Shown: piece after piece, positions 1-64,000 of the stretch | How the letters are laid out: each line of letters begins with the position of its first letter | Numbering within the stretch: position 1 is the first letter of the stretch | Assembly: GCA_001784115.1 (NCBI GenBank) | Contig: MFPD01000009.1 | Span: forward strand, 7,520-71,519 | DNA length: 64,000 nt | Direction of reading: 5' to 3' | Source of the DNA: Candidatus Levybacteria bacterium RIFCSPLOWO2_02_FULL_37_18 | Lineage (GTDB): Bacteria > Patescibacteriota > Microgenomatia > Levybacterales > UBA12049 | Notes under the pieces: generated by a model | What the model was told of the DNA's origin: nothing | Databases searched by the model: none | Seen by the model: the letters and a program-made list of their open reading frames with translations, nothing else | Program-made: the position numbers and the translations under genes

Positions 1-11
1 CCGGTGTATAT

Positions 12-467
12 GTGAAGCAATGCGAAGATCAACTGACAAAAGGAAGTACTAGAAAATTCCTCACTCAGACGTACGGATATATTGGCTTGGCTTACTCTCT
101 TTCCAGAAAATACAAACTGGCAGTTTGTATGTTTGCTATGGCTAGTCACACTGCTGAGAAAATTTTCTCCCCGCCCAATCCTTATAATTTTTCCCACGTT
201 TTAAGTCTTGCGGAAATTGTATCTTTTTCCTACGCGGATGCTCTGCCTTTTTACCAACGCGCATTTGAGCTAAACGAAGGATTAAAAAATGAAGATTCGC
301 TCGATAAAGTTGAACATGAAATAAATCGTGAAAATATTATTGAAAGCGCAATTAATCACGGACTATTGGACTTTGCCAGACAAACGCTTTTAACAATTAC
401 CGACTTTCCTAATAACGGAGAAAAAGAAACCGCAAGACTCTGGATTTTTGACCGGTACCCCATATAA
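12..467 (+). CDS. hypothetical protein; the ORF track starts it at GTG 12 and the frame is open to the window edge, so it may be 5'-truncated
   Basis: 151-aa ORF from the six-frame track with no recognisable motif. It ends 360 bp before the next gene. Confidence 0.3.
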   Translation: MKQCEDQLTKGSTRKFLTQTYGYIGLAYSLSRKYKLAVCMFAMASHTAEKIFSPPNPYNFSHVLSLAEIVSFSYADALPFYQRAFELNEGLKNEDSLDKVEHEINRENIIESAINHGLLDFARQTLLTITDFPNNGEKETARLWIFDRYPI

Positions 468-834
468 TAAGACAAGTTTCTGAGAAAAAATGAGATAATT
501 AGGGGTACTATCAGTCAGAGAAAAATCATACCAAAAGAGATAAAAGGATTGTCAGGAAAAAAATATTCAAACTCTCAAAGAAGGTGGAAATCCAGATGTT
601 TTAAAAGCTCTTAAATATTTTGATCTTTCCTTTCCCAGAGGTCTTCCGAGAAGAGGAATTTTATTTGGAAGATAATCTACACGAGTTTCGCGTCCTCGAT
701 CAAGTCGAGGATGACAAGATGCGAAACCCGTAACCGGGAACGAATAAACTGATCAATATACAACGGTTACATTATAGGCTCTTGACAAATGCAGTAGAAT
801 ACATGTACGCTTCTTAAATAAGGCAGGCAATACA

Positions 835-3800
835 ATGCGTAAGAAACAATCGAGTATTGTCGTTTTTTGCTTTATTGCCGTTGTTTTTCTGCTCTTTATA
901 CAGAGAACTGCCTTTGCCTCACGAAGCAAATATTTTGATTTTGGCCCCTACTATAATAAACCTTACGTCCTTGGTGTTTCACTTTCTGTTTTAGAAAACC
1001 TTCCGGCAATTACCATACCAAAAGAAATCGTTCCTCCAAAAGCAACCGGCATTCTGCCGGGCAATCCGCTGCACGGACTTGAAACATTTGCCGAAAACAT
1101 TCAGCTCGGATTCACTTTTGATCCGGTTAAAAAAGAAGAACTCAGGTTGAATTTTGCGGAGGAACGCGTTGCCGAAGCGAAAACATTGCTTGAGGAAGGA
1201 AAAACAGAAGCAGCAAAAGAAGCAATGTATGAATATGACAACCACATTTCTACGCTCACCGACAATATCTCGCATTTGTCCCCCGAACAAAAAAAATCTC
1301 CTGAAAACCTTACCTTGATAAATAAAGCGGAAGAGGCTGCCGCGTCGCATGCAATACTCGCGCAAAGCCTAAGCACTAAGTCTTCTCCTGTGTATGCCGA
1401 AACGTGGAATCAAGCAGAAGAATCAAGCAGAAAACTTCTCGATACCGTTTCAGACATAAAAGGAGAACCGGCTGTGCCAGAGGAGCTAAAAACCGACATT
1501 CAAAAATTAAAAGAGTTCGGAATTGTTTCGGAAGAAGAAAGCAACAAACTTTACAGCTACAAAACAAGAAGTGAATTACGAAGTGAACTTGAAAAACTAT
1601 CAAGCTCCGGACAATTTCCTCTTTCTGAGCTGGCGAAACTCGACACCGGCATTGCCAAACGATATAAAGAATCGTACGATCAACAGCTCTCAAACCTGGA
1701 AGTCGTGGAATTAAAAACATATCAAACACTTGCCCAACCGTCTCAAGATATACTTGCGGATTTAGAAACTTGGAAAGAAGACACTTCAGTTCCGCCGCCA
1801 AACAATATACGACCCTATCTATGGTATAACCATGCACAAGATCTTGCAAAAGAAGTTGACTTATCAAACTTCTCTTCGGATCAACAGGCGCAGGTCGGAA
1901 AATTCTATCCTCAAGCCGTAACCGAAAATAAAACATACTCACCCCCGCCGGTTCCATCGGCAACACCAAGTCCAACACCCCCGCCGGTTCCATCGGGACC
2001 AACCCCATCGGTTTCGCCGACTTCCCCGTCCGTCTCTCCTTCTCCCCAACCAAGCGTTACGCCTGTATCCGCAGCACCTTATATCGGTGAAACAGCCGGA
2101 GCTATACCGGGTGATCCTGCATATTTTTTCAAACAATTTGGAGAACAAGCAAGATTCGCCTTTACTTTTGATCCTGCTCAAAAGGCAAGGCTTAAAATGC
2201 AAGAGGCGGATCGCCGTCTTGCCGAAGCAAGAAAACTGGCATACGATACAAAAAAAGCAAGTCTCTATGAAGCATCGCTTACCCGCTATCGGGAAACAAT
2301 CGTCGATGCCTCACGGTATCTTAAAAATATTTCCAATCCCCAAGAGGCAAAAGACGCTGCAGAACAGATGGAATCCCTTGCAGGACGGCATGAGATAGTT
2401 TTGGAAAAAGGACTCCTTCCTCCGCCCGCAAACAAAACAACTATTATTGGTGATATGATTCTGTCTGCAGAAGACGCAATGGATATAAGCGCTGACAAAC
2501 TCGACAAACCGGCGATTCCTCCTGCCCTTTCTCAGCGTCTCGATGATTTAAAAGCGCAAGGATTGATTCTACCAGAAGAAGCAAACGACTTAGTGATATC
2601 TTCTACGCGCCAACAAGCACGGGAGAAAATCAGAAAACTTGTTGACTTGGAAACATTTCCTCTTGCCGACGCGAAAAAACTTGACGAAGCACAAACGCTT
2701 ACCTCAACGTCTGACTACAATCAATTAGTTGAAGTACGAAAAATAGAAGAGTTGCAAAAACTGAGAGCTGCTCAAGCCGGATTTGCTCAAACTCCCTCCT
2801 TAAAAGCAAACGCACAAACGCTTTCACAACGAGAAATTATACTAACCAGCAGCATTGACACTTCTGTTATCAAACCCGGGGACTTGGCAGGAAGAGAAGA
2901 TCTTCTCAAGGTATATCAAACTATTTCAAAGAATGTCAAACCTATAAATAGTGGCCAGTTTGGTCCTGATGTAAAACCAGGAGTCACCCCAAGCGTAACG
3001 CCGACTCCCACGGGCACTGCTGCCCCGCGATCTTCCGATGCTGTCCTTACAACGTGTCCTATTGGAGCAACATTTAAGCAGTTTGAAGGTTGTGTATGGG
3101 AAGACGGTAAAAAAATAAATGACTATGATCAGTATAAATGCGGTGGTCCCAGACAATACTACTCGTTTGCGGTAAAAAAGTGTATTGCCTGGGAACCCGG
3201 GAAGGGATTTGGTGTTGATGCCGGTCCAATCTGTCCTGTCGGATACGCCTGGTCCTGGCAAACACAAAGTTGCCAAACCTCTCCACTTGTTGTTCCTACT
3301 CCTACAGCCCAACCCGAAGCAATAAATGAAAAAGAACGAAAAGAACGAGAAAAACAATGTCCGGAAGGTTCGACTTATAAATTCCCCGATGGATGCGTAT
3401 GGGACAAAGACGGCAAGTCTGTTTTAGATCCAAAAAGATACGACTGCCCAAGAGGACAATATTATTCGTTTGAAAAACTTGATTGTGTCCCATCGCCCAA
3501 AGAAGGACAACCGTACCCAAAAGATGCTGGTATTACGTGCAAGGAATCCAACGCTGTCTGGAGCTGGCCTGAGGGCGCCTGCAGGCCTATTACAGAACCA
3601 CAACCTCTTGCCCAGACAAAAGATTTTGAAGTCCCAAGACCATTTTTAGTTGCGCCCGACAGTCCGTTTTATTTTGTAAAACAACTTGGAGAAACGATCC
3701 AGCTTGCAACAGCGCTTACTCCGAAAGCAAAAGAAGAAGTACGAATTGCCCAGGCAAAAGAACGGCTAGCCGAAGGATATGATGCGATAATTAAAAAGGA

Positions 3801-6093
3801 TGAAACACAATTTAAAGAAAGCCTGTCGGAGTATACGACAAAAATGCAAGAATTATTTAACGATCTTTCAAAATCGTCACTCTCTTCCGAGGACAAAAAA
3901 AACGTAGGGCAACACTTAAGCAAGCAGGTTGTCGAACAAAACTTGCTGCTGCAAAATATTTCCGCGGTAGCAAGCGATGCGCAGGAAATAAGTATAAATT
4001 CGGCAGTATCTACCACGGTATTAGGAGTAGATAAAGCAGCTGATCTTTCCGGAGAGCCTCCCATTCCTGCTTATGTAAAAGAAAAACTGGAAGCGCTCCC
4101 TAAGGGAATGATTCCCGAGGAAGAAAAGAAAAAATTACTTAAAACGTCTTCCCGTGTTGAAGCAAGGCTCAAACTCGGAAGCCTTGTGTCAGACGGCGTT
4201 CTTACACAAACCGATACTGCTTTTCTGAATGATGATTTTGAAAAAGCTGATATCAACGCAAAAATCAAAACAGAAGAACTTAAAAAACTCGAAGAAATAA
4301 CAACAGTCACAAAACAAAAAGACGAAATAGAGAAAAAAGTTGAAAAGAATGAAAAGATTGTAAAACAGCTTGATGAGTTTGAAAAAACCTTTGAAGTTGG
4401 AAAAGAAGTGCCGGCTGACATCCGCCCGTATGTCAGGCTTACCCGAATCAACGAAATCGCGCAAACGATCCGCCCTGATATTGTAAAACTTGAAGACTTC
4501 TCCAATCGCAGGGACGTGATTTTGGCGGTTGCAACCTTACAGGAAGAGTTTAAGCCTACCAAACAAGCCTTTCAGCAGCTTGCCGACTTTAGAAGAAGAA
4601 ACCCGGGCGCCAGCTTACCTTATGATTTGGCCCGGATTGAGGCTCTGTCATATAGCCTGGGTGTAAGGGATCAGGCTTCTGCCTGTTACCTGCCCCCGCC
4701 CTTCCCGGCCTATACCCCTTGTCCGGCACCGGGGGCAGCCATTCCCATTGTCTCATATTTTGGGCCAGAGGCGGTAATAGCTGGCGAGTTCCGACCCGGC
4801 TGGCCGGGCTCAACTGGACCCAGCGGTCCTTCCGTTGACAAAGACGGCAAACCTTTTATTTACGGCCAAGGACCAAAAGCGGAGAGCTTTGGAGTTTGTG
4901 CCGAGGGCTTTCACTGGATGTACGACTCGGGTGGTTGGTGTATGAGCAACAGCGGCAGCTACACCTCATCAGGCAGCAATACTGCTTATGGCGGGCCGGT
5001 CGGCTCTGGTTATACTCCTTACAGCCCTTACTACAATGCCCCTGGAGTACCTCCTGCCAGTTATGGTTACCAAGATCCTGGCAGCTATCCAACCTATACA
5101 ACTGGTGGTAGCCCATATCCTTATCCACCGCCCAGTTACTATGGTGTGGCGCCAACAAACTATACAACAGATCCTCCTATCGGGACAGTGCCGGGAACAG
5201 GACCGGCTCCAACAGCATCAGGCCAGTGTCCTTCGGGATTTCACTGGATGCCGCCTTCTTATAATCAAGCTGGGTGGTGTATGGCAGACTCGGGAACCTA
5301 TGTGCCAGGCGGTCCTACCCCAACAGGACCTTATTCTCCAAATCTAAATCAAAGCAGTTGCGGTCCTGGATATTACTGGGATGGCCGGGGTTGTATTCGC
5401 ACAAGTCCTACCGATACTTATGGTTCTTGTAGTCCTCCGGGAGGCGGTTGCGGATACAATTCCTATTGGGATTATGGGAGCTGTTCCTGCAGAAGTTCAA
5501 GCATTTATACCGGCGGGGGTAACCCTACATCCGGTAATTCTTGCCAAGGAATCAGTTGTGGCGGAGGATCTTACTTAGACTACTCAACCTGCAGTTGCAG
5601 ATATTCTCCATCCGGACCTACCGGACCTAGTGGAATTGTCACTTCTCCCAATTGTTTCCCACCTGCTGGTGGATGCGGGTCAGGTTGGTTTGACAGCGGG
5701 TCTTGTTCATGTAAACAAGCTTCATCACAAGGATGCTACAACGTATCAGCCTCCAGTTGCGGAAGCGGATTTTATTGGGACTCTTCTGCATGTACATGTC
5801 GCTCAAGCAGCAGCACATCAACTTCAACAGGTTCTTCCGGCAGCACATCAACTTCTTCTTCTACTGGCTCATGTCCATCCGGATATCACTGGATGAGCGA
5901 TAATGGAGGTTGGTGTATGTCAGACGGGAGTTCAAGCAGCAGCACGTCTCCGCCACCTTCAACAACTACTACAACTACAACAGAATCGTCTCCGCCACCT
6001 TCAACAACTACTACAACTACAACAGAATCGTCTCCGCCACCTTCAACAACTGAAACAACCGCACCACCCCCTGCTCAGACGACGTCTCCATAA
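835..6093 (+). CDS. giant secreted modular surface protein (1752 aa). It has a signal peptide, three copies of a ~110-aa alpha-helical module, Pro/Thr/Ser linkers, two ~90-aa Cys-rich repeats, a Gly/Tyr/Pro/Ser-rich Cys-motif tail and a Ser/Thr tandem repeat.
   Basis: The N-terminus MRKKQSSIVVFCFIAVVFLLFIQRTAFA is a signal peptide. A module occurs three times (GFTFDPVKKEELRLNFAEERVAEAK / FAFTFDPAQKARLKMQEADRRLAEAR / FVKQLGETIQLATALTPKAKEEVRIAQAKERLAEG). A Cys-rich unit of the form CPxGxT(F/Y)KxxDGCVW...QYYSF occurs twice. The motif C(P/A)xG(F/Y)HWM...GWCM occurs three times, with several CGxGYYWD...C(T/S)C units. There is no LPXTG motif at the end. Confidence 0.75.
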   Translation: MRKKQSSIVVFCFIAVVFLLFIQRTAFASRSKYFDFGPYYNKPYVLGVSLSVLENLPAITIPKEIVPPKATGILPGNPLHGLETFAENIQLGFTFDPVKKEELRLNFAEERVAEAKTLLEEGKTEAAKEAMYEYDNHISTLTDNISHLSPEQKKSPENLTLINKAEEAAASHAILAQSLSTKSSPVYAETWNQAEESSRKLLDTVSDIKGEPAVPEELKTDIQKLKEFGIVSEEESNKLYSYKTRSELRSELEKLSSSGQFPLSELAKLDTGIAKRYKESYDQQLSNLEVVELKTYQTLAQPSQDILADLETWKEDTSVPPPNNIRPYLWYNHAQDLAKEVDLSNFSSDQQAQVGKFYPQAVTENKTYSPPPVPSATPSPTPPPVPSGPTPSVSPTSPSVSPSPQPSVTPVSAAPYIGETAGAIPGDPAYFFKQFGEQARFAFTFDPAQKARLKMQEADRRLAEARKLAYDTKKASLYEASLTRYRETIVDASRYLKNISNPQEAKDAAEQMESLAGRHEIVLEKGLLPPPANKTTIIGDMILSAEDAMDISADKLDKPAIPPALSQRLDDLKAQGLILPEEANDLVISSTRQQAREKIRKLVDLETFPLADAKKLDEAQTLTSTSDYNQLVEVRKIEELQKLRAAQAGFAQTPSLKANAQTLSQREIILTSSIDTSVIKPGDLAGREDLLKVYQTISKNVKPINSGQFGPDVKPGVTPSVTPTPTGTAAPRSSDAVLTTCPIGATFKQFEGCVWEDGKKINDYDQYKCGGPRQYYSFAVKKCIAWEPGKGFGVDAGPICPVGYAWSWQTQSCQTSPLVVPTPTAQPEAINEKERKEREKQCPEGSTYKFPDGCVWDKDGKSVLDPKRYDCPRGQYYSFEKLDCVPSPKEGQPYPKDAGITCKESNAVWSWPEGACRPITEPQPLAQTKDFEVPRPFLVAPDSPFYFVKQLGETIQLATALTPKAKEEVRIAQAKERLAEGYDAIIKKDETQFKESLSEYTTKMQELFNDLSKSSLSSEDKKNVGQHLSKQVVEQNLLLQNISAVASDAQEISINSAVSTTVLGVDKAADLSGEPPIPAYVKEKLEALPKGMIPEEEKKKLLKTSSRVEARLKLGSLVSDGVLTQTDTAFLNDDFEKADINAKIKTEELKKLEEITTVTKQKDEIEKKVEKNEKIVKQLDEFEKTFEVGKEVPADIRPYVRLTRINEIAQTIRPDIVKLEDFSNRRDVILAVATLQEEFKPTKQAFQQLADFRRRNPGASLPYDLARIEALSYSLGVRDQASACYLPPPFPAYTPCPAPGAAIPIVSYFGPEAVIAGEFRPGWPGSTGPSGPSVDKDGKPFIYGQGPKAESFGVCAEGFHWMYDSGGWCMSNSGSYTSSGSNTAYGGPVGSGYTPYSPYYNAPGVPPASYGYQDPGSYPTYTTGGSPYPYPPPSYYGVAPTNYTTDPPIGTVPGTGPAPTASGQCPSGFHWMPPSYNQAGWCMADSGTYVPGGPTPTGPYSPNLNQSSCGPGYYWDGRGCIRTSPTDTYGSCSPPGGGCGYNSYWDYGSCSCRSSSIYTGGGNPTSGNSCQGISCGGGSYLDYSTCSCRYSPSGPTGPSGIVTSPNCFPPAGGCGSGWFDSGSCSCKQASSQGCYNVSASSCGSGFYWDSSACTCRSSSSTSTSTGSSGSTSTSSSTGSCPSGYHWMSDNGGWCMSDGSSSSSTSPPPSTTTTTTTESSPPPSTTTTTTTESSPPPSTTETTAPPPAQTTSP
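5945..6052 (+). repeat. perfect 42-bp tandem repeat (2.6 copies) encoding ESSPPPSTTTTTTT at the C-terminus of the giant protein
   Basis: cgtctccgccaccttcaacaactactacaactacaacagaat starts at 5945, 5987 and 6029, giving a 42-bp period. Confidence 0.85.
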
Positions 6094-6121
6094 AAAACCG
6101 TTTGGGAGTTATCAAAGAAAA

Positions 6122-6201
6122 CGTCATCACGAGGTCGCCTGAGGCGACCGTGGTGATCTCGTAAGATTGTTTCTCCGCCAAATGGCGGATCCGCGATGAC
6201 G
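6122..6201. repeat. GTCAT-family palindromic element (gtcatcacgagg...ccgcgatgac) with an internal GC hairpin ggtcgcctgaggcgacc. It sits between convergent genes and is probably a bidirectional terminator.
   Basis: Inverted termini are visible in the sequence, and 15 or more related copies occur in this window. Confidence 0.7.
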
Positions 6202-6228
6202 CAGTTTTGAAACTCTTGGACGGTTACA

Positions 6229-7059
6229 CTATCTTGTATTTTTTCCACGCCCCTTAAGCCTGTACGTAACAGTTACCAAACCGGCGGCGGTCGCTACGAC
6301 TGCCGCAGCTACCACAGGATGATCTTTCATTACGGTCCATGCGGTTAATGCTCCAATCTCAAAGGGGTACAAGATTCCTTTCTTGTGCATTGTTTTTAAC
6401 ACTTTCTCCCAGATAATGGGCATGTTGAGTTGTATTAAAAGTTCCAGACGAACTTCTTCTTTTGTTTTAATAATCTCTGCTTGAGTCAGAGAGATTATTG
6501 GAATTGCTGCATCGGAAAACGTAACTGCGTGTATTGCCTCTGCAAACGGATGACCTACAAATTCACTGTTTTTTCGTAATGTTTTCTGTAGATGTTCACC
6601 AACTGCATGAAGTGGAGCTTGCATTGCGTTTGCACGTGCCTCGACTAATCTAAGTCCGTCTTCAAATGAGAGAGCCCCGGCAAAGACCAGAGCACTAATA
6701 AAGCCCACTCCTTGTTCTCCTGTTATGACTTCCGGAGTTTTATAGTCTATATTTTTTTCATTCAAAAAAAGACTGCCGACGTTATAAATAAATCTATTGA
6801 GATCCCGAAACAGAAGCTGTCCTTGATACTCTTTTGACTCGCTAAAAGCCATGTCGGCAAGGGGAATCTGTAAAAATCTCTCTGCCCTTTGATATATACC
6901 AAAAAATTCATGAGAACTTGCGTGTAGTGCTTTTGCTTTTTCGGTTATATCCTCGGAGCTTGGAATAATAAAACCTACCCGTTTTATTCCCCGCTCCGTA
7001 GTAACTACAAACGTTTCTGTTCTACTCGAAACAAAAGTCTCTCTTAAGCTTCGTGCCAT
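6229..7059 (-). CDS. FabD-like acyltransferase-fold protein (malonyl-CoA:ACP transacylase family) whose GHSxG nucleophile motif is replaced
   Basis: [34 protein letters not shown] aligns to FabD [33 protein letters not shown]. The catalytic Ser of GHSLG is absent (GEQGVG) and the N-terminal GQGSQ motif is degenerate. Confidence 0.4.
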   Translation of the reverse strand: [276 protein letters not shown]

Positions 7060-7120
7060 ACGTATAGTGAGAGGTATTATATAGAATCAAGGAAAATACT
7101 CAAGACTAAATTCAAAATGC

Positions 7121-7235
7121 TGGCCCTGACCCATTGTCCCCCGAGTCAGACTCGGAGTATCGTAGGCGCTGAGCCGTTTTACTTCTGAGTTCGGAAAGGG
7201 ATCAGGTAGTTCCAACTCGCTCAAAGGACCAGCAA
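7121..7235 (-). rRNA. rrf: 5S rRNA
   Basis: The reverse complement contains CCGAACTCAGAAGTAAAACGGCTCAGCGCC (the classic CCGAACTCAGAAGTGAAACG box). Its ends pair (gctggtcc...ggccagc). It lies directly downstream of the 23S. Confidence 0.7.
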
Positions 7236-7255
7236 AAACGACTTTTCTTTAGAGA

Positions 7256-7333
7256 ATGTCGTCCTGAGGAACATTGCGACGAAGGATCTTTAAAAAGATT
7301 CTTCGTTCTGCTTTTCAGAACTCAGAATGACAT
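7256..7333. repeat. GTCAT-family palindromic element (tgtcgtcctgagg...ctcagaatgaca)
   Basis: inverted termini; located in the 5S-23S spacer. Confidence 0.65.
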
Positions 7334-7535
7334 TGTGTTATGAATAGCTCCTTGAAAGTGAAGAGAAAGGTCCTGCAGTGCAGGATTTGATCTTTATAGA
7401 AAAACTACTCTTTGACCATTAGTACGGGTAGGCTTAACACTTTACAGTGCTTCCACCGCCCGCCTATCAACGTCGTAGTCTACAACGGGTCTCTCCCCCG
7501 ATTAAATCGGGGAACGAGATATTATCTTGAGGTTT

Positions 7536-7566
<31 letters not shown>

Positions 7567-7787
7567 AGTTAGGAATATAGCTACTCAGCGCTGCCCTTGT
7601 AAGGAACAACTGACACACCAGGGATTCCTCCAATCCAGTCCTCTCGTACTAGGATCGGATCCTCTCAAATCTCGAACGGTTATCCAGGATAGAGTCCGAA
7701 CTGATTCACATCGTTCTTAACCCAGCTCGCGTACCGCTTTAACGGGCGAACAGCCCGACCCTTGGAAGCTTCTCCACCTCCAGGATG

Positions 7788-8619
7788 CGATGCACATACT
7801 CTTTTGTTTCCAAAAGTGCAGACTATATCATCACCCCGAGTTACTCTCGGGGGTTGGCATATGATAACTCGTGTATTTTTTTATCTTGAGCTATCTCATC
7901 CGTCAGTTGACGGATTCAGTCGTTACGGGGTCAAGCTCTAGAAGACAGATGACAGAATACAGAAAACCTGCCTACCGACAGGCAGGCAGGACAGATTGCA
8001 GATAAAACAGATCAAAAACAGAAATTCTTAATAGGAGTATGTTTTCCAGTTTTTAATAAATTGCTGAAGTTGTTTAGATTCAATTTTATATCTATCAATC
8101 AGAATGTCACACAGCTTCTGATTAATACGACTAATTCTTTTTGCGAGAATTTTTACTACTTGAACATGAGTAATGAGTTCATCTGATGTTCCCATTGCTA
8201 TTTCAAGAAAACGCTTAAACTCTTTTTCAGATCTTTTTTTGCCAAATCCTTCAGCAATATGCGCTGGAATTGATTCTCCGCATTCGATTAGTTGACCTTT
8301 TAGTTTTCTATGACTCTCTGGAATTTGATTTGCTAAGTCATAAACTAGTGGCAATGCTTCCAAAGCATTCTTGTAAACTTGAAGATCTGTTACCTCTCGA
8401 ATCATGAGAATAGCGTATCATACTTCCGTACTTTCTGTTCTATCCGTTATCCGTCTTCTGTTCTCTGTCATCCGTCCTCAAAAACCGACTTCCCACGGTA
8501 TTGTCCATTGACTTTATCATAACTAGAGAAGATTCATTTAGTCAAGAGGAGTTCACCGTTATTAGCCAAATTTGCTTCAATAATTACTTATTGAAGGGCC
8601 CAAACGCTATTTGCGTTTT
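7788..8619 (-). mobile_element. group I intron-like insertion in 23S (832 nt) carrying a four-helix-bundle ORF
   Basis: Flanking exons read GATGTCGGCT | ... | CATCCTGGAGG, which matches E. coli 23S GTCGGCTC|ATCACATCCTGGGG. A group I S-element-like motif GATGATATAGTCTGC lies ~60 nt from the 3' boundary. Long ACAGAA-word inverted arms flank the ORF (7940-8000 and 8420-8480). Confidence 0.5.
8028..8405 (-). CDS. four-helix-bundle protein (TIGR02436, 23S rRNA intervening-sequence protein family)
   Basis: 125 aa with EALPLVYDLANQIPESHRKLKGQLIECGESIPAHIAEGFGKK...FKRFLEIAMGTSDEL, a family signature. It is encoded inside the 23S insertion. Confidence 0.7.
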   Translation of the reverse strand: MIREVTDLQVYKNALEALPLVYDLANQIPESHRKLKGQLIECGESIPAHIAEGFGKKRSEKEFKRFLEIAMGTSDELITHVQVVKILAKRISRINQKLCDILIDRYKIESKQLQQFIKNWKTYSY

Positions 8620-8867
8620 AGCCGACATCGAGGTGCCAAACCGCCACGTCGCTGTGAACGCTTGGTGGCGATTAGCCTGTTATCCCCGGGGTAGCTTATA
8701 TCCGTTAAGCTCCGTCGCTACCACTAGCGTGCGGAGGATCACTAACACCTGCTTTCGCATCTGCTCGACTTGTAGGTCTCGCAGTTAAGCTGGCTTATGC
8801 GTTTGCGCTATCAGTCCGATTTCCATCCGGACTTAGCCAACCTTTGTACAACTCCGTTGCAATGTAG

Positions 8868-9692
8868 GCAATATTGTTAAGAAAGTTAATCTAATTTGTA
8901 AAGAAAAGAAGTAACAATAAACGGAGATATCAACTTCTTTAGTCTACTAAAAGATGAGGCACGAATATAAATTTCTATACCATCAATTTGCCGTCTTGGA
9001 ATTGCTTCCAATCCAAACTTTTCTTTTAAAACCTGACAAAGAAGAGTAACCTCTTCGATGGTAAAATTATGAGTACATATCAATTTCCCCCAACACTCTT
9101 TTGATTTATACGATCCATCATCCATAAACCAGATAGCGAGTCCCAATTCTGTTAAAAGTTCATTTATATTTTTGGGTATTATCTTGGTTTTTGCTTGATA
9201 GAACAATTCTCTAAAGACAAGAAAGTCGGACAAGCTTAAAGTAGTGAAACCAAAACGCTCAAAGTTACCTCATCGGCATTTTTAATGCTATATTCTACTT
9301 TTAGTCTTGCTGACTTTCTATTTGGAGAAAGCTCGATATGACCATCTCCTAGAATAAGACCCACTAATACTTCCTTTTGTAAATTAGAAAGTTTTAGAGT
9401 CTTTTTATATTCTTCTAAGAGGGTTTGCCTCATCCTAGACACTTTCTATCCGAGCATTTCTGTCGGATTCTCATAGTCGCCTATGAGTTCAGACCATATC
9501 ATACTCTAGTATTAGAGCCCAACATATAGTCGTTGAGGGATCCTGCGCATTTAGCTGAAGGACTTCCCTGCTGATTAACTGCACCAGAAAGATTATCACT
9601 TCTATTTTATCAGAAGTACTTCTGGATACACCAGTTGTTCCAGCATATAGTTGGTTTGCAAATAGGAATTACTTCCTAATGGACCCATAATT
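8868..9692 (-). mobile_element. group I intron in 23S domain IV/V carrying a LAGLIDADG homing-endonuclease gene
   Basis: The 23S sequence is interrupted between GGGGAGGTTGACTCAA and CCTACATTGCAACGGAGTTGTACAAAGGTTGGCTAAGTCC. An S-element-like motif GTATGATATGGTCTGAAC sits at 9478-9495. The ORF lies in the 3' part. Confidence 0.55.
8886..9442 (-). pseudogene. LAGLIDADG homing endonuclease split into two ORFs (68 aa + 115 aa) by a TAA stop and a 1-nt frame change at 9233-9238
   Basis: Motif 1 LVGLILGDGHIE lies in ORF 9236-9442 and motif 2 LAIWFMDDGSYK in ORF 8886-9233. The two frames differ by one base. Confidence 0.7.
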
Positions 9693-9800
9693 GAGTCAAC
9701 CTCCCCAGTTAAACTGCCCGCCAGACACTGTCCCTTCGCCGGATTTTTATGCGGCAAAAAAGTAATGATTGCTCATTTCAAAGAGAGGTATTTCACTTTT

Positions 9801-9968
9801 GCTTGCACGAAGCAAAAGAAAATCCTAATTTCAAAATCCTAAATCCTAAATAAATTACACTTTCAAAAATCCAAATTTACAAACGTTTTAGAATTTTGAA
9901 CATTGTGATTTTGATATTATTTAGAATTTAGATATTAGTGCTTAGAATTTCCTTGTGCTCCGCACAAG
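9801..9968. repeat. AT-rich ~165-bp intervening-sequence-like insertion in 23S (L1-stalk / H76-78 region), copy 1
   Basis: gcttgcacgaagc...aaaatcctaatttcaaaatcctaaatcctaaataaattacac...atttagaatttagatattag...ccttgtgctccgcacaag. It is closed by hairpins and is almost identical to 11140-11298. Confidence 0.6.
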
Positions 9969-10149
9969 CTCCCTCCTATTCTCAACAGTTAAAATAAACC
10001 CTCAAATGCCAAGCTACAGTAAAGCTCCCGGGGTCTTTTTGTCCATGGATAACTAGGCCGCGTCTTCACAGCCATCTCAATTTCGCCGGGTAACAGATCA
10101 AGACAGTTATTCAGTCGTTCTACCTTTCGTGCGGGTCGGAACTCCAAAA

Positions 10150-10520
10150 GAAATTCAAAATTCAAAGTTCAAAATTGCAATGCAAAATTAAAAATTGAAG
10201 TACGTTTGTTTTTATACTCGATCGCTTTTTCAAGCCTCATAGTCGCCTATGAGTTCGGACTATATCATCCTCCACTTTATGGAATTCTGGCATGTAGTCT
10301 CTGAGGGTTCTCGCCTGAGGCGAGTCTTCCCTGCTGATTGACTCCACCAAACAGATTGTTACTTATCATCCTAGACTTAGATATCAGGATCTAAAGTACT
10401 GTCGGATACAGAGTAATTCCAGCATATAGCCAGATTTTGCACTTTACTTTTGTAGAACTCTTTCTCGACTGTTTTTGTTCTATTCCTAAGTGCTGTATCT
10501 TTCGATACATTCGGGCAAGC
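10150..10520 (-). mobile_element. compact ORF-less group I intron in 23S (1917-1931 region, CCTTGTCGGG...|...AGTTCCGACC)
   Basis: The rRNA motif CCTTGTCGGG (~10530) and AGTTCCGACCCGCACGAAAGG (~10120) are separated by ~370 nt. That stretch contains an R-like CAGAGACTACATGCC and an S-like GATGATATAGTCCGAAC (10255-10270) ~100 nt from the 3' end. Boundaries are approximate. Confidence 0.5.
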
Positions 10521-10562
10521 TTACGTGACCCGCAAACTTTTCGCCCGACAAGGAACTTCGCT

Positions 10563-10942
10563 CGATCAGATTGCCAAATCAATCTAAATGGACTATATCT
10601 TCCCCAGTTTTTATTGGAGTCTGACGTATAGTCTCTGAGGATTCTTAGAACTTTTGAGATTCTTAAAAATTGAGACAGAGAAACATCCTTCTCCATCAAC
10701 AAACCCTACAATCCAATTTGCAGTTCCAAGTCTTTCCTGCTGATTATCTCTACTGGTATCATTGTCACTTGGTGAACTCATCTATAATTCTAAGTTACCA
10801 TAGTAGATCCAGAATTGCAAGACTTTCCAGCATATGGTCAGATTTTCATTTTCATGCCTCGGCTAGACATGGGAAATGGAGGATTCTTCCACCAAATGGC
10901 GGACATACCTCACTATGGCAGCGGAGTTTTCTTTCAAACTCT
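10563..10942 (-). mobile_element. compact ORF-less group I intron in 23S, inserted at GGU|AGCGAAGUUCC
   Basis: Joining the 5' exon ...AACTGTTCTATGGT (ending in U) to the 3' exon AGCGAAGTTCCTTGTCGGG restores the conserved CTAAGGTAGCGAAATTCC. The intron ends in G (gatcg). It has an R-like CCTCAGAGACTATACG and an S-like GGAAGATATAGTCC (10590-10603). Confidence 0.55.
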
Positions 10943-11139
10943 ACCATAGAACAGTTATAGTTACTGCTGCCGTTCACTGGAGCTTTCGCCGCGAGCCTCC
11001 CCCTTGCGAGGGTCACCCACAACGATTAACTTACCAGCACTGGGCAGGTGTCAGCCCCTATACGTTAGCTTTCGCTTTTGCAGAGACCTATGTTTTAGAT
11101 AAACAGTCGCTAAATAAACTTTTGCTGTGGCCTCGCGCG

Positions 11140-11298
11140 GAACGCAAGAAAATCCTAATTTCAAAATCATAAATCCTAAATAAATTACACTTTCAAAAAT
11201 CCAAATTTACAAACGTTTTAGAATTTTGAACATTGTAATTTTGATATTATTTAGAATTTAGATATTAGTGCTTAGAATTTCCTTGTGCTCCGCACAAG
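11140..11298. repeat. AT-rich ~160-bp intervening-sequence-like insertion in 23S (helix 63 variable region), copy 2
   Basis: Near-identical to 9801-9968 and also preceded by CCTTGTGCGGAGCACAAGG on the rRNA-sense strand. The flanks match the E. coli ACTTCGGGAGAAGG...CTGTTTATTAAAAACA region. Confidence 0.6.
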
Positions 11299-11962
11299 GC
11301 AGGGCATCTCCCAAAGGTTACGCCCAGTTTTTTTGCCGAGTTCCTTGATCTGCTGTCTCCCGGTCGCCTTAGTCTTCTCGACCAACCCACCTGTGTCGGT
11401 TTACGGTACGGAATAAAAGAACACTCCTCACGAATCTTTTCTCGCGGACTGAAAGCTTAGAATGTTGTCCCCGCGTTTGACGCGGGAACTTCCCATCGCC
11501 ACTCAGTTAGACACTCTGACGGATTTTCCAATCAAAACTACTTTGTAACTTGGTGTCGCATATAGCGGCAAATCCTCTTCCACTCTGGTCAATCCTTGAG
11601 TTATAACGCATTCTCTTATGTAGTCGAATATCAACGACTTGTCCATCGGGTTACCCCGAGATTAGCTCGGAACACCCTTAGGGCCGACTCACCCTCCGCT
11701 GACTTACAGTGCGGAGGAAACCTTGGGTTTTCGGCGTCCCGGTTTCTCACCGGGATCTCGCTACTCATACCGGCATTCTCACTTCGTATCGCTCCACCAT
11801 GCCTTACAACACAGCTTCGCGGCAATACGAACGCTCCCCTACCGTCCGCCAAAGGCGGACCTCCATCTTCGGCAAAAGGCTTAATCCTCGTTACATTTTC
11901 GGCGCTACAAACCTGCCACGTTAGACGTGGACATCCTCCAGTGAGCTGTTACGCTTTCTTTA

Positions 11963-11993
<31 letters not shown>

Positions 11994-12226
11994 TTGTCTC
12001 TGGATTGTAACTTCCTTCAAAACTTAGCCTTTATTTAGAGGCCTTAGATGGGAGTCTGGGCTGTTTCCCTTTTGACTGATCAGCTTAGCCCGACCAGCCT
12101 GACTAGAACGAATATAATCTAGTATTCGGAGTTTGATTGGTTACGACAGCTTGCGCCGCCGAAGACCATTCAGTGCTCTACCCCTAGATCATTGTATCGT
12201 CCCGCTATACCAAAATATATTTCGGG

Positions 12227-12258
<32 letters not shown>

Positions 12259-12489
12259 ATTGCCTCTAACCTCAAGTCATCTCAACCCATTGCTACGGAT
12301 ACGAGTGCGGGCCTTCCCCCGACTTTCATCGGGGTTCACCCTGCTCAAGGTTAGCTCACCCGGTTTCGGGTCTATCCCAATGTACTAAGTAGCTCGGTTA
12401 GAGCTTGCTTTCACTACGCCTCCGCCAGAAACTGGCTTAAGCTTAAACGCACACTAAGATAACTCACCGGTTCATTCTTCAATAGGCAC

Positions 12490-12650
12490 GAGATCACCAG
12501 AGGACAGAAGACAGAATAACGGAAGACGGATATCAGATGACAGAGATACAAAACATCAAGATTTTAATCCTGATCTTCTGTCTTCTGTTTCTCTGCAATC
12601 TGTCCTCTGACTTCTGTACTCTGTCCTCCGGCTCTCTCTGCTTGTCAGCC
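12490..12650. repeat. helix-25-region IVS-like insertion made of ACAGAAGACAGAA / TTCTGTCTTCTGT words forming a long imperfect hairpin
   Basis: gaggacagaagacagaataacggaagacgg...ttctgtcttctgtttctctgcaatctgtcctctg, immediately upstream of the conserved CCCTCACGGTACTAGTTCACTATCGGTC 23S block. Confidence 0.5.
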
Positions 12651-12687
12651 GACAATTTCAGGTCTATTTCATCCCCCTCCCGGGGTG

Positions 12688-12726
<39 letters not shown>

Positions 12727-13364
12727 AGGTCTTGGTATTTAGTCTTGGAACGTGGTCGCCCCAGATTCCCACAGAGTACTTCCTCCATGGTACTTAGGTA
12801 CAAACTATCAGTGTCTTACATTTCGCATACAGGACTTTCACCCTCTATGGTCAGCTATTCCAAGCTGTTCTGCTATATAAAACACCAAATATCGTCTGCC
12901 CTGCAACCCCGAGCTGAGCTCGGTTTAGACTTCTCCCTTTTCGCTCGCCGCTACTTAGGGAATCTCTATGATTTCTTTTCCTCCGGGTACTTAGATGTTT
13001 CAGTTCCCCGGGTACCCTACCAAACACTATTATCAGCCAAAGGCTGAACTTTTATGTTTGGTTCCCGCGTTTGACGCGGTCGATTGCTCGATTCGGAAAC
13101 CGCCGGATTACAGGATTATGACTCCTACCCGACGAGTATCGCCGCCATATGCGTCCTTCCTCGGCCAAAACCTCCTAGGCATCCATTATCGGCATTATGA
13201 GTAGTCTTTTATAAAGACGCTCTACTCCATCCTGATTTCGATACTCAGGATGAAGTCCTTCTCTTCACTTGTCAAGGAGCGAATTGCGATAGCAATTCTC
13301 ATCTCTTTTATGTTTTTGAATAAACTCTCCTCAATACCAGGAGGGCTTGTTCAAAAACATAGGG

Positions 13365-13437
13365 TGGACCCGGGGGGAGTCGAACCCCCTACCTCCTCGT
13401 TGCAAACGAGGCGTTCAACCGGATAAACTTCGGGCCC
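13365..13437 (-). tRNA. tRNA-Ala (anticodon UGC)
   Basis: Reverse complement GGGCCCGAAGTTTATCCGGTTGAACGCCTCGTTTGCAACGAGGAGGTAGGGGGTTCGACTCCCCCCGGGTCCA. It has a 7-bp acceptor stem with G3-U70, a D-loop with GG, anticodon loop tTTGCAAa and T-loop TTCGACT. Confidence 0.85.
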
Positions 13438-13661
13438 GATGTATCCCGTTGAATCCACTAATTTACTTTTCAAACAGACCAAAAGAAAAACCGCTTTATC
13501 GAGGACACAGTAAGACCCTGCTAGGGTTTAAAGTGAACTATTGAGTAAAATTTCATCATAAAAACGATTTATCTTTAGCTGTAACAGACATCTTACCACA
13601 GGCTAAAATAGGTGTCAAGGCCTGAAAATATTGGTAACTGTTTACACTTCTGACACGATTT

Positions 13662-13746
13662 TGTCATCCTGAGCGTAGCCGAGTCAGACTCGGCGTAGCG
13701 AAGGATCTATTCGGTAAAAGTTCTGCTTTCAGCCTCCAGAATGACA
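13662..13746. repeat. GTCAT-family palindromic element (tgtcatcctgagcgtagccgagtcagactcggc...cagaatgaca) immediately 3' of rpoD; probably a terminator
   Basis: inverted termini plus a nested hairpin gccgagtcagactcggc. Confidence 0.7.
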
Positions 13747-13859
13747 ACTCTCTATCAGAACTGTGACCTATTACACGGCAATTGCTATACCAACCCAAGA
13801 TTAAAACACTTTGCAGAACTCCTTCGGGAAGCCGTCCATACTCTTTGAAGCCTCTTCAT

Positions 13860-15197
13860 TCATTCTCGACGGTACTCCTCTCTTAATTGATCCGTTTCTC
13901 TCGCCCGTCTTAGTTTTCTCAACGCCTTTCTTTCTATTTGCCGGGCCCGCTCTCCCGTAAGGCCTATTTTTTTGCCTATTTCCTCAAGTGAATGGGGATG
14001 CTCATTGCCTAAACCGAATCGGAGGGCAAGCACGGCGCTTTCATTTGGACTGAGTGTCTCAAACAAAGCCGCCAGTTCATCTTTTAATAATTCTCTGTCT
14101 GCAGCAGAAGGGGTATCCGCGCCATTATCCGCGATTCCGCCGATAATTTCCGAATCATCTTCATAGCTTACCGGTCGGTTGTACGAAACAACCGTTGTTA
14201 TTTGTAAGGTATACAACGCATCCCGCACCTGTTTCTCTGTACATCCTGCAACTTTCGCGATTTGCTTTGCCGTTGGACTTTGTCCCGATTTTGCCAGTTT
14301 TCTTTGCGCGCTATTTATTTTACTTACCATTTCCAAAAAATTAATAGGGTGTCGTATGGTTTTTGCATTGTTTGCAATCCCACGGATAATTGCTTGGAGA
14401 ATCCAATATGTCGCATATGTAGAAAATTTATATCCGCGTTGGTAATCAAACTTCTCAACCGAACGCATAAGTCCGCCATTGCCATCTTGAACAGCGTCTT
14501 TCAATGGAGAATGATTCGATTCGTATCTTTTAGCGATCGGAATTACCAAACGGAGGTTTGCTGCGATAATATGATTTTTTACCTCTATTCCTCTTCGAAT
14601 TGCCGCATCGACCATTCCTTCCAACATTCCTCTTTTTTCTCCTTCCGGCAAGGATTTTCCTGCCAAAAGACAAACTCCGGTAACGGTTTTTAGTGTTGCT
14701 CTTTCTGCTCTATGGGTTTGCCGGTCTTTCTGCACATCTGCAGACTCTTCTTCAATTGTAAGCATTACCAAATCACTTAGTCCTATCCTTGCAAGAAATG
14801 CCGTTGCGTCCTTTTCGGATACATGAGAAACCAATATGTCTCGTTCTTTTTTTTCTGGTTTTCCGTTTTTCCTCAAAAAGGTAACTTTAGTAACAGTTGC
14901 GCCCGGGTTATATAATTTTTTGACCATCAAGGCAGTTCTACCAAACGCGAGTTCTTGAAAAAGAACCTGTTCTTGCTCCGGGGTAAGAAGAGGGGTTCCG
15001 TTTATATCTCGAAGATACAATGCAAAGGTGTTATCATAAATACCTGCACTTCCTCCATCATTGTTTTCGATATCGGAGGCATCAAAAACAACTCCTCCCA
15101 ATGCAAATGCGTCATGATCCACAGGCTCGATTCCTTCACCTCGCCCATGCCTCCCGCGCGCTTGCTCCCGATCTGTTATTACCATAAAAGCAAGCAA
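13860..15197 (-). CDS. rpoD: RNA polymerase sigma-70 factor (RpoD-like)
   Basis: Regions 2-4 are present: IIAANLRLVIPIAKRY, FSTYATYWILQAIIRGI, SLEEIGKKIGLTGERARQIERKALRKLR. Confidence 0.85.
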   Translation of the reverse strand: MLAFMVITDREQARGRHGRGEGIEPVDHDAFALGGVVFDASDIENNDGGSAGIYDNTFALYLRDINGTPLLTPEQEQVLFQELAFGRTALMVKKLYNPGATVTKVTFLRKNGKPEKKERDILVSHVSEKDATAFLARIGLSDLVMLTIEEESADVQKDRQTHRAERATLKTVTGVCLLAGKSLPEGEKRGMLEGMVDAAIRRGIEVKNHIIAANLRLVIPIAKRYESNHSPLKDAVQDGNGGLMRSVEKFDYQRGYKFSTYATYWILQAIIRGIANNAKTIRHPINFLEMVSKINSAQRKLAKSGQSPTAKQIAKVAGCTEKQVRDALYTLQITTVVSYNRPVSYEDDSEIIGGIADNGADTPSAADRELLKDELAALFETLSPNESAVLALRFGLGNEHPHSLEEIGKKIGLTGERARQIERKALRKLRRARETDQLREEYRRE

Positions 15198-15330
15198 TTA
15201 TAGCACTTTCCTCTTTTTATTTCTTTTTTTGGGGATTTTTGGAAGGGTTGAAAAGGCAATACGACTTGAAAACGATCTTCAGTGACAGTGAGAAAAGCTA
15301 TGTCTTGGCACGAATTTTATTGCAATAAAA

Positions 15331-16254
15331 CTATTTTTTCTGATCAGATAACCAGCGCTCAAGTTCGAGTGCTGCCGCACAGCCAAATCCGGCTGCGGTA
15401 ATAGCCTGTTTGTATTGACTGTCATGAACATCACCTGCCACAAACACACCGGGAACATTAGTTAGATAATGATCGTGGACAACAATAAAGCCGTGGTCAT
15501 CAATGTGAATTCCCTTAAAGACAGCAGTATTGGGCACGTGTCCGATTGCCACAAACACACCGTCTGTTGGAAACTCACTTTCTCCTCCTGTTTGGGTATC
15601 TTTTAATTTTATGCCATTCACATTTTGATCGCCTAATATCTCTATAACTTCTTTATTGAACAAAAATTGTATCTTAGGATTATTCTTGGCTTTTTGCTGC
15701 ATTACCTGGCTTGCTTTAAGACTGTCTCGGCGATGGACAATAGTTACGCTCTCTGCGAAACGACTCAATACAAGCGCTTCTTCCATAGCAGAGTCCCCTC
15801 CTCCGACTACAACTACCTTTTTATTTCTAAAAAATGCGGCGTCGCATGGCGCGCACGAAGAAACACCACGGCCAATTTTTTCCATTTCTCCTTTTGCTCC
15901 AAGCCATTTTGTATCTGCGCCCGTTGCAATAAGTACCGACTTACTCTTGAATGTTTTATCTTCTGCATAAAGTGTGAATGGGTAAGAAGTAAAATCTCCG
16001 TTGGTAAAATCAACTTCTTCTATTATAGCTCCGTGTTTTTCTGCTTGTTTTCGCATCGCCGTCATTAAATCAGGGCCTTGAATACCTTCGGCAAACCCCG
16101 GGTAATTTTCAACAAGCGTTGTAAGCATGAGCTGTCCTCCCCATTTTCGTCCGGCAATGATGAGGGTTTTGAGATTAGTCCGAGTAGTATAAATAGCAGC
16201 GGTCAAACCAGCTGGACCACTACCTATAATAATTACGTCATATACTTGTTCCAT
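15331..16254 (-). CDS. trxB: thioredoxin-disulfide reductase
   Basis: FAD motif IIIGSGPAGLTAAIY, redox CAPCDA, NADPH motif VVVGGGDSAMEEA. Confidence 0.85.
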   Translation of the reverse strand: MEQVYDVIIIGSGPAGLTAAIYTTRTNLKTLIIAGRKWGGQLMLTTLVENYPGFAEGIQGPDLMTAMRKQAEKHGAIIEEVDFTNGDFTSYPFTLYAEDKTFKSKSVLIATGADTKWLGAKGEMEKIGRGVSSCAPCDAAFFRNKKVVVVGGGDSAMEEALVLSRFAESVTIVHRRDSLKASQVMQQKAKNNPKIQFLFNKEVIEILGDQNVNGIKLKDTQTGGESEFPTDGVFVAIGHVPNTAVFKGIHIDDHGFIVVHDHYLTNVPGVFVAGDVHDSQYKQAITAAGFGCAAALELERWLSDQKK

Positions 16255-16351
16255 AGTTTTAGTATAAACAAAAATGGCGAGTATACAATGCTGCCAAGTA
16301 CTAAGGTGAACTTTTGGACCGGCGACAAGAAAATTTCCGTATGCGAGCCAT

Positions 16352-16669
16352 TTAACTTGCTAGGACTTCATCTATTGCTTTTTTAAAATTATCTTTGCTT
16401 TGGGCTCCAACCATTGATTTTACCGGTTGTCCCTTTTTGAATATAAAAATACTCGGAATACTCATTACGTTATATTTTCCGGAATACTGTTGGTTGTCAT
16501 CTACATTTACTTTAACAACTTTAATTTTGCCTTCGTACTCCTTCGCAAGCTCCTCAATAATTGGACTTACTATTTTACACGGCCCGCACCAAAGAGCCCA
16601 GAAGTCAACGAGAACTGGAATCTCCGATTTAAGAACTTGTTCTTCAAATTGTGCGTCTGTAATATCCAT
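16352..16669 (-). CDS. trxA: thioredoxin
   Basis: WCGPCK active site, 105 aa. Confidence 0.9.
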   Translation of the reverse strand: MDITDAQFEEQVLKSEIPVLVDFWALWCGPCKIVSPIIEELAKEYEGKIKVVKVNVDDNQQYSGKYNVMSIPSIFIFKKGQPVKSMVGAQSKDNFKKAIDEVLAS

Positions 16670-16689
16670 ATAATAAATTAAAAATTTAA

Positions 16690-16800
16690 AGTTGAATTAG
16701 TTAGTTAGTTGGTTAGTTTATTATTAGTTCACTGTAGACTACTGTGAACTATGAACCGTGAACTAACTAACTGTGAATTAAACTTTGCAGTTTGCACTTT
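16690..16800. repeat. AGTTAGTT / GTGAACTGTGAAC word-palindrome element, intergenic copy
   Basis: tagttagttagttggttagtt...agttcactgtagactactgtgaact...aactaactaactg; the same words recur at 22855-22945, 24750-24815, 30780-30830 and 38215-38250. Confidence 0.65.
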
Positions 16801-16909
16801 TAATTTTAACTTTAAACTTTTACTTTTAACTGAGTATATTACAGGGTATCAAGAATATTTTTCCGGGTCAAGGGGAGATTTTGTACCCGTTTAGGATTTG
16901 ACAAAGGTT

Positions 16910-16992
16910 TGTCATTGCGAGGTCGCCTGAGGGGCGACCGAAGCAATCTCGAAAAAGAGATCGCCACGTCGCTTACGCTCCTCGCGATGACA
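16910..16992. repeat. GTCAT-family palindromic element (gtcattgcgaggtcgcctgaggggcgacc...ctcgcgatgaca)
   Basis: Inverted termini plus a GC hairpin. ORF 16839-17045 in the six-frame track is just a translation of this element. Confidence 0.7.
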
Positions 16993-17038
16993 AAATGAAG
17001 GGTATTTGGAAAATCTTGGGTGGGTACGAATCGACGTA

Positions 17039-17067
17039 TTGACAAACTTATTTATGTACTATATACT
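17039..17067 (+). promoter_or_regulatory. sigma-70-type promoter TTGACA-17-TATACT, about 9 nt before the Phd ATG (leaderless or near-leaderless)
   Basis: TTGACA at 17039-17044, a 17-nt spacer, TATACT at 17062-17067, ATG at 17077. Confidence 0.5.
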
Positions 17068-17076
17068 GTACTTTGT

Positions 17077-17370
17077 ATGCAACAGATAGTAAATATTACC
17101 CAAGCACGAAACAATCTGGCAAAACTGGTAGAAAAAGTAAAGACTACCAAGCAACCTGTTGTTATTGTCCAGGACAGCTTTCCCTCTGTTATCCTCTACC
17201 CCTATGATGAGGCGATAAAACAGGAAGAACAAAGGGAAAAGCTTTATAAAAGAGAACTCGAAGACCTCCTTCGGGAAGGAAAAAAAGCATTTAAGAGATA
17301 CCTCAAAAAAAAGGGTATAACCAAAAAATTAACAGAAGAGGAAACCTACGATATTATCAAGAATGCGTAA
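17077..17370 (+). CDS. Phd/YefM-family antitoxin
   Basis: MQQIVNITQARNNLAKLVEKVKTTKQPVVIV. It overlaps the downstream PIN gene by 8 nt. The track start at 17020 lies upstream of the promoter. Confidence 0.6.
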   Translation: MQQIVNITQARNNLAKLVEKVKTTKQPVVIVQDSFPSVILYPYDEAIKQEEQREKLYKRELEDLLREGKKAFKRYLKKKGITKKLTEEETYDIIKNA

Positions 17371-17743
17371 GGTTATTTTAGATACAAATGTCTTTCTCTC
17401 AGGCATTCTTTTTGGCGGGAATCCAGAAAAACTATTGAAACTTTGGCTTGAAAAACGCTTCATACTTTGCTTCTCCCCTATCTTAAAAGCAGAAATTATT
17501 CAAAAGCTTGAACTTAAATTTGAATTTGCAAAATATAGTATAAAAACCATTTCTCAAACTATTGACATGTTTTCAAAAAAATATATTCCAAAAAAGAAAG
17601 TAAAGATTTGCAAATATCCAAAAGGTAACTTTTTACTTGAACTTGCCCAAGAATCTCATGCAAACTATTTGGTTAGCGGAGATAAAACAGTTTTAGAGTT
17701 AAAAGAATACAAGGGAACTAAAATCCTATCTCCAAAAGAATAA
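17363..17743 (+). CDS. PIN-domain toxin (type II TA system)
   Basis: VILDTNVFLSGILFG at the N-terminus, acidic residues, and SGDK near the C-terminus (TIGR00305-like). Confidence 0.6.
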   Translation: MRKVILDTNVFLSGILFGGNPEKLLKLWLEKRFILCFSPILKAEIIQKLELKFEFAKYSIKTISQTIDMFSKKYIPKKKVKICKYPKGNFLLELAQESHANYLVSGDKTVLELKEYKGTKILSPKE

Positions 17744-17745
17744 TT

Positions 17746-19398
17746 CTACTCCAACCCTTCCCGCTTGGCGTGGAGGAATAAAAAGAGCTGTTCAAAGAAT
17801 GCGAAAATGCCTTTGAATGGAGTTTCGATAATAAAATCAAAGATAAAAATGAGAATATTTATCTGGGCAATGCCATCGGTCAGATGTCTGCCTACCCGAA
17901 TAATCGGCATAAAGAAAAAATCCACAATCGGCGTATTCCACCCTTGCCGTTCTTCAACCGTATACACTTTACTCATGAGCCCAATTCTGTATGACAAAAA
18001 CGAAACAATAGCCAAAAAGAAAATAAATACCCCTTTACTAATAAAATTAAAATGAACTTTTTGCAAAACCCACACAATTGCGCCAAATGTGACAAAAAAC
18101 GCAAAAAACCAAAGAAATCTAAACACTATATCCATGTTTTTATTTTTGTCACTTGATTTTTTTATAACAAACGGGTCACCAAGCCCAGGATTTTCTTCAA
18201 ATAATACTTTTTTAATATATTCCAAAATCCGTTTGGAATTTGCTTTTCTTGGCACTTTAATAAATAACCCTACAATAATCATTAACAACGGAGGAATTGT
18301 AATATTTACTATCATCGAACTCCACAGTACTGACCCATAGAAATAGTTTTCAAATGTGCCTTCTACGGCAAATGCAAAAAAAGCTTTGGTCAGAAGCAAA
18401 AATATAACACTTCGAATAATTGCGCGCCGTACTTTTGAAGAAATACTAGCATACCGAGACTCACACGCTTCCATGACGACTCGTTCCAGCTCTTTTTCAT
18501 TGGTTAACACTTCCCTAACCTTACCGGTACTAAAACGGGTAATGTCCTCAAGAATTAAAAATACGGCAGTTTTGCTTTTTATATACCCAAAAATGGCTTC
18601 TTTTTTTGGGTGGTTAAGCTGTTTTTGAATTTCTGAATAAATAGAAAAAAAAGATGATGAAATCTTTTCAAGATTTTTGGAAGTTACCGTGTCAAAAAAC
18701 TGAGAAAATAAATGAAACCGCAAAAACGCGATATCATCTTTGGCAAAAGCGCGTCTTATAGCTATAAAAACTTGGACATTTTTAGTTTGTTCATCCATTT
18801 CAGCTATCTGAATATGGTCTTTAATAATTTCAAACATAAATGCTCCTATCATTTCTTTTTCCCGCTGCTTGTTAAGCATGTGTTCTATGTCAGAAGACAG
18901 TAAATGATATATCCATTCGTTAATATTACTTTCCGAAAGAACCTCAACAGACAATAAATTCTCCCGCAGGCCAAGATAGAGATCAATTTTTTGAGAAACT
19001 GTTTCAATACTCGACTCTGACAAACTGTCTTCTTTAAAATACCTCGCCCAGGCAAGTTCCCGAATCAAAGGGCTGGCTATGGTTTTTCCTGTTCCGCCGA
19101 ATAAAATTCTTCTTTTGAGAATTCGCTCTATTGCTGCCCGAAGCACGACTTCTTCTTCTCTGTAATCCATTGCATTTCTAAATTTTTCATACCACGTCGC
19201 AACGCGGGAAATAAGGGGATTTACTTTTATCTTTTCGTCAACTGGGGCTGTATGATCATACTCAAAAGCTTTTACAAGCGAATTTGCTATTGGAGAAAGC
19301 TCCCGAGGAACAGAATCTTCTTTTGCTTCCTCTTCAATATGCACAGGAACACCAACATTAAGTTGTTGCCCGGATGAAGCGACATCGTGCTGTTGCAT
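17746..19398 (-). CDS. hypothetical polytopic membrane protein (550 aa)
   Basis: A soluble N-terminal half and four or more C-terminal TM helices. No motif recognised. Confidence 0.5.
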   Translation of the reverse strand: MQQHDVASSGQQLNVGVPVHIEEEAKEDSVPRELSPIANSLVKAFEYDHTAPVDEKIKVNPLISRVATWYEKFRNAMDYREEEVVLRAAIERILKRRILFGGTGKTIASPLIRELAWARYFKEDSLSESSIETVSQKIDLYLGLRENLLSVEVLSESNINEWIYHLLSSDIEHMLNKQREKEMIGAFMFEIIKDHIQIAEMDEQTKNVQVFIAIRRAFAKDDIAFLRFHLFSQFFDTVTSKNLEKISSSFFSIYSEIQKQLNHPKKEAIFGYIKSKTAVFLILEDITRFSTGKVREVLTNEKELERVVMEACESRYASISSKVRRAIIRSVIFLLLTKAFFAFAVEGTFENYFYGSVLWSSMIVNITIPPLLMIIVGLFIKVPRKANSKRILEYIKKVLFEENPGLGDPFVIKKSSDKNKNMDIVFRFLWFFAFFVTFGAIVWVLQKVHFNFISKGVFIFFLAIVSFLSYRIGLMSKVYTVEERQGWNTPIVDFFFMPIIRVGRHLTDGIAQINILIFIFDFIIETPFKGIFAFFEQLFLFLHAKREGLE

Positions 19399-19417
19399 AA
19401 AGTGGGAGTATTATATA

Positions 19418-19753
19418 TCAAATGTATTGTTTTCGGTATAGGCCAAGGAATTGAAGTATTTTTTTAAGCATTCGCATGATTACTCCTGGTTTTTTTTCTC
19501 CGTGAGTCAAAGCTTCTGTGACAGTATCTCCATCAGGATTGCCAGCTTCTTGTTGCTCCATGAGAAGTCTTTGCCGAGCAGCCAGCAGCGCTGGTGTTTT
19601 CTGGTTGGTTGGTTGAGACTCTCTATCAACTTGTTGGAGAGTTTCATTGGAAACTACTTGAGGTATGGCCTCATGAGATTCTGGGACAGGACGGGGATTA
19701 ACCGAGGCAACTTCTGCTGACCCTGGTTCGTTCATAGACCTATTGTACCACAC
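19418..19753 (-). CDS. hypothetical protein (111 aa, low complexity)
   Basis: ORF only. Confidence 0.3.
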   Translation of the reverse strand: MWYNRSMNEPGSAEVASVNPRPVPESHEAIPQVVSNETLQQVDRESQPTNQKTPALLAARQRLLMEQQEAGNPDGDTVTEALTHGEKKPGVIMRMLKKILQFLGLYRKQYI

Positions 19754-20463
19754 TACTCTGCTGTTGCTTCGGGACCTTTATTGTGGAAAGCGGCAATAAA
19801 TTCTTTAATTTTTTCCTTATCAAGACTTTCTAATTTCTCTATTTTCCCCCAAGCAGTTACGGCAATAGGAGCGTCTAAATTTAGACGAGGAACAATAATA
19901 AGCCGCTTCCAATCTTTTAAGAAACTCGATAATTCAGAAACCAGTTTTTTACACTCGTTGGAAGAAAATGAACTGGGTAATTCTACTTCTTTTGCTGGAG
20001 GATTCTCTGGCGTAAATGCACTCATGGTTGGATCTTTTAACTCAATGTTCATCCTATGCAGTGGTGCAGCTGACTCTGTTGCAGTAGGATTGTTTTGAAC
20101 ATCTTCTCCTTCATGAGCATAAGCATTTGAAATTGGAAATTTGAAATTGGAAATTTGAAATTTCTTTTCGCAATTATAAGAAATTACAACGTATCCATGC
20201 TCCAAAGAATGAATTAAGTATCCATCTGATAAAACCCTATCATACACTCCCGGTTTTGCCCAGATGGGAAAATGTTTCCCGGACGTCGGCGGGTTTGAAT
20301 TATATTTTATACCTGAAATATCCGAAACATGATCTCGACCTATATCGGAAATCGCTTGTCCTGGAAGCGGTTTATTCGACTCAGTTATTGCCCACCACAA
20401 AATTCCTACAATGAAGAGAATACCTACAACACTTGCTATAATTATTTTACTACTCGTTTTCAA
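19753..20463 (-). CDS. DUF3105-family membrane-anchored protein with an in-frame GAAATTTGAAATT repeat insertion
   Basis: PPTSGKHFPIWAKPGVY, SLEHGYVVISYNC, RLIIVPR, IAVTAWG. The segment EKKFQISNFKFPISNAYAHE is encoded by the 20110-20170 repeat. Confidence 0.6.
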   Translation of the reverse strand: MKTSSKIIIASVVGILFIVGILWWAITESNKPLPGQAISDIGRDHVSDISGIKYNSNPPTSGKHFPIWAKPGVYDRVLSDGYLIHSLEHGYVVISYNCEKKFQISNFKFPISNAYAHEGEDVQNNPTATESAAPLHRMNIELKDPTMSAFTPENPPAKEVELPSSFSSNECKKLVSELSSFLKDWKRLIIVPRLNLDAPIAVTAWGKIEKLESLDKEKIKEFIAAFHNKGPEATAE

Positions 20464-20699
20464 TTTTGAATTTTCAATTTTGAATTTTCAATTTCTTTTG
20501 CATCATACCCTACCCTTTTTATTATTGCAATAATATGTTTGGGAGAAATTTTTTGCGGGTCGAAAGCAACTTCTGTTTGTTGTCTGGCATAGCTGGTGTT
20601 TGAACTGAATACTCCTTGGGTATCCTCCAATTCCCCATCGATATTCATCGAACAACTGACACAGTGCATACCGATAATGTTTAAATTAATTTTATTCAT
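20460..20699 (-). CDS. copZ: heavy-metal-associated copper chaperone (CopZ-like)
   Basis: GMHCVSC metal-binding motif. The C-terminal tail EIENSKLKIQN is encoded by the word repeat. Confidence 0.75.
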   Translation of the reverse strand: MNKINLNIIGMHCVSCSMNIDGELEDTQGVFSSNTSYARQQTEVAFDPQKISPKHIIAIIKRVGYDAKEIENSKLKIQN

Positions 20700-20758
20700 A
20701 TATGAACAACTTTTAATTTCGAGCTATAGTTTTGAGTTTTGCCTTTTGAGTTTTGAGT

Positions 20759-21805
20759 TTATATGACGCGGATGCGTCCTTTGTACATCCCCATTCCGCA
20801 CATAAACGCGATTTCTGTAGTATTTGTTGGCGCAGTAAACTGTACTGTGTCAGAATTTCCAGGCGTAACTATCTTTTGAATTCCGAGTGTTGGAATGGTA
20901 AATGCCTGTGCGCATCCTCCTCCGCCGTTATTTACTAAATGTAATGTCACTGTCGAACCGGACTTAACCGCAAAATCATTCGGCGAATACCCGTCCGATC
21001 TAATAGTAATCGTTACATCGGAAACCGCAGAACCTTCAACTCTATTTTGAGCAAACGCCAAAGAATCACTACAAAATGTAATCGAGCAATATACGTCTTT
21101 TGCCAGTGAGTCTAACGTAATTGTACTTCCCGATAAAGCAAGTACATTATTAATGTTAAAAACTGTCAGAAGCATGATTGAGTATGCGGCAATTTTGGCA
21201 AATTGATGCGCAAACACCTCTCCAAGTCGCGTTGTAAAATACCCAAGGAGAAAAAATACAGGCGTTGTCCCAAGGGTAAAAGCAAACAAAATCAGAGCTC
21301 CTGTGATTGGACTGCCGCTGGCAATAGAAAGTGCCATCATGGCTTGCGTTGTTCCGCATGGAATAAAAACAGTAAATACACCCAAAAGTGCCGGCGCAAA
21401 CAAACCGGAACTTCTCGATTCTTTTCTGACAAAACGAGTAAGCAACCGCGGGGGTTGAATAACAAAGTACCGGAAAATTGGATGAACATGGAGCAAATTA
21501 AGCGCAGTCCCAACCATAAAAATTGCAACCGTAATCTGCAGAATTACCTGAGTCTTTAAAGAAAGCTGGAAAAACGAACCCAGATACCCTAATAAAAATC
21601 CAAGAATCGTATAGCTTATAAGCTTAGCTGCTAAAAATGAGACTATGGGAAGTGCGTGTCCTCCTGATTTTGTTTTTTCAACCAACTTTTCTTGCGTTCT
21701 CTGGGCAATTGTAGATGCCAAAAGCCCGCCCTGGATTGCCATACACGTCAAACCGCCTGTAAACAAACCGGTCAAAAACGCGGAAACAAATGGCAGATTA
21801 TTCAT
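20759..21805 (-). CDS. polytopic membrane protein (DsbD_2/CcdA-like TM region) fused to a C-terminal cupredoxin-like domain
   Basis: TM region with FIPCGTTQAM. The C-terminus VTITIRSDGYSPNDFAVKSGSTVTLHLVNNGG...FTAPTNTTEIAFMCGMGMYKGRIRVI resembles the Cupredoxin_1 family. Confidence 0.55.
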   Translation of the reverse strand: MNNLPFVSAFLTGLFTGGLTCMAIQGGLLASTIAQRTQEKLVEKTKSGGHALPIVSFLAAKLISYTILGFLLGYLGSFFQLSLKTQVILQITVAIFMVGTALNLLHVHPIFRYFVIQPPRLLTRFVRKESRSSGLFAPALLGVFTVFIPCGTTQAMMALSIASGSPITGALILFAFTLGTTPVFFLLGYFTTRLGEVFAHQFAKIAAYSIMLLTVFNINNVLALSGSTITLDSLAKDVYCSITFCSDSLAFAQNRVEGSAVSDVTITIRSDGYSPNDFAVKSGSTVTLHLVNNGGGGCAQAFTIPTLGIQKIVTPGNSDTVQFTAPTNTTEIAFMCGMGMYKGRIRVI

Positions 21806-21826
21806 ACGTTTAATTCAACAGCTTAT

Positions 21827-21909
21827 CGTCATTGCGAGGAGCTTGCGACGAAGTAATCTAATCCAATTTCAGAGATTGCTTCTCCCGCTGAGCGGGATCG
21901 CAATGACAA
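21827..21909. repeat. GTCAT-family palindromic element (cgtcattgcgaggagcttgcgacgaag...cccgctgagcggg...cgcaatgaca)
   Basis: inverted termini; lies between copA and the downstream gene. Confidence 0.7.
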
Positions 21910-21915
21910 TTGCGA

Positions 21916-24393
21916 TTATATTTTAATCCTTACTCTCTTTAATTGCAATGAGTTTAAGACTACGGAGATAGAACTCATTGCCATAGCAGCTGATGCAAAA
22001 ATCGGGTTCATAAGAATATTAAAAAATGGATACAGTGCGCCCATGGCAACGGGAATAAGGATAATGTTGTATCCAAATGCCCAAAACAGATTAAGTTTTA
22101 TTGTCCACATTGTTTTTTTAGACAACTCAATTGCGGTGGCAACAGATCGCAGATCTTTATTAATTAACGTTATATCTGCCGCCTCAATTGCCACATCTGT
22201 CCCCGTCCCCATTGCAATTCCAACATCTGCTGCTGCCAAAGCCGGAGCGTCATTAATGCCATCACCTATCATCGCAACGACATGTCGTTGCTTGGAATTT
22301 CCAATTTCCAATTTCCAATTTCCAATCATCAAATTTGTTGATTTGTTGATTTGTTGATTTGACATTTGTAATTCTCTAACGATCTTTTCTTTTTCCTGAG
22401 GCAGTACTTCCGCATACACCTTTTCAATCTCCACTTGTTTTGCGATTGCTTCTGCGGTCCTTTTATTATCTCCCGTTATCATAACCGGTTCTATTCTCAT
22501 CTTTTTGAGAACCACTACTGCCTCTTTTGCAGAATCTTTAATTGTATCTGCAACCGCAATTAAACCTGCTAATTCTCCATTTACCCCTAACATCATTACT
22601 GTCTTCCCTTCGTTCTCCAATTCTTCAATCTTCAATCTTAAATCATCAATCTTTAGACTTTCTCTCTCCATCAATTTCCTATTCCCAAACACAACTTTTA
22701 ACTTTGAATTTTGAACTTTTAATTCTCCTTCCACTCCGTGTCCGGGTATGGCTTTAAATTGTGTAATTGGTTGAACTTTTATATTCTGTTCCTCTGCTTT
22801 TCTAATAATTGCTTCCGCTAAGGAATGTTCTGAACCCTTTTCTAGCGACGCAGTAATCTGTAGAATTTGATTAGTTAGTTGGTTAGTTCGTTTATCGTTC
22901 ACAGTAGATTTTTCTTTACTGTGAACTGTGAACTGTGAACTGTGAACTATATCCGTCACCTCTGGTTTCCCCTTAGTCAGCGTCCCTGTCTTATCAAAAA
23001 CCACTGTATTCACTCTATGCACAGTTTCCAAAGCCTCTGCATCTTTAATCAAAATTCCATTTTCTGCTCCTTTACCAGTCCCCACCATAATTGCCGTGGG
23101 AGTGGCTAGTCCCATGGCGCACGGACAGGCAATTATCAAAACCGCAATCATGTTTAAAAGCGCAAACAAAGGCGATCCAAAAATGTACCAAATAACAAAT
23201 GTCAAAATTGCAAGCATAATAACAATTGGAACAAAATACGAAGAAATCAAATCAGCCATCCTCTGGATGGGCGCTTTACTCCCCTGCGCTTCTTCAACCA
23301 GTTTTATTATCTGAGAGAGCATTGTATCTTTCCCAACTTTTGTAGCTTTATATAAAAACGTTCCGGACTTATTTATGGTAGCCCCAATTACCATATCCCC
23401 TTTTGCTTTATCAACAGGAATACTTTCTCCGGTTACCATTGATTCGTCAATTGAAGATTCTCCCTCGATAATCTGCCCATCAACCGGAATCTTCTCCCCC
23501 GGCCGAACCCGAATAACATCTTCCACCACAACTTCTTCGATCGGAATATCAACTTCAGCATACTTCTCGTCATTGCGAGGAATCCCGCAATGGCGGGATG
23601 ACGCGGCAATCCCATCCAATTTTAGAGATTGCTTTGCTCCGCTCGCAGTGACAGACGAGCGAAGCACTCGTGCAGTCCGCGCTTGGAGACCAATCAATTT
23701 TTTTATTGCCTCGGAAGTCCCAGCTTTTGCTTTTGCTTCAAAATATCTTCCCAAAATAATAAGACCAATAATAATTGTGGAGACATCAAAATACGGCTCT
23801 GGTTTTATTCCTATACGCTCGACTATAAATGGAAATAGCGTTACAAATGTTGAATAGAAAAATGCAACGGTTGTTCCCAAAACAACAAGCGTATCCATGT
23901 TCGCGTTTCTATGCCTTATAGCAAGAATTGTTGCCTTATAAAACATAAGACCTGCCCAAAACTGAACAGGAATCGCTAGTATTAGCTGAATATAAAAGTT
24001 TTGGAGAATTTGAGGAGATGTATTCATGATTCCAGGAAAACTCCCCCACACAATAAGCCCTCCTAAAAATAAACTGACAAACACTTTTTGCTTGAGCTTT
24101 TGAAGTTCTTTTTGTTTGTTCTCCGAATCCCCGCTCAGCGGGGCGAAGTGGGATTTTTCTTCCTCAAAATTCGCCTCATATCCAACAGACGAAATCGCTT
24201 TCGCAAGATCTTGTTCTGAAACTTCTGATTCCTGTTGAATCGTAGCTTTTCCGGTTGCCAAATTCACAACCGCACTACTTACTCCTGGAACTTTTTTAAG
24301 TGCCCTTTCTGTCACCCCCACACAACTCGCACAATGCATACCGCGCACTTGAAAAATGCGCTTTGTTAGTTTGTTAGTTCGCTCATCGTTCAT
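21916..24393 (-). CDS. copA: Cu+-exporting P1B-type ATPase carrying about five in-frame palindromic-repeat insertions
   Basis: N-terminal HMA GMHCASC. Conserved motifs: TGES, CPC ([12 protein letters not shown]), [17 protein letters not shown]. Repeat-derived inserts: TNKLT (N-terminus), [92 protein letters not shown]. Confidence 0.9.
23568..23653. repeat. GTCAT-family element inserted in-frame inside copA (between the actuator-domain KTARV and PIEEV motifs)
   Basis: cgtcattgcgaggaatcccgcaatggcgggatgacg...gctcgcagtgaca; translated as [31 protein letters not shown]. Confidence 0.75.
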
Positions 24394-24444
24394 CGTAAGG
24401 AATTTTTTAACGCACTGATCATACGTGCTAATTTATTACATGTT

Positions 24445-24774
24445 TCATAGGCTTTCTTGAATTCTTCTTCTGTTATGTAATTCCTTTATGTAATTCCTTT
24501 TTAAACCAATAGTTAAAATTGCAACGCATTCATAACAAGACCCTCTTGAAAGATCCAAGAAGTGTCTGAAATCCTTTTTAGTTCTACTACTCCCTTCTGC
24601 AATTGCAATATTAAGAACAATTAAAACAACTGCTCTTCTCAACTGGCTAATTAAAGCGAAAATCTCATCTTTTGGCCATTTTTGAGTAAGTAGATAGATC
24701 GTATTAACAAACCCTAGCCCTTCCTGATAAACTCGTAATTTTTCGAATTTAAACATACTGTGAACAGTGAACAA
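24445..24774 (-). CDS. four-helix-bundle protein (TIGR02436 family; a second, non-rRNA copy)
   Basis: KFEKLRVYQEGLGF...ISQLRRAVVLIVLNIAIAEGSSRTKKDFRHFLDLSRGSCYE. The N-terminus MFTVHS is supplied by the GTGAAC word repeat. Confidence 0.6.
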   Translation of the reverse strand: MFTVHSMFKFEKLRVYQEGLGFVNTIYLLTQKWPKDEIFALISQLRRAVVLIVLNIAIAEGSSRTKKDFRHFLDLSRGSCYECVAILTIGLKRNYIKELHNRRRIQESL

Positions 24775-24820
24775 ACTAACTGCGAACTAATAACTAGTCA
24801 CGAATAACTAGAATCCTTTA

Positions 24821-25090
24821 TTATTTCCAACGATTATAAAGCCAAATCGCTGCATACGTTGTTACCCATGTCATTGCACTTATGGTAATAAGTCCCCAAA
24901 TCGCAGAACCCATCGAAATTGCTGTTTTTACCTGAAGGCTCTCTAAGCTTAGGCTATGCACCCATGACTGCGCGATTCCAAACAACAAATCCGGCGCAAC
25001 GTACGAAATTAACAAACAAAGTATATAAAATACCGCTGTAACCGCAGTTACAGCATTTGCAAACGCTTTTGCATTAAGCATGTTTTCCAC
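24821..25090 (-). CDS. small membrane protein, hypothetical
   Basis: two TM helices; motif VAPDLLFGIAQSWVHSL. Confidence 0.45.
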   Translation of the reverse strand: MENMLNAKAFANAVTAVTAVFYILCLLISYVAPDLLFGIAQSWVHSLSLESLQVKTAISMGSAIWGLITISAMTWVTTYAAIWLYNRWK

Positions 25091-25274
25091 CCCCTTTTTC
25101 TGTATCTTTATGTTTATGATGATCTTTCATCATAAACAACATCATAAGCGGACAAATAAGAAACACTGCAAAAGGCAATATGCCCGGAAGATTGTTGCCT
25201 TGGGTAAATAGCACTATCAAAAGCGCAAATGCAATTCCTGCCCACACCTGCCACATTGTCAAAAATTTCTTCAT
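25074..25274 (-). CDS. DUF2933-family small membrane protein with a His/Lys-rich C-terminal tail (family often linked to metal resistance)
   Basis: FLICPLMMLFMMKDHHKHKD. Confidence 0.55.
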   Translation of the reverse strand: MKKFLTMWQVWAGIAFALLIVLFTQGNNLPGILPFAVFLICPLMMLFMMKDHHKHKDTEKGGGKHA

Positions 25275-25290
25275 TTTCTCACCTCCCAGT

Positions 25291-26127
25291 CTATATCTTT
25301 TTCCCTATCTTATAAAGAACAAAAAGAATAATGAACACAAAAACACTATTGAGCATAAGGTTTCCTCCGACATACTGATTAACAGAATAAGCAGTCCCTG
25401 TAATTACTTTGGTGAATCCATACACATCACCCATTCCGAGTTTTCCAATGGCTTTTAGATACAAAATCATCAATCCGGTCAAAGCAAAAATAATACCGGC
25501 TATTACATTACTCACAATAATAGTTCTTTCCTGACCTAAAAACTTAAAACCAAACAATGGTTTTCGCAAAAACATAAATCCCTTCATCTTTCCTGCAAAA
25601 AAAACAGCAATAAACAAAAGCGGCATAACCATTCCCAATACGTACATACCCCCAATTGCTAAAGCTCCAAAAAAATTAGGAGAAAGAAAAGTCAACGTGA
25701 GTATTCCGATAAGAACCGGAGCGCAGCAGGCGCTTGTAATACCTGAGAAAATGCCTAATGTAAACACGGATGCTATGTCTGTCTTTTTTGCTGTATCATG
25801 TCCGGGAAATTGCGGCATGGGAAGCTTTATTCCTAAAAATGTGATAGCTGCGACAATCAGCATGACTATTCCGCCCAAAACATAAACAGTGTCGTGATAG
25901 ACAAAAAGCGCTTTTGATAAAGCCGCCACTCCCAAAACAGCAGGCAGCATCACGACAAAAATTCCCAGCCCAAACACCAACGTCATAAAAACAACTTTTT
26001 CTTTTTCCTTAAATACGTTTCCTAAATAAGCCGGAAGAAGAAACGAAATACAACATGGCGCAAACAGAGCCACCATTCCGGCAATGAATGCGGCAATGAG
26101 TGACGTTTGAAACAAAAGTCCTTCCAT
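25291..26127 (-). CDS. CcdA/DsbD-like thiol-disulfide transporter (cytochrome c biogenesis TM region family)
   Basis: Six or more TM helices with FAPCCISFLLPAYLG and SACCAPVLIG Cys motifs. Confidence 0.6.
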   Translation of the reverse strand: MEGLLFQTSLIAAFIAGMVALFAPCCISFLLPAYLGNVFKEKEKVVFMTLVFGLGIFVVMLPAVLGVAALSKALFVYHDTVYVLGGIVMLIVAAITFLGIKLPMPQFPGHDTAKKTDIASVFTLGIFSGITSACCAPVLIGILTLTFLSPNFFGALAIGGMYVLGMVMPLLFIAVFFAGKMKGFMFLRKPLFGFKFLGQERTIIVSNVIAGIIFALTGLMILYLKAIGKLGMGDVYGFTKVITGTAYSVNQYVGGNLMLNSVFVFIILFVLYKIGKKI

Positions 26128-27071
26128 TACGTACTACAACCTCCTCCCCGAATGTTAAAACCAGGCAGGTTTTGTACTGCAAGGCTTATTTTTTGAGAAC
26201 CGGCAGCCGAAGAATATTCTGCAGATAAAGCACGTTTGGGATCAACATGTTTCCATTCTATTTTTTGTTTGTTCATATACGCAGCCAACTCTACATATTG
26301 CTTCGGAAACCAAAAAGAGTTAAGCATGAGGATATCCTTATATATTTGCTTTTCGGAAATTCCCTGAGAAACGGCAATCTCGATATATCCGAGTGCTGCC
26401 ATACCGTGATTACAGTCAGGAAACTCGGTTGAATTATTGCAACAGGGCCGAAATACATTTTGAGCTATTTTTTCAACGAGTTCTTGTTGTTTAGTGCTTA
26501 GTTTTATAAGCTCTTTTGAACTGTAAACTTCTCGTGTTGATCTTTGTCCCAGTGTCCATCCGCCAGTTGAGGCATATGTCATTGGGTTGCCTTTCCCATA
26601 GGTTGCCATTGATCCTTCCTCAAGTATTTTATTTTTATTTACCAGCCCAAACGCCCATAATGTATTTACCATAAAATGTGCATTGCCCTCATTAATCATC
26701 ATATGATCTTTGGAAGAAGCAGTAAGATACTTCATCATATCCTTACTCATCTTCTCATTTACAAACAATTGTTCATATTTTTGCTTGTCAATCACACCCG
26801 ATTCCAAAAGTTTACTGCCAATATCGCTCAAGGTAACGCCTAAAACATATCCTTTTTGCGGCAGAACCTGCTGTTTTAAAATCTGGACTAACTCATCGGG
26901 ATTTTTAGCGGTCTTGGCAAGCTTGATAATGTGATCATTAAAATTTCTCTTGAGTATATAGTACTCGATAAGGGAAGAAGCCATAACCGAATAAGCCATA
27001 AGCAGAATCACCATCCATAAGGGTATTGCTTTGGCACATGCTTTTTTCCAAGGAATTGATCTTTTTAACAT
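26127..27071 (-). CDS. membrane-anchored hypothetical protein with a Cys cluster (RPCCNNSTEFPDCNHG)
   Basis: N-terminal TM helix and a 314-aa periplasmic-like domain. Confidence 0.45.
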   Translation of the reverse strand: MLKRSIPWKKACAKAIPLWMVILLMAYSVMASSLIEYYILKRNFNDHIIKLAKTAKNPDELVQILKQQVLPQKGYVLGVTLSDIGSKLLESGVIDKQKYEQLFVNEKMSKDMMKYLTASSKDHMMINEGNAHFMVNTLWAFGLVNKNKILEEGSMATYGKGNPMTYASTGGWTLGQRSTREVYSSKELIKLSTKQQELVEKIAQNVFRPCCNNSTEFPDCNHGMAALGYIEIAVSQGISEKQIYKDILMLNSFWFPKQYVELAAYMNKQKIEWKHVDPKRALSAEYSSAAGSQKISLAVQNLPGFNIRGGGCST

Positions 27072-27073
27072 AA

Positions 27074-27568
27074 TTACTTAACCACTGTTCCGGTTACGGT
27101 AAAAGTGAGTTTGGGATTTGATTTGTCATTTGTTTCTGCCGAAACGAATCTGTTAATAGGACCTACTCCTTGCGGGCCGTGGAAAGCCGGATCAAAAATA
27201 ACAGTCAGTTGTGCTTGCTTGCCAGGCATAACTTCGCCTGTCCACGAAGAAACAGTGCTCATACCAAAATCAGGGCTTTCGGCACCTTCAATGCTGACTC
27301 TGGCTTTTGTACAATGGCATGAAGTTTTTATATTATAAAGTTTGAGAACATCTTTTCCCGTGTTCTGAATTGAAAATGTTTTTGTAACATTTCCTTTATG
27401 CATGGGAATATTTCCCCAGTCAAAACTGTTTGAATTTAAAAGCTGCGCTTTTGCATTTTCAGAAGCTGTAATTTGAGGACTATTGGTTGCAGACAATATA
27501 TAAACACCACCAATTAAAATAACAACTGTGGCAAAAATACAACCAATAATAAACCACTTTCCGCTCAT
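27074..27568 (-). CDS. DUF1573 domain protein
   Basis: FDWGNIPMHKGNVTKTFSIQNTGKDVLKLYNIKTSCHCT, with an N-terminal anchor. Confidence 0.6.
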   Translation of the reverse strand: MSGKWFIIGCIFATVVILIGGVYILSATNSPQITASENAKAQLLNSNSFDWGNIPMHKGNVTKTFSIQNTGKDVLKLYNIKTSCHCTKARVSIEGAESPDFGMSTVSSWTGEVMPGKQAQLTVIFDPAFHGPQGVGPINRFVSAETNDKSNPKLTFTVTGTVVK

Positions 27569-27589
27569 ACTTATAAATGTATAACCTGC

Positions 27590-27859
27590 CTATTTATTCT
27601 TCCGAAACACTTCCATTATCTCCGCAATTGCTTCTTCTCCTTTTCCTTCTTTAATTTTGTTAGTTGCGCAGGTCGTAAGATGATTTTCTAAGATAAGACT
27701 GTCTATCTCAAAAAGTGCTTTTTGAACCGCTTGTGATTGATGCAGGATATCGATGCAATACTCCTGCTCCTCTACCATTTTCAGAACCTTTTCTAGATGC
27801 CCCCTGGCAATTTTGAGTCTATGAACAGTTCTCTCTCTTGAATTATTAAGTTTAAACAT
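27590..27859 (-). CDS. csoR: CsoR/RcnR-family metal-sensing transcriptional repressor
   Basis: RLKIARGHLEKVLKMVEEQEYCIDILHQSQAVQKALFEI...HLTTC, giving a C-H-C ligand spacing. Confidence 0.75.
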   Translation of the reverse strand: MFKLNNSRERTVHRLKIARGHLEKVLKMVEEQEYCIDILHQSQAVQKALFEIDSLILENHLTTCATNKIKEGKGEEAIAEIMEVFRKNK

Positions 27860-27896
27860 ACTATCTTCCTCGTTATTTGTTTATTTGAAATTCTCG

Positions 27897-27944
27897 TAGT
27901 CCCCCTCCAGGGGATATAATAATATACTGAAGATATTTTGTCAA
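27897..27944 (-). promoter_or_regulatory. promoter of the csoR-led copper operon (TTGACA-17-TATTAT) with an overlapping GC inverted repeat, the putative CsoR operator
   Basis: Reading the minus strand: TTGACA (27944-27939), a 17-nt spacer, TATTAT (27921-27916). Then ATCCCCTGGAGGGGGACTA (27915-27897), containing the inverted repeat TAgTCCCC-tcca-GGGGAtAT, ~40 nt before the ATG. Confidence 0.5.
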
Positions 27945-28031
27945 GAGTGATACATAAGGTGAAGAAAACAAATTTTCGCACGTCGCAGATTTCAAGACAG
28001 TATAGTATGGTTGTATAGTGAAAAATTGGGA

Positions 28032-28061
28032 TTGACAACACATTGTTTAATTGCGTAGAAT
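28032..28061 (+). promoter_or_regulatory. sigma-70-type promoter TTGACA-18-TAGAAT ending 6 nt before the dsbA-like ATG (leaderless)
   Basis: TTGACA 28032-28037, TAGAAT 28056-28061, ATG 28068. Confidence 0.5.
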
Positions 28062-28067
28062 AAACCG

Positions 28068-28925
28068 ATGCCCGTACACAAAAAATCTGACACCATTGAC
28101 ATCGTCATCCCAAAACCGCAAAAGAAAGACAATTACACTTCCCTTCTGGTTATACTTCTTATCATTGCTTCTTTTTTGCTTGGAAGTTTATGGACTAAAG
28201 TACAGTATCTGGAACAATCTCCTAAAACAACTACTGCTGATACTACTGCTGGTACCGCAAACACAGCCCAGACTCAACAACCTGTTGCTGCTCAACCGCA
28301 AAAACCCTCAATCAGCCTTAATACTATCAAGGCACTTTTTAATGACAAAAATATCACCTTTGGCGATAAAAACAGTAAAAACTTATTCGTTGAAGTCGCG
28401 GATCCAAGCTGCCCGTATTGCCATGTCGCAGCCGGTTTAAATTCTACCCTTAATAATCAGCTGGGACCGCAGTTTAAACTGGAAAAAGACGGCGGCACGT
28501 ATATTGCGCCGGTTTTAAAAATGAAAGAACTGGTTGATTCTGGAAAAGCTGCTATGGTCTGGATTTATACCAGAGGCCATGGCAACGGAGAAATGGGCAC
28601 TAAAGCTTTATACTGCGCTAATGAAAAAGGTAAATTCTGGCCCGTACACGACAAACTCATGACCAACGAAGGTTATGACATGGTCAATAATACTGTTAAA
28701 AATGACAAAGCCAAATCTGGTGAATTGTCTGATTTTTTAGCAGACGTATTTGACAGATCAGATTTAAAAAAATGCTTGGACAGTGGAAAATATGACGCAA
28801 AAATTAGTGAAGATGTAGCTCAAGCTTCAAACTTGGGAGTCAATGGCACACCCGGATTCTTTATAAACACTACTAATTTTGCCGGAGCGTATTCGTGGAA
28901 AGATATGCAATCCGCTATTCAATAG
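28068..28925 (+). CDS. DsbA-family thiol:disulfide oxidoreductase, membrane-anchored
   Basis: CPYC active site, GTPGFFIN cis-Pro loop region, N-terminal TM helix, Thr/Ala/Gln linker. Confidence 0.75.
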   Translation: MPVHKKSDTIDIVIPKPQKKDNYTSLLVILLIIASFLLGSLWTKVQYLEQSPKTTTADTTAGTANTAQTQQPVAAQPQKPSISLNTIKALFNDKNITFGDKNSKNLFVEVADPSCPYCHVAAGLNSTLNNQLGPQFKLEKDGGTYIAPVLKMKELVDSGKAAMVWIYTRGHGNGEMGTKALYCANEKGKFWPVHDKLMTNEGYDMVNNTVKNDKAKSGELSDFLADVFDRSDLKKCLDSGKYDAKISEDVAQASNLGVNGTPGFFINTTNFAGAYSWKDMQSAIQ

Positions 28926-28934
28926 AGTTCTTTT

Positions 28935-29747
28935 TTATCCATGCTCTAAAAAGGAAACGACAAACCATATAAGAATAACCCCTAAAATAAGTAACAGACT
29001 TTCCAAAAAAGCGAACCCATGTCTTCTTTCGTGATGAATCTCCGGAATAAGATCAGAAAGAGCAATATAGATAAAAAAACCCGCAGTTAATGCAAGAAGG
29101 ACGGGTATATATCCTGTTAACAGGCTACCTAAAAAATACGTTAACAGCGCTCCAATAAACGAAACAGTAGCGCTTGCGACATTTACCCATATTATTCTTT
29201 TTTTTGAAAGTCCTTTACGAAGCATTAATCCAAAATCTCCTATTTCCTGAGGCACTTCATGAGCAAAAACGGCCAGAGCAGTAATTATTCCAAGCTGAGC
29301 ATTTGTCATAAAAGTAGCGGCAATCACAATTCCATCAATAAAATTATGCATCGTGTCTCCAATTATTATTAACGGAAGGGTAGATTTTGATTCTTTTGTA
29401 TGTTCGTGAAATTCTTCATGATGATGAAACCAATGAATAAAACGTTCTATAAGAAAAAACAGAAGAATACCAATAAGCGTCAAGGAAAAAACATTTATAT
29501 CCGATTCCTCTCCTTCATAAATTGCTTCAGGTAAAAGATCAAAAAATGCAGTTCCCAATAAAACTCCTGCGGCAAATGAAGCTAAAAAATGAGAAACTTT
29601 TAGAGCAACCTTTTCCCTAAAAAGAAGAATCATTCCTCCAATAAGAGCTCCTATGCTTCCAATAAAAGTAAATACAAGAATGTTAACTAATTCTGGCAAT
29701 TGCTGCATATTCCAAAAAACTATGAAACGAAAGACCCGATGCTCCAA
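28935..29747 (-). CDS. zupT: ZIP-family divalent-metal transporter (ZupT-like)
   Basis: HNFIDGIVIAATF, HEVPQEIGDFGLM, and a His-rich loop HWFHHHEEFHEH. Confidence 0.75.
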   Translation of the reverse strand: MEHRVFRFIVFWNMQQLPELVNILVFTFIGSIGALIGGMILLFREKVALKVSHFLASFAAGVLLGTAFFDLLPEAIYEGEESDINVFSLTLIGILLFFLIERFIHWFHHHEEFHEHTKESKSTLPLIIIGDTMHNFIDGIVIAATFMTNAQLGIITALAVFAHEVPQEIGDFGLMLRKGLSKKRIIWVNVASATVSFIGALLTYFLGSLLTGYIPVLLALTAGFFIYIALSDLIPEIHHERRHGFAFLESLLLILGVILIWFVVSFLEHG

Positions 29748-30096
29748 TTAAACCAACAGTTGGATGCTTATGAGTAGCGTATTCATCTTCATGAGCTGTA
29801 TGAATTATTGCAAGTTTTTCCAAAATATGAATGAGTAAAAACCCAAATACAACTGCTATGAGGGCCGGAGTAATATCAAGTTTATTTTCAAAAGTAAGAG
29901 AAAATATTTCTGGCAGAATTTCAAAAAAACAAACTGCGATTAAAACTCCTGCAGTAAAACTCATGATCATGTGCAGCTTATCTTTGAATCGAAGCGCAAA
30001 CAGACCTCCAAGGATAGTAGATAAAAACGTAGCTAAAGCTAATAGCAACACTTGCATAGTAAGGATTGTATCACATACCAATGTCAAACCCATCAA
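29683..30096 (-). CDS. ZIP-family N-terminal fragment (137 aa). Either a truncated tandem paralog or a possible pseudogene.
   Basis: Homologous to the first ~60% of the downstream ZIP gene (LLALATFLSTILGG..., HEDEYATHKH loop, GLIGASGLSFHSFLEYAAIA). It overlaps the next ORF by 65 nt. Confidence 0.4.
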   Translation of the reverse strand: MMGLTLVCDTILTMQVLLLALATFLSTILGGLFALRFKDKLHMIMSFTAGVLIAVCFFEILPEIFSLTFENKLDITPALIAVVFGFLLIHILEKLAIIHTAHEDEYATHKHPTVGLIGASGLSFHSFLEYAAIARIS

Positions 30097-30129
30097 ATTT
30101 TTGATGTGTGGTGTTCAATTTGACAAAAA

Positions 30130-30426
30130 TCATTTTTTTACTGATTTGATAGTGGTAGAATGTATGGCATTAGCGGTATTTTTGAGTTCTTTTACCTTCC
30201 ACATAAACAATGCTCCTTTGTTGCGAGCTTTACTGTCAACTACATACGAAAGGGCTTTTTCAAGAATGGATCTATGAACTGTTTTGGCTAACTTAATATA
30301 CAAACCTCTATGCTTGTAATCATTAAGCTCTTCCGCAAGGTACATACCAAACGACTGAAACTCCCGCGAAATATACTTATCCTCTATTGGATTAAACTTT
30401 TTTAGTATCTGTTTTACCGACCGCAT
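30130..30426 (-). CDS. hypothetical protein (98 aa)
   Basis: ORF only. Confidence 0.3.
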   Translation of the reverse strand: MRSVKQILKKFNPIEDKYISREFQSFGMYLAEELNDYKHRGLYIKLAKTVHRSILEKALSYVVDSKARNKGALFMWKVKELKNTANAIHSTTIKSVKK

Positions 30427-30439
30427 ATAATTTTTAATG

Positions 30440-31063
30440 TCATTTTGTATTACATTTATTCATTGCAGCATGCAGATCCTGCTCTAAGGCCAGTTGAATT
30501 GCCTTTGAAGTGTGAACAAGAAGCTGTTTCACTTTCGATCTATCTTGCCCAATAAAACTTCCCAACACATAATCCTCCACCCCTTTAGAATTTGAGATTT
30601 GAAATTTGAAATTTGAAATTTTTTGGGGTTTTCCTATTCCCATTCTAAATCTCCAAAACTCCCCTGTTCCTAAAGACTCTATGATTGATTCCAGCCCCCT
30701 ATGCCCTGCCGTCCCTCCCCCAAATCGAATTCTTAAAGTCCCAAGAGGTAAATCTATATCATCGTGTATAATCCAAATATCCGAACTATGAACTGAGAAC
30801 TGTGAACTAATAACTGATACTGCCATTCCCGAGTTATTCATATATGTCTTTGGTTTGGCAAGAATCACTTTCTCCAAACTACCATGATGAGGTTGCCATT
30901 CAAGCTCGGCAATATCGCTTTTGAATTTAACAGAATTTTCCCATTCTGTTTTTCTTTCCGGTTCAAAATCCTTTAAGAATTTCTCAACTGCCATAAAACC
31001 AATATTATGTCGTGTTTTTTCGTACTTAGAACCAGGATTCCCTAATCCAACAATCAACTTCAT
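30440..31063 (-). CDS. pth: peptidyl-tRNA hydrolase with repeat-derived segments
   Basis: MKLIVGLGNPGSKYEKTRHNIGF, catalytic His, LRIRFGGGTAGHRGL. ISNFKFQISN is inserted relative to E. coli Pth, encoded by 30590-30640. SSQFSVHSSD is encoded by the GTGAAC words at 30780-30830. Confidence 0.8.
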   Translation of the reverse strand: MKLIVGLGNPGSKYEKTRHNIGFMAVEKFLKDFEPERKTEWENSVKFKSDIAELEWQPHHGSLEKVILAKPKTYMNNSGMAVSVISSQFSVHSSDIWIIHDDIDLPLGTLRIRFGGGTAGHRGLESIIESLGTGEFWRFRMGIGKPQKISNFKFQISNSKGVEDYVLGSFIGQDRSKVKQLLVHTSKAIQLALEQDLHAAMNKCNTK

Positions 31064-31076
31064 ATCTGTATTATGT

Positions 31077-31706
31077 TTATCTCCTATCGAAAAGTTTTTT
31101 AACAGTTTCATCAGAAATTTGTGTGAATTCTTCATAAAACTGCCCCACAGCCCCAAATTCACTCGAAACCTCCAGAAAAACCATCCTATCAAAGTATTTC
31201 GATATACCTCTAAATGTATCATTTGATATAACCGGCACTGCTAAAATGAGTCCTTTTACTTTTTTCTTCTTAAGATACTTTGCTGAAACGAGCACGGTTG
31301 CTCCAGTTGCTATTCCGTCATCAACCAACAGTACGGTTTTATTTCTAAACGATGGCGCTTTTTTTTCTCCTCGAAGTATTTTCTCTCGCTCACTGCGCTC
31401 TTGATCTTTTACCCTCATCTCCTTTCTTCTCACTTCCCGACTCACGTCTAACCTCTTGCATAATTCCTCATCCCAATAAACTGTTTTCTCCGGTCCAACT
31501 GCTCCAATGGCAAGCTCTGGATTAATAGGTAAACTGATTTTTTTAACTACAATAATATCCAGAGGTAAAGAAAGCATGTCTGCAATAATTTTGGCAACAA
31601 CTACCCCGCCCCTGGGAATACCCAAAACCAACACATCTTTTTTATTTTTAAACTCAACCAGCTTTTCAGCCAGTAATTCCCCTGCTTCTTGACGATTTGT
31701 AAACAT
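31077..31706 (-). CDS. type I phosphoribosyltransferase-domain protein
   Basis: PRPP-binding loop VLLVDDGIATGATV. Confidence 0.65.
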   Translation of the reverse strand: MFTNRQEAGELLAEKLVEFKNKKDVLVLGIPRGGVVVAKIIADMLSLPLDIIVVKKISLPINPELAIGAVGPEKTVYWDEELCKRLDVSREVRRKEMRVKDQERSEREKILRGEKKAPSFRNKTVLLVDDGIATGATVLVSAKYLKKKKVKGLILAVPVISNDTFRGISKYFDRMVFLEVSSEFGAVGQFYEEFTQISDETVKKLFDRR

Positions 31707-31805
31707 CTTAGTTAATTTTTAATTCGAAATTTGTAATTTTTAATCAATTTATAATGTTTTAATTTTTAAACATTTAGTTTTGATTTCAAATTTAAAATTA
31801 AAAAT

Positions 31806-33248
31806 TTAAAATTCTATTCCCAGCTGTTCTTTCTTTTCTGTTTCTCTTCTTGATACCTCTGATACTTTTGAATCCTTTGATATCTCTTCGTGTTTCCATA
31901 TCTTTACTTTTCCATACTCTCCGTCAAACCCGGGATCAATGACAATATCGCCTTTTCTAACTAACAGAATTCCATGGGCAATTTTACTGCCGCCAATCTT
32001 AGATATATCTTCTATTGGAACTTTTAGAAGAATCTCTATCTCAGAACCCAATTCCAAAGTTAATTGTTTATACAACCCTTTAGTTTTAACACTAAAAACA
32101 GTTGACTCTAAGCTTTCTGCAACAATCTCCAAGAGCGGGACGAGTTTTACAAACGGCGGATGATTCTTTCGTTTATCCGTATACCATTTTATCTCCCTCG
32201 GGCTGATTTTTACTTCGAGCCTGTCGAGAAGTTCTTTATCGCATAACTGTTGAACGCGAAATAGAACTCCTTCTGTTAATCTTCTCTTGCAAATAGGACA
32301 TATATCTCCTTCTTTTTTTAATTCCTCCGGCCCTCTGACTACCCCGCAATTCCTATGTCCGGAAAAATGATATTTCCCTTCCTCGGGATAGAATTCAACT
32401 GTGTATTTAATCCTATTGTCATTGCGAGGAGCTTGCGACGTGGCAATCCCCTCTGGATTAGATTGCTTCGCTCCGCTCGCAATGACGGGGCGCTGAACTT
32501 TCTTTCTCATTATCGCTCTTCTGATATTTTCATAACTTGCTTCTGCAAGTTCAAATACCGTTGCCTCACGCCCCATTTTGGGTAATGAATGTGCATCAGA
32601 AAAGGATAGGATCGAACGATTCATAAGCTCTGGAATCTGCCAGTTCATTTCCGGATCCGATGAAAGCCCTGTCTCGATTCCATAAATACATGGAGTAAGG
32701 TCTTCGAATGCTTCTTCCAATGAATCATAACCAGAAGCCGATCCATAAATCCCAAAGTGAGGCGTCCAGGCATGACAGGGAATAAGCATACACCGCTCGT
32801 CTATTTCTAAGATCAATTGAAAAAGATTTTTTGAGGAAATACCAATTATCGGCCTTCCGTCAGCAGATAAATTTGCTCCTCGTTTTAATAATTCTTTTTG
32901 GATTTTTTCTGCTATTTCTAAATTCGGCGCGAAAACCAAATTATGAATTCTTCTTAGCTTCCCTTTTTCAGAATAAATCGAACTTATTTCTGTAGATAAA
33001 ATAAACAACGGTTCTTTTGTTTCGGATTTCGGATTTCGGATTTCGGATTTGAGGCAATAGAGTCCTTCTGTTGCCTCCTCCAACTGAGCTCGTATTTCCT
33101 TAAGCCAAAGAGTATGCGTCCAATCGCTTGCCGTTAAAATATCGAGTCCTTTTTGCTGAGCAGCTTTGGCCATTTGGGGAAGATCCATGTCTTTTGATAC
33201 AGCACGGGAATATTTGGAGTGTAAGTGGAAATCTGCAACGTAATCCAT
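31806..33248 (-). CDS. PHP-domain (polymerase/histidinol-phosphatase fold) protein with two in-frame repeat insertions
   Basis: N-terminal DFHLHSKYS. LKSEIRNPKSETK is encoded by the (TTCGGA)n repeat at 33020-33050. VIASGAKQSNPEGIATSQAPRNDNR is encoded by the GTCAT element at 32419-32487. Confidence 0.65.
   Translation of the reverse strand: MDYVADFHLHSKYSRAVSKDMDLPQMAKAAQQKGLDILTASDWTHTLWLKEIRAQLEEATEGLYCLKSEIRNPKSETKEPLFILSTEISSIYSEKGKLRRIHNLVFAPNLEIAEKIQKELLKRGANLSADGRPIIGISSKNLFQLILEIDERCMLIPCHAWTPHFGIYGSASGYDSLEEAFEDLTPCIYGIETGLSSDPEMNWQIPELMNRSILSFSDAHSLPKMGREATVFELAEASYENIRRAIMRKKVQRPVIASGAKQSNPEGIATSQAPRNDNRIKYTVEFYPEEGKYHFSGHRNCGVVRGPEELKKEGDICPICKRRLTEGVLFRVQQLCDKELLDRLEVKISPREIKWYTDKRKNHPPFVKLVPLLEIVAESLESTVFSVKTKGLYKQLTLELGSEIEILLKVPIEDISKIGGSKIAHGILLVRKGDIVIDPGFDGEYGKVKIWKHEEISKDSKVSEVSRRETEKKEQLGIEF
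32419..32487. repeat. GTCAT-family element inserted in-frame in the PHP-domain gene
   Basis: gtcattgcgaggagcttgcgacgtggcaatcc...cgctccgctcgcaatgac. Confidence 0.75.
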
Positions 33249-33263
33249 TTCCTGGTTATTGTA

Positions 33264-34013
33264 TCACACCAGTTCTATACTCATTCCATCTTCTACTGCA
33301 ATGGTATTTGAAAAAATTGTCTTTGCTGCTTTTTCCGCTTCTTTTCTTTGCTCAAATGAGCGATATTGATTTGCGTCAAAATGAGTTAGAACAAGCTTTT
33401 TAATTCCTGCATCTTTAGCAAGCCTTGCTGCCTCTGTGGGGCTTACATGTCCCCATTCTTTTTCATCTTTTTGACCCGGAAGAAGTGAACATTCATGAAT
33501 TAATACATCAGCGTTTTTAAACAATGAGTAGCTATTATCGCAAACTCCCGTATCTCCAGAGTAGCAGATTATTTTTCCCTCTAATTCAAACCGATATCCA
33601 AATCCACGATACGAATGAAAGAGCTCCAGACACGTGACTTTCAACGGAACCGTATACTCTCCTTCTGAAAGCTCGTGGATATCAACCCGCATTCTGAGTT
33701 TGTTTGGCGCAATGGTAAAAGGAGGAGCAACCAATAAGTCAAATGCTTCTTTTTTTATTTCCGGCACATAAATATCCAAACCTTGTTTAAAATTGAACTT
33801 GTTAAGAACGTGGAATCCGGAAACATGATCTATATGAAAATGGCTGATGAACAAATAGATTGGCTTGTCTTCTTTTATAAACGAATCCAGTTTATACAAT
33901 CCATTCCCCGCATCAAACACCACATACTGATCTTTACTATCAATTAAAATACACGGCGTATCCCCTGTCGGACTACTAAACCATCCATTCGTACCAAGAA
34001 AATACATTTTCAT
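33264..34013 (-). CDS. metallo-beta-lactamase-fold hydrolase (RNase Z-like)
   Basis: HFHIDHVSGFH matches HxHxDH; 249 aa. Confidence 0.6.
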   Translation of the reverse strand: MKMYFLGTNGWFSSPTGDTPCILIDSKDQYVVFDAGNGLYKLDSFIKEDKPIYLFISHFHIDHVSGFHVLNKFNFKQGLDIYVPEIKKEAFDLLVAPPFTIAPNKLRMRVDIHELSEGEYTVPLKVTCLELFHSYRGFGYRFELEGKIICYSGDTGVCDNSYSLFKNADVLIHECSLLPGQKDEKEWGHVSPTEAARLAKDAGIKKLVLTHFDANQYRSFEQRKEAEKAAKTIFSNTIAVEDGMSIELV

Positions 34014-34072
34014 TCTTTAAATTCTATCACAAAATTGGTATAATATAGGTATGAGTGAGACATAATTCACAT

Positions 34073-34155
34073 TGTCATGCTGAATTTATTTCACCGAGTC
34101 AGACTCGGTTTCAGCATCTCCATTTTATAGATTCTGAATCAAGTTCAGAATGACA
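34073..34155. repeat. GTCAT-family composite palindromic element (gtcatgctgaa...ccgagtcagactcgg...ttcagcatc...ttcagaatgacat)
   Basis: nested hairpins, intergenic. Confidence 0.65.
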
Positions 34156-34378
34156 TTTATGTCCCAGTCATAATATATTTGTATGGGAATGACAAACGTT
34201 ATTTTAAAAGTGAAAATCCCCGGAATCCCCTCAAAAAATTTGAAGGAATAGAGCGTGCAGCCCCTGTTTTATTTGGCGAAAAAGGCGATAGCTTACTTTT
34301 GGGCGCTTTTACCCTCGAAGCACTTGGCTTAACCTTATATCCCTTCCAGAGAAAACTCTACAAAGCCATTCTCAGGCT

Positions 34379-36217
34379 TTAAGCTAAAACTCTATACTTC
34401 TTCCCCTGCTGCTGGTACATCTTAATTAACTCTTCGACAGTTGTGGCATCTTCTGCCCTGCGGTCGGAGGTTCGAAAGGAAACTAAGCGCGGAAAGCGGA
34501 GTGCATAACCCGATTCTTTTTCGCCCGTTGAACTAACTGAGACGCCGGCTGTATGAATTGGACTTCGGGTAATTTCGTCCGCCAAAACTTCAATAACAAT
34601 CTTTGGCTCTACCCATTGAGTCGGCTCTATCAAAGAACAAACTCGTGCCGGCTTACTTTTCACTTTTAACTTTTCACTTTTAACTTTTATTTCCCGCCAT
34701 TCTTCATCAGATAATCCCGTACCGATTTTAGAAACGCTTACAAACATATCCTTTTTTTTATCATACACCCCTACCAATAGCGCTCCTGCCCCAAATGCAG
34801 TCCGCTTTCCTTTCCCGGAAATATATCCTAAAATCACACAATCAATTGTGTCTTGGAGCTCTCCTGCGCTGTGTCGCTTTAATTTTACCCAGTTAAAATT
34901 CCGTCCGCCTGCTTCGTACAAACTATCAAGTCTCTTTATTACTACCCCTTCCAAACCTTTAGAAATTGCATCTTCCAACAAAAGCCCTAGTTTTTTTGGA
35001 TCCGAAACAGTATAATTTTTAGACGGGATAAGAACCCCATCTTCACGAATGGTTTCCTTTAAAATTTTTATTCGTTCTTCCAAAGGATTGTCTATTAAAG
35101 ACTCACCGTTTTTATACAAAATGTCAAAGACAAATGCTTTAAGAGGCAACTTTTTTGCCATTTCTTCAATACCATGCTTTCGCCTCCGTTTGGTAGTTTC
35201 CTGAAAAGGCAAAAATTCTTCGGATTCCACATTATATGCTAAAGCTTCGGTATCTAAAATCGCGGTTTTTGCTTTTACTTGAACTCTTGTTGCCTCGATT
35301 AATTCAGGAAACATATGTGTCATATTTTCTAAATTGCGCGAGAACATCTTCACCTCATCTTGACCTACGAGGTTTTGTGCGTTCAGCCCCGTAGGTCTAC
35401 GATCCAAGTGTATTTGAACTCTGAATCCATCGTATTTATACTGCACGTCAACAGTACCCATTTTTTCAATAGCTTTTTCTGGTGTGGGGAGTCGTTCACA
35501 GAGTTCCGAACGAATTGGTTTGCCGACGGCAACTTTGAGATGTTCGACTGCACCAATTCCATGTTCAAATAATGTCTTTGCAATCAATCCAAGATCCGAC
35601 GTACGATTATAAGCTCCCTCCAACAATTTCCGTTTGCTTTTGTTTCCCAATTTAGCCATTGCCAGACCGTCAAGAATCGTCGGGTCTCCAATTCCCAAAC
35701 GAAGATTTCCCAAAGGAATTCTGACAATAAATTTAGCTGATTTCTCGTCTGCCTTTTGTAAAAGCTGGCATAAAAGGGTTATTCGTTTCTCAACCGTCCC
35801 CTCCCCGCTTGTTTTTGCAATTTCTGTCATAATTTCGAACACACTTAAAACTGTCATTATGGCTTGTCCAGAATCCGTCTTCTTAGAGATTCTGGAGTCG
35901 CTACACTCCCCAGAATGACGATCGATTAGTTGCTCCGCAACTAATCCCATATCTCCCTTTTTTTGATAAAGCTTTAAAACTTCATCTTTTGTTACTCCAT
36001 AAGCAAGAGCAATTGCCTGCGCAACTGTTTTGTCAGCCATTCCGATTTCAAAAGAAGAAAAAAACGGCGCAATTCGGCCTTGGGTTAGATATACCACCTG
36101 CTCTATTTCTTTATTTGAACAATGTTTAAACAACTCTGAAAGTATATCTATCAGAGCAAGTCTCGAAGAAGTCGCTTCCAATTTCTCAAAATACTCACTA
36201 AGCTTTGAAAACGTCAT
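34379..36217 (-). CDS. ATP-dependent DNA ligase with an in-frame AAAAGTGAAAAGTTAAAAGT word insertion
   Basis: Adenylation motif KYDGFRVQIH. SEKLKVKSKPAR is encoded by the 34653-34695 repeat. Confidence 0.75.
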   Translation of the reverse strand: MTFSKLSEYFEKLEATSSRLALIDILSELFKHCSNKEIEQVVYLTQGRIAPFFSSFEIGMADKTVAQAIALAYGVTKDEVLKLYQKKGDMGLVAEQLIDRHSGECSDSRISKKTDSGQAIMTVLSVFEIMTEIAKTSGEGTVEKRITLLCQLLQKADEKSAKFIVRIPLGNLRLGIGDPTILDGLAMAKLGNKSKRKLLEGAYNRTSDLGLIAKTLFEHGIGAVEHLKVAVGKPIRSELCERLPTPEKAIEKMGTVDVQYKYDGFRVQIHLDRRPTGLNAQNLVGQDEVKMFSRNLENMTHMFPELIEATRVQVKAKTAILDTEALAYNVESEEFLPFQETTKRRRKHGIEEMAKKLPLKAFVFDILYKNGESLIDNPLEERIKILKETIREDGVLIPSKNYTVSDPKKLGLLLEDAISKGLEGVVIKRLDSLYEAGGRNFNWVKLKRHSAGELQDTIDCVILGYISGKGKRTAFGAGALLVGVYDKKKDMFVSVSKIGTGLSDEEWREIKVKSEKLKVKSKPARVCSLIEPTQWVEPKIVIEVLADEITRSPIHTAGVSVSSTGEKESGYALRFPRLVSFRTSDRRAEDATTVEELIKMYQQQGKKYRVLA

Positions 36218-36474
36218 CAGTAAATACTCCCCCTATAATCAATGTTCCAAATATAGATAATTTTTTGTGTATTATCAATCTCAAAAATGGCTCTTATATC
36301 CCCGGTCCGAAGCCTGAAGCTGTTTTTTGTATTAACTAAATGTTTGATATCAAGATTTGTATCTTTGGGATTCTTGGAAAGAAGTTCAAGTTTATTAAGG
36401 ATTCGTTTTCTGTCATTTTGATGAATTCTCTTAAGCTTTTTTAAAACCGAAGGATGATATAAGAGCTTATGCAT
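36217..36474 (-). CDS. RelE/ParE-family toxin
   Basis: RLRTGDIRAIFEIDNTQKIIYIWNIDYRGSIY; 85 aa; overlaps the upstream antitoxin. Confidence 0.6.
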   Translation of the reverse strand: MHKLLYHPSVLKKLKRIHQNDRKRILNKLELLSKNPKDTNLDIKHLVNTKNSFRLRTGDIRAIFEIDNTQKIIYIWNIDYRGSIY

Positions 36475-36751
36475 TGTTTATGCCAGTTCTTTTTTTAAGA
36501 TTATCCGAAGAAACCCATTTCACCTTTTTTTTGTCATAAGACTCAAATTCCTGCGCTTTAAAACTATCCATATAATCTTCTGCCATATCTGCAAGTTTTT
36601 GATACTCTTCAAGACTCAAAAGCACAGCCTGAGGCTTTGAGCGATATAAAATAAACAAAGGACCATAAGACGACTGAACCTCTTTTAAAAGCTTTTTTGC
36701 ATTTTCTCGCATATCGGAAATAGTTTTAATGTTTTTCGCTGATGGAATCAT
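36467..36751 (-). CDS. Phd/YefM-family antitoxin
   Basis: 94 aa, 8-nt overlap with the RelE gene, typical architecture. Confidence 0.55.
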   Translation of the reverse strand: MIPSAKNIKTISDMRENAKKLLKEVQSSYGPLFILYRSKPQAVLLSLEEYQKLADMAEDYMDSFKAQEFESYDKKKVKWVSSDNLKKRTGINNA

Positions 36752-36839
36752 ATTAGCCTATTTAATCTTACCTTTTTATACAATTTATTCTTAGATTTGT
36801 CAATATAAAGACATTATAGGTTGATTTCTTCTTTGAACG

Positions 36840-37469
36840 ATGGTAGAATTTCTTTCTATGACAGAACAAACACCAAATTCAGAAGAAAGACAACCACAAA
36901 GAGAAACAATTCCTCCTGAGATCGCAAGACCAATTTGCTGGGGGCTAAATCAAATGTTCGGAAAACCTCTTGAGGGAGCACTTCTTTTGCTAGAAATTTT
37001 CGATCTTCCCAATTATGCGCTCCAAAACCAAAAAGATCGAGAAAGAATTGAAAGAGCAAGGGCTGGCCTTACCAAAATGCAAGAATTTCTTTCCGGTATT
37101 GCCACGGCACAAACAGTAGAAGTAGAGACAGATAGAACAGGAATGTTTATAGCTAAACTCGTTTATTCCGGGAAAGATAATACTTCTCCTTCTCAAGGAG
37201 CATCTTTAAGTGGGGATTTAAAAAGAAATTTCTCGCTAGGACTTATGCATGAGGCAGGAAACGCGCTTGCTCCAACGACAGAAATGGAACTGTTAGCAAC
37301 AGCATCAGGAAACCTTATGATAAAAGGCGTTGCTAATCAAGTTTTTCAAAAGACGCAGGCTATTTCTATAACAATTAAAGAACTTGCTCTTGCTCCCCGG
37401 CTTGACGCCACTGTAAATGAAGACGGAACTATAACTCTTACTCCGGTTGATACTAACGCACAAACATAA
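36840..37469 (+). CDS. hypothetical protein (209 aa)
   Basis: ORF only; located between the TA pair and the fic gene. Confidence 0.4.
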   Translation: MVEFLSMTEQTPNSEERQPQRETIPPEIARPICWGLNQMFGKPLEGALLLLEIFDLPNYALQNQKDRERIERARAGLTKMQEFLSGIATAQTVEVETDRTGMFIAKLVYSGKDNTSPSQGASLSGDLKRNFSLGLMHEAGNALAPTTEMELLATASGNLMIKGVANQVFQKTQAISITIKELALAPRLDATVNEDGTITLTPVDTNAQT

Positions 37470-37473
37470 AACC

Positions 37474-38526
37474 CTAGGCAATAATATATTTTGTGCCTTT
37501 GGTGACGCCGTGTTTTTTAATAATCCCTGCTTCTAACAAAGGCTTCAGCTCATTTAAAATAGTATCCTCAGAAATCATCGGAAACAGACTTTCAAATGCC
37601 TGGTTTTGTAAATAACCTGTTTTTTGAATATATTCAATAATTTTCAACTGGCGCTCACTCAACAGTATCGGCTTACCGCCCAGCTTTTCTTTAATCTTGG
37701 CATCAATTGATATTTTTTCTACCTTTTCTTTGATCTTAGACAGCTCAATACACAGCCCTTCGGTAAAATATTCCAGCCACTGCGTTAAGTCCCATTCTCT
37801 TTTATCTACACTTTGCAAGGCTTCATAATATCTATCGGCATTAGTATCAAAATGTTCTTCCAAAGAAAAGAACTTTCTAATATCATACCCCTCTTTAAAC
37901 AAAATTAGAGTCGATAGCGCCCGTGCTACCCTGCCATTTCCATCTAAAAAAGGGTGAATTCTCACCAATTCGTAATGAACAACACCTGACTTCAAAACTG
38001 GATGTATATCTTGACTTTCTAAGCTGTTTATAAATACCAATAAACTCTTTATTTGCACATGAATAGAGGCAGCAACAGGAGGCCTAAAAGAAACCTCCCC
38101 GGTTCGGCTATTTTTAACTACCACCTGGGTAGTTCTATAAACTCCGCTTTTATCCTCTCCTAAAATCTTATCAACTGTTATTTTATGAAGAGTTTTTATC
38201 GTCCCCTCATCAACTGTGAACTGTGAACTGTCAACTATGAACTTACTTATATAATCAATTACCTTTCTATAATTAATTACTTCCTGAATATCTCTATCCC
38301 TGGCTACCACTTCCTGCCCCATTAAAACTTTTTCTGCCTGAGAAAGATTTAGTTCATTTCCCTCAATATGAGTTCCATGATGAACAGTACGCACCATAGC
38401 ATCTTTACGGAATTCTTTTTCGTAGTAAGGCAGAAGCGGAGCGTGATCAATAACTTCCTTACAAGCCTCAATAATGCCGATATTTTTAAGAATTTTGTTG
38501 GTGATGGTGAATTTGGGAACGTACAT
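37474..38526 (-). CDS. fic: Fic/Doc-family protein (putative AMPylator) with a C-terminal winged-helix domain and one in-frame GTGAAC-word insertion
   Basis: Fic motif HPFLDGNGRVARAL. VDSSQFTVDEG is encoded by 38215-38250. Confidence 0.75.
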   Translation of the reverse strand: MYVPKFTITNKILKNIGIIEACKEVIDHAPLLPYYEKEFRKDAMVRTVHHGTHIEGNELNLSQAEKVLMGQEVVARDRDIQEVINYRKVIDYISKFIVDSSQFTVDEGTIKTLHKITVDKILGEDKSGVYRTTQVVVKNSRTGEVSFRPPVAASIHVQIKSLLVFINSLESQDIHPVLKSGVVHYELVRIHPFLDGNGRVARALSTLILFKEGYDIRKFFSLEEHFDTNADRYYEALQSVDKREWDLTQWLEYFTEGLCIELSKIKEKVEKISIDAKIKEKLGGKPILLSERQLKIIEYIQKTGYLQNQAFESLFPMISEDTILNELKPLLEAGIIKKHGVTKGTKYIIA

Positions 38527-38575
38527 CTTGTATCAACTGCTTCACTTTTGAACTGTTCTGTAGTATTATACAGCT

Positions 38576-38848
38576 ATGGCTAAAAAACCGCAAAAAAAAC
38601 AGGAGAATAAACAGCTACACGTTGAGGTCATTAAGCAGATGGTCACACTCTCTACCTCTGGTTTTGGTTTAGTAGCAGCTTTGGCTTGGAATAGCGTTAT
38701 CCAGGAATTTATCAATGAATATATCAAGAAATTCCTTCCTCAAGGCAGCGGAATTATTTCGCTTTTAATGTATGCTCTTGCTGTTACTATTTTAGCTGTA
38801 TTTGTAACTTACCAGTTAGGTCAAATAATTGATACAGAAAAAAAATAA
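38576..38848 (+). CDS. small two-TM membrane protein, hypothetical
   Basis: 90 aa with a Lys-rich N-terminus. Confidence 0.4.
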   Translation: MAKKPQKKQENKQLHVEVIKQMVTLSTSGFGLVAALAWNSVIQEFINEYIKKFLPQGSGIISLLMYALAVTILAVFVTYQLGQIIDTEKK

Positions 38849-39042
38849 ATAAAATATGGTGTTTTTGAGAGAACATTTTAGAAGAGGGCTACATTTTGTT
38901 CCAAAAACAATTACAAAAGAACCAGAAGCTGCCAGAAGCGGGGACGGAGATACTGTAATATTTGTACCTCAAAACGTAGGAGAAGCCTATCAGACAGTAG
39001 AACAAGGGTATAAAAATCAATTTTTCATCACTTCCTAAATTT

Positions 39043-39171
39043 TCATTTTTTCGAAGACCTTTTGCGGGTAGCCCAAGAGACATAGATCAGTACTGCGGCA
39101 CTAATGATCATCAATGATGTTGCAATTGATGCTAAATCAACTCCTTTTAACCATAATTGTGCATCACTCAT
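39043..39171 (-). CDS. unannotated 42-aa single-TM membrane peptide preceded by a strong Shine-Dalgarno sequence
   Basis: GGAGG four nt upstream of the ATG. Encodes MSDAQLWLKGVDLASIATSLMIISAAVLIYVSWATRKRSSKK. Confidence 0.4.
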   Translation of the reverse strand: MSDAQLWLKGVDLASIATSLMIISAAVLIYVSWATRKRSSKK

Positions 39172-39360
39172 TTTTCCTCCTTAAAAAAATATAATGATAT
39201 AACTAATGCACTTACCATATTACCTATAAACTCATTACAGTCAAGAGATCAAGGTCTGAAGATAATTTTGGAACAACAAAAAGCCCAATAAACCACGCAA
39301 CCGCAATATTATTAAAGAATGTAGAAAGCGCTTTCTCTTGATCTGAATTGAGAAAAAATC

Positions 39361-40389
39361 TCATTGAATAATAATCAACTCTTTCAAAACCTTCGGAATC
39401 TCGTCGCAGAGATCAGAAGCATTAAAATAGGGACCGACTTTTCTAAACAAGTTGTCTCCGGCTTTTTTGTTGATAAAACTCCCTGCCTTGGCAGCCAAAA
39501 ATACATCATTTTTACAACTCAAGGCTGCAACAAGACCAGCGAGTACATCTCCCGTACCTCCTTTGGTCATCCCCGCATTCCCCCCTGCTACTTCTACACA
39601 CTCCGTTGGCGAACATACAACATCCTTTTCCCCTTTGAATAAAATCACGCAATTATATTCTCTTGCTACTCTACTTACGATGTCGTTGCGAGAGCGGACT
39701 GAACGAAGTGAAGGAGCTCGCCTGCTTGACAGGCATGTGGGCGAGGCAATCTCTTTTTTGTCATTCCGAACTTGATTCAGAATCTCCTGAGATTGCTTCG
39801 CCAAGTACCGTATGGTACCTGGCTTCGCGGAGTTTACACTGAGCTTGTCGAACGTGCTCGCAATGACAATGTCGAACAAGTTCTCAAACTCTTTATCATG
39901 AGGAGTAACAATGGCATTTCCATGCAACTGTTTTAGCCACTCAGGATCCATAGTCTGAAGTGAACCCGCATCGATAACCCATTTTTTATTGGGAAATTTT
40001 TCAAGAAGTCTGTGGGTCAATTCTCTGGTTGGTTCTTCATCTTGGCTTTTTCCATCTTCTCTTGTAAGTCCGGGACCAATTAAAACCGCGTCAGATTGTT
40101 TTATGTATTCTTCAACATTTTCTCTCGGAACTACAATGCAATCAAAAAACTGTTCTTTGAGTTTTTGAGCAATTGCATTATTTTCCTCAACTGATGAATA
40201 AAAAACCATGTCAACAATTCGGGAAGCTATTTTCAATGCCCATAATGATGCCCCGTGGAATAAGTGAGAACCGCCTATAATTGTCAGCTTACCACTCATC
40301 CCCTTGTGAGAATCAGGAGGCGGAATATAGAGATTCTTTAATTCTTCTGGATTAAACTGTTTCGTATGAAATTTAATTTTTAGATTCAT
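39361..40389 (-). CDS. nnr: NAD(P)H-hydrate dehydratase (YjeF C-terminal / Nnr2 family) with a ~190-bp in-frame composite repeat insertion
   Basis: GGTGDVLAGLVAALS motif. The insert ...AKPGTIRYLAKQSQEILNQVRNDKKEIASPTCLSSRRAPSLRSVRSRNDIVSR is encoded by 39682-39869. Confidence 0.7.
   Translation of the reverse strand: MNLKIKFHTKQFNPEELKNLYIPPPDSHKGMSGKLTIIGGSHLFHGASLWALKIASRIVDMVFYSSVEENNAIAQKLKEQFFDCIVVPRENVEEYIKQSDAVLIGPGLTREDGKSQDEEPTRELTHRLLEKFPNKKWVIDAGSLQTMDPEWLKQLHGNAIVTPHDKEFENLFDIVIASTFDKLSVNSAKPGTIRYLAKQSQEILNQVRNDKKEIASPTCLSSRRAPSLRSVRSRNDIVSRVAREYNCVILFKGEKDVVCSPTECVEVAGGNAGMTKGGTGDVLAGLVAALSCKNDVFLAAKAGSFINKKAGDNLFRKVGPYFNASDLCDEIPKVLKELIIIQ
39682..39869. repeat. composite GTCAT-family, CCTGCTTGACAGGCA-palindrome and GTCATTCCGAACTTGATTCAGAATC element, in-frame inside nnr
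   Basis: Termini tgtcgttgcgag...ctcgcaatgaca with nested hairpins. Confidence 0.7.
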
Positions 40390-40461
40390 TGCTACATTGC
40401 TCTATTGCTACATTGCTAAAAACTATCAAACAATTTAACAATCTAACAATGAAACAATTGG

Positions 40462-41544
40462 TTATTCTTTTATCAATTCTATCACACTCATTTGTTTTTT
40501 AATTTTTTGCGGAATAAATTCCTCATGGGTGGTTGTGAGAATTGTTTGTTGCTTACCCAGCAAATTCAAAACATGAATAATGTGCTCCTCATCCAATTCC
40601 GAAAATATATCATCAAGTAAAAAAAGGGGGGGTTGTTCTAAAGATTTTTCTACAAACAACAATTGCAACAGTTTTAACTGCAACACAACCAACCGCTGCT
40701 GGCCTCTTGAGCCGAATGTTTTGACTTCGTGAGTTGTTTGCCTGGAGTTGTTGTACAAACAAACCGTAAAATCATCTCTATGCGGTCCGACCAATGTCAC
40801 TCCTGCTCCCTCCTCTGCTTTTTTATATTGCTCCAGGCGATCATGCGAAATTATACTCTTGTCATACAATAAAGCACAATCAAACACTTCTTTTGTCTCG
40901 TTATTTAAAAATCGAATACATGCTTCTCTTTTTTTTGTAATAATCTGCCCGTTTTGAATAAGCAGATTATCCCAGTATTCAAACTGTTTTTCCTGATACT
41001 TACCGGTTTGCCTAACCAACTCAAGCAACGCATTTCTTTGTCTTAAAGCTTTTGCATACGAAATACCCGCTAATCTATAATCTCTATCTGTTTGTTCAAG
41101 TACGTTATCTAAAAACTCTCTTCTGATTCCCGGTGAACCGGAAATAATCTCTAAATCTAAAGGAGAAAACAAAACTGTTACTAAATTACCCGCAAAATCA
41201 ACTCGCCTTTTTGGAACTTTATTAACCAAAAACTTTTTTGACGGCTGCCTGCCTTCAAACTCCCCACTTGAAATAACTACTTCAAGGTTGATTTCATTAT
41301 TGGTCCCGATTGAATCGGGATTGGTACTAGCAGAGGCGCGTCCAACCTGTTTTTCAAACATAATCATGTCTGTATCTTTTTGCGTTTTAAAACTTTTTCC
41401 GGTGGATAATAAAAAAATAGCTTCAATAAGATTTGATTTACCGGATGTATTGGGACCGATGATAACTGTAGTATTCTCAGAAAAAGTGAACTCAGATTTC
41501 GAATAGCTTCTGAAGTTTTGGAGAAAAAGATGGCCAAGTATCAT
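40462..41544 (-). CDS. recF: DNA replication and repair protein RecF
   Basis: MILGHLFLQNFRSY start, Walker A GPNTSGKSNLIEAI, C-terminal LLDDIFSELD. The track ORF runs to 41580; the internal start at 41544 is preferred. Confidence 0.8.
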   Translation of the reverse strand: MILGHLFLQNFRSYSKSEFTFSENTTVIIGPNTSGKSNLIEAIFLLSTGKSFKTQKDTDMIMFEKQVGRASASTNPDSIGTNNEINLEVVISSGEFEGRQPSKKFLVNKVPKRRVDFAGNLVTVLFSPLDLEIISGSPGIRREFLDNVLEQTDRDYRLAGISYAKALRQRNALLELVRQTGKYQEKQFEYWDNLLIQNGQIITKKREACIRFLNNETKEVFDCALLYDKSIISHDRLEQYKKAEEGAGVTLVGPHRDDFTVCLYNNSRQTTHEVKTFGSRGQQRLVVLQLKLLQLLFVEKSLEQPPLFLLDDIFSELDEEHIIHVLNLLGKQQTILTTTHEEFIPQKIKKQMSVIELIKE

Positions 41545-41669
41545 GTAAATCCGAAATTCTAATATCGAAATTTGAAACAAATTCTAAATTCGAGTATCCA
41601 AATATTTAAAAATGTTTTGTATCTTTGTCATTTGATATTGTTTCGTATTTCGGATTTTGTGCTTCGAGT

Positions 41670-42377
41670 TTATTCAATGACCGTCCCTACAAACTCCTGA
41701 TCATGAAAGAACTTAAAGATATTATCCAAGTTTTTGCCATTTAAAACCGCTACTTTAAGTCCCAATTCCTGAGCTTTTTTTGCCGCAATCGGATCAAATG
41801 GCACATTCATGCCGGGATCCCATGTATCTCCTACAATCTTTCTAAAGTCAACCCAGGAAATTTTATCAATTGGTTTTGCGTCGGAAAACTCCCCTGGATC
41901 TTTATCAAAAACCTGGTCAATGTTGCTTAAATTTACGATCTTTTTAACTCCATAATCTTCTGCTAAGAGTACCGCGCAGTAATCTGTTGACCATCCCGGT
42001 TTCCATCCGGCAGCCACCACAACCTGCTCTGTAACTTTTCGGATAATTTCATAATGTTTTAAAATAAATGGATGTGCTATGTCTTTAAAAATAGTCCTGA
42101 CAAGCTGAGCGTTTAAACGGGTTGCATGAATCCCGAGCCAATCCAAGTCATCGGCAGAAAGCGCGTGTCCCAAAACTGTTTCTCCCGCATCTCTATATTT
42201 TCGAGCAGTTGATCCCCCTCCCACGACTAAAAAAAACTGACGTCCTTTATGGTACGTCAGTTGGTTTTTCACAAACCCGTTAAGGTTAATAAGAAAGTCT
42301 GTATCAATCCCGTCATTAGGAACAATTAAAGATCCTCCTACGGAAATAATAACCTTATCCGGATATGTGGTACCCAT
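41670..42377 (-). CDS. pyrH: UMP kinase (amino-acid-kinase family). The internal start MGTTYP is preferred over the track start at 42641.
   Basis: VIISVGGS and FFLVVGGGSTARKY motifs; ~235 aa from the internal start. Confidence 0.55.
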   Translation of the reverse strand: MGTTYPDKVIISVGGSLIVPNDGIDTDFLINLNGFVKNQLTYHKGRQFFLVVGGGSTARKYRDAGETVLGHALSADDLDWLGIHATRLNAQLVRTIFKDIAHPFILKHYEIIRKVTEQVVVAAGWKPGWSTDYCAVLLAEDYGVKKIVNLSNIDQVFDKDPGEFSDAKPIDKISWVDFRKIVGDTWDPGMNVPFDPIAAKKAQELGLKVAVLNGKNLDNIFKFFHDQEFVGTVIE

Positions 42378-42419
42378 TACGTGTAATAGTATCACACAAC
42401 CTGACAAAAAAACAACAAA

Positions 42420-43274
42420 ATGGTAATTTTGCATTTTGGCACGGTTTTGTGTATTATTGCCCTCGTGGTCGCCGAAACAAAGACTAATCAACCTCCTTCT
42501 GTGACAACTCAAGGCCATGAGATGCTTGCTGCATTCCGCAATGGAATTGCAGATGGTACAATAACAGTTCCACCAGGTCTTACACGTACAAAAGCAGAAT
42601 TTCTTATCTTCTCTCTTTCCCTGCTGCAAACACAAGAACATGGCTTATTGCCTCCAAAACCCAAACTCAGAAGTCCCAATGAATATTTGGAAGAAATATA
42701 CCGGCTTAGAATGGACTATATTGATAGTATGGAACGACCATACATGCATTCCCTTTCCACGAAAGCAGATCAAGCGATTGCTTTCTACGTGGAAAAATTT
42801 GGCGCGTTGCAAAAAGCAACAGCGGAAAAAATTCGCTCTGACCCGCAGGCAATTCACCAACCTTCGGGGACTATTACAATAACAATTCCGGCAGGCTCAG
42901 ATGAATCTCTTGATATCGAGCTTTCCACTGCGGAAAATAAAGACAAGGTTACCGTCTTCTATCACAAACGACAGAAAAATTACGCCGGTATTGTCGATCT
43001 AATTGATCACGTTTCCATAGACGCAGCAGGCTCAGCTTTTATAAAACGGGTATTTTGGGATATTCCGTCTGGAAGATTTATTCCAACAGCAGGATATCTT
43101 CCGCGAAATGATAACGACCACAGGGCTATGACGGAAAAAGAAGCTATGTATACAGAAAACCTTTTTCTTTTTTACCTTGCAAACAGGCAGAAAAATCCTT
43201 ATGCTCCAAGAAAAGATGATTGGGCTATTCCCGACACCTGGATCAAAAGCAGGAACTCCTCACGCCGATTTTGA
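42420..43274 (+). CDS. hypothetical signal-anchored secreted protein (284 aa)
   Basis: N-terminal hydrophobic segment, no motif; divergent from pyrH. Confidence 0.4.
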   Translation: MVILHFGTVLCIIALVVAETKTNQPPSVTTQGHEMLAAFRNGIADGTITVPPGLTRTKAEFLIFSLSLLQTQEHGLLPPKPKLRSPNEYLEEIYRLRMDYIDSMERPYMHSLSTKADQAIAFYVEKFGALQKATAEKIRSDPQAIHQPSGTITITIPAGSDESLDIELSTAENKDKVTVFYHKRQKNYAGIVDLIDHVSIDAAGSAFIKRVFWDIPSGRFIPTAGYLPRNDNDHRAMTEKEAMYTENLFLFYLANRQKNPYAPRKDDWAIPDTWIKSRNSSRRF

Positions 43275-44435
43275 TTCAATAAAATTTTTAATTTCCTTCT
43301 TAAACCGCTCTTTGGAGAATTTTTGAGCTTGTTTTTTGCATGCAGCAGTCATGCTTCGATGATTCGAATCATCGAAGTGTTTGATTGCGCTGATCAAACT
43401 TTCCTCCGTGAGCTCGTCAAAAAACACTCCTGTCTTATCCTCTACTACCGACTCCAAAAGCCCACCTCCTCTGTACGCAATCACAGGAGTACCCACACTC
43501 ATTGCTTCAACCGGCGTAATACCAAAATCTTCATCAGTCGCAGCAAAAATATACGCTTTCGAGTTTTTCATAAGCTCAAACTTCTCTTCATCCGTTACCT
43601 CCCCAAGAAACTCGATATTGTCCAAACGAAGTCGAGAAGTGTCATTCTGAACTTGTTTCAGAATCTGCTCGTATCCAGCGAATCCTTTTCCAAAAATTTT
43701 TAAAGGAACACCTAATTCGCCACAGGCTTTTATAATTAGGTCAATATGTTTCGGCCGCGCCAACCTACCGCCGGCGAGAAAATAGGCATTAGGTATTAGG
43801 TATTTCGTATTAGGTATTTTTTTGTTCTTTTCCTTAATACTTAATACTTTATACTTAATACTTTCCGTGTCGACTGGCGGATATATTACTGTCGAATCAC
43901 GGTTATAGAGCTTTTTTATCCGTGACGCTACCTCCCTCGAGTTGGCGATAAAATAATCTACATTTTCACTGCTCTCAACATCAACTCTCCGTAAAAATTG
44001 ATTAAGAACCGTTCCCAGTATGTTAAATAGCGGGTTTTTCTTCCATTCTCTGGCAGTTTCATATCCATATAAATACCTCGGCGGCGTATGACAATAGCAG
44101 GCCTGCAGAGCAAACTTCTTGTCAATCATATTAGGAGAATAAGCTCCTGTGGCTGAAACTATTACAACGTCATATTCGGAAAAGTCAAAGGATTTAAAAA
44201 GTAAGGGACTTAAGAGACGCAAGGGACTTATCAATTTGTGTCTAAATGGAACCCATCTTGCCCAACTCTCCCTTATCTCCCAATTCTTGAACCTTTCTCT
44301 ATGCGGCCCTAAAAACTGAGGTAAATATACAGTTGTGTAAACCGGCGCATCGGGATACAATTCATGCAATACCTCCAACACCCTTTCTGCGCCCCCGTAC
44401 TCTTTGATGTAGTCGTGAACTAAAGCTATTCTCAT
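43260..44435 (-). CDS. GT4-family glycosyltransferase with two in-frame repeat insertions
   Basis: EDFGITPVEAMSVGTPVIAYRGGG, the GT4 EX7E region. ESIKYKVLSIKEKNKKIPNTKYLIPNA is encoded by the TAGGTATT/AATACTTA palindrome at 43780-43870. QILKQVQND is encoded by 43641-43667. Start at MRIALVHDY. Confidence 0.7.
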   Translation of the reverse strand: MRIALVHDYIKEYGGAERVLEVLHELYPDAPVYTTVYLPQFLGPHRERFKNWEIRESWARWVPFRHKLISPLRLLSPLLFKSFDFSEYDVVIVSATGAYSPNMIDKKFALQACYCHTPPRYLYGYETAREWKKNPLFNILGTVLNQFLRRVDVESSENVDYFIANSREVASRIKKLYNRDSTVIYPPVDTESIKYKVLSIKEKNKKIPNTKYLIPNAYFLAGGRLARPKHIDLIIKACGELGVPLKIFGKGFAGYEQILKQVQNDTSRLRLDNIEFLGEVTDEEKFELMKNSKAYIFAATDEDFGITPVEAMSVGTPVIAYRGGGLLESVVEDKTGVFFDELTEESLISAIKHFDDSNHRSMTAACKKQAQKFSKERFKKEIKNFIESKSA

Positions 44436-45163
44436 AAACTGTTTACAAACTCTGTAACTTCTCTCGAAAGAACTTCGACATCTACCTTCGACCAATTATG
44501 ACCTCCGGGCATGATTTTGAGTTGCGCTTTTGGATTCAGTTTAACAATTTTCTCCCCCACTTCTTTTGGCACTAAAACATCATCTTTTCCTTCAAGCACA
44601 AGAATTGGCATTGAGAGCTTCTCTATTATTTTTGACAGATTTATTTTTAGCATAAACCGAACTTCTCTGAATAGTAAGTGAGGATAGAAAAGGATATGAA
44701 AGGTAAAATCAATTGCAATTCTTCTTAAAGACTTTACCGGGTACCTATTCCTACCTACCAAAAGAGTTAATACATGCCGAAACCATGTGATCAGCCAGAC
44801 AAAATTGGATCTTCCAAAATCAATTCCAATAGTATCGATTAGCACAAGCGCTTTTACTTTTTTTGGATAATAATAGGCAAGTCCGGCTGCCACAATCCCT
44901 GAAAACGAATGTCCTAAAACGACTGCGGAAGAAACCTTTTGGGCATCCATAAATTGAGCAAGGGTATCACTCGAAGCCTTTAAATCGTCAACGCCTTGTA
45001 TGTATGGAGCTAAAACATGAAAATGGCTGCTCAATTCTTGAATGCTGTCTTTGTAAGTAAACGGGCTCACTCCCCAACCATGAATAAACAAAAACGGCTC
45101 TTTGCTGGAATCACCGTACTCAGCGTACACAAACTTTCTCCCTTTGTACTCAATAGTTTTCAC
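44432..45163 (-). CDS. alpha/beta-hydrolase fold protein
   Basis: GHSFSG nucleophile elbow, 243 aa. Confidence 0.65.
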   Translation of the reverse strand: MKTIEYKGRKFVYAEYGDSSKEPFLFIHGWGVSPFTYKDSIQELSSHFHVLAPYIQGVDDLKASSDTLAQFMDAQKVSSAVVLGHSFSGIVAAGLAYYYPKKVKALVLIDTIGIDFGRSNFVWLITWFRHVLTLLVGRNRYPVKSLRRIAIDFTFHILFYPHLLFREVRFMLKINLSKIIEKLSMPILVLEGKDDVLVPKEVGEKIVKLNPKAQLKIMPGGHNWSKVDVEVLSREVTEFVNSL

Positions 45164-45240
45164 CTCGTTTGATTATACGTTCTTTGTTTTATTTTTACTA
45201 TTCGTAGAAACTGCAAAATATTGTTATTACTGAGCCTAAA

Positions 45241-46311
45241 TTACAATAACCCCAACTGTTTATCCTCCGAAGCCTTCGGCGAAGGAGGACTCTTCTCTTG
45301 TTTCTTGTTACTTGTCTCTTGCTGCTTTGAAACTCGTTTCAAAAGGCTATTGAATCCCAATTCCTCAAAAAACTCCTTTGCCTTATTTACGTCAAAACCT
45401 TTTATATTACACTTTTCTATATCTAACCGAATAGGGGCATCGCAGACAACAGTGGCTAGTTTTTTAGCTAAACTTGCTTGCTCTGTATCGGTTGCCAAAC
45501 GCTCTGAAATTTTGGGAGGCAGTTCTCCTAAGTTTTTATACAGATTTTCAAATGTTTTATATTTCTTAAGCAAATTACTTGCAGTCTTTGGCCCAATGCC
45601 AGCAACCCCAGGATAATTATCCGAAGCATCCCCTACTAGTGCTTTGTAATCTACAATCTGCGAAGGTTTAACTCCATACTTCTCCTCCACCTTCTGCTCA
45701 TCATACAAAACAGTATTTGTTAATCCTACTATTGGCGCTAACACTCGAACATGAGAGTTAACTAGTTGCAACAAATCCCGATCCCCTGAGACAATAATCA
45801 CCTCCAGAGGACTGAGGACAGAGGATGGAAAACTGATAGCAGATAAAACAGAAGAAACAGAATCTGTCTTATCTGTAATTTCTGTTTTTCCGCTGTCTGT
45901 CCTGCCTGCCGGCAGGCAGGTCTTCTGTATTCTGTATTCTGTATTCTGAAAAGCCTGAAAAGCTAATGTCCCAATCAAATCATCCGCCTCATACCCGTCT
46001 AATTCAAAAATCGAAACCCCCATTTTTTCTAAGGCATCGTGAACCAAAATAATCTGGGGCACAAAATCATCTGCCAGTTTTGGCCTGGTTGCGTGATACC
46101 CAACGTACATTTCTTGCCGAAATGTTGGTTTTGCCCTGTCAAAACACACGGCAATGTGCGCTGGTTTTAAGTCTTCGATAATTTTTAAAAACATGGAGAA
46201 AAACCCATAGACGGCGCTTACTACTTCTCCAGATGAACTGGTTAGAGGAGGCAAGGCATGATACGCCCTGTGAAGTATTGCGTTGCCGTCAATTAATATA
46301 AATCTTTCCAT
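45241..46311 (-). CDS. 5'-3' exonuclease (Pol I N-terminal / FEN-like domain only) with a ~130-bp in-frame CAGAATACAGAA / CCTGCCTGCCGGCAGGCAGG insertion
   Basis: MERFILIDGNAILHRAYHAL, ...GYEADDLIGTLA, VSGDRDLLQL. The insert NTEYRIQKTCLPAGRTDSGKTEITDKTDSVSSVLSAISFPSSVLSP is encoded by 45810-45960. The C-terminus ASEDKQLGLL derives from the hairpin cctccgaagccttcggcgaaggagg. Confidence 0.75.
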   Translation of the reverse strand: MERFILIDGNAILHRAYHALPPLTSSSGEVVSAVYGFFSMFLKIIEDLKPAHIAVCFDRAKPTFRQEMYVGYHATRPKLADDFVPQIILVHDALEKMGVSIFELDGYEADDLIGTLAFQAFQNTEYRIQKTCLPAGRTDSGKTEITDKTDSVSSVLSAISFPSSVLSPLEVIIVSGDRDLLQLVNSHVRVLAPIVGLTNTVLYDEQKVEEKYGVKPSQIVDYKALVGDASDNYPGVAGIGPKTASNLLKKYKTFENLYKNLGELPPKISERLATDTEQASLAKKLATVVCDAPIRLDIEKCNIKGFDVNKAKEFFEELGFNSLLKRVSKQQETSNKKQEKSPPSPKASEDKQLGLL

Positions 46312-46547
46312 AAAAGTAAAAGTAATTGTTAAACTGTTTCCGCCTGTCCCGTACATTCGCCCCTTAAGTAGTCGGCGAGGAAATTATATCAGATTTCATA
46401 ATCTATATTCCCCCGAGGAGATCAAAAACGAAATATTGAGCTTTTATCTTGTGGGATAATAGGTCGGATTGCCTTCTTGGATACCTTGGCTTGAATTATA
46501 AGGAGCTTCCTTTTTGATATGAAGATACTGCACCTGCCTGACATAAT

Positions 46548-47258
46548 TTAAAACATAGCTCCCAAAGTAAAGATTTGGTAAAAAATAGTGTATAAAGCTA
46601 CAAGTGCAATCAGGGCAATTTTAATATTTTTATGATTCATGGAAATCCAAAAACTCGGATACGAATCATAGATTCCAACAAAATATAAAGAAGATGCCAA
46701 GTTAAGTCGATGCCAGTCTCTAATAAGCTCGTACATACTTTCCGGATATTTGCCGCTAAATAGTACGACAAACGAACTTCCCGCTACTCCTATAAATGTT
46801 ACATATTCAATAATCGTCATGTAGAAATAAAACGGAATAAGGAGTATAAGCCTTGCAAATCCTCCAAAAAGAGGTACTGCAAATAATCTATTGGGAGTTT
46901 CTGGCTTTGGGATATCAAGGGTAAAATCTCCATTTGTAGAAAGGTCAAATCCCGGATATGTATTGGTAAGTCCGAAAAAATACAAAGAAATTTTCATGCT
47001 CATAACTTGAACACCCACAACAAGAGAATATGCAGTGTTCCAATATTTCCCTGAAAACAAAACTACAAAGGGATTTATGATAAATACCACAATGAGAAGC
47101 GCAATTCCCAAGAAAAAAAGCATAATGTATTGCGGAATGCAAATAAAAAACTTAATCAAAAACCCAAGTATTGGAATTGCGTAGATGCGATTGGGGTTTT
47201 GAATATAAACAACAGAGAACGAAGGATACAGATCAGAAGGAAGCTTCATTAATTTCAT
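46548..47258 (-). CDS. polytopic membrane protein with duplicated FSGKY(P/W) motifs (DUF4389-like)
   Basis: Two internal repeats, VVLFSGKYWNTAYSLVVG and VVLFSGKYPESMYELIRD. Confidence 0.45.
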   Translation of the reverse strand: MKLMKLPSDLYPSFSVVYIQNPNRIYAIPILGFLIKFFICIPQYIMLFFLGIALLIVVFIINPFVVLFSGKYWNTAYSLVVGVQVMSMKISLYFFGLTNTYPGFDLSTNGDFTLDIPKPETPNRLFAVPLFGGFARLILLIPFYFYMTIIEYVTFIGVAGSSFVVLFSGKYPESMYELIRDWHRLNLASSLYFVGIYDSYPSFWISMNHKNIKIALIALVALYTIFYQIFTLGAMF

Positions 47259-47373
47259 TAATTTTAATTAAAAATTATTCTTCTCCATCTGTCAAGATGT
47301 AAATCTCGAGTCTGGTGCAAAACTCGTGGCGATGACAGATGTATGTCAGGAGTGTAAACAGTTATGTCGAGCA

Positions 47374-48009
47374 TTACGAAGATAGCTTGCGGTATACAGA
47401 AGCTGTGGCGACAATGCTTAAAGGAATCGTAATTAAAACTCCTACTCCAAATGCCAAAGCAGAAAACATTACAATTACCCCTAATAATAGAAAAAACAAA
47501 AATAAGTTCCACTTAACCCCTTGTGTAATTTTTGAGCTTATTTCAAACGCGCCAAAAGCTGTGGCTTTTTTCTCAACTATTGCAAATGGAAAAAATCTAA
47601 ATTGAATCGCCCAGATAATTCCGGGAATAATAAACAAGATCGTTCCAACCGAAACAATAGAAACATATAGAAAAGTCCCGATTAAAAACGAAAATAATAA
47701 AGCATAATGGGCATACAAATCAGAAAACTTTGGCTTTTTATCTTCAACTAATTTTAATGCAATCTTAATACTCCCGAGTAAAATAACCAATTGCACAACC
47801 CACGCTAAAACAAAAACAAGAAACGACAAAAATGGAGCTGTATCGTTAAAGGATTTAGCTAAGGCTTGTGAAACAAAGTAAATAACAAACACAATCCCCC
47901 AAACGCCTGAAATAAGCAGGAAATTTTCTTTTACCAAATTCCAACCGGTTTTAATTGCTTCTTGTTTAGAAAACGAGCGGGAAGATTGCAACACGAAATA
48001 ATACCTCAC
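47374..48009 (-). CDS. hypothetical polytopic membrane protein (211 aa)
   Basis: 5-6 TM helices. Confidence 0.45.
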   Translation of the reverse strand: MRYYFVLQSSRSFSKQEAIKTGWNLVKENFLLISGVWGIVFVIYFVSQALAKSFNDTAPFLSFLVFVLAWVVQLVILLGSIKIALKLVEDKKPKFSDLYAHYALLFSFLIGTFLYVSIVSVGTILFIIPGIIWAIQFRFFPFAIVEKKATAFGAFEISSKITQGVKWNLFLFFLLLGVIVMFSALAFGVGVLITIPLSIVATASVYRKLSS

Positions 48010-48107
48010 TATCAGTATTCCACAAAAAAATGGAGTTTGTCAAATGGTTTATGTCATTGTGAATGGCCTTTAGCCCTATGGCAATCTTTTATTCATCTTA
48101 GATTGCT

Positions 48108-49997
48108 TCACTTAGTTCGCAATGACGGTGAGCGGGAATTCTGTGCTTTTGCAAGAGCAAGAGCTTTTCCTTCCTTTGGCCCGATGAGTTTTATAAAGTC
48201 ATCGGATTCTATAGTTTCTCTTTTCAATAGTTCGGCGGCTAGTAAATCAAGTTTATCTCGAAGCTTTGATAAAACCGACGCTGCATTTTTATAACACATA
48301 TCAGTAATTTTTTTCACTTGCCCGTCGATTTTTGCTGCCATTTCGTCAGAAACATGCTGTTGTTCGTAATACATTCGTCTGTCAGATGCTTCCAAATTTA
48401 AAGGTCCAAGCTCACTCATACCGTATTCGACTACCATCATTCTCGCAACTTGAGAAGCTTTGGCAATATCATCGGATGCGCCTGTTGTCATTTCGGCAAA
48501 CACAAGTTGCTCTGCTGCTCTTCCGCCAAGCATAACAGCTACCTGCTCGAGTAGGTGCGTTTTAGTCTCGTGTACTCTTTCGATTTGCTCCATCATGGTA
48601 TGACCCAACGAAAGCCCCCTGCTCACAATTGAAATGCGGTGAACAGGATCAACATGAGGCATGTACCACGAAACCAACGCGTGTCCTGCCTCGTGATACG
48701 CAGTCATTTTTCTGTCCGCGTCTGATTGTAACCTCTTTTTTTCCGGACCTAATTTGACCTTTGTCGCTGCTTCTTCCAAATCTCTCATGTCGATAAACTT
48801 CTTATTGAGTCTCGCTGCTAAAATTGCAGCTTCGTTTAACATGTTTTCTAAATCAGCTCCCGAAAACCCAACAGTCCTTTTTGCAGCTTTCTCCCAATCA
48901 ACATCCGGGGCAAATGGCTTCCCTTGGGCATGAATATTCAAGATTGCTTTTCTTCCGACAACATCCGGCATATCCAAAGCAATTCTCCTGTCAAACCGTC
49001 CCGGTCGAATAAGTGCAGGATCGAGGACGTCAGGACGGTTTGTAGCTGCCATTACTATAAGTTGTTCGTTGGGGGTAAATCCATCCATTTCAACAAGAAT
49101 CTGGTTAAGCGTTTGTTCGCGCTCGTCATGTCCACCCATTAAGCCTACTCCGCGCTGTCTGCCGATTGCGTCAATTTCGTCGATAAAAATAATCGCTGGT
49201 TGAGCCTTTTTAGCGGTAGAAAAGAGGTCGCGAACCCTTGAGGCCCCGACACCTACCAACATTTCCATAAATTCAGATCCAGCCATTGAAAAAAATGTAA
49301 CTCCGGCTTCTCCTGCCGTACTGCGGGCCAAAAGGGTTTTTCCTGTTCCAGATGGGCCAATCATTAAAACTCCTTTTGGGGTTCGTGCTCCCATGGCTTT
49401 GTATTTTGCCGGATTTTTAAGAAAATCAACAATTTCTGTCAGCTCCTGTTTTGCCTCATCCACTCCTGCCACATCTGCAAACGTAACTTTTGGGCTGTCC
49501 TTGCTAAATAATTTTGCCCTCGACTGGCCAAAACTAAAAATATTTTCTTGCGCACCTCTGGCCTGCCGAAAAATAAAATAAAAAAACGCAATCATCAAAA
49601 CAACCGGCAAAATTGAAGATATAAGATTAATCCAATTCGTAACGCCTGATTCGTCTTTTACCACAACTTTGGTTTTTTCTAAAGATACTCCCGCGTCTTT
49701 AAAGAGTTGGTAGACATTAGAACCTACTTCTTTATTTGTATGAAGTGTTGCTCCCCGCTTGGTAGTAACGCTAATTTTGTTATCAACAATAGTAATCTGG
49801 GAAATCTCATCTTTTTTTACACTTTCGATTATTTCGGAAATCGGCACTGTTTTTCGATCTTCTAAAGGAGCGCTTAATCCAACCAAAAGAAAAAGGCTAA
49901 AGAGGAGTAAAAAACCGTATAATAAAATATTTTTCCAGGAGAGATTAAATTTAAACTTAACTATTTTTCGCTTATGCTTTTTCCCATTCGTAGCCAT
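48108..49997 (-). CDS. ftsH: ATP-dependent zinc metalloprotease FtsH. Its last ~7 codons are supplied by a half GTCAT element.
   Basis: Walker [15 protein letters not shown] region, HEAGHAL zinc site. The C-terminus SPSLRTK is encoded by tcaccgtcattgcgaactaag (48099-48128). Confidence 0.9.
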
Positions 49998-50008
49998 AAT
50001 GTATTAAA

Positions 50009-50045
50009 TGTCATTCTGAGTCATTCTGAACTTGATTCAGAATCT
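50009..50045. repeat. GTCAT-family hairpin doublet (tgtcattctgagtcattctgaacttgattcagaatc)
   Basis: seen in sequence. Confidence 0.6.
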
Positions 50046-50144
50046 AATTTTTGAATTTTGAGTTAAAATTGAGTATAGCACAACTTATATTCATTTCCAA
50101 GCATTTTTATCAAAACGTAACAGTTAACTCTTCTAACACGGTCT

Positions 50145-50228
50145 TGTCATTGCGACCCCGAGTGAATCAAGGGGGAAGCAATCTCACAAGATCGCCACGG
50201 TCGCCTGAGGCGACCTCGCGATGACAGT
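50145..50228. repeat. GTCAT-family palindromic element (tgtcattgcgacc...cggtcgcctgaggcgacc...tcgcgatgaca)
   Basis: Inverted termini and a GC hairpin identical to the copy at 6122-6201. Confidence 0.7.
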
Positions 50229-50309
50229 TTTATGTCAGAACCCTAAACAAAATTAAATACCCAAACTGACATTGCTTTTTTCTCTCAAATCTGATACTAT
50301 TATAGGCCT

Positions 50310-51170
50310 ATGCGAGAAGGACGACGAGCGGTTTTAACAGTTTTTACAGGTTTAAGTACTATTGCTTGTGGTATTTCCCCAGATACGCCAATGGGCGTTG
50401 CGCCTTATCCAACCTCAACAAGATCAATCCCGAGTGAACTCTCACCTGTACCCTCTGATCGAGAAGTTATTCTAAGCTACGTCTCAACACTTTCAATTCA
50501 AAAAGATCCTACCGAAGTAGGCCGTTGGGCAAATATTAGGTCTTTAAATCCTCCAATCCGAAAACAGGAAATAACTGATAATGATAAATCACTTGCCGAA
50601 AGACGTTTAGTTGCCGTCCTAAACGAAATGAACAGATCAAATATCAAGCCATTTAGAGACGCGCATGATGTTCTTACCTCTCACCGGAATAAAGATGCCT
50701 CTATCGGAGTATATAAGAATCTTTCGTCTGTATTGAAAACAGAAGATGCGTACCAAATGGTTGCTCTACCTTTGTATAAAAATGATTCCGTAGAAATTCA
50801 TATTGGATTAGACACTAAACATATCCTCGAAACAGATTTATTAGTACTTGCAACCGAGATTGTTCATGAAGTAACCCATCTTCAAGAATATCTTGGCTTC
50901 CTTACCGCTCTCGATCCTTCTCACGGTCCATTTGAGAAATTTATAGAACTTAAAGGAATAGAAACAAATGACCAGATTCGATTTGAAGGTGAACTTGTTG
51001 CATATAAAATTCAGGCCGAATCTTACATGCATGCAATTGCTCAAGGACATACTATTACTTCTCGGTTTGACGATGAATTAGCCGCTACCCTCATTCGCGC
51101 AAACGGAGACATACATACCCCTGCCTATCAAGAACTAATAAAAAAACTTTCTCCCGAAAGCCGAATATAA
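50310..51170 (+). CDS. hypothetical secreted or lipoprotein-like protein with an HExxH motif
   Basis: MREGRRAVLTVFTGLSTIACG signal/lipobox-like N-terminus. TEIVHEVTHLQEY. The ATG sits 8 nt after TATTAT, i.e. leaderless context. Confidence 0.45.
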   Translation: MREGRRAVLTVFTGLSTIACGISPDTPMGVAPYPTSTRSIPSELSPVPSDREVILSYVSTLSIQKDPTEVGRWANIRSLNPPIRKQEITDNDKSLAERRLVAVLNEMNRSNIKPFRDAHDVLTSHRNKDASIGVYKNLSSVLKTEDAYQMVALPLYKNDSVEIHIGLDTKHILETDLLVLATEIVHEVTHLQEYLGFLTALDPSHGPFEKFIELKGIETNDQIRFEGELVAYKIQAESYMHAIAQGHTITSRFDDELAATLIRANGDIHTPAYQELIKKLSPESRI

Positions 51171-51198
51171 CCCCTTTTTCTCTCGTACTTCTCTCATT

Positions 51199-52302
51199 TT
51201 GGAGTATGAAAAACTCAAACCTGATATAATAACTGCCTTAAAAGAAAAAGCTATGGCAGACCGAAAAGAAAACCCTCAGTTTACCCACAAGGTCCCATCT
51301 CCGAAAAGACCGGAAAATACACCCATGTATCTTCAATTTCTAGAATTGTACGCTCGATCGAGACAGCCCAAAGACGGAACACTGCAGGAACACATCAAAA
51401 AAGACCTAAATAGAATTGCTTCATCAGCTCCCAATCAAGCACTTACAACATATATTAAAGGCGATGTTGTATTTGATGCATCGCTAAATGGAAAACCGCC
51501 TAATCCAGAAACGCAAGAAAATCTTAAAAGACAATGCTCTATTAATACCCCACATGGACTCCTCATTTATAATCACAACACAAAAGAAGGAACTTCTCCA
51601 TTGTTACCAAAGAAGAAGAATACATTCTCTCTGTCAGAATATCAAGATAAACTATTTATGGTTTTTATAAGACATGCTCTTCTTGCAGAAGCTACGCAAA
51701 ACCCTCGTCATCTCATTATTGAGGAGGAGGAACTTAACGAAGCAATAGATGATGAAGAATCAGAAAAACCTCCCAATACAAAAGTTTTTGTGGCGCAAAT
51801 TAGAGAAAGATTAGGAGATCTGGGTAAAAAAGGTGATAAACGTTTTAAACACAAGCTTATCCAAAGAATACCAAACACAAGAAATTATTTTTTTCCAACA
51901 GAAGAATTCCCGGAGATTCCTTTTGATGAAGATTCTATGCTCACTTGTCCTACTCTTTTAGGTGAAGTAAAACTTGACCCTTTAACCAACAGCGCGTTTT
52001 CTCCTGCCAAGCCAGGAATCCCCATTCCTCTTTCTCCAAAAGAAGTAGAGATTATTCTTGATCTATTTACAGATCCGGGATATCACAAATTTGCTAACAA
52101 AACTAAAAAAGAAAAATCAGTAATATCGGTTCGGGTAAACAAATTGAACAAAAAATTTGGACCAAAGAAGATTAAGATTATAGAGAGTAAAAAAGGGCTG
52201 GGCTGGCGGTTTGTCCCGCCTAAAAAAGAAGCAGAAAAAGATTCACAATCAGATGTTGTATTCCTGACTTCTGTCACTAACCACACTCTAGCCTCAAATT
52301 AA
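51199..52302 (+). CDS. hypothetical protein with a C-terminal OmpR/PhoB-type winged-helix DNA-binding domain and no receiver domain
   Basis: LSPKEVEIILDLFTDPGYHKF...VISVRVNKLNKKFGPKKIKIIESKKGLGWRFV, compared with the trans_reg_C consensus LTPKEFxLL...VDVHIRRLRKKL...IxTVRGvGYRF. The acidic N-terminal part has no match. Confidence 0.5.
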   Translation: MEYEKLKPDIITALKEKAMADRKENPQFTHKVPSPKRPENTPMYLQFLELYARSRQPKDGTLQEHIKKDLNRIASSAPNQALTTYIKGDVVFDASLNGKPPNPETQENLKRQCSINTPHGLLIYNHNTKEGTSPLLPKKKNTFSLSEYQDKLFMVFIRHALLAEATQNPRHLIIEEEELNEAIDDEESEKPPNTKVFVAQIRERLGDLGKKGDKRFKHKLIQRIPNTRNYFFPTEEFPEIPFDEDSMLTCPTLLGEVKLDPLTNSAFSPAKPGIPIPLSPKEVEIILDLFTDPGYHKFANKTKKEKSVISVRVNKLNKKFGPKKIKIIESKKGLGWRFVPPKKEAEKDSQSDVVFLTSVTNHTLASN

Positions 52303-52557
52303 AGGTTTTTGGGACACTAAATGATACAAGTCGGGAATTATTTGTAATTCCTTAATACTTCTTTAATACTTCTTTGTCAAACCGTGTCTACCTGACACGA
52401 TCAAACCAACCCCATCTTTTCTTTCACTTATCTCATTGTCTACTAACAAAAACCATGATACGCTTTTTGTATGACTTTTAATATATCTGAGACCCTTAAT
52501 TCTAACTGAAAGGTGTATATGATCCACTAGCTCACCTACAAAAATATTTCAGAAGAA

Positions 52558-52677
52558 CTATGATTGACCTAACGCAAACTCTTGCTCAAGCACAAATCGC
52601 CTTCGCTTTGGCAGTAATCGCTCTTGCGGTTGTCTATTACGTTTTTGCTAAAAAACCCACACGCACCAAGCGCTAGA
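52558..52677 (+). CDS. possible 39-aa single-TM peptide
   Basis: MIDLTQTLAQAQIAFALAVIALAVVYYVFAKKPTRTKR; no clear RBS. Confidence 0.25.
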
Positions 52678-52689
52678 TTAGTCCCATCT

Positions 52690-52830
52690 TTTCGTAACAG
52701 GTCACAGTTCTAACATAAAACTGTCATTCTGAGACTGAAAGCAGAAGAATCTTTTACCGAATAGATCCTTTACTACGCTCAGGATGACGAGATCGTGTCG
52801 GAAGCGTGAACAGTTACAGTTCTTAGACAA
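52690..52830. repeat. ~140-bp GTCAT-containing repeat unit (direct-repeat partner of 54765-54995)
   Basis: atcacagttctaacataaaactgtcattctgagactgaaagcagaagaatcttttaccgaatagatcctttactacgctcaggatgacgagatcgtgtcggaagcgtgaacagttac. Confidence 0.7.
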
Positions 52831-52869
52831 ACTTTAAAAATAAATTCAGACTTGTTATAATATAAGCCT

Positions 52870-53766
52870 ATGTCTGGAGAAGAGCGCCAAAGAAAAGCTC
52901 ATTCAAGAGAATTTGCTCGCCGACCTCTTATTGTTGGAGGGGCAGTGGGCGCAGGAGCCTTAGGTACGCTCGCCACTCATTTTTGGGAAACTCGACCCAA
53001 ATCAGACGAACAAGTAATTCAAGACTATATTGATCATCTTGGACTAAAACCTAATACGCAAGAACAAACCCTATGGCAACGAACTCATCAAAATATCCAT
53101 TTTACAAATCAACCATTAACTTCTTCTGCTTTAAATAAAGGGACCGACAACGTACTTAAAGTTATACATGTCATTAAATCATCTAATATTGAAGACTTTT
53201 CAGAGTTGGCAACATTTTTTACAAATTATAAATCTGCTGGGCAACTATCTGCTGTAGTTCATCCAAGAGTTGATGCATTAGTTCCAGCGCGTACAGGTTC
53301 CGGTTTTAATCCATCAACAAACAAGACCGAATGGCAAATTCAAGTTTCTCCGCACCATATTCTTACAGATACAAACGCTTTAACGGTAGCAGTTAAACTA
53401 ACCGAACAATTAGATTTTGTCCAAAGTCTTTCTGCCTACGAACAGGGTCTTGTTAATCTTCACACTCCATTCGATAGATTTCAAGAAGTGAGAAAAAAAC
53501 TTGATAACGATCAAGAACTAACAAGATTACATGCCAAGGGACTTGGGAGGGCAATTCATGCCTATATTTACGCTTATGCTTTTTTGGGAAATATGCGCAG
53601 TGAAATAAAAATAGATATGAAAAAACATGCTGCAGAATTTATTAAACGTGGCGCTGATGAAACTTCTCCGTCATGGATTTTTTATTGGCTTTCGTACAGG
53701 AAAGAAATGCTTGCAAAAATCCCTCAACCGGCTCCCGGAAATCCTGGAAGAACCTCACAACTATAA
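52870..53766 (+). CDS. hypothetical protein with a twin-arginine-like N-terminus (RRPLIVGGAVGAGALG)
   Basis: 298 aa. The ATG follows TATAAT + 8 nt, the same start context as the 50310 gene. The same TTTTCTCTCGTACTTC(T/C)CTCATT block follows the stop. Confidence 0.45.
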   Translation: MSGEERQRKAHSREFARRPLIVGGAVGAGALGTLATHFWETRPKSDEQVIQDYIDHLGLKPNTQEQTLWQRTHQNIHFTNQPLTSSALNKGTDNVLKVIHVIKSSNIEDFSELATFFTNYKSAGQLSAVVHPRVDALVPARTGSGFNPSTNKTEWQIQVSPHHILTDTNALTVAVKLTEQLDFVQSLSAYEQGLVNLHTPFDRFQEVRKKLDNDQELTRLHAKGLGRAIHAYIYAYAFLGNMRSEIKIDMKKHAAEFIKRGADETSPSWIFYWLSYRKEMLAKIPQPAPGNPGRTSQL

Positions 53767-54738
53767 TCCCATTTTCTCTCGTACTTCCCTCATTGTCTCT
53801 TCTGCTAACTGCCTGCAAGCGTTGTTTGAACTTTCGATAACTTCATCTACTAATTTTGTATTTGCTTCGAATTCTTTTCGTTTTTCGGCAAAAGGCTTAA
53901 GTTCTTTAAAAATAGCATTTGCAAGAACCTCTTTTAACTCAGAGTACCTAATTTTTTTGTCCTTATAATCCTGCATAAATTTACTATACACTTCTTTACC
54001 TGCGAACAACCGCAGAAGCGAAAACAAATTCGCAACTCCACCACTCTCTGGGATATCTCCTCCAACTTCCCCACTATCCGTTGGCGCACTTGCTAATCGC
54101 TTTTGAATAGTTGCTAAATCATCTGTTAAGTTGATGAATGAACCCTCAATAGATTTACTCATCTTTCCAGTTCCAGAAAGTGAGGGAACATACTCTCCGG
54201 GTGTTTTGAACCGAACAGGTTCCGGGAATGTATCACCGAACATAGAGTTAAATTTTCTGGCAATTTCCCGCATTACTTCCAAATGCGGTTTCTGGTCTAT
54301 TCCTACGGGAACGAGTTCTCCTTTATATAAAAGCACGTCTGCTGCCATTAAAACCGGGTAATACAACAAACCCATATTCACATACTTTGGATACTGGGCT
54401 TTTTTGTCTTTATACGTTGGCAAATCTTCAAGACGCGAAACCGGATAAATGGTTGAGAGTAAATATGCAAGCTCTGTGTGTTGTGGAACTCGCGACTGAA
54501 TCTCGAGTAAGCACTTCTTTGGATCCAAACCTGCTGCCAGATAATCAAGAACAATATTTCGAATTGACACCCCAAGGGTGTCAGGCTCGTACGGAACAGT
54601 AATGGTGTGCAAATCAACAACAGAAAACACACAATCATATTTGTCTTGCAACTCAAGCATCCCTTTTACAGCACCCATGTAATTTCCCAAATGCAATCTC
54701 CCCGTCGCCCGTATTCCAGAATAAACTCTTTTTTTCAT
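53761..54738 (-). CDS. trpS: tryptophan--tRNA ligase
   Basis: Class I HIGH-type motif HLGNYMG and KMSKS. Confidence 0.85.
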   Translation of the reverse strand: MKKRVYSGIRATGRLHLGNYMGAVKGMLELQDKYDCVFSVVDLHTITVPYEPDTLGVSIRNIVLDYLAAGLDPKKCLLEIQSRVPQHTELAYLLSTIYPVSRLEDLPTYKDKKAQYPKYVNMGLLYYPVLMAADVLLYKGELVPVGIDQKPHLEVMREIARKFNSMFGDTFPEPVRFKTPGEYVPSLSGTGKMSKSIEGSFINLTDDLATIQKRLASAPTDSGEVGGDIPESGGVANLFSLLRLFAGKEVYSKFMQDYKDKKIRYSELKEVLANAIFKELKPFAEKRKEFEANTKLVDEVIESSNNACRQLAEETMREVREKMGL

Positions 54739-54764
54739 AACTCTTGATATTGTATCATAGTAAC

Positions 54765-54995
54765 AGATCACAGTTCTAACATAAAACTGTCATTCTGAGA
54801 CTGGAAACAGAAGAGTCTTTTACCGAATAGATCCTTTACTACGCCGAGTCTGACTCGGCTACGCTCAGGATGACGAGATCGTGTCGGAAGCGTGAACAGT
54901 TACAACATTGAAGTTATTGTTCGAGGCTACAAGCCGAGAACTACAAACACTGGAAACTTCTCGCTACGCCACGTCTGACGTGGCTACGCTCGAAG
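54765..54995. repeat. GTCAT-family repeat unit, a second copy of 52690-52830 with an extra nested hairpin (ccgagtctgactcgg) and a 3' extension carrying ctacgccacgtctgacgtggctacgc
   Basis: About 95% identity over the shared ~120 bp, and a 17-bp hairpin insertion. Confidence 0.7.
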
Positions 54996-55079
54996 AATAA
55001 AGTTTGTGTTAGAAGAGTAAACTGTTACGTAAATTCTTACCAAATTTTTTTAAGGTATTGTGATACAATAATAATCTTC

Positions 55080-56339
55080 ATGGACACACAAGCCCAAAAA
55101 GCCAGATACCCAGCGCTTACATATCGTGATTTTAGACTGCTCTGGTTTGGCCAATTTATTGCCAATACCGGTATTCAAATGCAGTTTGTAGCGGTTAACT
55201 GGCATTTGTACCGTCTTACAGACTCTCCTGTTGCTTTAGGACTTTTGGGTCTTTTTCGGTTTTTACCAATTATTATTTTTTCTTTAATAGGAGGAAACTT
55301 TGCCGATGCTCACAATAGAAAAAGAATACTCATTCTAGCATCTGCTTCTCTTTCGATTTTATCTTTTTTCCTTGCGTTTTCAACCCTCTCAGAAACAATA
55401 AATCCATTTATTATGTATACTGTTTCAATTCTTATTGCCGTTGCGTCTTCATTTGATATCCCGGCCAGACAAGCGTTTGTTCCTAATTTAGTCAAAAAAG
55501 AACACTTACCTAACGCAATAAGTTTGAATGTTGTCATGTTTCAAGCTTCTCTTGTCGTAGGCCCAGCCTTAGCAGGTATTCTTATTGCCCAATTAGGAGA
55601 AGGGTATGTCTATGGTTTAAGCGCAGTTTCGTTTGCAGGCGCATTACTAGCTCTTTTTTTGATTAAGACAACCGGCGAGCCAAAAGGAGAAAAACCGGAA
55701 ATTTCCATCGCAGCAATTGCAGAAGGTATTACTTTTATTAAATCACAAACTCTTATCTGGTCAACTATGTTATTGGATTTTTTTAGCACATTTTTTGCCT
55801 CTGCCACTGTGCTTTTACCAATTTTTGCCAAAGATATTCTTCATGTCGGGCCCCAAGGATTTGGCGTTTTAGCAGCCTCCCCAGCCATTGGAGCAGTTGT
55901 TGCCGGTTTTGTGTTTGCCCATTTTGGCATTTTACGAAAACAGGGTACTATTCTTTTAGTCTCGGTTGGTCTATTTGGAATTGCTACGATATTTTTTGGC
56001 ATCTCGAACTCGTTTTTGCTTTCGTTTCTTTTTCTTTTTATTGTCGGAGCCGGAGATTCAATCAGCGCAATTATTAGAAATACAATCAGACAAGCTGTAA
56101 CCCCGGATTACATTCGAGGCAGAATGAGCGCGGTTTCCATGATATTTTTTATGGGAGGACCGCAATTGGGAGAATTCGAAGCGGGACTATTAGCAGCGTG
56201 GATAGGGGCACCATTTTCTGTAGTATTAGGAGGAATTGGGACATTAATAGTGGTAGGCCTGGTAGCCTTTGGTATCCCAAAAGTAAGAAACTATCAGGGA
56301 CACGAGCACCTTATTCCCCAAAACGAAAAAGTAAAATAA
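55080..56339 (+). CDS. MFS-family transporter
   Basis: 12 TM helices; GGNFADAHNRKR loop 2-3 motif. Confidence 0.7.
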   Translation: MDTQAQKARYPALTYRDFRLLWFGQFIANTGIQMQFVAVNWHLYRLTDSPVALGLLGLFRFLPIIIFSLIGGNFADAHNRKRILILASASLSILSFFLAFSTLSETINPFIMYTVSILIAVASSFDIPARQAFVPNLVKKEHLPNAISLNVVMFQASLVVGPALAGILIAQLGEGYVYGLSAVSFAGALLALFLIKTTGEPKGEKPEISIAAIAEGITFIKSQTLIWSTMLLDFFSTFFASATVLLPIFAKDILHVGPQGFGVLAASPAIGAVVAGFVFAHFGILRKQGTILLVSVGLFGIATIFFGISNSFLLSFLFLFIVGAGDSISAIIRNTIRQAVTPDYIRGRMSAVSMIFFMGGPQLGEFEAGLLAAWIGAPFSVVLGGIGTLIVVGLVAFGIPKVRNYQGHEHLIPQNEKVK

Positions 56340-57767
56340 TTACCACACCCACTCTTTTTTCATCTTACTAAACTCTCCTTCCATAATTGCTTCTCTGATT
56401 TTTTTAACCAGATGCACAATAAAATACATATTATGATAACTTGCCAACCGATATGCGAGGAGTTCGTTTGCTTTGAATACATGGTTAACATAGCCTCGCG
56501 TGAACTGCTTACACACCTTACACTCGCAGTCTTTAGAAAGCGGTTGGTTACTTCTTACATAGATACTTCTATTTATATCGAGCCGAAACCTACCTTTTGC
56601 TTCTGATTCCCATGGAGGGACAAACACAATGCCGTACCGGCCAAAGCGCGTTGGAATCACACAATCAAACGTATCCATCCCACATTCTATTGCCGAAAAA
56701 ATATCATCAATTTCTCCAATACCTAATAAATGCCTGGGTTTTTCTTCGGGAAGAAACGGATGCACCCAGGAAAGAACGTCCCGCATTTCTTTTTTCGTTT
56801 CTCCAACCGAAACTCCCCCAATTGCAATTCCATCAAACGGAAGCGAACTGATAAACTTCGCCGACTCTTCCCGAAAATCTTTGCATACACCACCTTGAAC
56901 AATACCGTAAAGCGCTTGCTCTCTTCCCGTGTCATGCCGAACTTGTTTCGGCATCTCCTCACCGGCACTAGTAGATACCGAAACGCCTTGCCTGCTGACA
57001 GGCAGGAGTTCAGGATGACAGCGATAGAATTCAGCTAGTGATCTCTCCGCCCACTTATGCGTCCGCTCCATCGCCTCTTTTGTGTATTCACGTGTAGAAG
57101 GATACGGCGCGCATTCATCAAAACACAAAATAATATCTGCTCCTAATTTTTTTTGGATTTGAATAGATAGTTCTGGAGTAAGCTCGTGTAATGAACCATC
57201 AATATGAGATCTAAAAACAACTTTGTCGTTGGTAATCTTAACAAGAGAAGGATTTTTATCTATAGAGGATTCCTGATCATTCCCAGGAGAACTGAAAGTC
57301 GGCCTTGTATTTTTCTGAGTATTTTCATCCGGTGGCCGACTTTCACTTAGTGAGGACGGGAAAAAGTTTATAATTTTTTCAAAAGGTTGCCGAACGTCTC
57401 CTGAGGCATGCGTCAGGAATCCGCCGCCCCTTGCAGCAATTCTTTTTGCCAACGAAAAGACCTGAAACCCACCGCTGTCTGTTATAGTCGGCCCATACCA
57501 ATTCATAAACTTTCCCAAACCTCCGAATTCCTGTACCACGTCTTCTCCAGGACGCAAATGCAAATGATATGTATTGCCAAAGAGTAATTCAACACCAATT
57601 TCTCTAAGTTCGTCAGGGCTTAATCCCTTTACTGTTGCCTGTGTCCCAACCGCAACAAAAGCAGGAGTCTCAATATCACCATGAGGAGTATGAATCTGAC
57701 CAACCCGCGCTTTTGTTTTAGAATCTTTTGATATAACTTTAAATGAAAATGAACTATTTTTCTTCAT
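56340..57767 (-). CDS. tgt: queuine tRNA-ribosyltransferase with two long in-frame palindromic insertions
   Basis: DSGGFQVFSL; Zn site CxCxxC...H (CECKVCKQFTRGYVNH). The ~75-aa insert ...PSSLSESRPPDENTQKNTRPTFSSPGN is encoded by the palindrome GAAAGTCGGCC...GGCCGACTTTC at 57295-57345. VSRQGVSVSTSAG is encoded by CCTTGCCTGCTGACAGGCAGG at 56993-57013. Confidence 0.8.
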   Translation of the reverse strand: MKKNSSFSFKVISKDSKTKARVGQIHTPHGDIETPAFVAVGTQATVKGLSPDELREIGVELLFGNTYHLHLRPGEDVVQEFGGLGKFMNWYGPTITDSGGFQVFSLAKRIAARGGGFLTHASGDVRQPFEKIINFFPSSLSESRPPDENTQKNTRPTFSSPGNDQESSIDKNPSLVKITNDKVVFRSHIDGSLHELTPELSIQIQKKLGADIILCFDECAPYPSTREYTKEAMERTHKWAERSLAEFYRCHPELLPVSRQGVSVSTSAGEEMPKQVRHDTGREQALYGIVQGGVCKDFREESAKFISSLPFDGIAIGGVSVGETKKEMRDVLSWVHPFLPEEKPRHLLGIGEIDDIFSAIECGMDTFDCVIPTRFGRYGIVFVPPWESEAKGRFRLDINRSIYVRSNQPLSKDCECKVCKQFTRGYVNHVFKANELLAYRLASYHNMYFIVHLVKKIREAIMEGEFSKMKKEWVW

Positions 57768-57774
57768 GCAAACT

Positions 57775-57860
57775 CTAAATTCTAAATCCTAAATTCTAAA
57801 TAATTACAAAATTCAAAAAAGTGAGTTTTGGATTTAAGAATTGTGATTTATTTAGAAATT
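57775..57860. repeat. AT-rich CTAAATTCTAAATCCTAAAT...ATTTAGAAATTAGGATTTTAG palindromic element, related to the 23S IVS copies
   Basis: Shares the ctaaatcctaaat / atttagaatttag words with 9801-9968 and 11140-11298. Confidence 0.55.
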
Positions 57861-59295
57861 AGGATTTTAGTTTAAGAACTTCGTTCTTAAACTGTTCTCC
57901 TCTCACTTTATAATTCGGGAACATGTCAAAGCTTGAACATGCCGGAGAAAGAAGTACTACGTCTCCCGGCTCTGCAATTTTAGAAGCAGTTGTCACAATC
58001 GTCTTCATATCCTTAGCTCCCTCGATCATATACTTAATATTTGATACATGATACTTAATACTTTCTTTTATCCGTGGCCATTCAAGACCAATTCCTATAA
58101 TTGCTTTTATATTTTTTTTAGAACTGATAACTCGACCAAGTTCTGTAAAGTCCGAACCTTTATGCGCTCCGCCTAAAATTAAAATCTCGGGTTCTTTAAA
58201 CGCTTCTATTGCCGCAATAGCAGTTTCCGGAGTTGTAGAAAAAGAATCGTCATAATATTTTACTCCTCCAACTTCTCCAACCAATTCCAATCGGTGTTCT
58301 AATCCCCTAAATTCTCTAAGAACACTCACTATTGCTTTTGTCGACACTCCCGCAAGTTTAGCTGCCATCACTGCCGCACATACATTTTCCCAGTTGTATT
58401 TACCAAGCAGCAAAATATCCCTAGTATCTATAATTTCGACTTCAGAAAACTCAGAAGACTCAGTGGACCGGTAATTCAGAGATGTCTGATTATCAGAATT
58501 TCTGAGCTTCTGATTTACTGATGTGCCGAGTTTTCCGAGTATTCTGAGAATAACTTTTCCATTCCTCACAAAACAACCTTCTTCACATTCTCTTTCACGA
58601 CTAACTTGATATATTCTCCCCTTTGTGTGAGTATCTGATTCGTGCGTTGCAGGATAGTCTCTATTTAAAATGGCAAAGTCATCTTTGGTTTGAAACCGAA
58701 GAATGTTTCGTTTGGAATTAACATACTCTTCGAGACTCTCGTGATAATTTTGATCTGCCAGTTCTTTCTTGTCTGGCGCCAAATGTTCTTGTGTCACCAT
58801 AAGTATTACTGCAATATGCGGGCTTTTTGTAAGGTCTTCAAGCTGGTAACTGGAGAGTTCTAACACTACTTTTGAATGAGCATTTAGTGTGTCCAAAAAT
58901 TCAAATGGAGGCCTACCAATATTACCACCTATATAAGCATCAAAGCCTTGTTTTTTACACATTTCATAGATTAAAGCAGCTGTTGTCCCCTTTCCTTTTG
59001 TTCCAGTGATACCAATAATAGGACAAGGACATAAATCAAAAAAAAGTTTGGTTTGAGAGGTAATTGCTACTTCTTTTTGTTTGGCTTGAACAATTTGGGG
59101 TAGATTTCTCTTAATTCCTGGTGATCTGATCATCATGTCATACCCCTTAAGGTTCTTCAAGTAATCTTTCCCCTGATTTTGATCAAGACCGGTAACCTCT
59201 GCACCATGTTTTTTAAGATATGCTATACTTGATAATCCCTCTATCCCCATCCCAATTACCGCAATTTTTTTATCTTTTAAGTCAATCATATTCAT
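57859..59295 (-). CDS. murD: UDP-N-acetylmuramoylalanine--D-glutamate ligase with an in-frame TCAGAA-word palindromic insertion
   Basis: GITGTKGKGTT P-loop, DSFSTTPET. The insert TSVNQKLRNSDNQTSLNYRSTESSEFSEVEIID is encoded by 58441-58555. Confidence 0.8.
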   Translation of the reverse strand: MNMIDLKDKKIAVIGMGIEGLSSIAYLKKHGAEVTGLDQNQGKDYLKNLKGYDMMIRSPGIKRNLPQIVQAKQKEVAITSQTKLFFDLCPCPIIGITGTKGKGTTAALIYEMCKKQGFDAYIGGNIGRPPFEFLDTLNAHSKVVLELSSYQLEDLTKSPHIAVILMVTQEHLAPDKKELADQNYHESLEEYVNSKRNILRFQTKDDFAILNRDYPATHESDTHTKGRIYQVSRERECEEGCFVRNGKVILRILGKLGTSVNQKLRNSDNQTSLNYRSTESSEFSEVEIIDTRDILLLGKYNWENVCAAVMAAKLAGVSTKAIVSVLREFRGLEHRLELVGEVGGVKYYDDSFSTTPETAIAAIEAFKEPEILILGGAHKGSDFTELGRVISSKKNIKAIIGIGLEWPRIKESIKYHVSNIKYMIEGAKDMKTIVTTASKIAEPGDVVLLSPACSSFDMFPNYKVRGEQFKNEVLKLKS

Positions 59296-59315
59296 ACAAC
59301 TAATATACCAGTATA

Positions 59316-60165
59316 TTAGTTGTGATCCAAATTCACAGTTTCTACCATATCAATAAACCTAGACTCTATAAGCTTCTCTGCTATTATACTAAATGTATCT
59401 TTCTCTCCTGTTATGTAGAATCGATATGATGGAATCCCTTTAGATGCAATAACCCCTTCTGCACATAGAATTCTCTTAACTTGTTGTGCAATCGCTTCCC
59501 CGCTATCTAAAGTCTCAACATTAGTACCCAAAATTTCTTGAATCTGATTTTTTATGAGCGTAAAATGAGTACAACCCAACGCTATAGCGTTGGGTTGTAC
59601 TTTTATAAAAGGCTTAAGAACTTGTTTTAAAATATTTCTAAACTTATTGCTGTTAATTTCTGCTTTTTCAATAAGAGGAACAAGTTTATCTGTACCTATG
59701 TTTATTACCTCACAATCACTCGCAAACTGCTTAATTAAGTTTTTTTGATACTCCCCACTTGCCGCTGTTCGTTTAGTAGAAAGAATACCAATTCGTTTGT
59801 TCTCTGACCTTTCAACCGCAGTTTTTATAACTGGAACTGTACCCACAATGGGAATTTTGGGAAAATCTTCACGCAGTTGGTCTAAACAAGACACTGTAAT
59901 AGTATTACAAGCCAATACAATTAGCTTACAATGTTTTTTATGAGGAATTGAACTAATCCCCCCCCCTCTTAGCTAGAAAATATATTTCTTCCTCTGATTT
60001 GCTTCCATAAGGGCAATTTTTAGAATCAGCTATATAAATTGTTGATTCATTAGGCATTTGTGAGGCTATTTCTTTCCAAATGGACAAACCGCCAACCCCT
60101 GAATCTAGTATCCCAATCGGCTGATTATTATCTATCCTTGTCATCATAAACTGTGAAATTGTCAT
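59316..60165 (-). pseudogene. murI: glutamate racemase murI interrupted by a frameshift in a C9 homopolymer (59962-59970)
   Basis: The N-terminal ORF ([14 protein letters not shown]...[18 protein letters not shown]) ends at TAG right after G9 on the coding strand. Removing one G gives continuous ...[28 protein letters not shown]..., joining the 199-aa C-terminal ORF that carries the ACNT and GCTH catalytic Cys motifs. Confidence 0.6.
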
Positions 60166-60229
60166 CCTGAACTCGTTTCAGGATCTTTTTGAGGGGAAAC
60201 GAGATGCTGAACTAAATTCAGCATGACAT
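60160..60229. repeat. GTCAT-family palindromic element (gtcatcctgaactcgtttcaggatc...gctgaactaaattcagcatgaca)
   Basis: inverted termini. Confidence 0.65.
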
Positions 60230-60247
60230 GGAGAAAGGTTATTCTGT

Positions 60248-60504
60248 TGCGGGGTCGGTATCGAAACCGAACTGTGAGATTATGCAACTGTTTCTCTGAT
60301 TACTCAGAGTGTCGGACTATATCATGTCCGGTGTAACAACCGAACCTCAGCGTATAGTCTCTACGGTGTCCCCGATTAAATCGGGGTTCCCTCGGTGTTC
60401 TCCTCCAATTAAAGTAGGAATTCACCGATATAGCTGAGTTCTCTTTCATTATTACTAATAAAAGGGCCCAATTTGAGCCTCACGTGCACCTTACACTACC
60501 CCGC
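60248..60504 (-). tRNA. candidate tRNA (anticodon CAU after splicing; Ile2/Met type) interrupted in the anticodon loop by a ~191-nt compact group I intron
   Basis: 5' half GCGGGGTAGTGTAAGGTGCACGTGAGGCT (7-nt acceptor, D-arm, anticodon stem TGAGG, U33). 3' half CATAATCTCACAGTTCGGTTTCGATACCGACCCCGCA (T-loop TTCGATA; acceptor ACCCCGC pairs perfectly with GCGGGGT). The intervening 60285-60475 has a group I R-like TAGAGACTATACG and an S-like GACATGATATAGTCCGAC, and ends in G. The mature tRNA would be unusually short (~66 nt). Confidence 0.35.
60285..60475 (-). mobile_element. compact group I intron-like element of the same family as the ORF-less 23S introns
   Basis: Shared motifs CGGACTATATCAT and CGTATAGTCTCT with 10230-10300 and 10600-10640. 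Confidence 0.5.
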
Positions 60505-60616
60505 GTGTAATCTACATACTAACAAATTCAAAAACATTAGTCAATAAAAATTGCATAAAATATATAGTTAATAAATCCTTATTGACACATAGCACTATAA
60601 ATTTCATAATTAAAAC

Positions 60617-61015
60617 ATGCGTTATTCTCCATCGGTAAAGAATTCCGTCAGACAATTTCGTAGAAAAGGCTGGAGCTTAAACCAAATAAAGGCAGAAACT
60701 CGAACTCCGATAACAACTATTAGAACCTGGATTTCAGATATTGTCTTATCAAAAGAGCAGCAAGATATTTTGGAAAAAAGAATTCAAACTGCTCTTCAAG
60801 GAGGAAGAGCACGTGTTCAGACCTTATGGAAAGAAGAAAGGTTGCAGAAAGAAAAGATATTGCTTCAAAAAGGGAAAGCTAGTATTGCAAATTTAACTCG
60901 AAGGGAATTTTTTATTGCAGGAATCGCTCTCTACTGGGCTGAAGGGTTTAAAAATCTACATGAACGCCGGCTCGGCTTTTGTAATTCAGATCCGGAAATG
61001 ATTCTTTTTTGCTAA
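60617..61015 (+). CDS. HTH-domain protein fragment (possible remnant of a transposase or integrase-associated gene)
   Basis: N-terminal FRRKGWSLNQIKAETRTPITTIRTWI has a resolvase/IS30-like HTH pattern. It ends abruptly (MILFC), next to a tRNA gene. Confidence 0.3.
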   Translation: MRYSPSVKNSVRQFRRKGWSLNQIKAETRTPITTIRTWISDIVLSKEQQDILEKRIQTALQGGRARVQTLWKEERLQKEKILLQKGKASIANLTRREFFIAGIALYWAEGFKNLHERRLGFCNSDPEMILFC

Positions 61016-61321
61016 GAAAAGCACTTAGAATAAACAAGGAAAGCCTAATAGCGAGGCTTACTCTCAATGCGTCCTATAAATCATGAACTAAAGAGTTGGA
61101 GGAATATTGGTCTAATTTTACTGGTATACCATTACATCGATTTACAAAAACCTTTTATCAAAATACAGCATGGAAGAAACAATATAACACTAGAAACAAT
61201 ATAACACTGACAATTATCATGGTGTATTAAGAATTCATGTAAAAGATAGTCTTAATTGTTTATTAACAATGCGAGGGTGGATTCAAGGAATGAAATCTGC
61301 TAAAATGAGCAAGTGTGTTTA

Positions 61322-61393
61322 GCCAGGGTAGCTCAATGGTGGAGCAGAGTCTTCATAAGGCTACGGCTGTGGGTCCGAATCCCACCCCTGGTA
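61322..61393 (+). tRNA. tRNA-Met (anticodon CAU; elongator or Ile2 type)
   Basis: GCCAGGGTAGCTCAATGGTGGAGCAGAGTCTTCATAAGGCTACGGCTGTGGGTCCGAATCCCACCCCTGGTA. Cloverleaf with a 7-bp acceptor stem and anticodon loop TTCATAA. It lacks the initiator features C1-A72 and three G-C pairs in the anticodon stem. Confidence 0.8.
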
Positions 61394-61576
61394 CATAGTC
61401 CCGAGTGGCGGGGCGGTGCGAATATATGACGAAAACAAATAAACCCGTTACAATGTACATACATGAGCAAAACAAACACAATGATGGAAATGGTGCAACC
61501 CTCTTTTCGGAGGATTGTGATTTAGTTTCTAAACACTATTTCCCAAATCTCCTTTCAGGAGGTTTTTTATTGAAAA

Positions 61577-62359
61577 ATGAACAAAACAGTAGTTTTAATT
61601 TCAGATTACGGAGCTGGTGATCCTTCTTTTACCGAAGTAATTCTCAAATTAAGAGCTTTGCTTCCTGACGTGTATTTTATCCCTCACGCTACTCCGCCGT
61701 TTAGCACCATAAATACTGGTTTTTGGATTAATCAAATTGCTCTTGAATCTGGAATTGCACATACGTATATCTATTCCAATACTGCTCCGCGAAAAGAGAA
61801 TCCTCACGCCCAAAAAGAAAATGATGGAGAAAAACTCATGTACGTAAAACTTACCAACGGATTTGAGATTATGGCTGTAAATGCAGGCTATGTATTCTCC
61901 TTTGTCAAACCATTTATCAAAGAGTTTTATTATGTTAATGTCAACAACAATGGTTCACAATTCAGATCGAGAGATAATTACCCCATGGTAGTAGCCAAAA
62001 TGGTAAAAGAAAACATATCTTTTTTAGACAAAAAGGAGGAGAAAAGCATTATTCCCGACTATCCGGATAATATGATTGCTTCTATTGACGGATATGGCAA
62101 TATAAAAACAACAATCAGAAAGTCAAAGGTGAGTTTTAAATTTGGAGAAACAGTCACCATTACCATTAACAATAAAACCTTAAGCGCTATCTATTCTGAC
62201 GGCATATTTAACGCGGAAAATAGTATTCTCGTAGTTGCTCCAGGCTCTTCCGGATACGATGACAGATTTATCGAAATAGTATTTCTGGGCGGAAGCGCTG
62301 CTAAACTCTTTGACAACCCAATAGTTGAAACCCCTTTTATCCTCCAAAAAACAAAGTAA
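61577..62359 (+). CDS. SAM hydrolase / SAM-dependent halogenase family protein (DUF62; 5'-fluoro/chloro-adenosine synthase-like fold)
   Basis: VVLISDYGAGDPSFTEVILKL N-terminal motif and ILVVAPGSSGYDDRFIEIVFLGGSAAKLF C-terminal motif. Confidence 0.6.
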   Translation: MNKTVVLISDYGAGDPSFTEVILKLRALLPDVYFIPHATPPFSTINTGFWINQIALESGIAHTYIYSNTAPRKENPHAQKENDGEKLMYVKLTNGFEIMAVNAGYVFSFVKPFIKEFYYVNVNNNGSQFRSRDNYPMVVAKMVKENISFLDKKEEKSIIPDYPDNMIASIDGYGNIKTTIRKSKVSFKFGETVTITINNKTLSAIYSDGIFNAENSILVVAPGSSGYDDRFIEIVFLGGSAAKLFDNPIVETPFILQKTK

Positions 62360-62675
62360 CCCATTTCTGCCACGTTTGTATCTTAATTCGTTTTTTAGCA
62401 TTTGCTGCTTTTTGTTCTTGCGGGATTAAGATTTCTGACTCGTTTGGCTTTGCCATAAAGAGTTTATTGCGCGCCTGAGTTTCTATGTATTCTGTTTTTT
62501 TGACCTCTGAAAGCTGCTTTTTTAAGATTTCATTTTCTTTTTTCTCTTTTCCAAGCGTGATCCGCGCTTGAACAAATAAGTCCTGTTTTTTCCACAATGA
62601 ATAAATTGAAGTAACCAAATTATTAATAATAATTACGCACAAGATAAGGGTAAGAATTGAAAGGACTTTTTTCAT
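62337..62675 (-). CDS. FtsB/DivIC-like septum-formation protein (N-terminal TM helix plus coiled coil)
   Basis: MKKVLSILTLILCVIIINNLVTSIYSLWKKQDLFVQARITLGKEKKENEILKKQLSEVKK. Confidence 0.5.
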   Translation of the reverse strand: MKKVLSILTLILCVIIINNLVTSIYSLWKKQDLFVQARITLGKEKKENEILKKQLSEVKKTEYIETQARNKLFMAKPNESEILIPQEQKAANAKKRIKIQTWQKWVTLFFGG

Positions 62676-62721
62676 ATTGACTGCCAGCCTCATTTGTGAT
62701 ATTATAGGATAGTTATTTGAA

Positions 62722-63582
62722 ATGAAGCTGATTAGTATTACCGATGCCCACCAACAATTTAAAAACTACCTGACCCAAAACAACCATTCGGCCTCAACTA
62801 TTGTAGCATACAGTAAGGATATTGCCCAACTAGTTGCCTTTTTGGCTGAAATTAAAAAAGCACAAATAACCGAAGTTTCCAAGGAAGACATTGAAAGCTT
62901 TCTTGAAAAACTTTCTAAAACCGGCTATACTCCCAAGTCAATTTCACGCAAAATCAATTCAATTCGCACATTTTATAGGTTTTTAAAATCCCAGGATTAT
63001 ATCAATCAAGATCCCTCCCTTTTAGTTCCTCATCCCCGGTATGAACTTGCTCCCCCGCGCATTCTAACCCCAACAGAATATAGAGCGCTAAGGGATGCAG
63101 CCAGAAACGAAGCTAGAATGTTTGCGGTAATAGAACTGTTGCTCCAAACCGGCATTCGTATTGGGGAGCTTGCCAGCATTCGTCTTTCGGATATCCAAGG
63201 CGATGAACTGGTTATAAAACCATTTGAAAAACACGAGGAAAGAAGAGTTCCCTTAAATAAATCCGCTAAAGATGCGTTAGAACGGTATCTTAAAATAAGA
63301 CCTCAAGTTCCGGAAGAAAGAATTTTTATCACCAAATCAGGCAAACCGTTTTTAGTCAGAAATATTAGAACAGCAGTTGAAAGGTATTTCAGGCTTGCAG
63401 AAATCAAAAATGCTAAAGTCAATGACCTCAGACACACTTTTGTTGCCCATCACCTAAAACACGGCGTATCTTTAGTGCTTTTATCCAAAATCTTAGGCCA
63501 CAAGCGATTATCAACAACTGAAAGATACCTCGAATACGTCCCCGACCGTGGCAAAGAAACCTCAACCATGACGGAACTGTAA
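62722..63582 (+). CDS. xerD: tyrosine site-specific recombinase XerC/XerD
   Basis: R...HxxR...Y catalytic set: ELLLQTGIRIGELASI, HDLRHTFVAHHLKHG, LLSKILGHKRLSTTERY. Confidence 0.8.
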   Translation: MKLISITDAHQQFKNYLTQNNHSASTIVAYSKDIAQLVAFLAEIKKAQITEVSKEDIESFLEKLSKTGYTPKSISRKINSIRTFYRFLKSQDYINQDPSLLVPHPRYELAPPRILTPTEYRALRDAARNEARMFAVIELLLQTGIRIGELASIRLSDIQGDELVIKPFEKHEERRVPLNKSAKDALERYLKIRPQVPEERIFITKSGKPFLVRNIRTAVERYFRLAEIKNAKVNDLRHTFVAHHLKHGVSLVLLSKILGHKRLSTTERYLEYVPDRGKETSTMTEL

Positions 63583-63584
63583 CC

Positions 63585-63815
63585 ATGACAGCTGAATTTT
63601 CTCAACCTATCGATATAAGACAAACAATGGTAGGAAAAGTTCCGGATGATATTATCAAACGCTTAAATGAAAAAGGACTTCAATTAGATTATGGAAATCA
63701 CATTCCCTCATTTTTAGTTTTATCAGAGTATTTTGGTGGTAATCCCCGGTTCACCTTAGAATTTCTACATAGAGGTTTAAAAACAATTACCATGACCTAT
63801 ACTGACTATTGGTAA
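63585..63815 (+). CDS. hypothetical protein (76 aa)
   Basis: ORF only; follows xerD with a 3-nt gap. Confidence 0.3.
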   Translation: MTAEFSQPIDIRQTMVGKVPDDIIKRLNEKGLQLDYGNHIPSFLVLSEYFGGNPRFTLEFLHRGLKTITMTYTDYW

Positions 63816-64000
63816 GATCGGCTTTCAATCTATAACCAAAGGGCAGAAAAAATATACCACAAATTGATATTCCTAAAACTCTTCAAGTACTTACTGAATT
63901 TGAAGATGAAAAACATTTGGATGAAATTGCAACAAAATTAAAAGCAATTGCCCAAAAAGAAGATATTGCTAGTTCTGTTGAGGAAATTACCCGTCTTAGC

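Follow-up and report, generated by a model that had tools for sequence, protein, structure and literature searches.

What are the two nearly identical, AT-rich palindromic elements that lie in a single 23S rRNA gene of a Candidatus Levybacteria (CPR) contig? They might be parts of the ribosome that were inherited with it, or insertions that have moved between sites, and they might be kept in the mature rRNA or cut out of it. The whole stretch of DNA that was analysed, 64,000 nucleotides long, is called the window here.

The Host Gene and Its Neighbourhood

Compared with the bacterial model, the host gene contains six or more insertions (Rfam alignments). Elsewhere in the gene there are group I introns at 9470-9703 and 10236-10532 (Rfam), and an insertion carrying an IVP (PF05635) ORF is also present. 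The features that frame the two units are as follows.

7412-13209, minus strand: 23S rRNA gene, host of units A and B (Rfam LSU_rRNA_bacteria; 5.8 kb)
7118-7233: 5S rRNA (Rfam)
13363-13437: tRNA-Ala (Rfam)
12490-12641, minus strand: the other long hairpin insertion in the host 23S, in helix 25 (H25), the classical site of rRNA intervening sequences (IVSs) (Rfam insertion, model ~583)

The H25 hairpin (-85.6 kcal/mol, z -8.3) is the same kind of element as units A and B, but of a different family: it is made of another heptamer, GACAGAA, and its relatives in the window lie at 7940-8006 and 45885-45947.

For the 276-aa protein adjoining the 5S rRNA, the best homologue has 42% identity over only 40% of the length, and a sigma-70 search for relatives of the host was swamped by distant homologues. 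A CopA-like gene contains short repeats in frame.

Architecture of the Two Units

Each unit is about 170 nt long and non-coding, and consists of a 19-nt GC-rich palindromic 5' clamp, an AT-rich hairpin core and a complementary 3' clamp. Within each unit, the parts are listed in the rRNA sense:

9801-9969, minus strand: unit A, the entire palindromic insert, in place of the H77/H78 tip in the L1 stalk (Rfam alignment, homology breaks)
9951-9969, minus strand: 5' clamp of unit A, GCUUGUGCGGAGCACAAGG, a palindrome by itself (sequence, MFE pairing with the 3' clamp, covariation)
9819-9950, minus strand: AT-rich core of unit A, CUAAAU / AUUUAG 7-nt words (Tandem Repeats Finder, period 7; nhmmer)
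9801-9818, minus strand: 3' clamp of unit A, CUUUUGCUUCGUGCAAGC, outside the near-identical block (sequence, MFE fold)
11131-11299, minus strand: unit B, the entire palindromic insert, on the H63 tip (Rfam alignment, homology breaks)
11281-11299, minus strand: 5' clamp of unit B, CCUUGUGCGGAGCACAAGG (sequence, MFE fold)
11149-11280, minus strand: AT-rich core of unit B (nhmmer)
11131-11148, minus strand: 3' clamp of unit B, CUUGCGUUCCGCGCGAGG (sequence comparison)

The original prediction described two nearly identical copies of about 165 bp. The near-identity stands, since an ungapped comparison of 9816-9968 with 11146-11298 gives 151 identical positions out of 153, and chance is excluded as the origin of such a 153-nt, 98.7% repeat. 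The length does not: beyond the 3' end of the block (in the rRNA sense) the units diverge, at 9801-9815 and 11131-11145, so the near-identical part is 153 nt. The hairpin that had been thought to precede each copy is likewise redefined. Its word, (G/C)CUUGUGCGGAGCACAAGG, at 9951-9969 and 11281-11299, opens the repeated block itself, as its initial 18-19 nt; the former "hairpin cap" is thus part of the repeated unit and pairs over a long range with the 3' clamp. The palindromic words reported in both copies are there, as 7-nt words CTAAAT/ATTTAG, with period-7 arrays (AAATCCT) found by Tandem Repeats Finder at 9820-9851 and 11150-11181.

Folding of the Units

When each copy is folded, as had been proposed, it gives one long, largely continuous hairpin, with an MFE of -59.6 kcal/mol (z -8.2) for unit A and -69.8 kcal/mol (z -10) for unit B. 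In all seven rRNA-resident hairpins examined, the rRNA sense is more stable than the antisense by 13-27 kcal/mol, and these hairpins have 6-11 G-U pairs in the rRNA sense versus 1-4 in the antisense. A fold that is specific to the rRNA sense and rich in G-U pairs points to selection on the RNA.

At each site, 13-14 bp form between the 5' clamp and the 3' flank specific to that site. This long-range clamp pairing is seen in 90.5% of cells, and seven pairs are changed on both sides; these two-sided changes include the three "loop" positions. In the 23-sequence family alignment, RNAalifold recovers only 10 pairs, which are fixed by the search pattern, and no covariation; heptamer slippage misaligns the arms. 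Rfam gives no family match at either unit, with sub-threshold hits only to plant miRNA precursors, which are generic long hairpins. A group I intron identity was considered for the two units and rejected, as no such Rfam match appears there even at E <= 10.

Insertion Sites and Empty-Site Relatives

In the Rfam structural alignment, unit A shows up as an excess of 141 nt capping the H77/H78 hairpin, with GGGAG on one side and UGAAAUACC on the other; unit B amounts to 145 nt beyond the model in the hairpin that follows H62, namely H63. These are the L1-stalk and helix 63 positions that had been predicted. Homology to relatives ends at 9966-9969 and returns at 9797 around unit A, and ends at 11298 and returns at 11126-11135 around unit B.

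The three closest 23S relatives recovered (L056, L059 and L054; flank identity 81-93%) carry only short stumps at both sites (H63, 18-19 nt; H77/78, 12-14 nt), which bears out the view that the units are insertions and not ancestral segments. H63 is reported as absent in CPR 23S rRNA, and H78 as absent in all Microgenomates (Tsurumaki 2022, PMC9297842). Units A and B cap what remains of H63 and H77/78, both reduced to stumps in this Levybacteria 23S rRNA. It was also considered whether the 5' clamp is the native strand of H78; this was rejected, as the relatives are almost devoid of H78 and the clamp occurs also at H63 in this gene and at H98 in another (L038).

The units share with IVSs an extra helix-tip sequence that has no counterpart in related rRNAs, and an extended, largely continuous stem-loop. 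Their location, at H77/78 and H63, is not that of the IVSs of H25 and H45. It is instead that of eukaryotic expansion segments, ES27 in the case of H63 and ES30 in that of H78 (as mapped in PMC2441807), but the vertical inheritance expected of such segments is not seen, as the three closest 23S genes lack the units while two more distant ones have them.

Clamped Units in Other 23S Genes

The two more distant 23S genes, L070 and L038, carry clamped units at H78, H45 and H98: L070 has one at H78, and L038 has one at H45 and a further one at H98. Identity of their flanks to the host 23S is 84% and 80%, versus 90-93% for the empty-site relatives. The 3' clamp of unit B is closer to that of the L070 unit at H78 than to that of unit A. 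The rRNA-resident form bears a conserved 5' clamp, CCUUGUGC-NNN-GCACAAGG, whose complement closes the 3' side. The clamp CTTGTGC-NNN-GCACAAGGAAAT is limited to rRNA-resident units: the two units at H63 and H78 here, that of L038 at H98 and also that of L070 at H78. The rRNA-resident subfamily as defined here thus comprises three organisms. LAGLIDADG homologues on long contigs are phage-borne and lie outside rRNA, only L070 being informative.

A Wider Hairpin Family Beyond rRNA

The core has relatives between genes. A profile built solely from copies in other genomes detects core A (nhmmer E = 7e-25), core B (E = 3.5e-23) and two further members in the window:

57768-57882: member C, fills the spacer between murD and tgt, without a GC clamp (nhmmer E = 3.6e-14)
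56340-57767: tgt (Pfam)
57859-59295: murD (Pfam)
41546-41671: member D, between two co-directional minus-strand ORFs (nhmmer E = 4.6e-13)

Member C is the relative that had been noticed between tgt and murD; the profile match upholds it, with the coordinates corrected to those above. Its hairpin has -29.4 kcal/mol and z -4.0 on the plus strand. Member D, a fourth copy that came from the suggested search for more, within the window, is more degenerate than C, lacks the seed 24-mer and folds weakly (z -1.25, minus strand).

Outside this genome, the AT-rich core matches 42 loci in many phyla, and in none of the 42 is the matching element inside an rRNA gene. Together with the two intergenic copies in the window, this agrees with the claim that the family is not rRNA-specific. 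The cross-phylum family was gathered with one exact 24-mer, and its membership is therefore ascertainment-biased. Two of the loci (L030 and L032) are 82-85% identical to the units over 133-152 nt. In one Bacteroidetes MAG, the family core is the core of a 198-bp MITE, which has perfect 4-bp target duplications (TWWA) in 8 copies; no other version of the element shows such a perfect duplication. The clamped units in two distant 23S genes and the core in a MITE with target-site duplications sustain the description of the element as mobile, in the evolutionary sense.

Three further ideas were considered and rejected. A general association with IVP (PF05635) fails, as, among the 42 loci, tblastn finds an IVP-like gene only in L025, at a distance of about 1.5 kb from the family member. 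A phage vehicle fails, as the viral contigs hold one lineage with a half-element and the rRNA clamp in none. Targeting of the IS200/IS605 type fails, as inspection finds no tetranucleotide common to the 5' sides of the units.

Origin and Fate of the Units

The core of units A and B comes from palindromic repeats that lie between genes in many bacterial phyla; the units are therefore insertions rather than ancestral ribosomal sequence, and probably a new variety of rRNA intervening sequence. Their patchy distribution shows that they have spread between organisms and between helices. The full reading that we prefer, with a probability of roughly 55%, is that they are mobile palindromic rRNA insertions, which RNase III probably excises as it does classical IVSs, the two copies having been recently homogenised or copied.

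According to this reading, the AT-rich core derives from widespread heptamer-built hairpin repeats that are normally intergenic, and the rRNA-resident form is this core with a conserved GC-rich nested-palindrome clamp added. The units would be transcribed within pre-23S rRNA, where each is predicted to fold in the rRNA sense into one hairpin of about 65-70 bp, coaxial with the host helix. The long AU-rich duplex may then be removed by RNase III, and the 14-bp GC clamp would hold the 23S fragments together after excision. Short ORF-less CPR rRNA insertions have been proposed as RNase III IVSs (PMC11270868), and bacterial RNase III cuts stems of more than 20 bp, among them the stems that Neisseria nemis repeats form in transcripts (cited in PMC4524435). 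No tblastn match to E. coli rnc was obtained in the 64-kb window or in loci of the same population; its absence from the window is uninformative, because the window is about 6% of an assumed ~1 Mb genome. The identity of the block, which comprises 5' clamp and core, set against the diverged 3' clamps, argues for one of two events: gene conversion within the gene, acting on a pair of older insertions, or a recent copying of the 153-nt block from helix to helix.

Alternative Readings

A serious rival to excision, and a possible one, is that the hairpins are retained in mature 23S rRNA as solvent-exposed helices, regrowing the H63 and H78 that CPR have lost. The units sit exactly at the CPR "gap" regions H63, H78 and H98 (PMC9297842), whereas classical IVSs sit at H25 and H45, and the strongly rRNA-sense-specific fold with its many G-U pairs also suits a retained RNA. 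Retention is plausible since E. coli tolerates insertions at exactly H63 and H78: its ribosomes are functional with 31-nt insertions at H63, H78, H98 and H25, the helices that coincide with ES27, ES30, ES39 and ES7 (PMC2441807), so that retained units would parallel eukaryotic ES27L and ES30L. However, a mostly continuous AU-rich duplex of about 65 bp is an obvious RNase III substrate, and CPR rRNA-gene insertions were reported by Brown et al. to be removed from transcripts, in the summary given in PMC11270868. The units are also missing from the closest relatives, which speaks against a conserved ribosomal role, and the near-identical copies argue for recent turnover rather than a fixed architecture. 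A more speculative variant, which we hold to be doubtful, is that a dedicated rRNA-colonising form, defined by the CCUUGUGC-NNN-GCACAAGG clamp, hops among the stumps of lost helices (H45, H63, H78 and H98) and is retained in the mature ribosome.

It seems unlikely that the units are transposase-driven MITEs, placed by two independent recent transpositions that each duplicated a 3-bp CTT target. Both units are flanked by CTT...CTT, the homologous core occurs in a bona fide Bacteroidetes MITE with 4-bp TWWA duplications, and, as in a MITE, the whole unit is palindromic and copies are numerous: four family members within 64 kb, and many elsewhere in other genomes. However, if unrelated targets had been hit independently, the 13-14-bp pairing of the 5' clamp with a site-specific 3' flank would go unexplained. 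Moreover, the units of L070 and L038 have no comparable duplication, no transposase is found among the ten window ORFs scanned, and the MITE ends (GGTGGGTTCT...AGAAGTCCCC) are absent from units A and B.

It is very improbable that short-read assemblers collapsed or duplicated a single repeat and that only one rRNA copy exists, an artefact that had been named as a possible refutation. A 153-nt repeat does exceed a typical read length, and such trouble is seen in two other contigs, one of which is a repeat-induced chimera (L010) while the other breaks inside copy A (L007). Six independent assemblies (ENA MEGAHIT, NCBI and JGI; different samples and assemblers) nevertheless agree on the same arrangement and order and the same two copy-specific mismatches, all four junctions join unique, correctly ordered rRNA flanks, and a like architecture exists at H78, H45 and H98 in other organisms.

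Independent local growth by heptamer slippage at each helix tip, converging on AT-rich hairpins, would suit a genome with abundant period-7 arrays and a family whose members have shuffled heptamer units, but the identical non-repetitive core in effect refutes it: the 151/153 match covers the centre, which is not repetitive, as well as the GC clamp, and the similarity of intergenic copies in other genomes extends over 133-152 nt at 82-85%.

Relation to Known Systems

Classical 23S IVSs (Salmonella, Campylobacter, Leptospira and Coxiella; helices 25 and 45; RNase III) are likewise extra stem-loops at the tips of surface helices, sporadic among related organisms, and they need no ligation because the base of the helix holds the fragments together. 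The likeness extends to the host gene, which also has an H25 hairpin and an IVP ORF, and to the H45 unit of L038. Units A and B differ in lying at H63 and H77/78, in being the same element twice in one gene, in drawing their core from a mainly intergenic, cross-phylum family and in having a conserved nested-palindrome GC clamp. With the short (<200 bp) ORF-less CPR rRNA insertions of Tsurumaki et al. 2024 (PMC11270868) they share the organisms, the size class, the non-intron nature and the lack of an ORF. That survey describes no sequence family, clamps, helix-to-helix duplication or link to intergenic repeats, and the words "repeat" and "hairpin" do not occur in its text.

The Neisseria Correia/nemis elements and other MITE/REP-type repeats are also non-coding intergenic palindromes of about 100-200 bp that form hairpins in transcripts, and nemis stems are cut by RNase III (cited in PMC4524435). 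The family of units A and B differs from them in being built of 7-nt words, in crossing phyla, in residing in rRNA with added GC clamps and in having no transposase link among the ten window ORFs scanned. The clamps, as nested palindromes, look like an inverted REP pair of the REPIN kind, but without a GTAG-type head. Rickettsia palindromic elements (RPE) are palindromic repeats that survive in protein-coding and RNA genes, at surface-exposed parts of the products. They are alike in lodging inside functional genes, with no known sequence relation to the units.

Eukaryotic ES27L (H63), ES30L (H78), ES39L (H98) and ES7L (H25) use identical helices. In contrast to these retained and vertically inherited segments, units A and B are patchy, near-identical within one gene and probably removed. 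The TAACTGA heptamer arrays (MacGregor 2015, PMC4679880) are likewise tandem 7-nt words, often a few nt upstream of start codons and occasionally inside ORFs; they are common to Beggiatoaceae, Cyanobacteria and Bacteroidetes, with no known transfer mechanism (PMC4679880). Whereas those are direct arrays of one heptamer, the present family has two complementary arms, a long hairpin and a conserved non-repetitive part.

Implications

Short ORF-less rRNA insertions are common in CPR and have so far been "uncharacterised". Units A and B supply a defined architecture for them (clamp, heptamer hairpin, clamp) and tie them to a palindromic repeat family that lies between genes in many phyla and also in a MITE. 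Such repeats break or scramble rRNA assemblies, as in L007 and L010, and inflate rRNA gene length in MAGs. One element is found at H63 and H78 here and at H45, H78 and H98 elsewhere, and these are the helices that are insertion-tolerant in E. coli and bear expansion segments in eukaryotes. Whether IVSs and expansion segments arose from mobile hairpins thereby becomes directly testable, using the existing Rifle metatranscriptomes. If a retained, rRNA-hopping form proved true, it would be the birth of expansion segments by mobile DNA, caught in bacteria.

Insertions in the 23S rRNA gene

Two units in the 23S rRNA gene, A (9801-9969) and B (11131-11299), both on the minus strand, are insertions of patchy occurrence and belong with a family of intergenic and MITE repeats. 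The host lineage, Candidatus Levybacteria, falls within the Microgenomates group of the CPR, and the proteins of the window are recorded at NCBI under Candidatus Levybacteria bacterium RIFCSPHIGHO2_12_FULL. The operon order is tRNA-Ala, 23S, 5S, with no 16S rRNA gene in the window; as a sigma-70 gene lies immediately upstream (region 13438-15197), the 16S gene must be unlinked or far away.

The rRNA operon (Rfam) and the insertions, at least six, in its 23S gene relative to the bacterial model
13363-13437, minus: tRNA-Ala
7412-13209, minus: 23S rRNA, 5.8 kb
7118-7233, minus: 5S rRNA
12490-12641, minus: hairpin at helix 25, GACAGAA-type heptamers
Unit B: 145 nt at helix 63
About 730 nt, holding group I intron(s)
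Unit A: 141 nt at helix 77/78
838 nt, holding a group I intron plus a LAGLIDADG ORF
842 nt, holding a 23S_rRNA_IVP ORF, near model position 2550

The original prediction of two near-identical copies of about 165 bp holds for their identity (151/153 between 9816-9968 and 11146-11298, ungapped), while the matching block is 153 nt long. The hairpin word thought to precede each copy is in fact the opening 18-19 nt of the block itself, (G/C)CUUGUGCGGAGCACAAGG; the remainder is AT-rich with a 7-nt periodicity. In the rRNA sense, the sites diverge 3' of the block, to CUUUUGCUUCGUGCAAGC in unit A and CUUGCGUUCCGCGCGAGG in unit B. The helices had been assigned correctly: unit A is flanked by GGGAG and UGAAAUACC, a position in the L1 stalk at H77/78, and unit B lies directly 3' of the H62 hairpin, at H63.

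The helix 25 hairpin (-85.6 kcal/mol, z -8.3) has relatives at 7940-8006, in the 842-nt insertion, where they flank the IVP ORF, and at 45885-45947, within a listed ORF (45241-46356), and so represents a second repeat family common to rRNA and non-rRNA sites. The IVP ORF (8028-8405, minus, 125 aa) carries the 23S_rRNA_IVP domain PF05635 (E = 1.9e-17), and its insertion has heptamer-rich arms and is missing from the related genes L056, L059 and L054. There are apparently three related group I introns (9470-9703, 10236-10532 and about 10580-10816, minus), two reaching the Rfam threshold and the third implied by 37-39-nt repeats common to 9563, 10326 and 10732. The LAGLIDADG ORF (8886-9233) may be split or decayed, since the Pfam model is matched in its C-terminal half only and the ORF appears in other assemblies as 65 + 115 aa. 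The ~730-nt insertion is edged by an AAATTCA heptamer stretch (10143-10209) that shows 91% complementarity across 32 nt with 20469-20500, a segment just 5' of an ORF, and weakly matches the hairpin-family profile (E = 0.018).

Distribution in other 23S genes

Three CPR relatives (L054, L056, L059) were found in metagenome contigs through a lineage-specific 23S 21-mer.

State of H78, with identity of its 176-nt / 105-nt flanks to the window 23S
L056: 93.2% / 87.6%; empty
L059: 90.9% / 85.4%; empty
L054: 89.8% / 81.0%; empty
L070: 84.5% / 78.0%; clamped unit
L038: 80.0% / no match; clamped unit

In the three empty genes, H63 is an 18-19-nt mini-hairpin (e.g., CCCCGACAUAACGUCGGGG) and H77/78 just 12-14 nt (e.g., CUUUGGCAUUAG), in agreement with the report that CPR 23S lacks H63, among other regions, and that all Microgenomates lack H78 (Tsurumaki 2022, PMC9297842). 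The unit boundaries are the exact break points of homology with these genes, which bears out the view that A and B are insertions and not ancestral segments. The L070 unit at H78 reads CCUUGUGCGCAGCACAAGG + AAAUUCC... + CUCGCGCUGCGCGCGAGG. In L038 (CAYSEQ010000013.1), H45, H78 and H98 bear heptamer hairpins with clamps (745-834, 1810-2037, 3541-3670), the H98 unit opening with CCUUGUGCUCUGCACAAGGAAAUUCC; in the window 23S, H45 and H98 are short and hold no unit. The element is thus present in distant 23S genes, missing from closer ones and found at different helices in each organism. L038 also has a run of half-elements at 7180-7390. It is a GTDB MAG contig labelled uncultured Gammaproteobacteria, a label that may be wrong, given that its 23S shares about 75% identity with that of the window and resembles none of the other 23S compared more closely.

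The family outside rRNA

A 24-mer that A and B have in common with the copy in the murD-tgt spacer occurs in 42 stretches of GTDB genomes from Patescibacteria (another Levybacteria included), Bacteroidota, Gammaproteobacteria, Planctomycetota, Dehalogenimonas and Armatimonadota. At 22 distinct loci the similarity spans all or nearly all of a 95-160-nt hairpin, L030 and L032 matching A/B at 82-85% identity over 133-152 nt; the remaining loci match one arm only. None of the 42 has the matching element inside an rRNA gene: the L038 match sits downstream of its 23S, the in-gene units having come from the profile search. A profile made solely from the copies in other genomes recovers A and B together with two intergenic members in the window:

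57768-57882: C, murD-tgt spacer, E = 3.6e-14
41546-41671: D, lacking the 24-mer, E = 4.6e-13

The family is therefore not rRNA-specific, as had been proposed, and the suggested search for further copies, carried out over the window, added a fourth, D. Copies usually occupy the spacer between co-directional genes and often stop 4-20 nt short of a start codon, with examples 5' of ORFs recognised by eye as IF-1-like and MreB-like. The Bacteroidetes MAG MFD04780.bin.1.106 has a 198-bp MITE (GGTGGGTTCT...AGAAGTCCCC) built around the hairpin as its core, with eight copies (L021, L024, L039, L040, L044, L045, L048, L051), one of 191 bp, each with a perfect 4-bp duplication (TATA, TTAA or TAAA). Two of these copies adjoin on one contig.

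Fold, clamp and putative processing

Each copy, as anticipated, is predicted to fold into a single long hairpin (A, -59.6 kcal/mol, z -8.2; B, -69.8 kcal/mol, z -10). At its base, the 5' word pairs with site-specific 3' sequence in a 14-bp GC-rich clamp, surmounted by a nearly continuous AU-rich duplex. As the 5' word is palindromic in its own right, two local mini-hairpins form an alternative conformation. Five rRNA-resident units were compared, a small sample in which A and B do not count as independent. Pairing occupies 90.5% of cells in the long-range stem and 96% in the local hairpins, with both-side changes in seven long-range pairs, including the three local-hairpin loop positions (GGA/UCC, GCA/UGC, UCU/AGG). 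Folding is more stable in the rRNA sense than in the antisense (A, -59.8 vs -34.5 kcal/mol; B, -65.6 vs -39.0), with 8 G-U pairs against 1 in both units. This bias, predicted for 7/7 rRNA-resident hairpins examined, points to an RNA under constraint, more than a mere DNA palindrome. Among all sequences examined, the clamp CTTGTGC-NNN-GCACAAGGAAAT is limited to rRNA-resident units, and modelling gives A and B an RNA-sense hairpin with this conserved clamp.

The hairpin in pre-23S rRNA would probably be cleaved by RNase III: the enzyme needs a duplex of ~20 bp, which that of A/B far exceeds, nemis repeats are processed by RNase III (both as cited in PMC4524435), and CPR rRNA insertions are reported in PMC11270868 as removed from transcripts. 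The GC clamp would probably keep the 23S fragments together after cleavage; its absence from empty-site relatives and intergenic family members fits such a role. A serious alternative is that the hairpins are retained as expansion segments, since growth of E. coli stays near normal when 31 nt are inserted at H25, H63, H78 (five sites) or H98, the sites of ES7, ES27, ES30 and ES39 (PMC2441807).

Origin of the two copies

The block differs at 2/153 positions, and the adjoining 3' clamps, by inspection, at about 1/3 of positions plus indels; this contrast rules out a single recent duplication of the whole unit. The unit B 3' clamp is closer to that of the L070 H78 unit than to that of unit A. These comparisons favour two older insertions, followed by a recent gene conversion that would have homogenised the 5' clamp and core. 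Alternatively, the 5' clamp and core alone may have been copied recently and stabilised by similar 3' clamps. MITE transposition with CTT duplication is consistent with A and B, but other rRNA units do not fit and the clamp complementarity is left unexplained. Convergent slippage is effectively excluded by the 151/153 identity and by the resemblance of L030/L032 to both copies.

Misassembly is effectively excluded as well, as copy order and the two copy-specific differences agree across six contigs obtained from different samples and with different assemblers. The window is matched by contig MFOP01000009.1 (GCA_001782445.1) and several Rifle-aquifer metagenome contigs. The 153-nt repeat visibly disturbs short-read assembly of this gene: in L010, from the same population, the inter-copy region is joined to itself via the repeat, a repeat-induced chimera, and one end of contig L007, also from that population, falls inside copy A.

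Other repeats in the window

About 30 short tandem arrays of 7-nt period and many different units occur in intergenic DNA, ORFs and the rRNA gene. Heptamer richness, seen across the 64 kb, is a genome-wide trait.

Examples of repeats
Heptamer arrays: 20125-20163, 20457-20494, 22918-22948, 30589-30621, 33020-33050, 34655-34689, 38212-38243, 43783-43863, 45923-45948, 58030-58063
~90-nt element 5' of tRNA-Ala, with further copies at 52.7 and 54.8 kb: 13634-13774, 52694-52818, 54760-54904
Palindrome GTCATTCTGAAC...GTTCAGAATGAC, at least six copies: 34128-34158, 39758-39789, 43637-43670, 50018-50049, 56929-56960, 60159-60190
42-nt tandem repeat (2.5 copies, 100% match) in the gene for a 1752-aa DUF5667 protein (1738-1752 aa among strains in other assemblies): 5945-6070

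Compared with A. fulgidus CopA (3j09), a CopA-like P-type ATPase gene (21916-24393, minus) has in-frame insertions, so short repeats are tolerated in-frame inside a conserved gene.

Insertions in the CopA-like protein
aa 247-279 (DNA roughly 23557-23655): overlaps a REP-like palindrome family, copy 23624-23666
aa 484-507 (22871-22948): TTAG and ACTGTGA arrays
aa 546-553 (22693-22724)
aa 678-700 (22296-22361): AATTTCC x4.4 and ATTTGTTG x3.6

Rickettsia palindromic elements similarly survive in-frame inside conserved genes.

Comparison with known systems

The putative intervening sequences (IVSs) A and B resemble known 23S IVSs in being insertions with a predicted stem-loop and a sporadic distribution, but lie outside the classical sites. 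Short ORF-less CPR rRNA insertions have been proposed as IVSs and counted as uncharacterised, with repeats and hairpins unmentioned in that account (PMC11270868). Heptamer direct repeats just 5' of start codons are common to several phyla, and the heptamer richness of the window recalls the TAACTGA repeats known from Beggiatoaceae, Cyanobacteria and Bacteroidetes (PMC4679880). The literature searched yielded no description of hairpin-forming, rRNA-invading heptamer relatives.

What the first reader, a model, noticed from the sequence alone, without database searches (positions are those of the whole stretch)
20110..58560. Palindromic word-like repeats inserted in-frame and translated inside at least 15 conserved genes
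Several repeat families occur inside intact ORFs. They are the GTCATTGCGAGG..CGCAATGAC type, GTGAACTGTGAAC/AGTTAGTT, GAAATTTGAAATT/(TTCGGA)n, CCTGCCTGTCGACAGGCAGG/CAGAATACAGAA, TAGGTATT/AATACTTA and TCAGAA words. Without breaking the frame they add 8 to 75 extra residues.

Genes affected are copA (five or more sites), copZ, the DUF3105 gene, pth, the PHP-protein gene, the DNA ligase gene, fic, nnr, the GT4 gene, the 5'-3' exonuclease gene, ftsH (C-terminus), tgt (two sites), murD and the four-helix-bundle ORF. Alignment to well-known orthologues (CopA KTARV...PIEEV, Pth GIGHPG, MurD HNxxN region) shows the extra segments fall in surface loops.

This mirrors the Rickettsia palindromic elements (RPEs) that colonise coding genes, but at much higher density: about 25 events in 64 kb, with several unrelated word families. 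Every copy inside a gene is stop-free in the reading frame used. That implies selection against frame-breaking copies, or a mechanism that favours in-frame acceptance.
Basis: partly seen in the sequence, partly recalled or inferred. Interest (0 to 1): 0.85.

Follow-up and report, generated by a model that had tools for sequence, protein, structure and literature searches.

The report
Translated hairpin repeats inside CPR genes
A Levybacteria (candidate phyla radiation) genome carries REP-like palindromes and 7-base tandem arrays between genes, in the 23S rRNA and in frame inside at least 14 conserved genes; this is a known kind of event (as in Rickettsia), but unusually dense here and with an unexplained "7 bases x about 5 copies" regularity.

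Summary
The window is contig MFOP01000009.1 of a Levybacteria MAG. It holds two repeat classes.

1. **REP-like palindromes.** These are (C/T)GTCATT...AATGAC(G/A) units, inverted dimers and nested versions, 26-190 nt long.
2. **Period-7 tandem arrays.** There are 14-16 in the window and none at periods 3-6 or in shuffles. Most have 4-5 units (31-35 nt), and some form the arms of long imperfect hairpins.

Both classes lie in spacers. Heptamer-armed hairpins and arrays also lie in the 23S rRNA gene. 22 segments lie in 14 conserved genes, always in frame and free of stop codons.

Orthologue, PDB and AlphaFold comparisons show true loop insertions of 4-65 aa in CopA, the PHP protein, the ligase, Nnr, the exonuclease, Tgt and MurD. 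Several arrays (Pth, ligase, Fic, DUF3105) add no length, and related genomes carry arrays at the same loops.

REP-type elements are about 8-fold depleted in genes. Arrays are barely depleted.

Best reading: selfish or mutational DNA-level repeats, filtered by selection so that only in-frame copies in tolerant loops survive. I found no sign of an in-frame insertion mechanism.

The kind is known (RPEs, intragenic CGTC/GTAG REPs, heptanucleotide repeats). Its scale in CPR, and arrays of fixed length but variable sequence inside coding DNA, appear undescribed.

The parts
20122..20166 (-). Heptamer array (TTCAAAT/TTCCAAT, about 5.6 units) inside the DUF3105 gene, read as FQISNFKFPISN. No net length change against orthologues.
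   Evidence: 5 of 8 orthologues also have a period-7 array at this site
20457..20494 (-). Heptamer array at the copZ 3' end and DUF3105 start. It supplies the last ~10 codons (EIENSKLKIQN) and the stop codon of CopZ.
20725..20760 (.). Spacer heptamer array just after the stop codon of the DsbD_2-cupredoxin gene.
21828..21907 (.). Spacer copy (80 nt) of the CGTCATTGCGAGG...CGCAATGAC palindrome. It is close in sequence to the CopA and PHP copies.
22282..22353 (-). CopA insertion of 24 aa ([24 protein letters not shown]), made of an 8-mer array plus a GGAAATT x4.4 array.
   Evidence: pLDDT below 50 at residues 681-700
22618..22722 (-). Two weaker heptamer arrays in CopA ([13 protein letters not shown] with no length change; KVQNSKLKV adding about 4 aa).
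22870..22948 (-). CopA composite element: AGTTCAC x4.4 array, 10-bp hairpin, then AACTAAC-type array. About 17 aa are inserted. It is 78% identical over 64 nt to spacer copy 16701-16764.
   Evidence: (D13)
23560..23652 (-). CopA 84-nt TIR palindrome (31 aa, VTASGAKQS...PRNDEKY) in a beta-hairpin turn.
30587..30625 (-). Pth array (AAATTTC, read as KISNFKFQISNSK) in a variable loop. Sister genomes have arrays with other units at the same site.
30783..30812 (-). Pth imperfect AGTTCAC array (SSQFSVHS). No length change.
   Evidence: (D3)
31712..31818 (.). Spacer AT-rich hairpin with heptamer arms between the phosphoribosyltransferase and PHP genes.
   Evidence: (I1)
32415..32492 (-). PHP-protein 69-nt TIR palindrome (VIASGAKQS...APRND). 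L004 and L005 have other REP-type inserts at the same site. Of the 21 orthologues displayed, about 13 have no insert there.
33018..33053 (-). PHP-protein TCCGAAA x4.4 array (EIRNPKSET) in a loop that holds unrelated inserts in other genomes.
34120..34154 (.). Spacer single REP-like hairpin (AGATTCTGAATCAAGTTCAGAATGAC).
34652..34690 (-). Ligase array (AAAAGTK, read as KVKSEKLKVKSK). No length change. Nearly the same DNA is present in L003 and L018. Alternating G/T at unit position 7 avoids an in-frame TGA.
35363..35395 (-). Ligase 33-nt hairpin CCTACGGGG...CCTCGTAGG, an 11-aa insertion.
   Evidence: z = -4.5
35864..35932 (-). Ligase REP-type element (CGTCATTCTGGGGAG...GCCATAATGAC, read as RHSGEC...SGQAIMT).
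   Evidence: The fold alone is not significant (z = -0.8).
38208..38246 (-). Fic AGTTCAC/AGTTGAC array (VDSSQFTVD). Little or no length change. Orthologues have other arrays here.
39679..39870 (-). Nnr nested palindrome, 186 nt between TGTCATTGCGAGC and GCTCTCGCAACGACA, with inner REP units. About 60 aa are inserted. Orthologues carry short heptamer-coded loops here instead.
43638..43670 (-). GT4 single REP unit (TGTCATTCTGAAC TTGT TTCAGAAT, read as KQVQNDT).
   Evidence: (D5)
43777..43866 (-). GT4 hairpin of two heptamer arrays (AAGTATT / AATACCT). It is shared with L008.
45808..45951 (-). 5'-3' exonuclease composite hairpin: TACAGAA array, CCTGCCTGCCGGCAGGCAGG, then ACAGA/TCTGT arms. 42 aa are inserted. 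It is a homologous copy of rRNA-locus element 7925-8010.
48053..48126 (.). 74-nt TIR palindrome straddling the FtsH stop codon. It provides the last residues (PSLRTK) and the stop.
50010..50225 (.). Spacer REP units (50010, 50020) and an 80-nt TIR palindrome (50146-50225) upstream of ftsH.
52694..52818 (.). Spacer 95-125-nt repeat containing GTCATTCTGAG...CTCAGGATGAC. Its twin lies at 54760-54904.
   Evidence: (D6, D8)
54760..54904 (.). Twin of 52694-52818, on the far side of orf52870 and trpS.
56931..57023 (-). Tgt insertion 2 (about 30 aa): TGTCATCCTGAAC...GTTCGGCATGACA with an inner CCTGCCTGTCAGCAGGCA mini-palindrome.
   Evidence: z = -4.1
57249..57446 (-). Tgt insertion 1 (about 65 aa): nested palindromes with outer stem GGATTCCTGA/TCAGGAATCC.
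   Evidence: z = -4.5
57767..57867 (.). Spacer hairpin with heptamer arms (AAATTCT-type) between murD and tgt.
   Evidence: (I7)
58028..58066 (-). MurD weak AAGTATT-type array (IKYHVSNIKY), same family as GT4 43826-43865.
   Evidence: (D19)
58438..58557 (-). MurD hairpin with CTCAGAA/TTCTGAG-type arms. About 33-40 aa are inserted.
12485..12645 (-). Outside the finding: hairpin with heptamer arms (CAGAAGA/TCTTCTG). About 121 nt are inserted in the apical loop of a 23S rRNA helix (Rfam LSU model position 583/584).
   Evidence: (z = -13.8)
16650..16991 (.). Outside the finding: a spacer nested hairpin of several arrays (16650-16850) and an 81-nt TIR palindrome (16911-16991).

Best explanation
The window carries non-coding DNA-level repeats. 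Purifying selection on the host genes removes every copy except those that happen to be tolerable.

**Two processes feed the repeats.**

(a) Small non-autonomous hairpin elements:
- These are CGTC/TGTC-tagged REP-like units, their inverted dimers and nested derivatives, plus a 20-nt mini-palindrome, CCTGCCTGCCGGCAGGCAGG.
- They are copied to new sites with crisp ends and no target duplication. The enzyme would act in trans and is not encoded in the window.

(b) Tandem heptanucleotide arrays of about five units:
- They arise and are homogenised locally, by slippage, template switching, or ectopic conversion between arrays.
- That would explain why they can overwrite a stretch without changing its length, why the same unit appears at several loci, and why both arms of a hairpin stay complementary.

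**The selection filter.** Copies land or arise anywhere. In genes, only those whose net length is a multiple of three, that lack stop codons in the frame used, and that lie in surface loops or at termini persist. In rRNA, only those in a tolerant apical loop persist. The surviving copies are transcribed and translated as disordered loop extensions.

**Shown here:**
- the anatomy of the elements
- their hairpin potential
- dispersal of near-identical composites
- empty orthologous sites
- depletion of REP-type elements in genes
- the in-frame, stop-free state
- loop location in CopA

**Inferred:** the copying mechanisms, the trans-acting enzyme, actual translation, and neutrality for the proteins.
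For: **The repeats are real**
- Strong excess of period 7.
- Hairpin z-scores of -3 to -14 on 9 of the 12 regions folded first and -3 to -6 on six of seven further regions.
- A blind scan for stable local structure recovers CopA, PHP, ligase, Nnr, GT4, exonuclease, FtsH, Tgt and MurD.

**Copies are dispersed**
- CopA 22871-22934 matches spacer 16701-16764 (78% over 64 nt).
- The exonuclease element matches rRNA-locus 7925-8010.
- The AGTTCAC array occurs at four loci, and at a fifth just upstream of the IVP gene.
- There are ten TIR palindromes in 64 kb, against nine in 1.385 Mb of related loci.

**Ends are crisp**
- In 141 exact copies from IMG/VR contigs the palindrome stops at YGTCAT...ATGACR. 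Flanks are random and there is no target-site duplication.

**Selection filter**
- REP-type elements: 1.0/kb in spacers against 0.13/kb in genes.
- TIR-bounded copies: the 3 fully intragenic ones are multiples of 3, while only 2 of the 7 others are (6 in spacers, 1 straddling the FtsH stop codon).
- 0 in-frame stops in 22 segments, against 27% of other frames open.
- 40% of arrays outside long ORFs (20/50) have stops on both strands.
- The ligase array alternates G/T where a TGA would otherwise fall in frame.

**Tolerant positions**
- CopA inserts coincide with the coil segments of pLDDT below 50.
- The same CopA loops hold unrelated repeat peptides in up to 60 of 120 homologues.
- The rRNA copy sits in an apical loop.

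**In-place origin**
- Several arrays change no length.
- A perfect 17+17-nt palindrome in murI has a right arm that encodes the conserved ALGCTH motif, and there is no indel against RacE.

**Not an artefact**
- The identical CopA with all inserts occurs on 19 contigs and in 4 NCBI MAGs.
Against: - No transposase or RAYT-like gene is in the window. No presence/absence polymorphism was seen among strain-level copies. Current mobility is therefore unproven.
- Heptamer arrays are only mildly depleted in ORFs (71% against 82% for random positions). A pure "deleterious parasite" model does not predict that.
- Array size is sharply peaked at 4-5 units both inside and outside ORFs. Position and period persist across genomes that share only 50-60% protein identity, while the unit changes. 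Simple slippage would give a decaying size distribution, and neutral relics would have decayed. This hints at a constraint or an active process that my model does not specify.
- The mod-3 contrast rests on very few copies. In IMG/VR contigs, TIR-to-TIR lengths of ORF-embedded copies were not enriched for multiples of 3. True insertion boundaries may therefore differ from the TIR ends, or many of those ORFs may be spurious.
- Translation is inferred from sequence only.
Confidence: 0.6

Rival explanations
1. Purely local origin. All segments, palindromes included, arise in place by replication slippage and quasi-palindrome template switching in loop-coding DNA that is free to vary. Nothing transposes. 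Similar sequences at different loci come from convergence or ectopic conversion.
For: - Several arrays change no length.
- The murI perfect palindrome is built from a conserved motif.
- There are 93 different units among 170 arrays.
- Arrays occur at orthologous sites with related but distinct units.
- Mrazek et al. 2007 proposed polymerase-linked slippage for heptanucleotide repeats, as summarised in PMC4679880.
Against: - The TIR palindromes have the same 11-12-nt termini and internal modules at 10 loci here and in more than 120 unrelated IMG/VR contigs, with random flanks.
- 64-80-nt composites are shared between a gene and a spacer or rRNA site.
- Clean insertions of 84, 126 and 186 nt are absent from all orthologues examined.
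Confidence: 0.15
2. Functional cis-elements. The hairpins and five-unit heptamer arrays are maintained because they do something at the DNA or RNA level. Candidates include transcript stabilisation or termination, RNase III processing, translational pausing, or binding sites for a lineage-specific protein. Coding sequences merely accommodate them.
For: - Array length is fixed at about 31-35 nt in and out of ORFs.
- Period and position are conserved while sequence turns over, for example just downstream of the ligase stop in five genomes and at protein loops.
- 52% of spacer arrays have a complementary partner within 150 nt, often right after stop codons.
- REPs in other bacteria sit after 3' ends and are thought to act as RNA (PMC3733652).
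Against: - Many genomes in the same clade have no array in 21 kb of the syntenic region.
- Elements are absent from most orthologous sites.
- Only 8% of intragenic arrays have a hairpin partner.
- No candidate binding protein was found, and no sequence is conserved beyond the period.
Confidence: 0.15
3. The segments are not part of the mature protein. They would be removed from the mRNA (intron-like or RNase-mediated with religation) or skipped by the ribosome (translational bypassing, as in T4 gene 60 or the mitochondrial byp elements).
For: - All are strong hairpins.
- CPR genomes are rich in introns. This window has two group I introns in the 23S gene.
- The rRNA copy may well be excised.
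Against: - Removal would lift the constraints on frame and stops. Yet 22 of 22 segments keep the frame and have no stop, while only 27% of other frames are open.
- Arrays carry variants that avoid stops.
- No Rfam intron or ribozyme was found at these sites.
- No gene in the window is split by a repeat.
Confidence: 0.04
4. Artefact or decay. The repeats would be assembly chimeras, or the host genes would be pseudogenes in a degrading genome.
For: - The source is a metagenome-assembled genome. Short repeats can mis-assemble.
- One transporter (Zip) does look split.
Against: - The same CopA with all inserts is found on 19 contigs from several assemblies and in 4 MAGs.
- Independent MAGs from other studies carry analogous inserts at the same loops.
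- All host ORFs are full length, with conserved catalytic motifs on both sides of the inserts.
Confidence: 0.02

Closest known systems
Rickettsia palindromic elements (RPE-1 to RPE-10; Ogata et al. 2000/2002, cited from my own knowledge and via PMC3733652)
   Same: Dispersed hairpin-forming repeats inserted in frame in conserved genes, read through as extra loop residues. They also occur in spacers and RNA genes, no transposase is known, and the host is a reduced-genome, host-dependent bacterium.
   Different: - A different phylum (CPR/Levybacteria).
- I did not test sequence relatedness to RPE consensus sequences.
- Several elements can sit in one gene here: 4-6 sites in CopA, 3 in the ligase, 2 in Tgt.
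- The palindromes coexist with heptamer arrays, which RPEs lack.
CGTC- and GTAG-tagged REPs and REP dimers/REPINs (Di Nocera et al. 2013, PMC3733652; Bertels & Rainey 2011, PMC3116915)
   Same: - A (C/T)GTC tag at the end.
- An 8-bp stem starting with AT and a 4-5-nt loop in the 26-nt units (TGTC ATTCTGAA CTTGA TTCAGAAT).
- Inverted dimers forming long hairpins.
- Mostly in spacers, close to 3' ends of genes.
- A minority are intragenic, coding 20-30 aa (dimers) or 43-82 aa (clusters).
- No dedicated transposase is known for the CGTC type.
   Different: - CGTC REPs were reported from five phyla, mainly alpha-proteobacteria, not from CPR.
- The longer GTCATTGCGAG...CTCGCAATGAC form has extra inner modules (GCGAAGCAATC / GATTGCTTCGC).
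- The tail is not the CCA consensus in the window copies.
Heptanucleotide long simple-sequence repeats: cyanobacterial STRR, TAACTGA repeats of Beggiatoaceae (MacGregor 2015, PMC4679880; Mrazek et al. 2007 as summarised there)
   Same: Tandem 7-nt units are the dominant repeat period. Copy numbers are low. The repeats often sit next to start or stop codons and are occasionally read through in ORFs in the stop-free orientation.
   Different: - Those are mostly intergenic and dominated by one or a few units per genome, with 2-43 copies.
- Here 71% lie inside long ORFs, 170 arrays have 93 different units, and copy number is tightly 4-5.
- Some arrays here are hairpin arms.
Small dispersed repeats (SDR) of Nostoc punctiforme inserted in heptameric tandem repeats (Elhai et al. 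2008, Genome Research; from my own knowledge, paper not held)
   Same: Very small (about 20-27 nt) palindromic elements found inside heptamer arrays. Here, CCTGCCTGCCGGCAGGCAGG sits inside arrays in the exonuclease gene, in the rRNA locus and in the L021 Pth array.
   Different: Different sequences and a different phylum. Mobility of the mini-palindrome here is inferred only from its presence in at least 8 genomes.
Intervening sequences / expansion hairpins in 23S rRNA helix 25 (Salmonella, Leptospira and others; from my own knowledge)
   Same: A long hairpin inserted in the apical loop of a helix in domain I/II of 23S rRNA.
   Different: Here the inserted hairpin belongs to the same repeat family as an insert in a protein-coding gene. 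Excision by RNase III was not tested.

Membership tests
Rickettsia palindromic elements (RPE) | Dispersed repeat able to fold into a stable hairpin | tested here: met
   Fold z-scores of -3 to -14 for 9 of the 12 regions folded first and for six of seven further regions; multiple copies per family.
Rickettsia palindromic elements (RPE) | In-frame insertion in conserved ORFs, absent from orthologues | tested here: met
   Met for CopA, PHP, Nnr, exonuclease, Tgt, MurD and ligase inserts. Not met for about 6 heptamer arrays, which add no length.
Rickettsia palindromic elements (RPE) | Sequence homology to an RPE family consensus | not tested
   No RPE consensus sequences were available in the tools. 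The only link is through the CGTC tag, via PMC3733652.
Rickettsia palindromic elements (RPE) | Insert is translated and located at the protein surface | tested here: inconclusive
   The frame is stop-free and the CopA inserts are low-confidence coil in the model. There are no proteomic data.
CGTC-tagged REPs (Di Nocera 2013) | Terminal CGTC (or TGTC/CCTC) tag not involved in pairing | tested here: met
   Window copies start with CGTCATT or TGTCATT. In 141 IMG/VR copies, position -1 is C in 65% and T in 31%.
CGTC-tagged REPs (Di Nocera 2013) | 8-9 bp stem beginning with AT, and a 4-5 nt loop | tested here: met
   The D5 family reads GTC ATTCTGAA CTTGA TTCAGAAT, with five aligned copies and a sixth at 34120-34154. 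The longer palindromes have a different inner architecture.
CGTC-tagged REPs (Di Nocera 2013) | Short unpaired tail, consensus CCA | tested here: inconclusive
   The tail is CT/CTC in window copies. GCAATCCA is seen in the IMG/VR copies printed.
CGTC-tagged REPs (Di Nocera 2013) | Predominantly intergenic, near 3' ends, with a minority intragenic | tested here: met
   1.0/kb in spacers against 0.13/kb in genes. One copy overlaps the FtsH stop codon.
REPIN/RAYT system | A cognate RAYT (IS200-like Y1 transposase) gene flanked by REPs in the genome | not testable with these tools
   Only 64 kb of the genome is held. No transposase domain was found in any window ORF searched.
MITE | Terminal inverted repeats plus a target-site duplication | tested here: not met
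   TIRs are present, but no target-site duplication of 2-8 nt was seen in 141 copies.
Heptanucleotide simple-sequence repeats (STRR/TAACTGA type) | Tandem repeats with a 7-nt unit, over-represented relative to other periods | tested here: met
   Window: 14 arrays against 0 at periods 3-6. Related loci: 154 against 5, 20 and 15 at periods 6, 8 and 9.
Heptanucleotide simple-sequence repeats (STRR/TAACTGA type) | One or a few dominant units per genome; mainly intergenic | tested here: not met
   93 canonical units among 170 arrays; 71% lie inside ORFs of at least 150 aa.
Translational bypass elements (gene 60 / byps) | The insert interrupts the frame or contains stops and is skipped by the ribosome | tested here: not met
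   All 22 segments are in frame and stop-free.
23S rRNA intervening sequence | Extra hairpin in the apical loop of a conserved 23S helix | tested here: met
   cmscan alignment shows about 121 inserted nt at LSU model position 583/584.
23S rRNA intervening sequence | Excised by RNase III, giving fragmented rRNA | not testable with these tools
   This needs RNA data.

The most novel reading that the evidence does not exclude
Microgenomates may possess an active, lineage-wide process, or a selected function, that writes or keeps homogenised arrays of about five heptanucleotide units. Period and length would be fixed and the sequence free. These arrays occur at defined positions in spacers, in rRNA and, unusually, inside coding sequence, where they overwrite loop-coding DNA without changing its length.

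On this reading the arrays are not decaying parasites. They would be the footprint of a new repeat-generating mechanism, or binding sites for an unknown factor.
Probability: 0.18. Interest if true: 0.85.

Novelty: new variant of a known kind. Interest (0 to 1): 0.6.

Why it matters
- **Annotation and modelling.** If translated, these segments mean that many conserved CPR proteins carry repeat-encoded disordered loops: CopA, Tgt, MurD, Pth, the ligase, FtsH and others. This affects annotation, homology modelling, protein-family clustering and length statistics for a very large part of bacterial diversity. The same repeat peptides (VIASEAKQS..., ...[14 protein letters not shown]...) turned up in dozens of CopA homologues.
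- **A natural experiment.** The system shows where proteins and rRNA tolerate insertions.
- **Selfish DNA in a tiny genome.** Very small, supposedly streamlined genomes can still be riddled with selfish or mutational repeats.
- **An open question.** The heptamer arrays have a fixed period and copy number, a free sequence, and are barely excluded from coding DNA. The long-standing slippage explanation for heptanucleotide repeats does not obviously account for this.

Tried and rejected
- **Strain-level empty sites.** The 90% cluster of the window CopA (6 members, 19 contigs) keeps every insert. The next homologue is only 67% identical. No polymorphism test was therefore possible.
- **Mod-3 test on a larger set.** I used 143 exact TIR palindromes from IMG/VR. 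ORF-embedded copies were not enriched for multiples of 3. This is uninformative, because those contigs are GC-rich (many spurious ORFs) and the TIR ends may not be the insertion boundaries.
- **TIR scan in related loci.** Only 9 hits in 1.385 Mb. My regular expression was derived from the window, so other REP variants are missed.
- **Transposase search.** Nothing in the window ORFs.
- **Zip transporter.** I checked whether a repeat interrupts the split gene. There is none at the junction.
- **Literature.** Searches for CPR/Patescibacteria with MITE, palindromic or in-frame repeats, and for the TIR sequence itself, found no description. The Elhai 2008 paper is not held.
- **Slippery-site idea.** I considered -1 frameshift sites because AAATTTC fits X XXY YYZ. 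I dropped it because most units do not fit the pattern.
- **Coiled-coil heptads.** I dropped this because the period is 7 nt, not 21 nt.
- **Caps.** The single genome-collection scan went on syntenic loci, so I have no organism-labelled census of the TIR family. I did not use the metagenome scan.

Full report
**Source and genes**

The Pth protein of the window occurs on NCBI contig MFOP01000009.1 of assembly GCA_001782445.1. The CopA protein is annotated as coming from Candidatus Levybacteria MAGs of the Rifle aquifer series. The exception is copZ, a 79-aa ORF at 20460-20699, which I assign from its MHCxxC motif. The window also holds a 23S rRNA gene interrupted by two group I introns, a 5S rRNA gene and two tRNA genes.

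**Is the repeat signal real?**

Yes.

- Tandem Repeats Finder lists dozens of period-7 arrays of about 4-5 copies.
- With one scoring rule applied to all periods, the window has 14 period-7 arrays. It has none at periods 3-6, 9 or 10, and none in Markov shuffles.
- Independently, direct-repeat and pattern searches find ten palindromes bounded by GTCATTGCGAG-like inverted termini, plus 26-nt hairpin units GTCATTCYGAAC..TTCAGAAT (five aligned copies and a sixth in a spacer).

**Anatomy**

- Folding shows that the "words" are often the two arms of long imperfect hairpins. Of twelve regions folded first, nine gave z-scores of -3 to -14 on at least one strand. The PHP palindrome and the spacer at 31705-31825 were weaker (about -2.5 to -2.8), and the MurD array at 58000-58090 was not significant. 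Six of seven further regions gave -3 to -6; the ligase REP-type element did not (z = -0.8).
- A blind scan for unusually stable 100-nt windows recovers the elements in CopA, PHP, ligase, Nnr, GT4, exonuclease, FtsH, Tgt and MurD.
- The palindromes are modular: tag and stem, an inner GCGAAGCAATC module, a loop, then the mirror image. They can be nested, as in the 186-nt element in nnr.
- A 20-nt mini-palindrome, CCTGCCTGCCGGCAGGCAGG, sits inside arrays in the exonuclease gene and in the rRNA locus. It or close variants recur in at least eight other genomes.

**Are they insertions?**

I fetched 80 syntenic loci from other Microgenomates, at most 60% identical for the PHP protein, and aligned orthologues.

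Clear insertions:
- CopA: 31 aa (84-nt palindrome), about 17 aa, 24 aa and 4 aa.
- PHP protein: about 17-25 aa.
- Ligase: two of 11 aa.
- Nnr: about 60 aa.
- Exonuclease: 42 aa.

Alignments to solved structures add:
- Tgt: about 65 aa and about 30 aa.
- MurD: about 33-40 aa.

Elements also supply the last codons and the stop of FtsH and CopZ.

An AlphaFold model of CopA, built on 120 homologues, has its only long segments of pLDDT below 50 without secondary structure at residues 248-276, 495-498 and 681-700. Those are the inserts.

However, several heptamer arrays occupy the same number of residues as ordinary sequence in orthologues: Pth SSQFSVHS, ligase KVKSEKLKVKSK, Fic VDSSQFTVD, DUF3105 FQISNFKFPISN and one CopA array. 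The repeat at the start of the four-helix-bundle ORF lies upstream of the likely ATG.

**Frame and stops**

In 22 intragenic segments there is no in-frame stop, whereas only 30 of the 110 other frames are open. This number is partly built in by how ORFs are found. But no gene in the window is split by a repeat. The only split-looking gene, Zip, has no repeat at the junction. Arrays also show variants that avoid stops. The ligase array, for instance, alternates G/T exactly where TGA would fall in frame.

This argues that the segments are translated, and against bypassing or excision.

**Selection or mechanism?**

- REP-type elements are about 8-fold denser in spacers than in annotated genes (1.0 against 0.13 per kb).
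- Among the ten TIR-bounded copies, the three fully intragenic ones are multiples of three. Five of the seven others are not (six in spacers, one straddling the FtsH stop codon).
- Twenty of 50 arrays outside long ORFs carry stops on both strands.
- 141 exact copies of the palindrome from IMG/VR contigs have crisp ends (YGTCAT...ATGACR), random flanks and no target duplication.

Nothing suggests a frame-aware insertion mechanism. The sample sizes are small, and the larger IMG/VR set gave no usable mod-3 signal.

**Beyond this genome**

- Period-7 arrays are a trait of the wider clade. There are 154 in 1.385 Mb of related loci, against 5, 20 and 15 at periods 6, 8 and 9. The distribution is patchy, from 0 to 8 per 10 kb.
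- 170 arrays have 93 different canonical units. 71% lie within ORFs of at least 150 aa, against 82% for random positions.
- Array length peaks sharply at 31-35 nt (4-5 units) both inside and outside ORFs.
- Where the window has an array in a gene, 46 of 389 orthologous segments elsewhere also have one, against 25 of 2041 at control sites. Units are related or different (AAATTTC, AAAAATC, AGAATTC, GAAATTC at the Pth loop).
- In 120 CopA homologues the same loops hold unrelated repeat peptides. One loop is occupied in 60 of the 120.
- The spot just downstream of the ligase stop carries an array with a different unit in five genomes.
- 52% of arrays outside ORFs, but only 8% of those inside, have a complementary partner within 150 nt.

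**Dispersal**

- The CopA composite (22871-22934) is 78% identical over 64 nt to a spacer copy (16701-16764).
- The exonuclease element shares about 75 nt with an element in the 23S locus.
- The AGTTCAC array occurs at four loci, and at a fifth just upstream of the IVP gene.
- The window has ten TIR palindromes, against nine in all related loci together.
- A hairpin with heptamer arms is inserted in the apical loop of a 23S helix, about 121 nt at model position 583/584.

**In-place origin**

A perfect 17+17-nt palindrome in murI (59568-59601) has a right arm encoding the conserved ALGCTH motif. It has no indel relative to B. subtilis RacE. That is what a template-switch event would produce.

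**Not an artefact**

The identical CopA with all inserts is on 19 contigs and in four NCBI MAGs. Strain variants with point differences keep every insert.

**Comparison with what is known**

- Intragenic palindromic repeats are established. Di Nocera et al. 2013 (PMC3733652) describe RPEs in Rickettsia, and GTAG- and CGTC-tagged REPs in several phyla. Dimers encode 20-30 aa and clusters 43-82 aa. RPE-4 and RPE-6 are assigned to the CGTC class, and no transposase is known for that class.
- The window's 26-nt units meet the published CGTC criteria: a TGTC variant of the tag, an 8-bp stem starting with AT, and a 5-nt loop. The tail is uncertain.
- Heptanucleotide repeats are also known as the dominant long simple repeat in some bacteria, mostly intergenic and with one dominant unit (PMC4679880).
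- Not described, as far as I could find: any such system in CPR bacteria; this density inside essential genes; or heptamer arrays of fixed size and free sequence that are almost as common in coding as in non-coding DNA and recur at orthologous loops.

**Verdict**

- The RPE analogy holds for the palindromes.
- "About 25 insertion events" overstates the case for the arrays.
- The in-frame state is best explained by selection.
- What remains unexplained is the fixed "7 nt x about 5" format of the arrays and its persistence.

Noticed in passing
window 59568-59601 (murI, - strand): A perfect 17+17-nt palindrome with no spacer inside the glutamate racemase gene. The right arm encodes the conserved ALGCTH active-site motif, and the left arm (KVQPNA) replaces the usual residues without any indel against PDB 1zuw. 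It looks like a template-switch copy of the complementary strand.
   Followed up: partly
window 12485-12645 and 7925-8010 (23S rRNA gene, - strand): The 23S gene carries a ~121-nt hairpin insert with heptamer arms in an apical loop (LSU model position 583/584). It also carries a second composite element, homologous to the insert in the exonuclease gene. Both are in addition to two group I introns (9470-9703, 10236-10532).
   Followed up: partly
related loci L017 7558, L029 4597, L031 3658, L045 1030, L039 3419: Directly after the stop codon of the ATP-dependent DNA ligase gene, five different genomes each have a period-7 array with a different unit. Some arrays vary one position serially, for example ATAGCGT AAAGCGT CAAGCGT GAAGCGT TAAG.
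   Followed up: no
Mean GC of these contigs is about 0.6, so the palindrome family is very widespread outside CPR. I found no paper naming it.
   Followed up: partly
window 45902-45919, 7968-7985; L021, L027, L033, L048, L071, L073 and others: The 20-nt palindrome CCTGCCTGCCGGCAGGCAGG (read as LPAGRQ in proteins) recurs in many Microgenomates genomes. It is often embedded in heptamer arrays, which recalls the Nostoc SDR elements.
   Followed up: partly
window 28935-30096 (- strand): The Zip metal transporter is split into two overlapping ORFs (28935-29747 and 29683-30096). There is no repeat at the junction. It is a frameshift, a sequencing error or a genuine two-part gene.
   Followed up: partly
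window 52694-52818 and 54760-54904: Two 92-100% identical 95-145-nt spacer repeats bracket orf52870 and trpS. Three neighbouring ORFs without Pfam matches (50310-51170, 51199-52302, 52870-53766) are followed by similar 33-nt sequences (51166, 52405, 53762). This may be a small mobile or duplicated cassette.
   Followed up: no
window 835-6093 (+ strand): A 1752-aa DUF5667 protein whose C-terminal part contains a perfect 42-nt tandem repeat (5945-6070; a multiple of 3). This is the ordinary coding kind of repeat, in contrast with the heptamer arrays.
   Followed up: no
window 24445-24774 (- strand): An ORF with a clear 23S rRNA-intervening-sequence protein domain (PF05635, E = 7e-24) lies next to copA. 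It was not among the called genes of the public record for this stretch.
   Followed up: no
window 41670-42641 (- strand): The amino-acid-kinase ORF has an ~85-aa cysteine-rich N-terminal extension absent from all 28 orthologues. The listed ORF start is probably too far upstream.
   Followed up: no

Follow-up and report, generated by a model that had tools for sequence, protein, structure and literature searches.

Three accessory genes separate the essential genes ftsH and trpS in the genome of an uncultured Levybacteria (CPR) bacterium. The evidence favors the view that these genes, here called P1, the winged-helix gene, and P3, are separately promoted and stacked in a variable trpS-ftsH slot, rather than forming one duplicated module. 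It is also probable that the block was built by the serial stacking of alternative alleles of the locus, through homologous recombination on one side and illegitimate recombination on the other. Such a history would be recorded in the short scars of trpS sequence found between the genes; the process is of a known kind, in a new setting.

Layout of the locus

The features are listed in Table 1, with coordinates in the window, that is, the whole 64-kb stretch of DNA analyzed. The three ORFs reported in a preliminary description of the region are present, the middle one as a 367-aa frame at 51199-52302. A 39-aa transmembrane peptide had been reported as well; its ORF exists but encodes 38 aa, with no support for its being a gene. 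The three cargo genes all point toward trpS, which is co-oriented with ftsH, and a trpS tail borders the 3' end of each: the real one behind P3, an old scar behind the winged-helix gene, and a young scar behind P1. GC3 is 0.23-0.27 in the island genes versus 0.35-0.37 in ftsH and trpS. Within 10 kb on either side, the Pfam annotations record no recombinase domain and no HisKA, HATPase_c, or Response_reg domain, in agreement with the earlier statement that no sensor kinase is nearby.

Table 1. Features of the trpS-ftsH region and related repeats in the window
Feature	Coordinates	Strand	Remarks
Third 120-nt MITE-like copy	13627-13774		inverted
ftsH	48108-49997	-	conserved left border; Pfam FtsH_ext/AAA/Peptidase_M41 on called gene
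Intergenic hairpin repeats	50010-50241	.	window-wide repeat family
GTCATTCTGA doublet	50010-50043
80-nt element GTCATTGCGA...TCGCGATGAC	50147-50226
Partial copy of 120-nt element	50221-50241		inverted
P1 start module	50292-50311	+	extended -10 TGATACTAT (50292-50300), 9-nt spacer, palindrome ATAGGCCTAT overlapping ATG
P1	50310-51170	+	286 aa; HEVTH at 186-190, Glu228; putative extracytoplasmic zinc metallopeptidase
Scar 1	51166-51198	-	33-nt copy of trpS 3' end; reverse complement reads MREVREKKGLY
Extended -10 box TGATATAAT of winged-helix gene	51222-51230	+	22 nt ahead of ATG 51253
Winged-helix gene	51253-52302	+	likely start ATG 51253; two tandem OmpR/PhoB-type winged helices
Scar 2	52399-52441	-	degenerate trpS 3' end; reverse complement reads MR*VKEKMGLV*
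38-aa hydrophobic ORF	52560-52676	+	weak sub-threshold Pfam matches; seen in same species only
120-nt MITE-like element	52694-52814	+	includes GTCATTCTGA...TCAGGATGAC hairpin
P3 start module	52833-52871	+	TTTAAA, 17-nt spacer, TG-n-TATAAT ending 52861, 8-nt spacer ATAAGCCT, ATG
P3	52870-53766	+	298 aa; P family, N-terminal membrane anchor; HExxH replaced by TEQLD
trpS	53761-54738	-	conserved right border; PF00579
Second 120-nt MITE-like copy	54760-54900	+	upstream of trpS; 20-nt internal duplication

The trpS tail and its scars

It had been proposed that P1 and P3 share a downstream block as part of a duplicated promoter/terminator module. The shared block is real: TTTTCTCTCGTACTTCYCTCATT occurs exactly twice in the 64 kb (51176-51198 and 53772-53794; 0 expected from 100 shuffles), and the similarity around it stretches to 33 nt at 91% identity. 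However, it is not a terminator. The copy at 53772-53794 is the antisense of the C-terminal codons of trpS, the last 11 of which span 53762-53794, and the copy behind P1 is a scar that best matches the trpS tail of the window itself (91% identity). A scan of the + strand from 49900 to 54000 found no intrinsic terminator, and folding gave z-scores of -1.35, +0.70, and +0.46, with no common structure. An intrinsic terminator is consequently rejected: the block is the coding end of trpS, and folding together with the terminator scan detects neither a shared or conserved hairpin nor a U-tract in its copies.

A further trpS-tail copy, scar 2, is located 3' of the winged-helix gene (70% similarity). 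Its match score is 29 versus a shuffle maximum of 16, and it matches the trpS tail of the related species L057 at 32/35 positions and the resident tail at 27/34. Clear trpS-tail scars are also present in the trpS-ftsH gaps of three relatives, with 51 nt of the tail in L074, 34 nt in L019, and 31 nt in L057. The L019 scar matches the trpS tail of the window at 30/34 positions, while L019's own tail is a poor match; a borderline scar in L054 sits exactly between two L054 winged-helix paralogs. Scars thus range from 31 to 51 nt with variable end points, and several are nearer to a foreign trpS allele than to the resident one. The stop codons of P1 and P3 stand in equal register to the trpS scar or tail (ATATAA-CCCC versus CTATAA-TCCC); that of P3 overlaps the trpS stop, and such an overlap of a P-family gene with the trpS stop codon is conserved. 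The 91% identity of scar 1 can be squared with the 22% identity of P1 and P3 only if the event was recent or the scar is under selection.

The trpS-ftsH gap in relatives

A check of synteny in relatives, suggested in the preliminary description, finds trpS and ftsH to be neighbors in about 45 Levybacteria species. The gap measures between 41 bp and 5.6 kb, and ftsH identity is 58-85% (tblastn best segments) in the loci carrying ftsH. The cargo between trpS and ftsH is species-specific and unrelated among species; it is found on either strand, with ordinary housekeeping-type genes among it. Single-allele arrangements are found as ftsH-P-trpS in L071 and ftsH-winged helix-trpS in L010. P-family genes usually abut trpS in the Levybacteria examined, as in L018, L049, L072, and L074 as well. 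L018 and L071 have a P gene but no winged-helix gene, and the reverse holds in L010 and L054; the portions of L049, L072, and L074 that have been sequenced showed no winged-helix gene. This hot-spot context, the third trpS-tail copy, and a second winged-helix domain were absent from the preliminary description.

P1, P3, and their family

P1 and P3 are indeed paralogs, as had been suggested, but distant ones (22% identity; BLASTP E=1e-9), and both match a family member of L018 (1.6e-15 for P1 and 7.6e-22 for P3). The duplicated expression module, in contrast, does not hold. Among each other's family matches, P1 and P3 rank only 37th of 67 and 44th of 66; they are not nearest relatives within the family and not local duplicates of one module.

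The previously undescribed P family consists of ~300-aa proteins predicted to be membrane anchored or secreted; clustering at 50% identity divides it into at least 144 clusters. By simple pattern and hydropathy tests, an N-terminal hydrophobic segment is found in 55 of 68 members, preceded by RR/KR in 33, and a pattern test finds a lipobox-like Cys in 13 of the 68; Pfam TAT_signal gives weak matches in 3 members (best E 0.019). The N-terminus of P1 carries RR, a hydrophobic stretch, and a lipobox-like STIAC, and the predicted topology places the P catalytic domain outside the cell. The HEVTH motif noticed earlier in P1 has proved to be a true family signature: HExxH is present in 65/68 members, with H186, E187, and H190 at least 90% conserved. 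Glu228, 38 residues farther on and in a part of the model where confidence is low, is also at least 90% conserved in the 68 members and would be the third zinc ligand. Judged by these motifs, P1 is a putative membrane-anchored or lipoprotein-type extracytoplasmic zinc metallopeptidase.

Like the gluzincins (thermolysin-like, M48/M56-like), the P family has a conserved Glu 38 residues downstream of the motif and is predicted to be extracytoplasmic; in the AF2 model of P1 (pLDDT 59), a small core beta-sheet is followed by a long helix bearing HExxH. Unlike them, it yields no sequence match in Pfam, PDB, or NCBIfam (nor in PADLOC or PHROG), and Foldseek with this model gave no match in the PDB, so that neither a zincin fold nor membership of a described peptidase family was found. 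With no fold, Pfam, or PDB match, the predicted peptidase activity is a reading of motif conservation only. Also unlike gluzincins, about 5% of the family, including P3, lack the motif. Since P3 has TEQLD in place of HExxH and has lost the downstream Glu as well, it is likely a catalytically dead paralog, from another branch of the family.

The start contexts of P1 (ctgatactatTATAGGCCTATG) and P3 (cttgttataatATAAGCCTATG) have ATARGCCTATG in common, as had been reported, but they are not specific to a module. An extended -10 box ends 8-9 nt ahead of the ATG in all 8 P-family members examined, the P1 start module recurs at P-family genes of L011 and L018, and 12 of the 46 window genes, about a quarter, have a -10-like hexamer 5-10 nt ahead of the start. 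Because the extended -10 boxes of P1 and P3 stand 8-9 nt ahead of the ATG, their mRNAs are probably leaderless. The 10-nt palindrome ATAGGCCTAT is perfect at P1, occurs as a near-copy at P3, and is kept at the L011 and L018 P-family genes. Allowing one mismatch, it is found in the window only at these two starts and at 19734, a count that is not above chance by itself (3 versus 1.7 expected).

The winged-helix gene

The middle ORF opens with TTG at 51199, but the gene likely starts at ATG 51253 (M19), because this agrees with the ortholog P0002 (MAGRKE...). The extended -10 box TGATATAAT is also found ahead of the L010 ortholog. The OmpR/PhoB winged helix recognized earlier at the C-terminus stands, being matched by family profile to Trans_reg_C, but there are two tandem domains instead of one. 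They cover roughly aa 140-235 and 245-340 in the 367-aa ORF and can be aligned with each other. By itself, the window protein reaches E=0.0034 and 17.9 bits against Trans_reg_C (curated cut-off, 26.2 bits); all 4 family members, the only ones known, match it (best E 4e-15). The family profile matches PhoP and PhoB domains at E=2e-5, domain 1 alone matches PhoB at 8e-5, and both domains match the DNA-binding domains of PhoB, KdpE, and PhoP. In the AF2 model (mean pLDDT only 45), the strand/helix order expected of the family fold, with a beta-sheet at the N-terminus, three helices, and a beta-hairpin wing at the C-terminus, appears twice (E112-144/H147-205/E219 and E248-267/H280-320/E326-339). 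By profile match, the middle protein is a member of the OmpR/PhoB winged-helix family (PF00486).

As in that family, whose PhoB, PhoP, KdpE, and ToxR DNA-binding domains the profile matches, the protein has the recognition helix and wing motif (G-x-G-Y/W-x-F/L). It differs in its two tandem domains, in an extra N-terminal region of ~120 aa without assignment, and in lacking a receiver or a partner kinase. The absence of a receiver had been noted before, and no Response_reg match is obtained at E<=1; with no kinase domain recorded within 10 kb either, a two-component response regulator is rejected. Receiver-less members of the family are known in ToxR and CadC; the middle protein lacks their transmembrane or periplasmic sensor part. 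It would instead be a constitutive DNA-binder, independent of phosphorylation, and the tandem winged helices could let one chain fill two adjacent sites, like an OmpR dimer.

GTCAT repeats

GTCAT elements do precede both P1 (50010-50043 and 50147-50226) and P3 (52723-52788), as had been observed, but they are not gene-specific. With 21 occurrences in the window versus 4 expected, the motif represents a general repeat family, which has ten full GTCAT...ATGAC hairpins. The preliminary description had itself remarked that flanks belonging to general repeats would speak against its module, and this is what was found for the GTCAT elements. The 120-nt element, which includes such a hairpin, has three copies. 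The one ahead of P3 is affected in the sister strain L004, where precisely 112 nt (52704-52815) are missing, with the 8-nt ACAGTTCT on both edges of the indel; this absence may alternatively reflect deletion via ACAGTTCT microhomology. With inverted-repeat ends, multiple copies, and strain polymorphism with a flanking direct repeat, the elements are MITE-like. They resemble MITEs and REP-like repeats (e.g., Rickettsia palindromic elements) in being short, many-copy hairpins with GTCAT...ATGAC terminal inverted repeats, mostly intergenic with some copies apparently in frame within genes, and in the polymorphic copy with its 8-nt flanking repeat. Unlike MITEs, the family has no identified transposase partner, and no description of it was found in the literature searched.

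Proposed history of the locus

In the favored model, related genomes would hold alternative single-gene alleles of the slot, with either a P-family or a winged-helix gene beside trpS. DNA from a relative would enter by homologous recombination within ftsH or trpS at one end and by illegitimate recombination at the other, so that the new allele is added, the old one is not replaced, and a short fragment of the trpS tail stays between the genes. Since recombination between longer trpS repeats would delete the cargo, only short scars would persist. An order of insertion anchored at ftsH, with the newest gene beside ftsH, appears to fit the decay of the scars best; insertion anchored at trpS may be the alternative. 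The same mechanism has been proposed for the effector-immunity gene arrays of the Vibrio cholerae T6SS (Kirchberger et al. 2017, PMC5361080), in a paper that also refers to experiments on homology-facilitated illegitimate recombination in Streptococcus, Pseudomonas, and Acinetobacter and to the rhs C-terminal displacement of Jackson et al. 2009. There, too, a variable slot lies beside a conserved anchor gene, alleles are added rather than swapped as older genes are shifted along, displaced 3' gene ends persist as markers, and a dedicated recombinase is unneeded. In contrast, the repeated piece at this locus comes from the 3' end of trpS, an essential aminoacyl-tRNA synthetase gene encoded on the other strand, rather than from the variable gene's own end; the cargo does not consist of toxin/immunity genes; and the case, in a CPR bacterium, is known from sequence alone.

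Alternative explanations

It is unlikely that the block arose by local tandem duplication of a promoter, gene, and terminator, with the genes diverging in place and the flanks retained as signals. The paralogy of P1 and P3, their common ATARGCCTATG start, and the equal register of their stops to the trpS tail or scar would fit such an event. However, the supposed terminator is trpS coding sequence lacking a shared hairpin or U-tract, the unrelated winged-helix gene has a trpS scar too, and the same start module occurs in L011 and L018. Furthermore, a neutral 33-nt flank cannot hold 91% identity while the genes drop to 22%, and P1 and P3 stand only 37th and 44th in each other's family matches. 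Genomic islands integrate at tRNA genes, and cassettes integrate in integrons; by analogy, the trpS tail could be an attachment site at which cassettes integrate site-specifically, duplicating a core, with a recombinase acting in trans. A direct repeat of the trpS end after every cargo gene, the single orientation of these genes, the recurrence of the pattern across several species, and a 16-nt core, GAAGTACGAGAGAAAA, shared without mismatch by the live tail, scar 1, and the scar of L019 all speak for it. Yet this, too, seems improbable: scar 2 lacks the core, as do the scars of L074 and L057, scar lengths (31-51 nt) and end points differ, no hairpin is conserved, no recombinase domain is recorded within 10 kb on either side, other species have cargo on either strand, with housekeeping-type genes among it, and a search of viral contigs found no member of the winged-helix family. 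The lack of a recombinase domain on record nearby and of a hairpin, and the variable scar ends, likewise speak against an integron-like cassette array.

The three genes might also constitute one functional circuit, in which the winged-helix protein regulates P1 and P3 via the palindrome or, as in the control of BlaI by BlaR1, the metallopeptidase cleaves the regulator. The genes are adjacent and in one orientation, and ATAGGCCTAT is placed at P1 between its -10 box and its ATG, with a near-copy at P3, one other match in 64 kb, and conservation at the L011 and L018 P-family genes. This idea is nevertheless quite doubtful, because the co-occurrence of P and winged-helix genes is not conserved among relatives, L018 retains the palindrome with no winged-helix gene in its gap, and the P catalytic domain is predicted to be extracellular, on the other side of the membrane from a regulator in the cytoplasm. 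In addition, OmpR-type domains usually read direct repeats rather than palindromes. There is a slim chance, finally, that the trpS-tail repeats are functional sites rather than passive scars. Cassette-stacking in CPR bacteria may dock at the end of an essential gene, using a recombinase encoded elsewhere, or the repeats may be kept since convergent transcription into the trpS end couples cargo expression to trpS. Such a function would explain the common 16-nt core and the fact that overlap with the trpS stop is conserved among P-family genes.

Significance

The overall importance of these findings is modest. For annotation, they warn that a short repeat beside a convergent gene may be the coding end of the neighbor rather than a regulatory signal. 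Two OmpR-type winged helices per chain are a rare architecture, and the newly defined P family offers surface-exposed putative metallopeptidases as candidates for cell-surface or host interaction. Serial stacking would make this chromosomal hot spot of an uncultured CPR lineage a readable record of the pile-up of accessory genes, with trpS-tail remnants marking each addition and some of them pointing to foreign donors. The scars would thereby support frequent DNA exchange among related episymbiotic bacteria without mobile-element machinery.

The trpS tail and its remnants

The preliminary description read the matching flanks of P1 and P3, two genes of an undescribed protein family (the P family), as a duplicated promoter/terminator module enclosing a gene for an orphan OmpR-type winged-helix (wHTH) regulator. 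The features on which it drew, namely a common downstream block, similar start contexts, and GTCAT elements ahead of both genes, are all present in the window, but this interpretation is only partly supported. The 23-nt downstream block has exactly two copies in 64 kb, where chance would give none, and the two are 91% identical when the comparison is widened to 33 nt. However, 53762-53794, when reverse-complemented, gives ...ETMREVREKMGL-stop, the usual TrpRS C-terminus in all relatives examined; consequently, the block after P3 is the coding end of the convergent trpS gene, whose stop codon overlaps that of P3. The copy after P1 (scar 1) is, by its sequence, a dead 33-nt piece of this tail. 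A third copy (scar 2) ends one residue later, as is typical of other Levybacteria trpS tails, and shares 32/35 positions with the tail of one relative (locus L057) but only 27/34 with the resident one. A promoter/terminator scan and folding gave no hairpin or U-tract common to the three copies, and the terminator half of the proposed module was consequently rejected. Just 3' of the wHTH gene, two tandem copies of the 11-nt repeat TAATACTTCTT (52348-52376) look like the ACTTCTTTCATT stretch in trpS tails and are perhaps an even older remnant. A search of the island for remnants of the ftsH 5' end returned a single 18-nt match, judged to be chance.

Features of the window and trpS-tail scars in related loci
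Feature	Coordinates	Strand	Remarks
5S rRNA gene	7118-7233
23S rRNA gene	7412-13209		two separate matches; group I introns at 9470-9703 and 10236-10532
tRNA-Ala	13363-13437
MITE-like 120-nt unit, copy 3	13627-13774
ftsH	48108-49997	minus	left of block
P1	50310-51170	plus
Scar 1	51166-51198		after P1; opposite strand reads MREVREKKGLY; trpS match stops exactly at inner end
wHTH ORF, 367 aa	51199-52302	plus
Scar 2	52405-52437 (extended 52399-52441)		reads MR*VKEKMGLV*; ~100 nt 3' of wHTH gene; weaker copy from repeat search
38-aa ORF	52560-52676	plus
MITE-like 120-nt unit, copy 1	52694-52814		includes element ahead of P3
P3	52870-53766	plus
trpS	53761-54738	minus	right of block
MITE-like 120-nt unit, copy 2	54760-54900		ahead of trpS
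Scar in relative L074			score 27; 51 nt; 39/51 identical to tail of relative L071
Scar in relative L019			score 26; 34 nt
Scar in relative L057			score 22; 31 nt
Scar in relative L054	1586-1623 (of locus)		score 18, borderline; exactly between its two wHTH paralogs

Such scars are not confined to the window. When the trpS tail of each species was aligned to each gap of more than 250 nt, the window scars scored 27 and 29, against a maximum of 12-18 for shuffled gaps, and further scars were found in the gaps of other species (see table). The recurrence indicates that they are a repeated by-product of the stacking of accessory genes (cargo) at this slot. The L019 scar lies against the 3' end of an HTH gene on the opposite strand. 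It shares 30/34 positions with the window's tail allele and is a poor match to the trpS tail of L019 itself; on such comparisons, several scars look to be of donor origin.

The slot between trpS and ftsH

A TrpRS scan of one genome per species yielded 58 loci, about 45 of them from Levybacteria. In these Levybacteria, ftsH is the next gene after trpS, in the same direction, and the two are separated, end of trpS to start of ftsH, by as little as 41 bp and as much as 5.6 kb; in the window, the gap measures 3.76 kb. The slot content differs by species and includes MutY/EndoIII-like, EEP-nuclease-like, and AbiEii-like nucleotidyltransferase genes as well as an SPFH protein. P-family genes occupy the slot in L018 and L049, and wHTH genes of the window's family do so in L010 and L054. 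Single-gene states exist for both families. The tandem double-wHTH paralogs of L054 (271 and 195 aa) lie at 745-2213 of that locus. Distant P-family members recovered by profile search also adjoin trpS convergently, which makes a P gene a long-standing trpS neighbor in the group. In one of these loci, L071, ftsH, P, and trpS are followed by a complete trp operon; a similar layout is seen in L072 and L074. No further copy of either family was found in the window or in the relatives' 8-kb flanks.

Amino acid biosynthesis is generally missing in CPR bacteria, among which a trp gene set is unusual. The sets ending in trpS in L071 (2497-8496) and L072 (1795-6969) both contain trpA, trpB, trpF, and trpC, with trpD and trpG additionally in L071. 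In L013, L019, L056, and L074, FtsH tblastn matches fall into two blocks more than 1 kb apart (e.g., 10809-11669 and 12912-13970 in L019), which suggests an insertion or intervening element within ftsH.

In the window itself, the three island genes have a GC3 of 0.23-0.27 versus 0.35-0.37 in ftsH and trpS, which fits their accessory status. The 38-aa ORF is hydrophobic, has only sub-threshold Pfam matches and no homologs beyond its own species, and is not counted as an established gene. Sequence-identical copies of the P1, wHTH, and P3 proteins are encoded on contig MFOP01000009.1 (GCA_001782445.1), which belongs to a metagenome-assembled genome labeled Candidatus Levybacteria in the source name of P1, and many other metagenome assemblies contain near-identical contigs. 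A 23S rRNA gene with two group I introns is consistent with a CPR host.

A putative metallopeptidase family

A word-indexed protein search returned one non-self relative for P1, one for the wHTH protein, and none for P3, and an exhaustive profile search was needed before the P family became visible (with 144 cluster representatives at E<=1e-3, of which 59 reach E<=1e-10; almost all are 230-350 aa long). The suspicion that P1 might be a metalloprotease is supported by the 68-member alignment, in which HExxH is present in 65 members and H186, E187, H190, and the downstream E228 (P1 numbering) each reach at least 90% conservation, a level shared by W73, M107, S110, N112, and A181. An N-terminal hydrophobic segment is found in 55/68, often with RR ahead of it, and a lipobox-like cysteine in 13/68. 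In the AF2 model of P1 (pLDDT 59 overall, 80-93 in the core, residues 70-200), a three-stranded sheet leads directly into a long helix bearing HEVTH; a sheet directly ahead of the HExxH helix is the zincin arrangement. The family had no match in Pfam, NCBIfam, PDB sequences, or Foldseek-PDB, and a literature search for Levybacteria and metalloprotease gave no result. Taken together, alignment and model suggest that P1 is an extracytoplasmic, gluzincin-like metallopeptidase whose family is undescribed. P3 has TEQLD where HExxH is expected and also lacks the Glu; thus, it is probably an inactive paralog.

A protein with two winged helices

The gene between P1 and P3 probably starts at ATG 51253, which aligns with the start of its 50%-identical ortholog P0002; TGATATAAT precedes both genes. 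All four known members of its family (the window protein, that of L010, and the two L054 paralogs) match Pfam Trans_reg_C (best E 4e-15), in keeping with the OmpR-type assignment made initially. Against PDB, two distinct regions of the family profile, preceded by about 120 N-terminal residues, match OmpR/PhoB-type DNA-binding domains. The first region by itself matches PhoB and KdpE (E=8e-5), and the two align with each other across recognition helix and wing (hhalign E=2e-5); consequently, they represent two tandem OmpR-type winged helices. The protein lacks a receiver and, within 10 kb, no kinase is recorded, so that its identity as a response regulator was rejected. With this arrangement, one chain would be expected to occupy two neighboring DNA sites without phosphorylation control. 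The AF2 model (pLDDT 45) was too poor for a fold search. A BlaR1/BlaI-like pairing of P and wHTH proteins was dropped because the families do not co-occur consistently.

Start sites and repeats

The promoter half of the proposed module is also better seen as something more general. P1 and P3 start in the contexts ...TGATACTAT-TATAGGCCT-ATG and ...TGTTATAAT-ATAAGCCT-ATG, and all P-family genes examined (P1, P3, L011, L018, L049, L070, L071, and L074) have an extended -10 box whose end lies 8-9 nt ahead of ATG, an arrangement that predicts leaderless or nearly leaderless mRNAs. This geometry is not peculiar to the family: 12/46 window genes have a -10-like hexamer 5-10 nt ahead of the start, where it is enriched relative to other positions. 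The spacer ATARGCCT, however, is specific to the subgroup P1, P3, L011, and L018, and, once the AT of the start codon is included, it makes up the palindrome ATAGGCCTAT, which could be an operator or discriminator-like element. Its retention in L018, which has no wHTH gene in the gap, argues against dedicated pairing with the wHTH protein.

The GTCAT elements, in turn, are general repeats, given that the window contains 21 occurrences of the motif versus 4 expected and that ten complete GTCAT...ATGAC hairpins are spread across it. Thus, the ground for refutation named at first, that the shared flanks belong to general repeat families, applies to these elements but not for the downstream block or the ATARGCCT spacer. 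The element ahead of P3 is part of a MITE-like unit. The sister strain L004, otherwise 99.99% identical, lacks exactly 112 nt (52704-52815), with ACAGTTCT at both borders; the unit would thus have been either recently mobile or deleted through ACAGTTCT microhomology. A literature search with the GTCATTGCGA repeat as a sequence string returned only unrelated primer matches. Hairpins also lie inside intact long ORFs, at 32418-32486, 39760-39867, and 56931-57019. The last falls in the TGT ORF (56340-57767), where the repeat encodes about residues 250-279 (CHPELLPVSRQGVSVSTSAGEEMPKQVRHD) of the 475-aa protein, and alignments with relatives' TGT have 43-83 gap positions. This looks like a palindromic repeat inserted in frame into coding genes, in the manner of Rickettsia palindromic elements.

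History of the locus

P1 and P3 are paralogs, as first proposed (22% identity, E=1e-9), but their mutual ranks among family hits (37th of 67 and 44th of 66) indicate that they are not recent local duplicates. Since a neutral flank cannot stay 91% identical over such divergence, the P1 scar must be far later than the P1/P3 split. An origin as a defense system or phage was set aside: PADLOC, PHROGs, and NCBIfam gave no match for any of the four products, and a viral-contig scan with the wHTH alignment gave no relative.

The simplest account of the block, judging from its sequence, would be homology-facilitated illegitimate recombination. Incoming DNA from a relative with a different slot allele would pair with one conserved flank, and its other end would join illegitimately, adding cargo together with a bit of trpS tail. 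With ftsH as the anchor, the newest gene would lie beside ftsH; P1, with its well-kept scar, would be the latest arrival, the wHTH gene, with its decayed and foreign-looking scar, an earlier addition, and P3 the resident. Alternatively, trpS may have been the anchor, in which case the order of insertion would be reversed. Illegitimate recombination facilitated by homology was put forward to account for how T6SS immunity genes stack (PMC5361080), and the same paper presents it as known from experiments in Streptococcus, Pseudomonas, and Acinetobacter and as proposed for rhs 3'-end stacking. One contig, L008 (ENA ERZ27254763; window 40310-54730), is identical to the window until about 54250 and then falls to ~77% nucleotide identity inside trpS, the 5' half of which has its nearest counterparts in the trpS genes of other species (L026 and L023, 81%); L008 would have arisen by natural recombination with a breakpoint in trpS, or else as a chimera of the assembly.

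The locus is thus a fresh example of a known process, the stacking of genes at a hot spot with remnants left as markers, and it brings with it an undescribed family of proteins and an unusual arrangement of domains.
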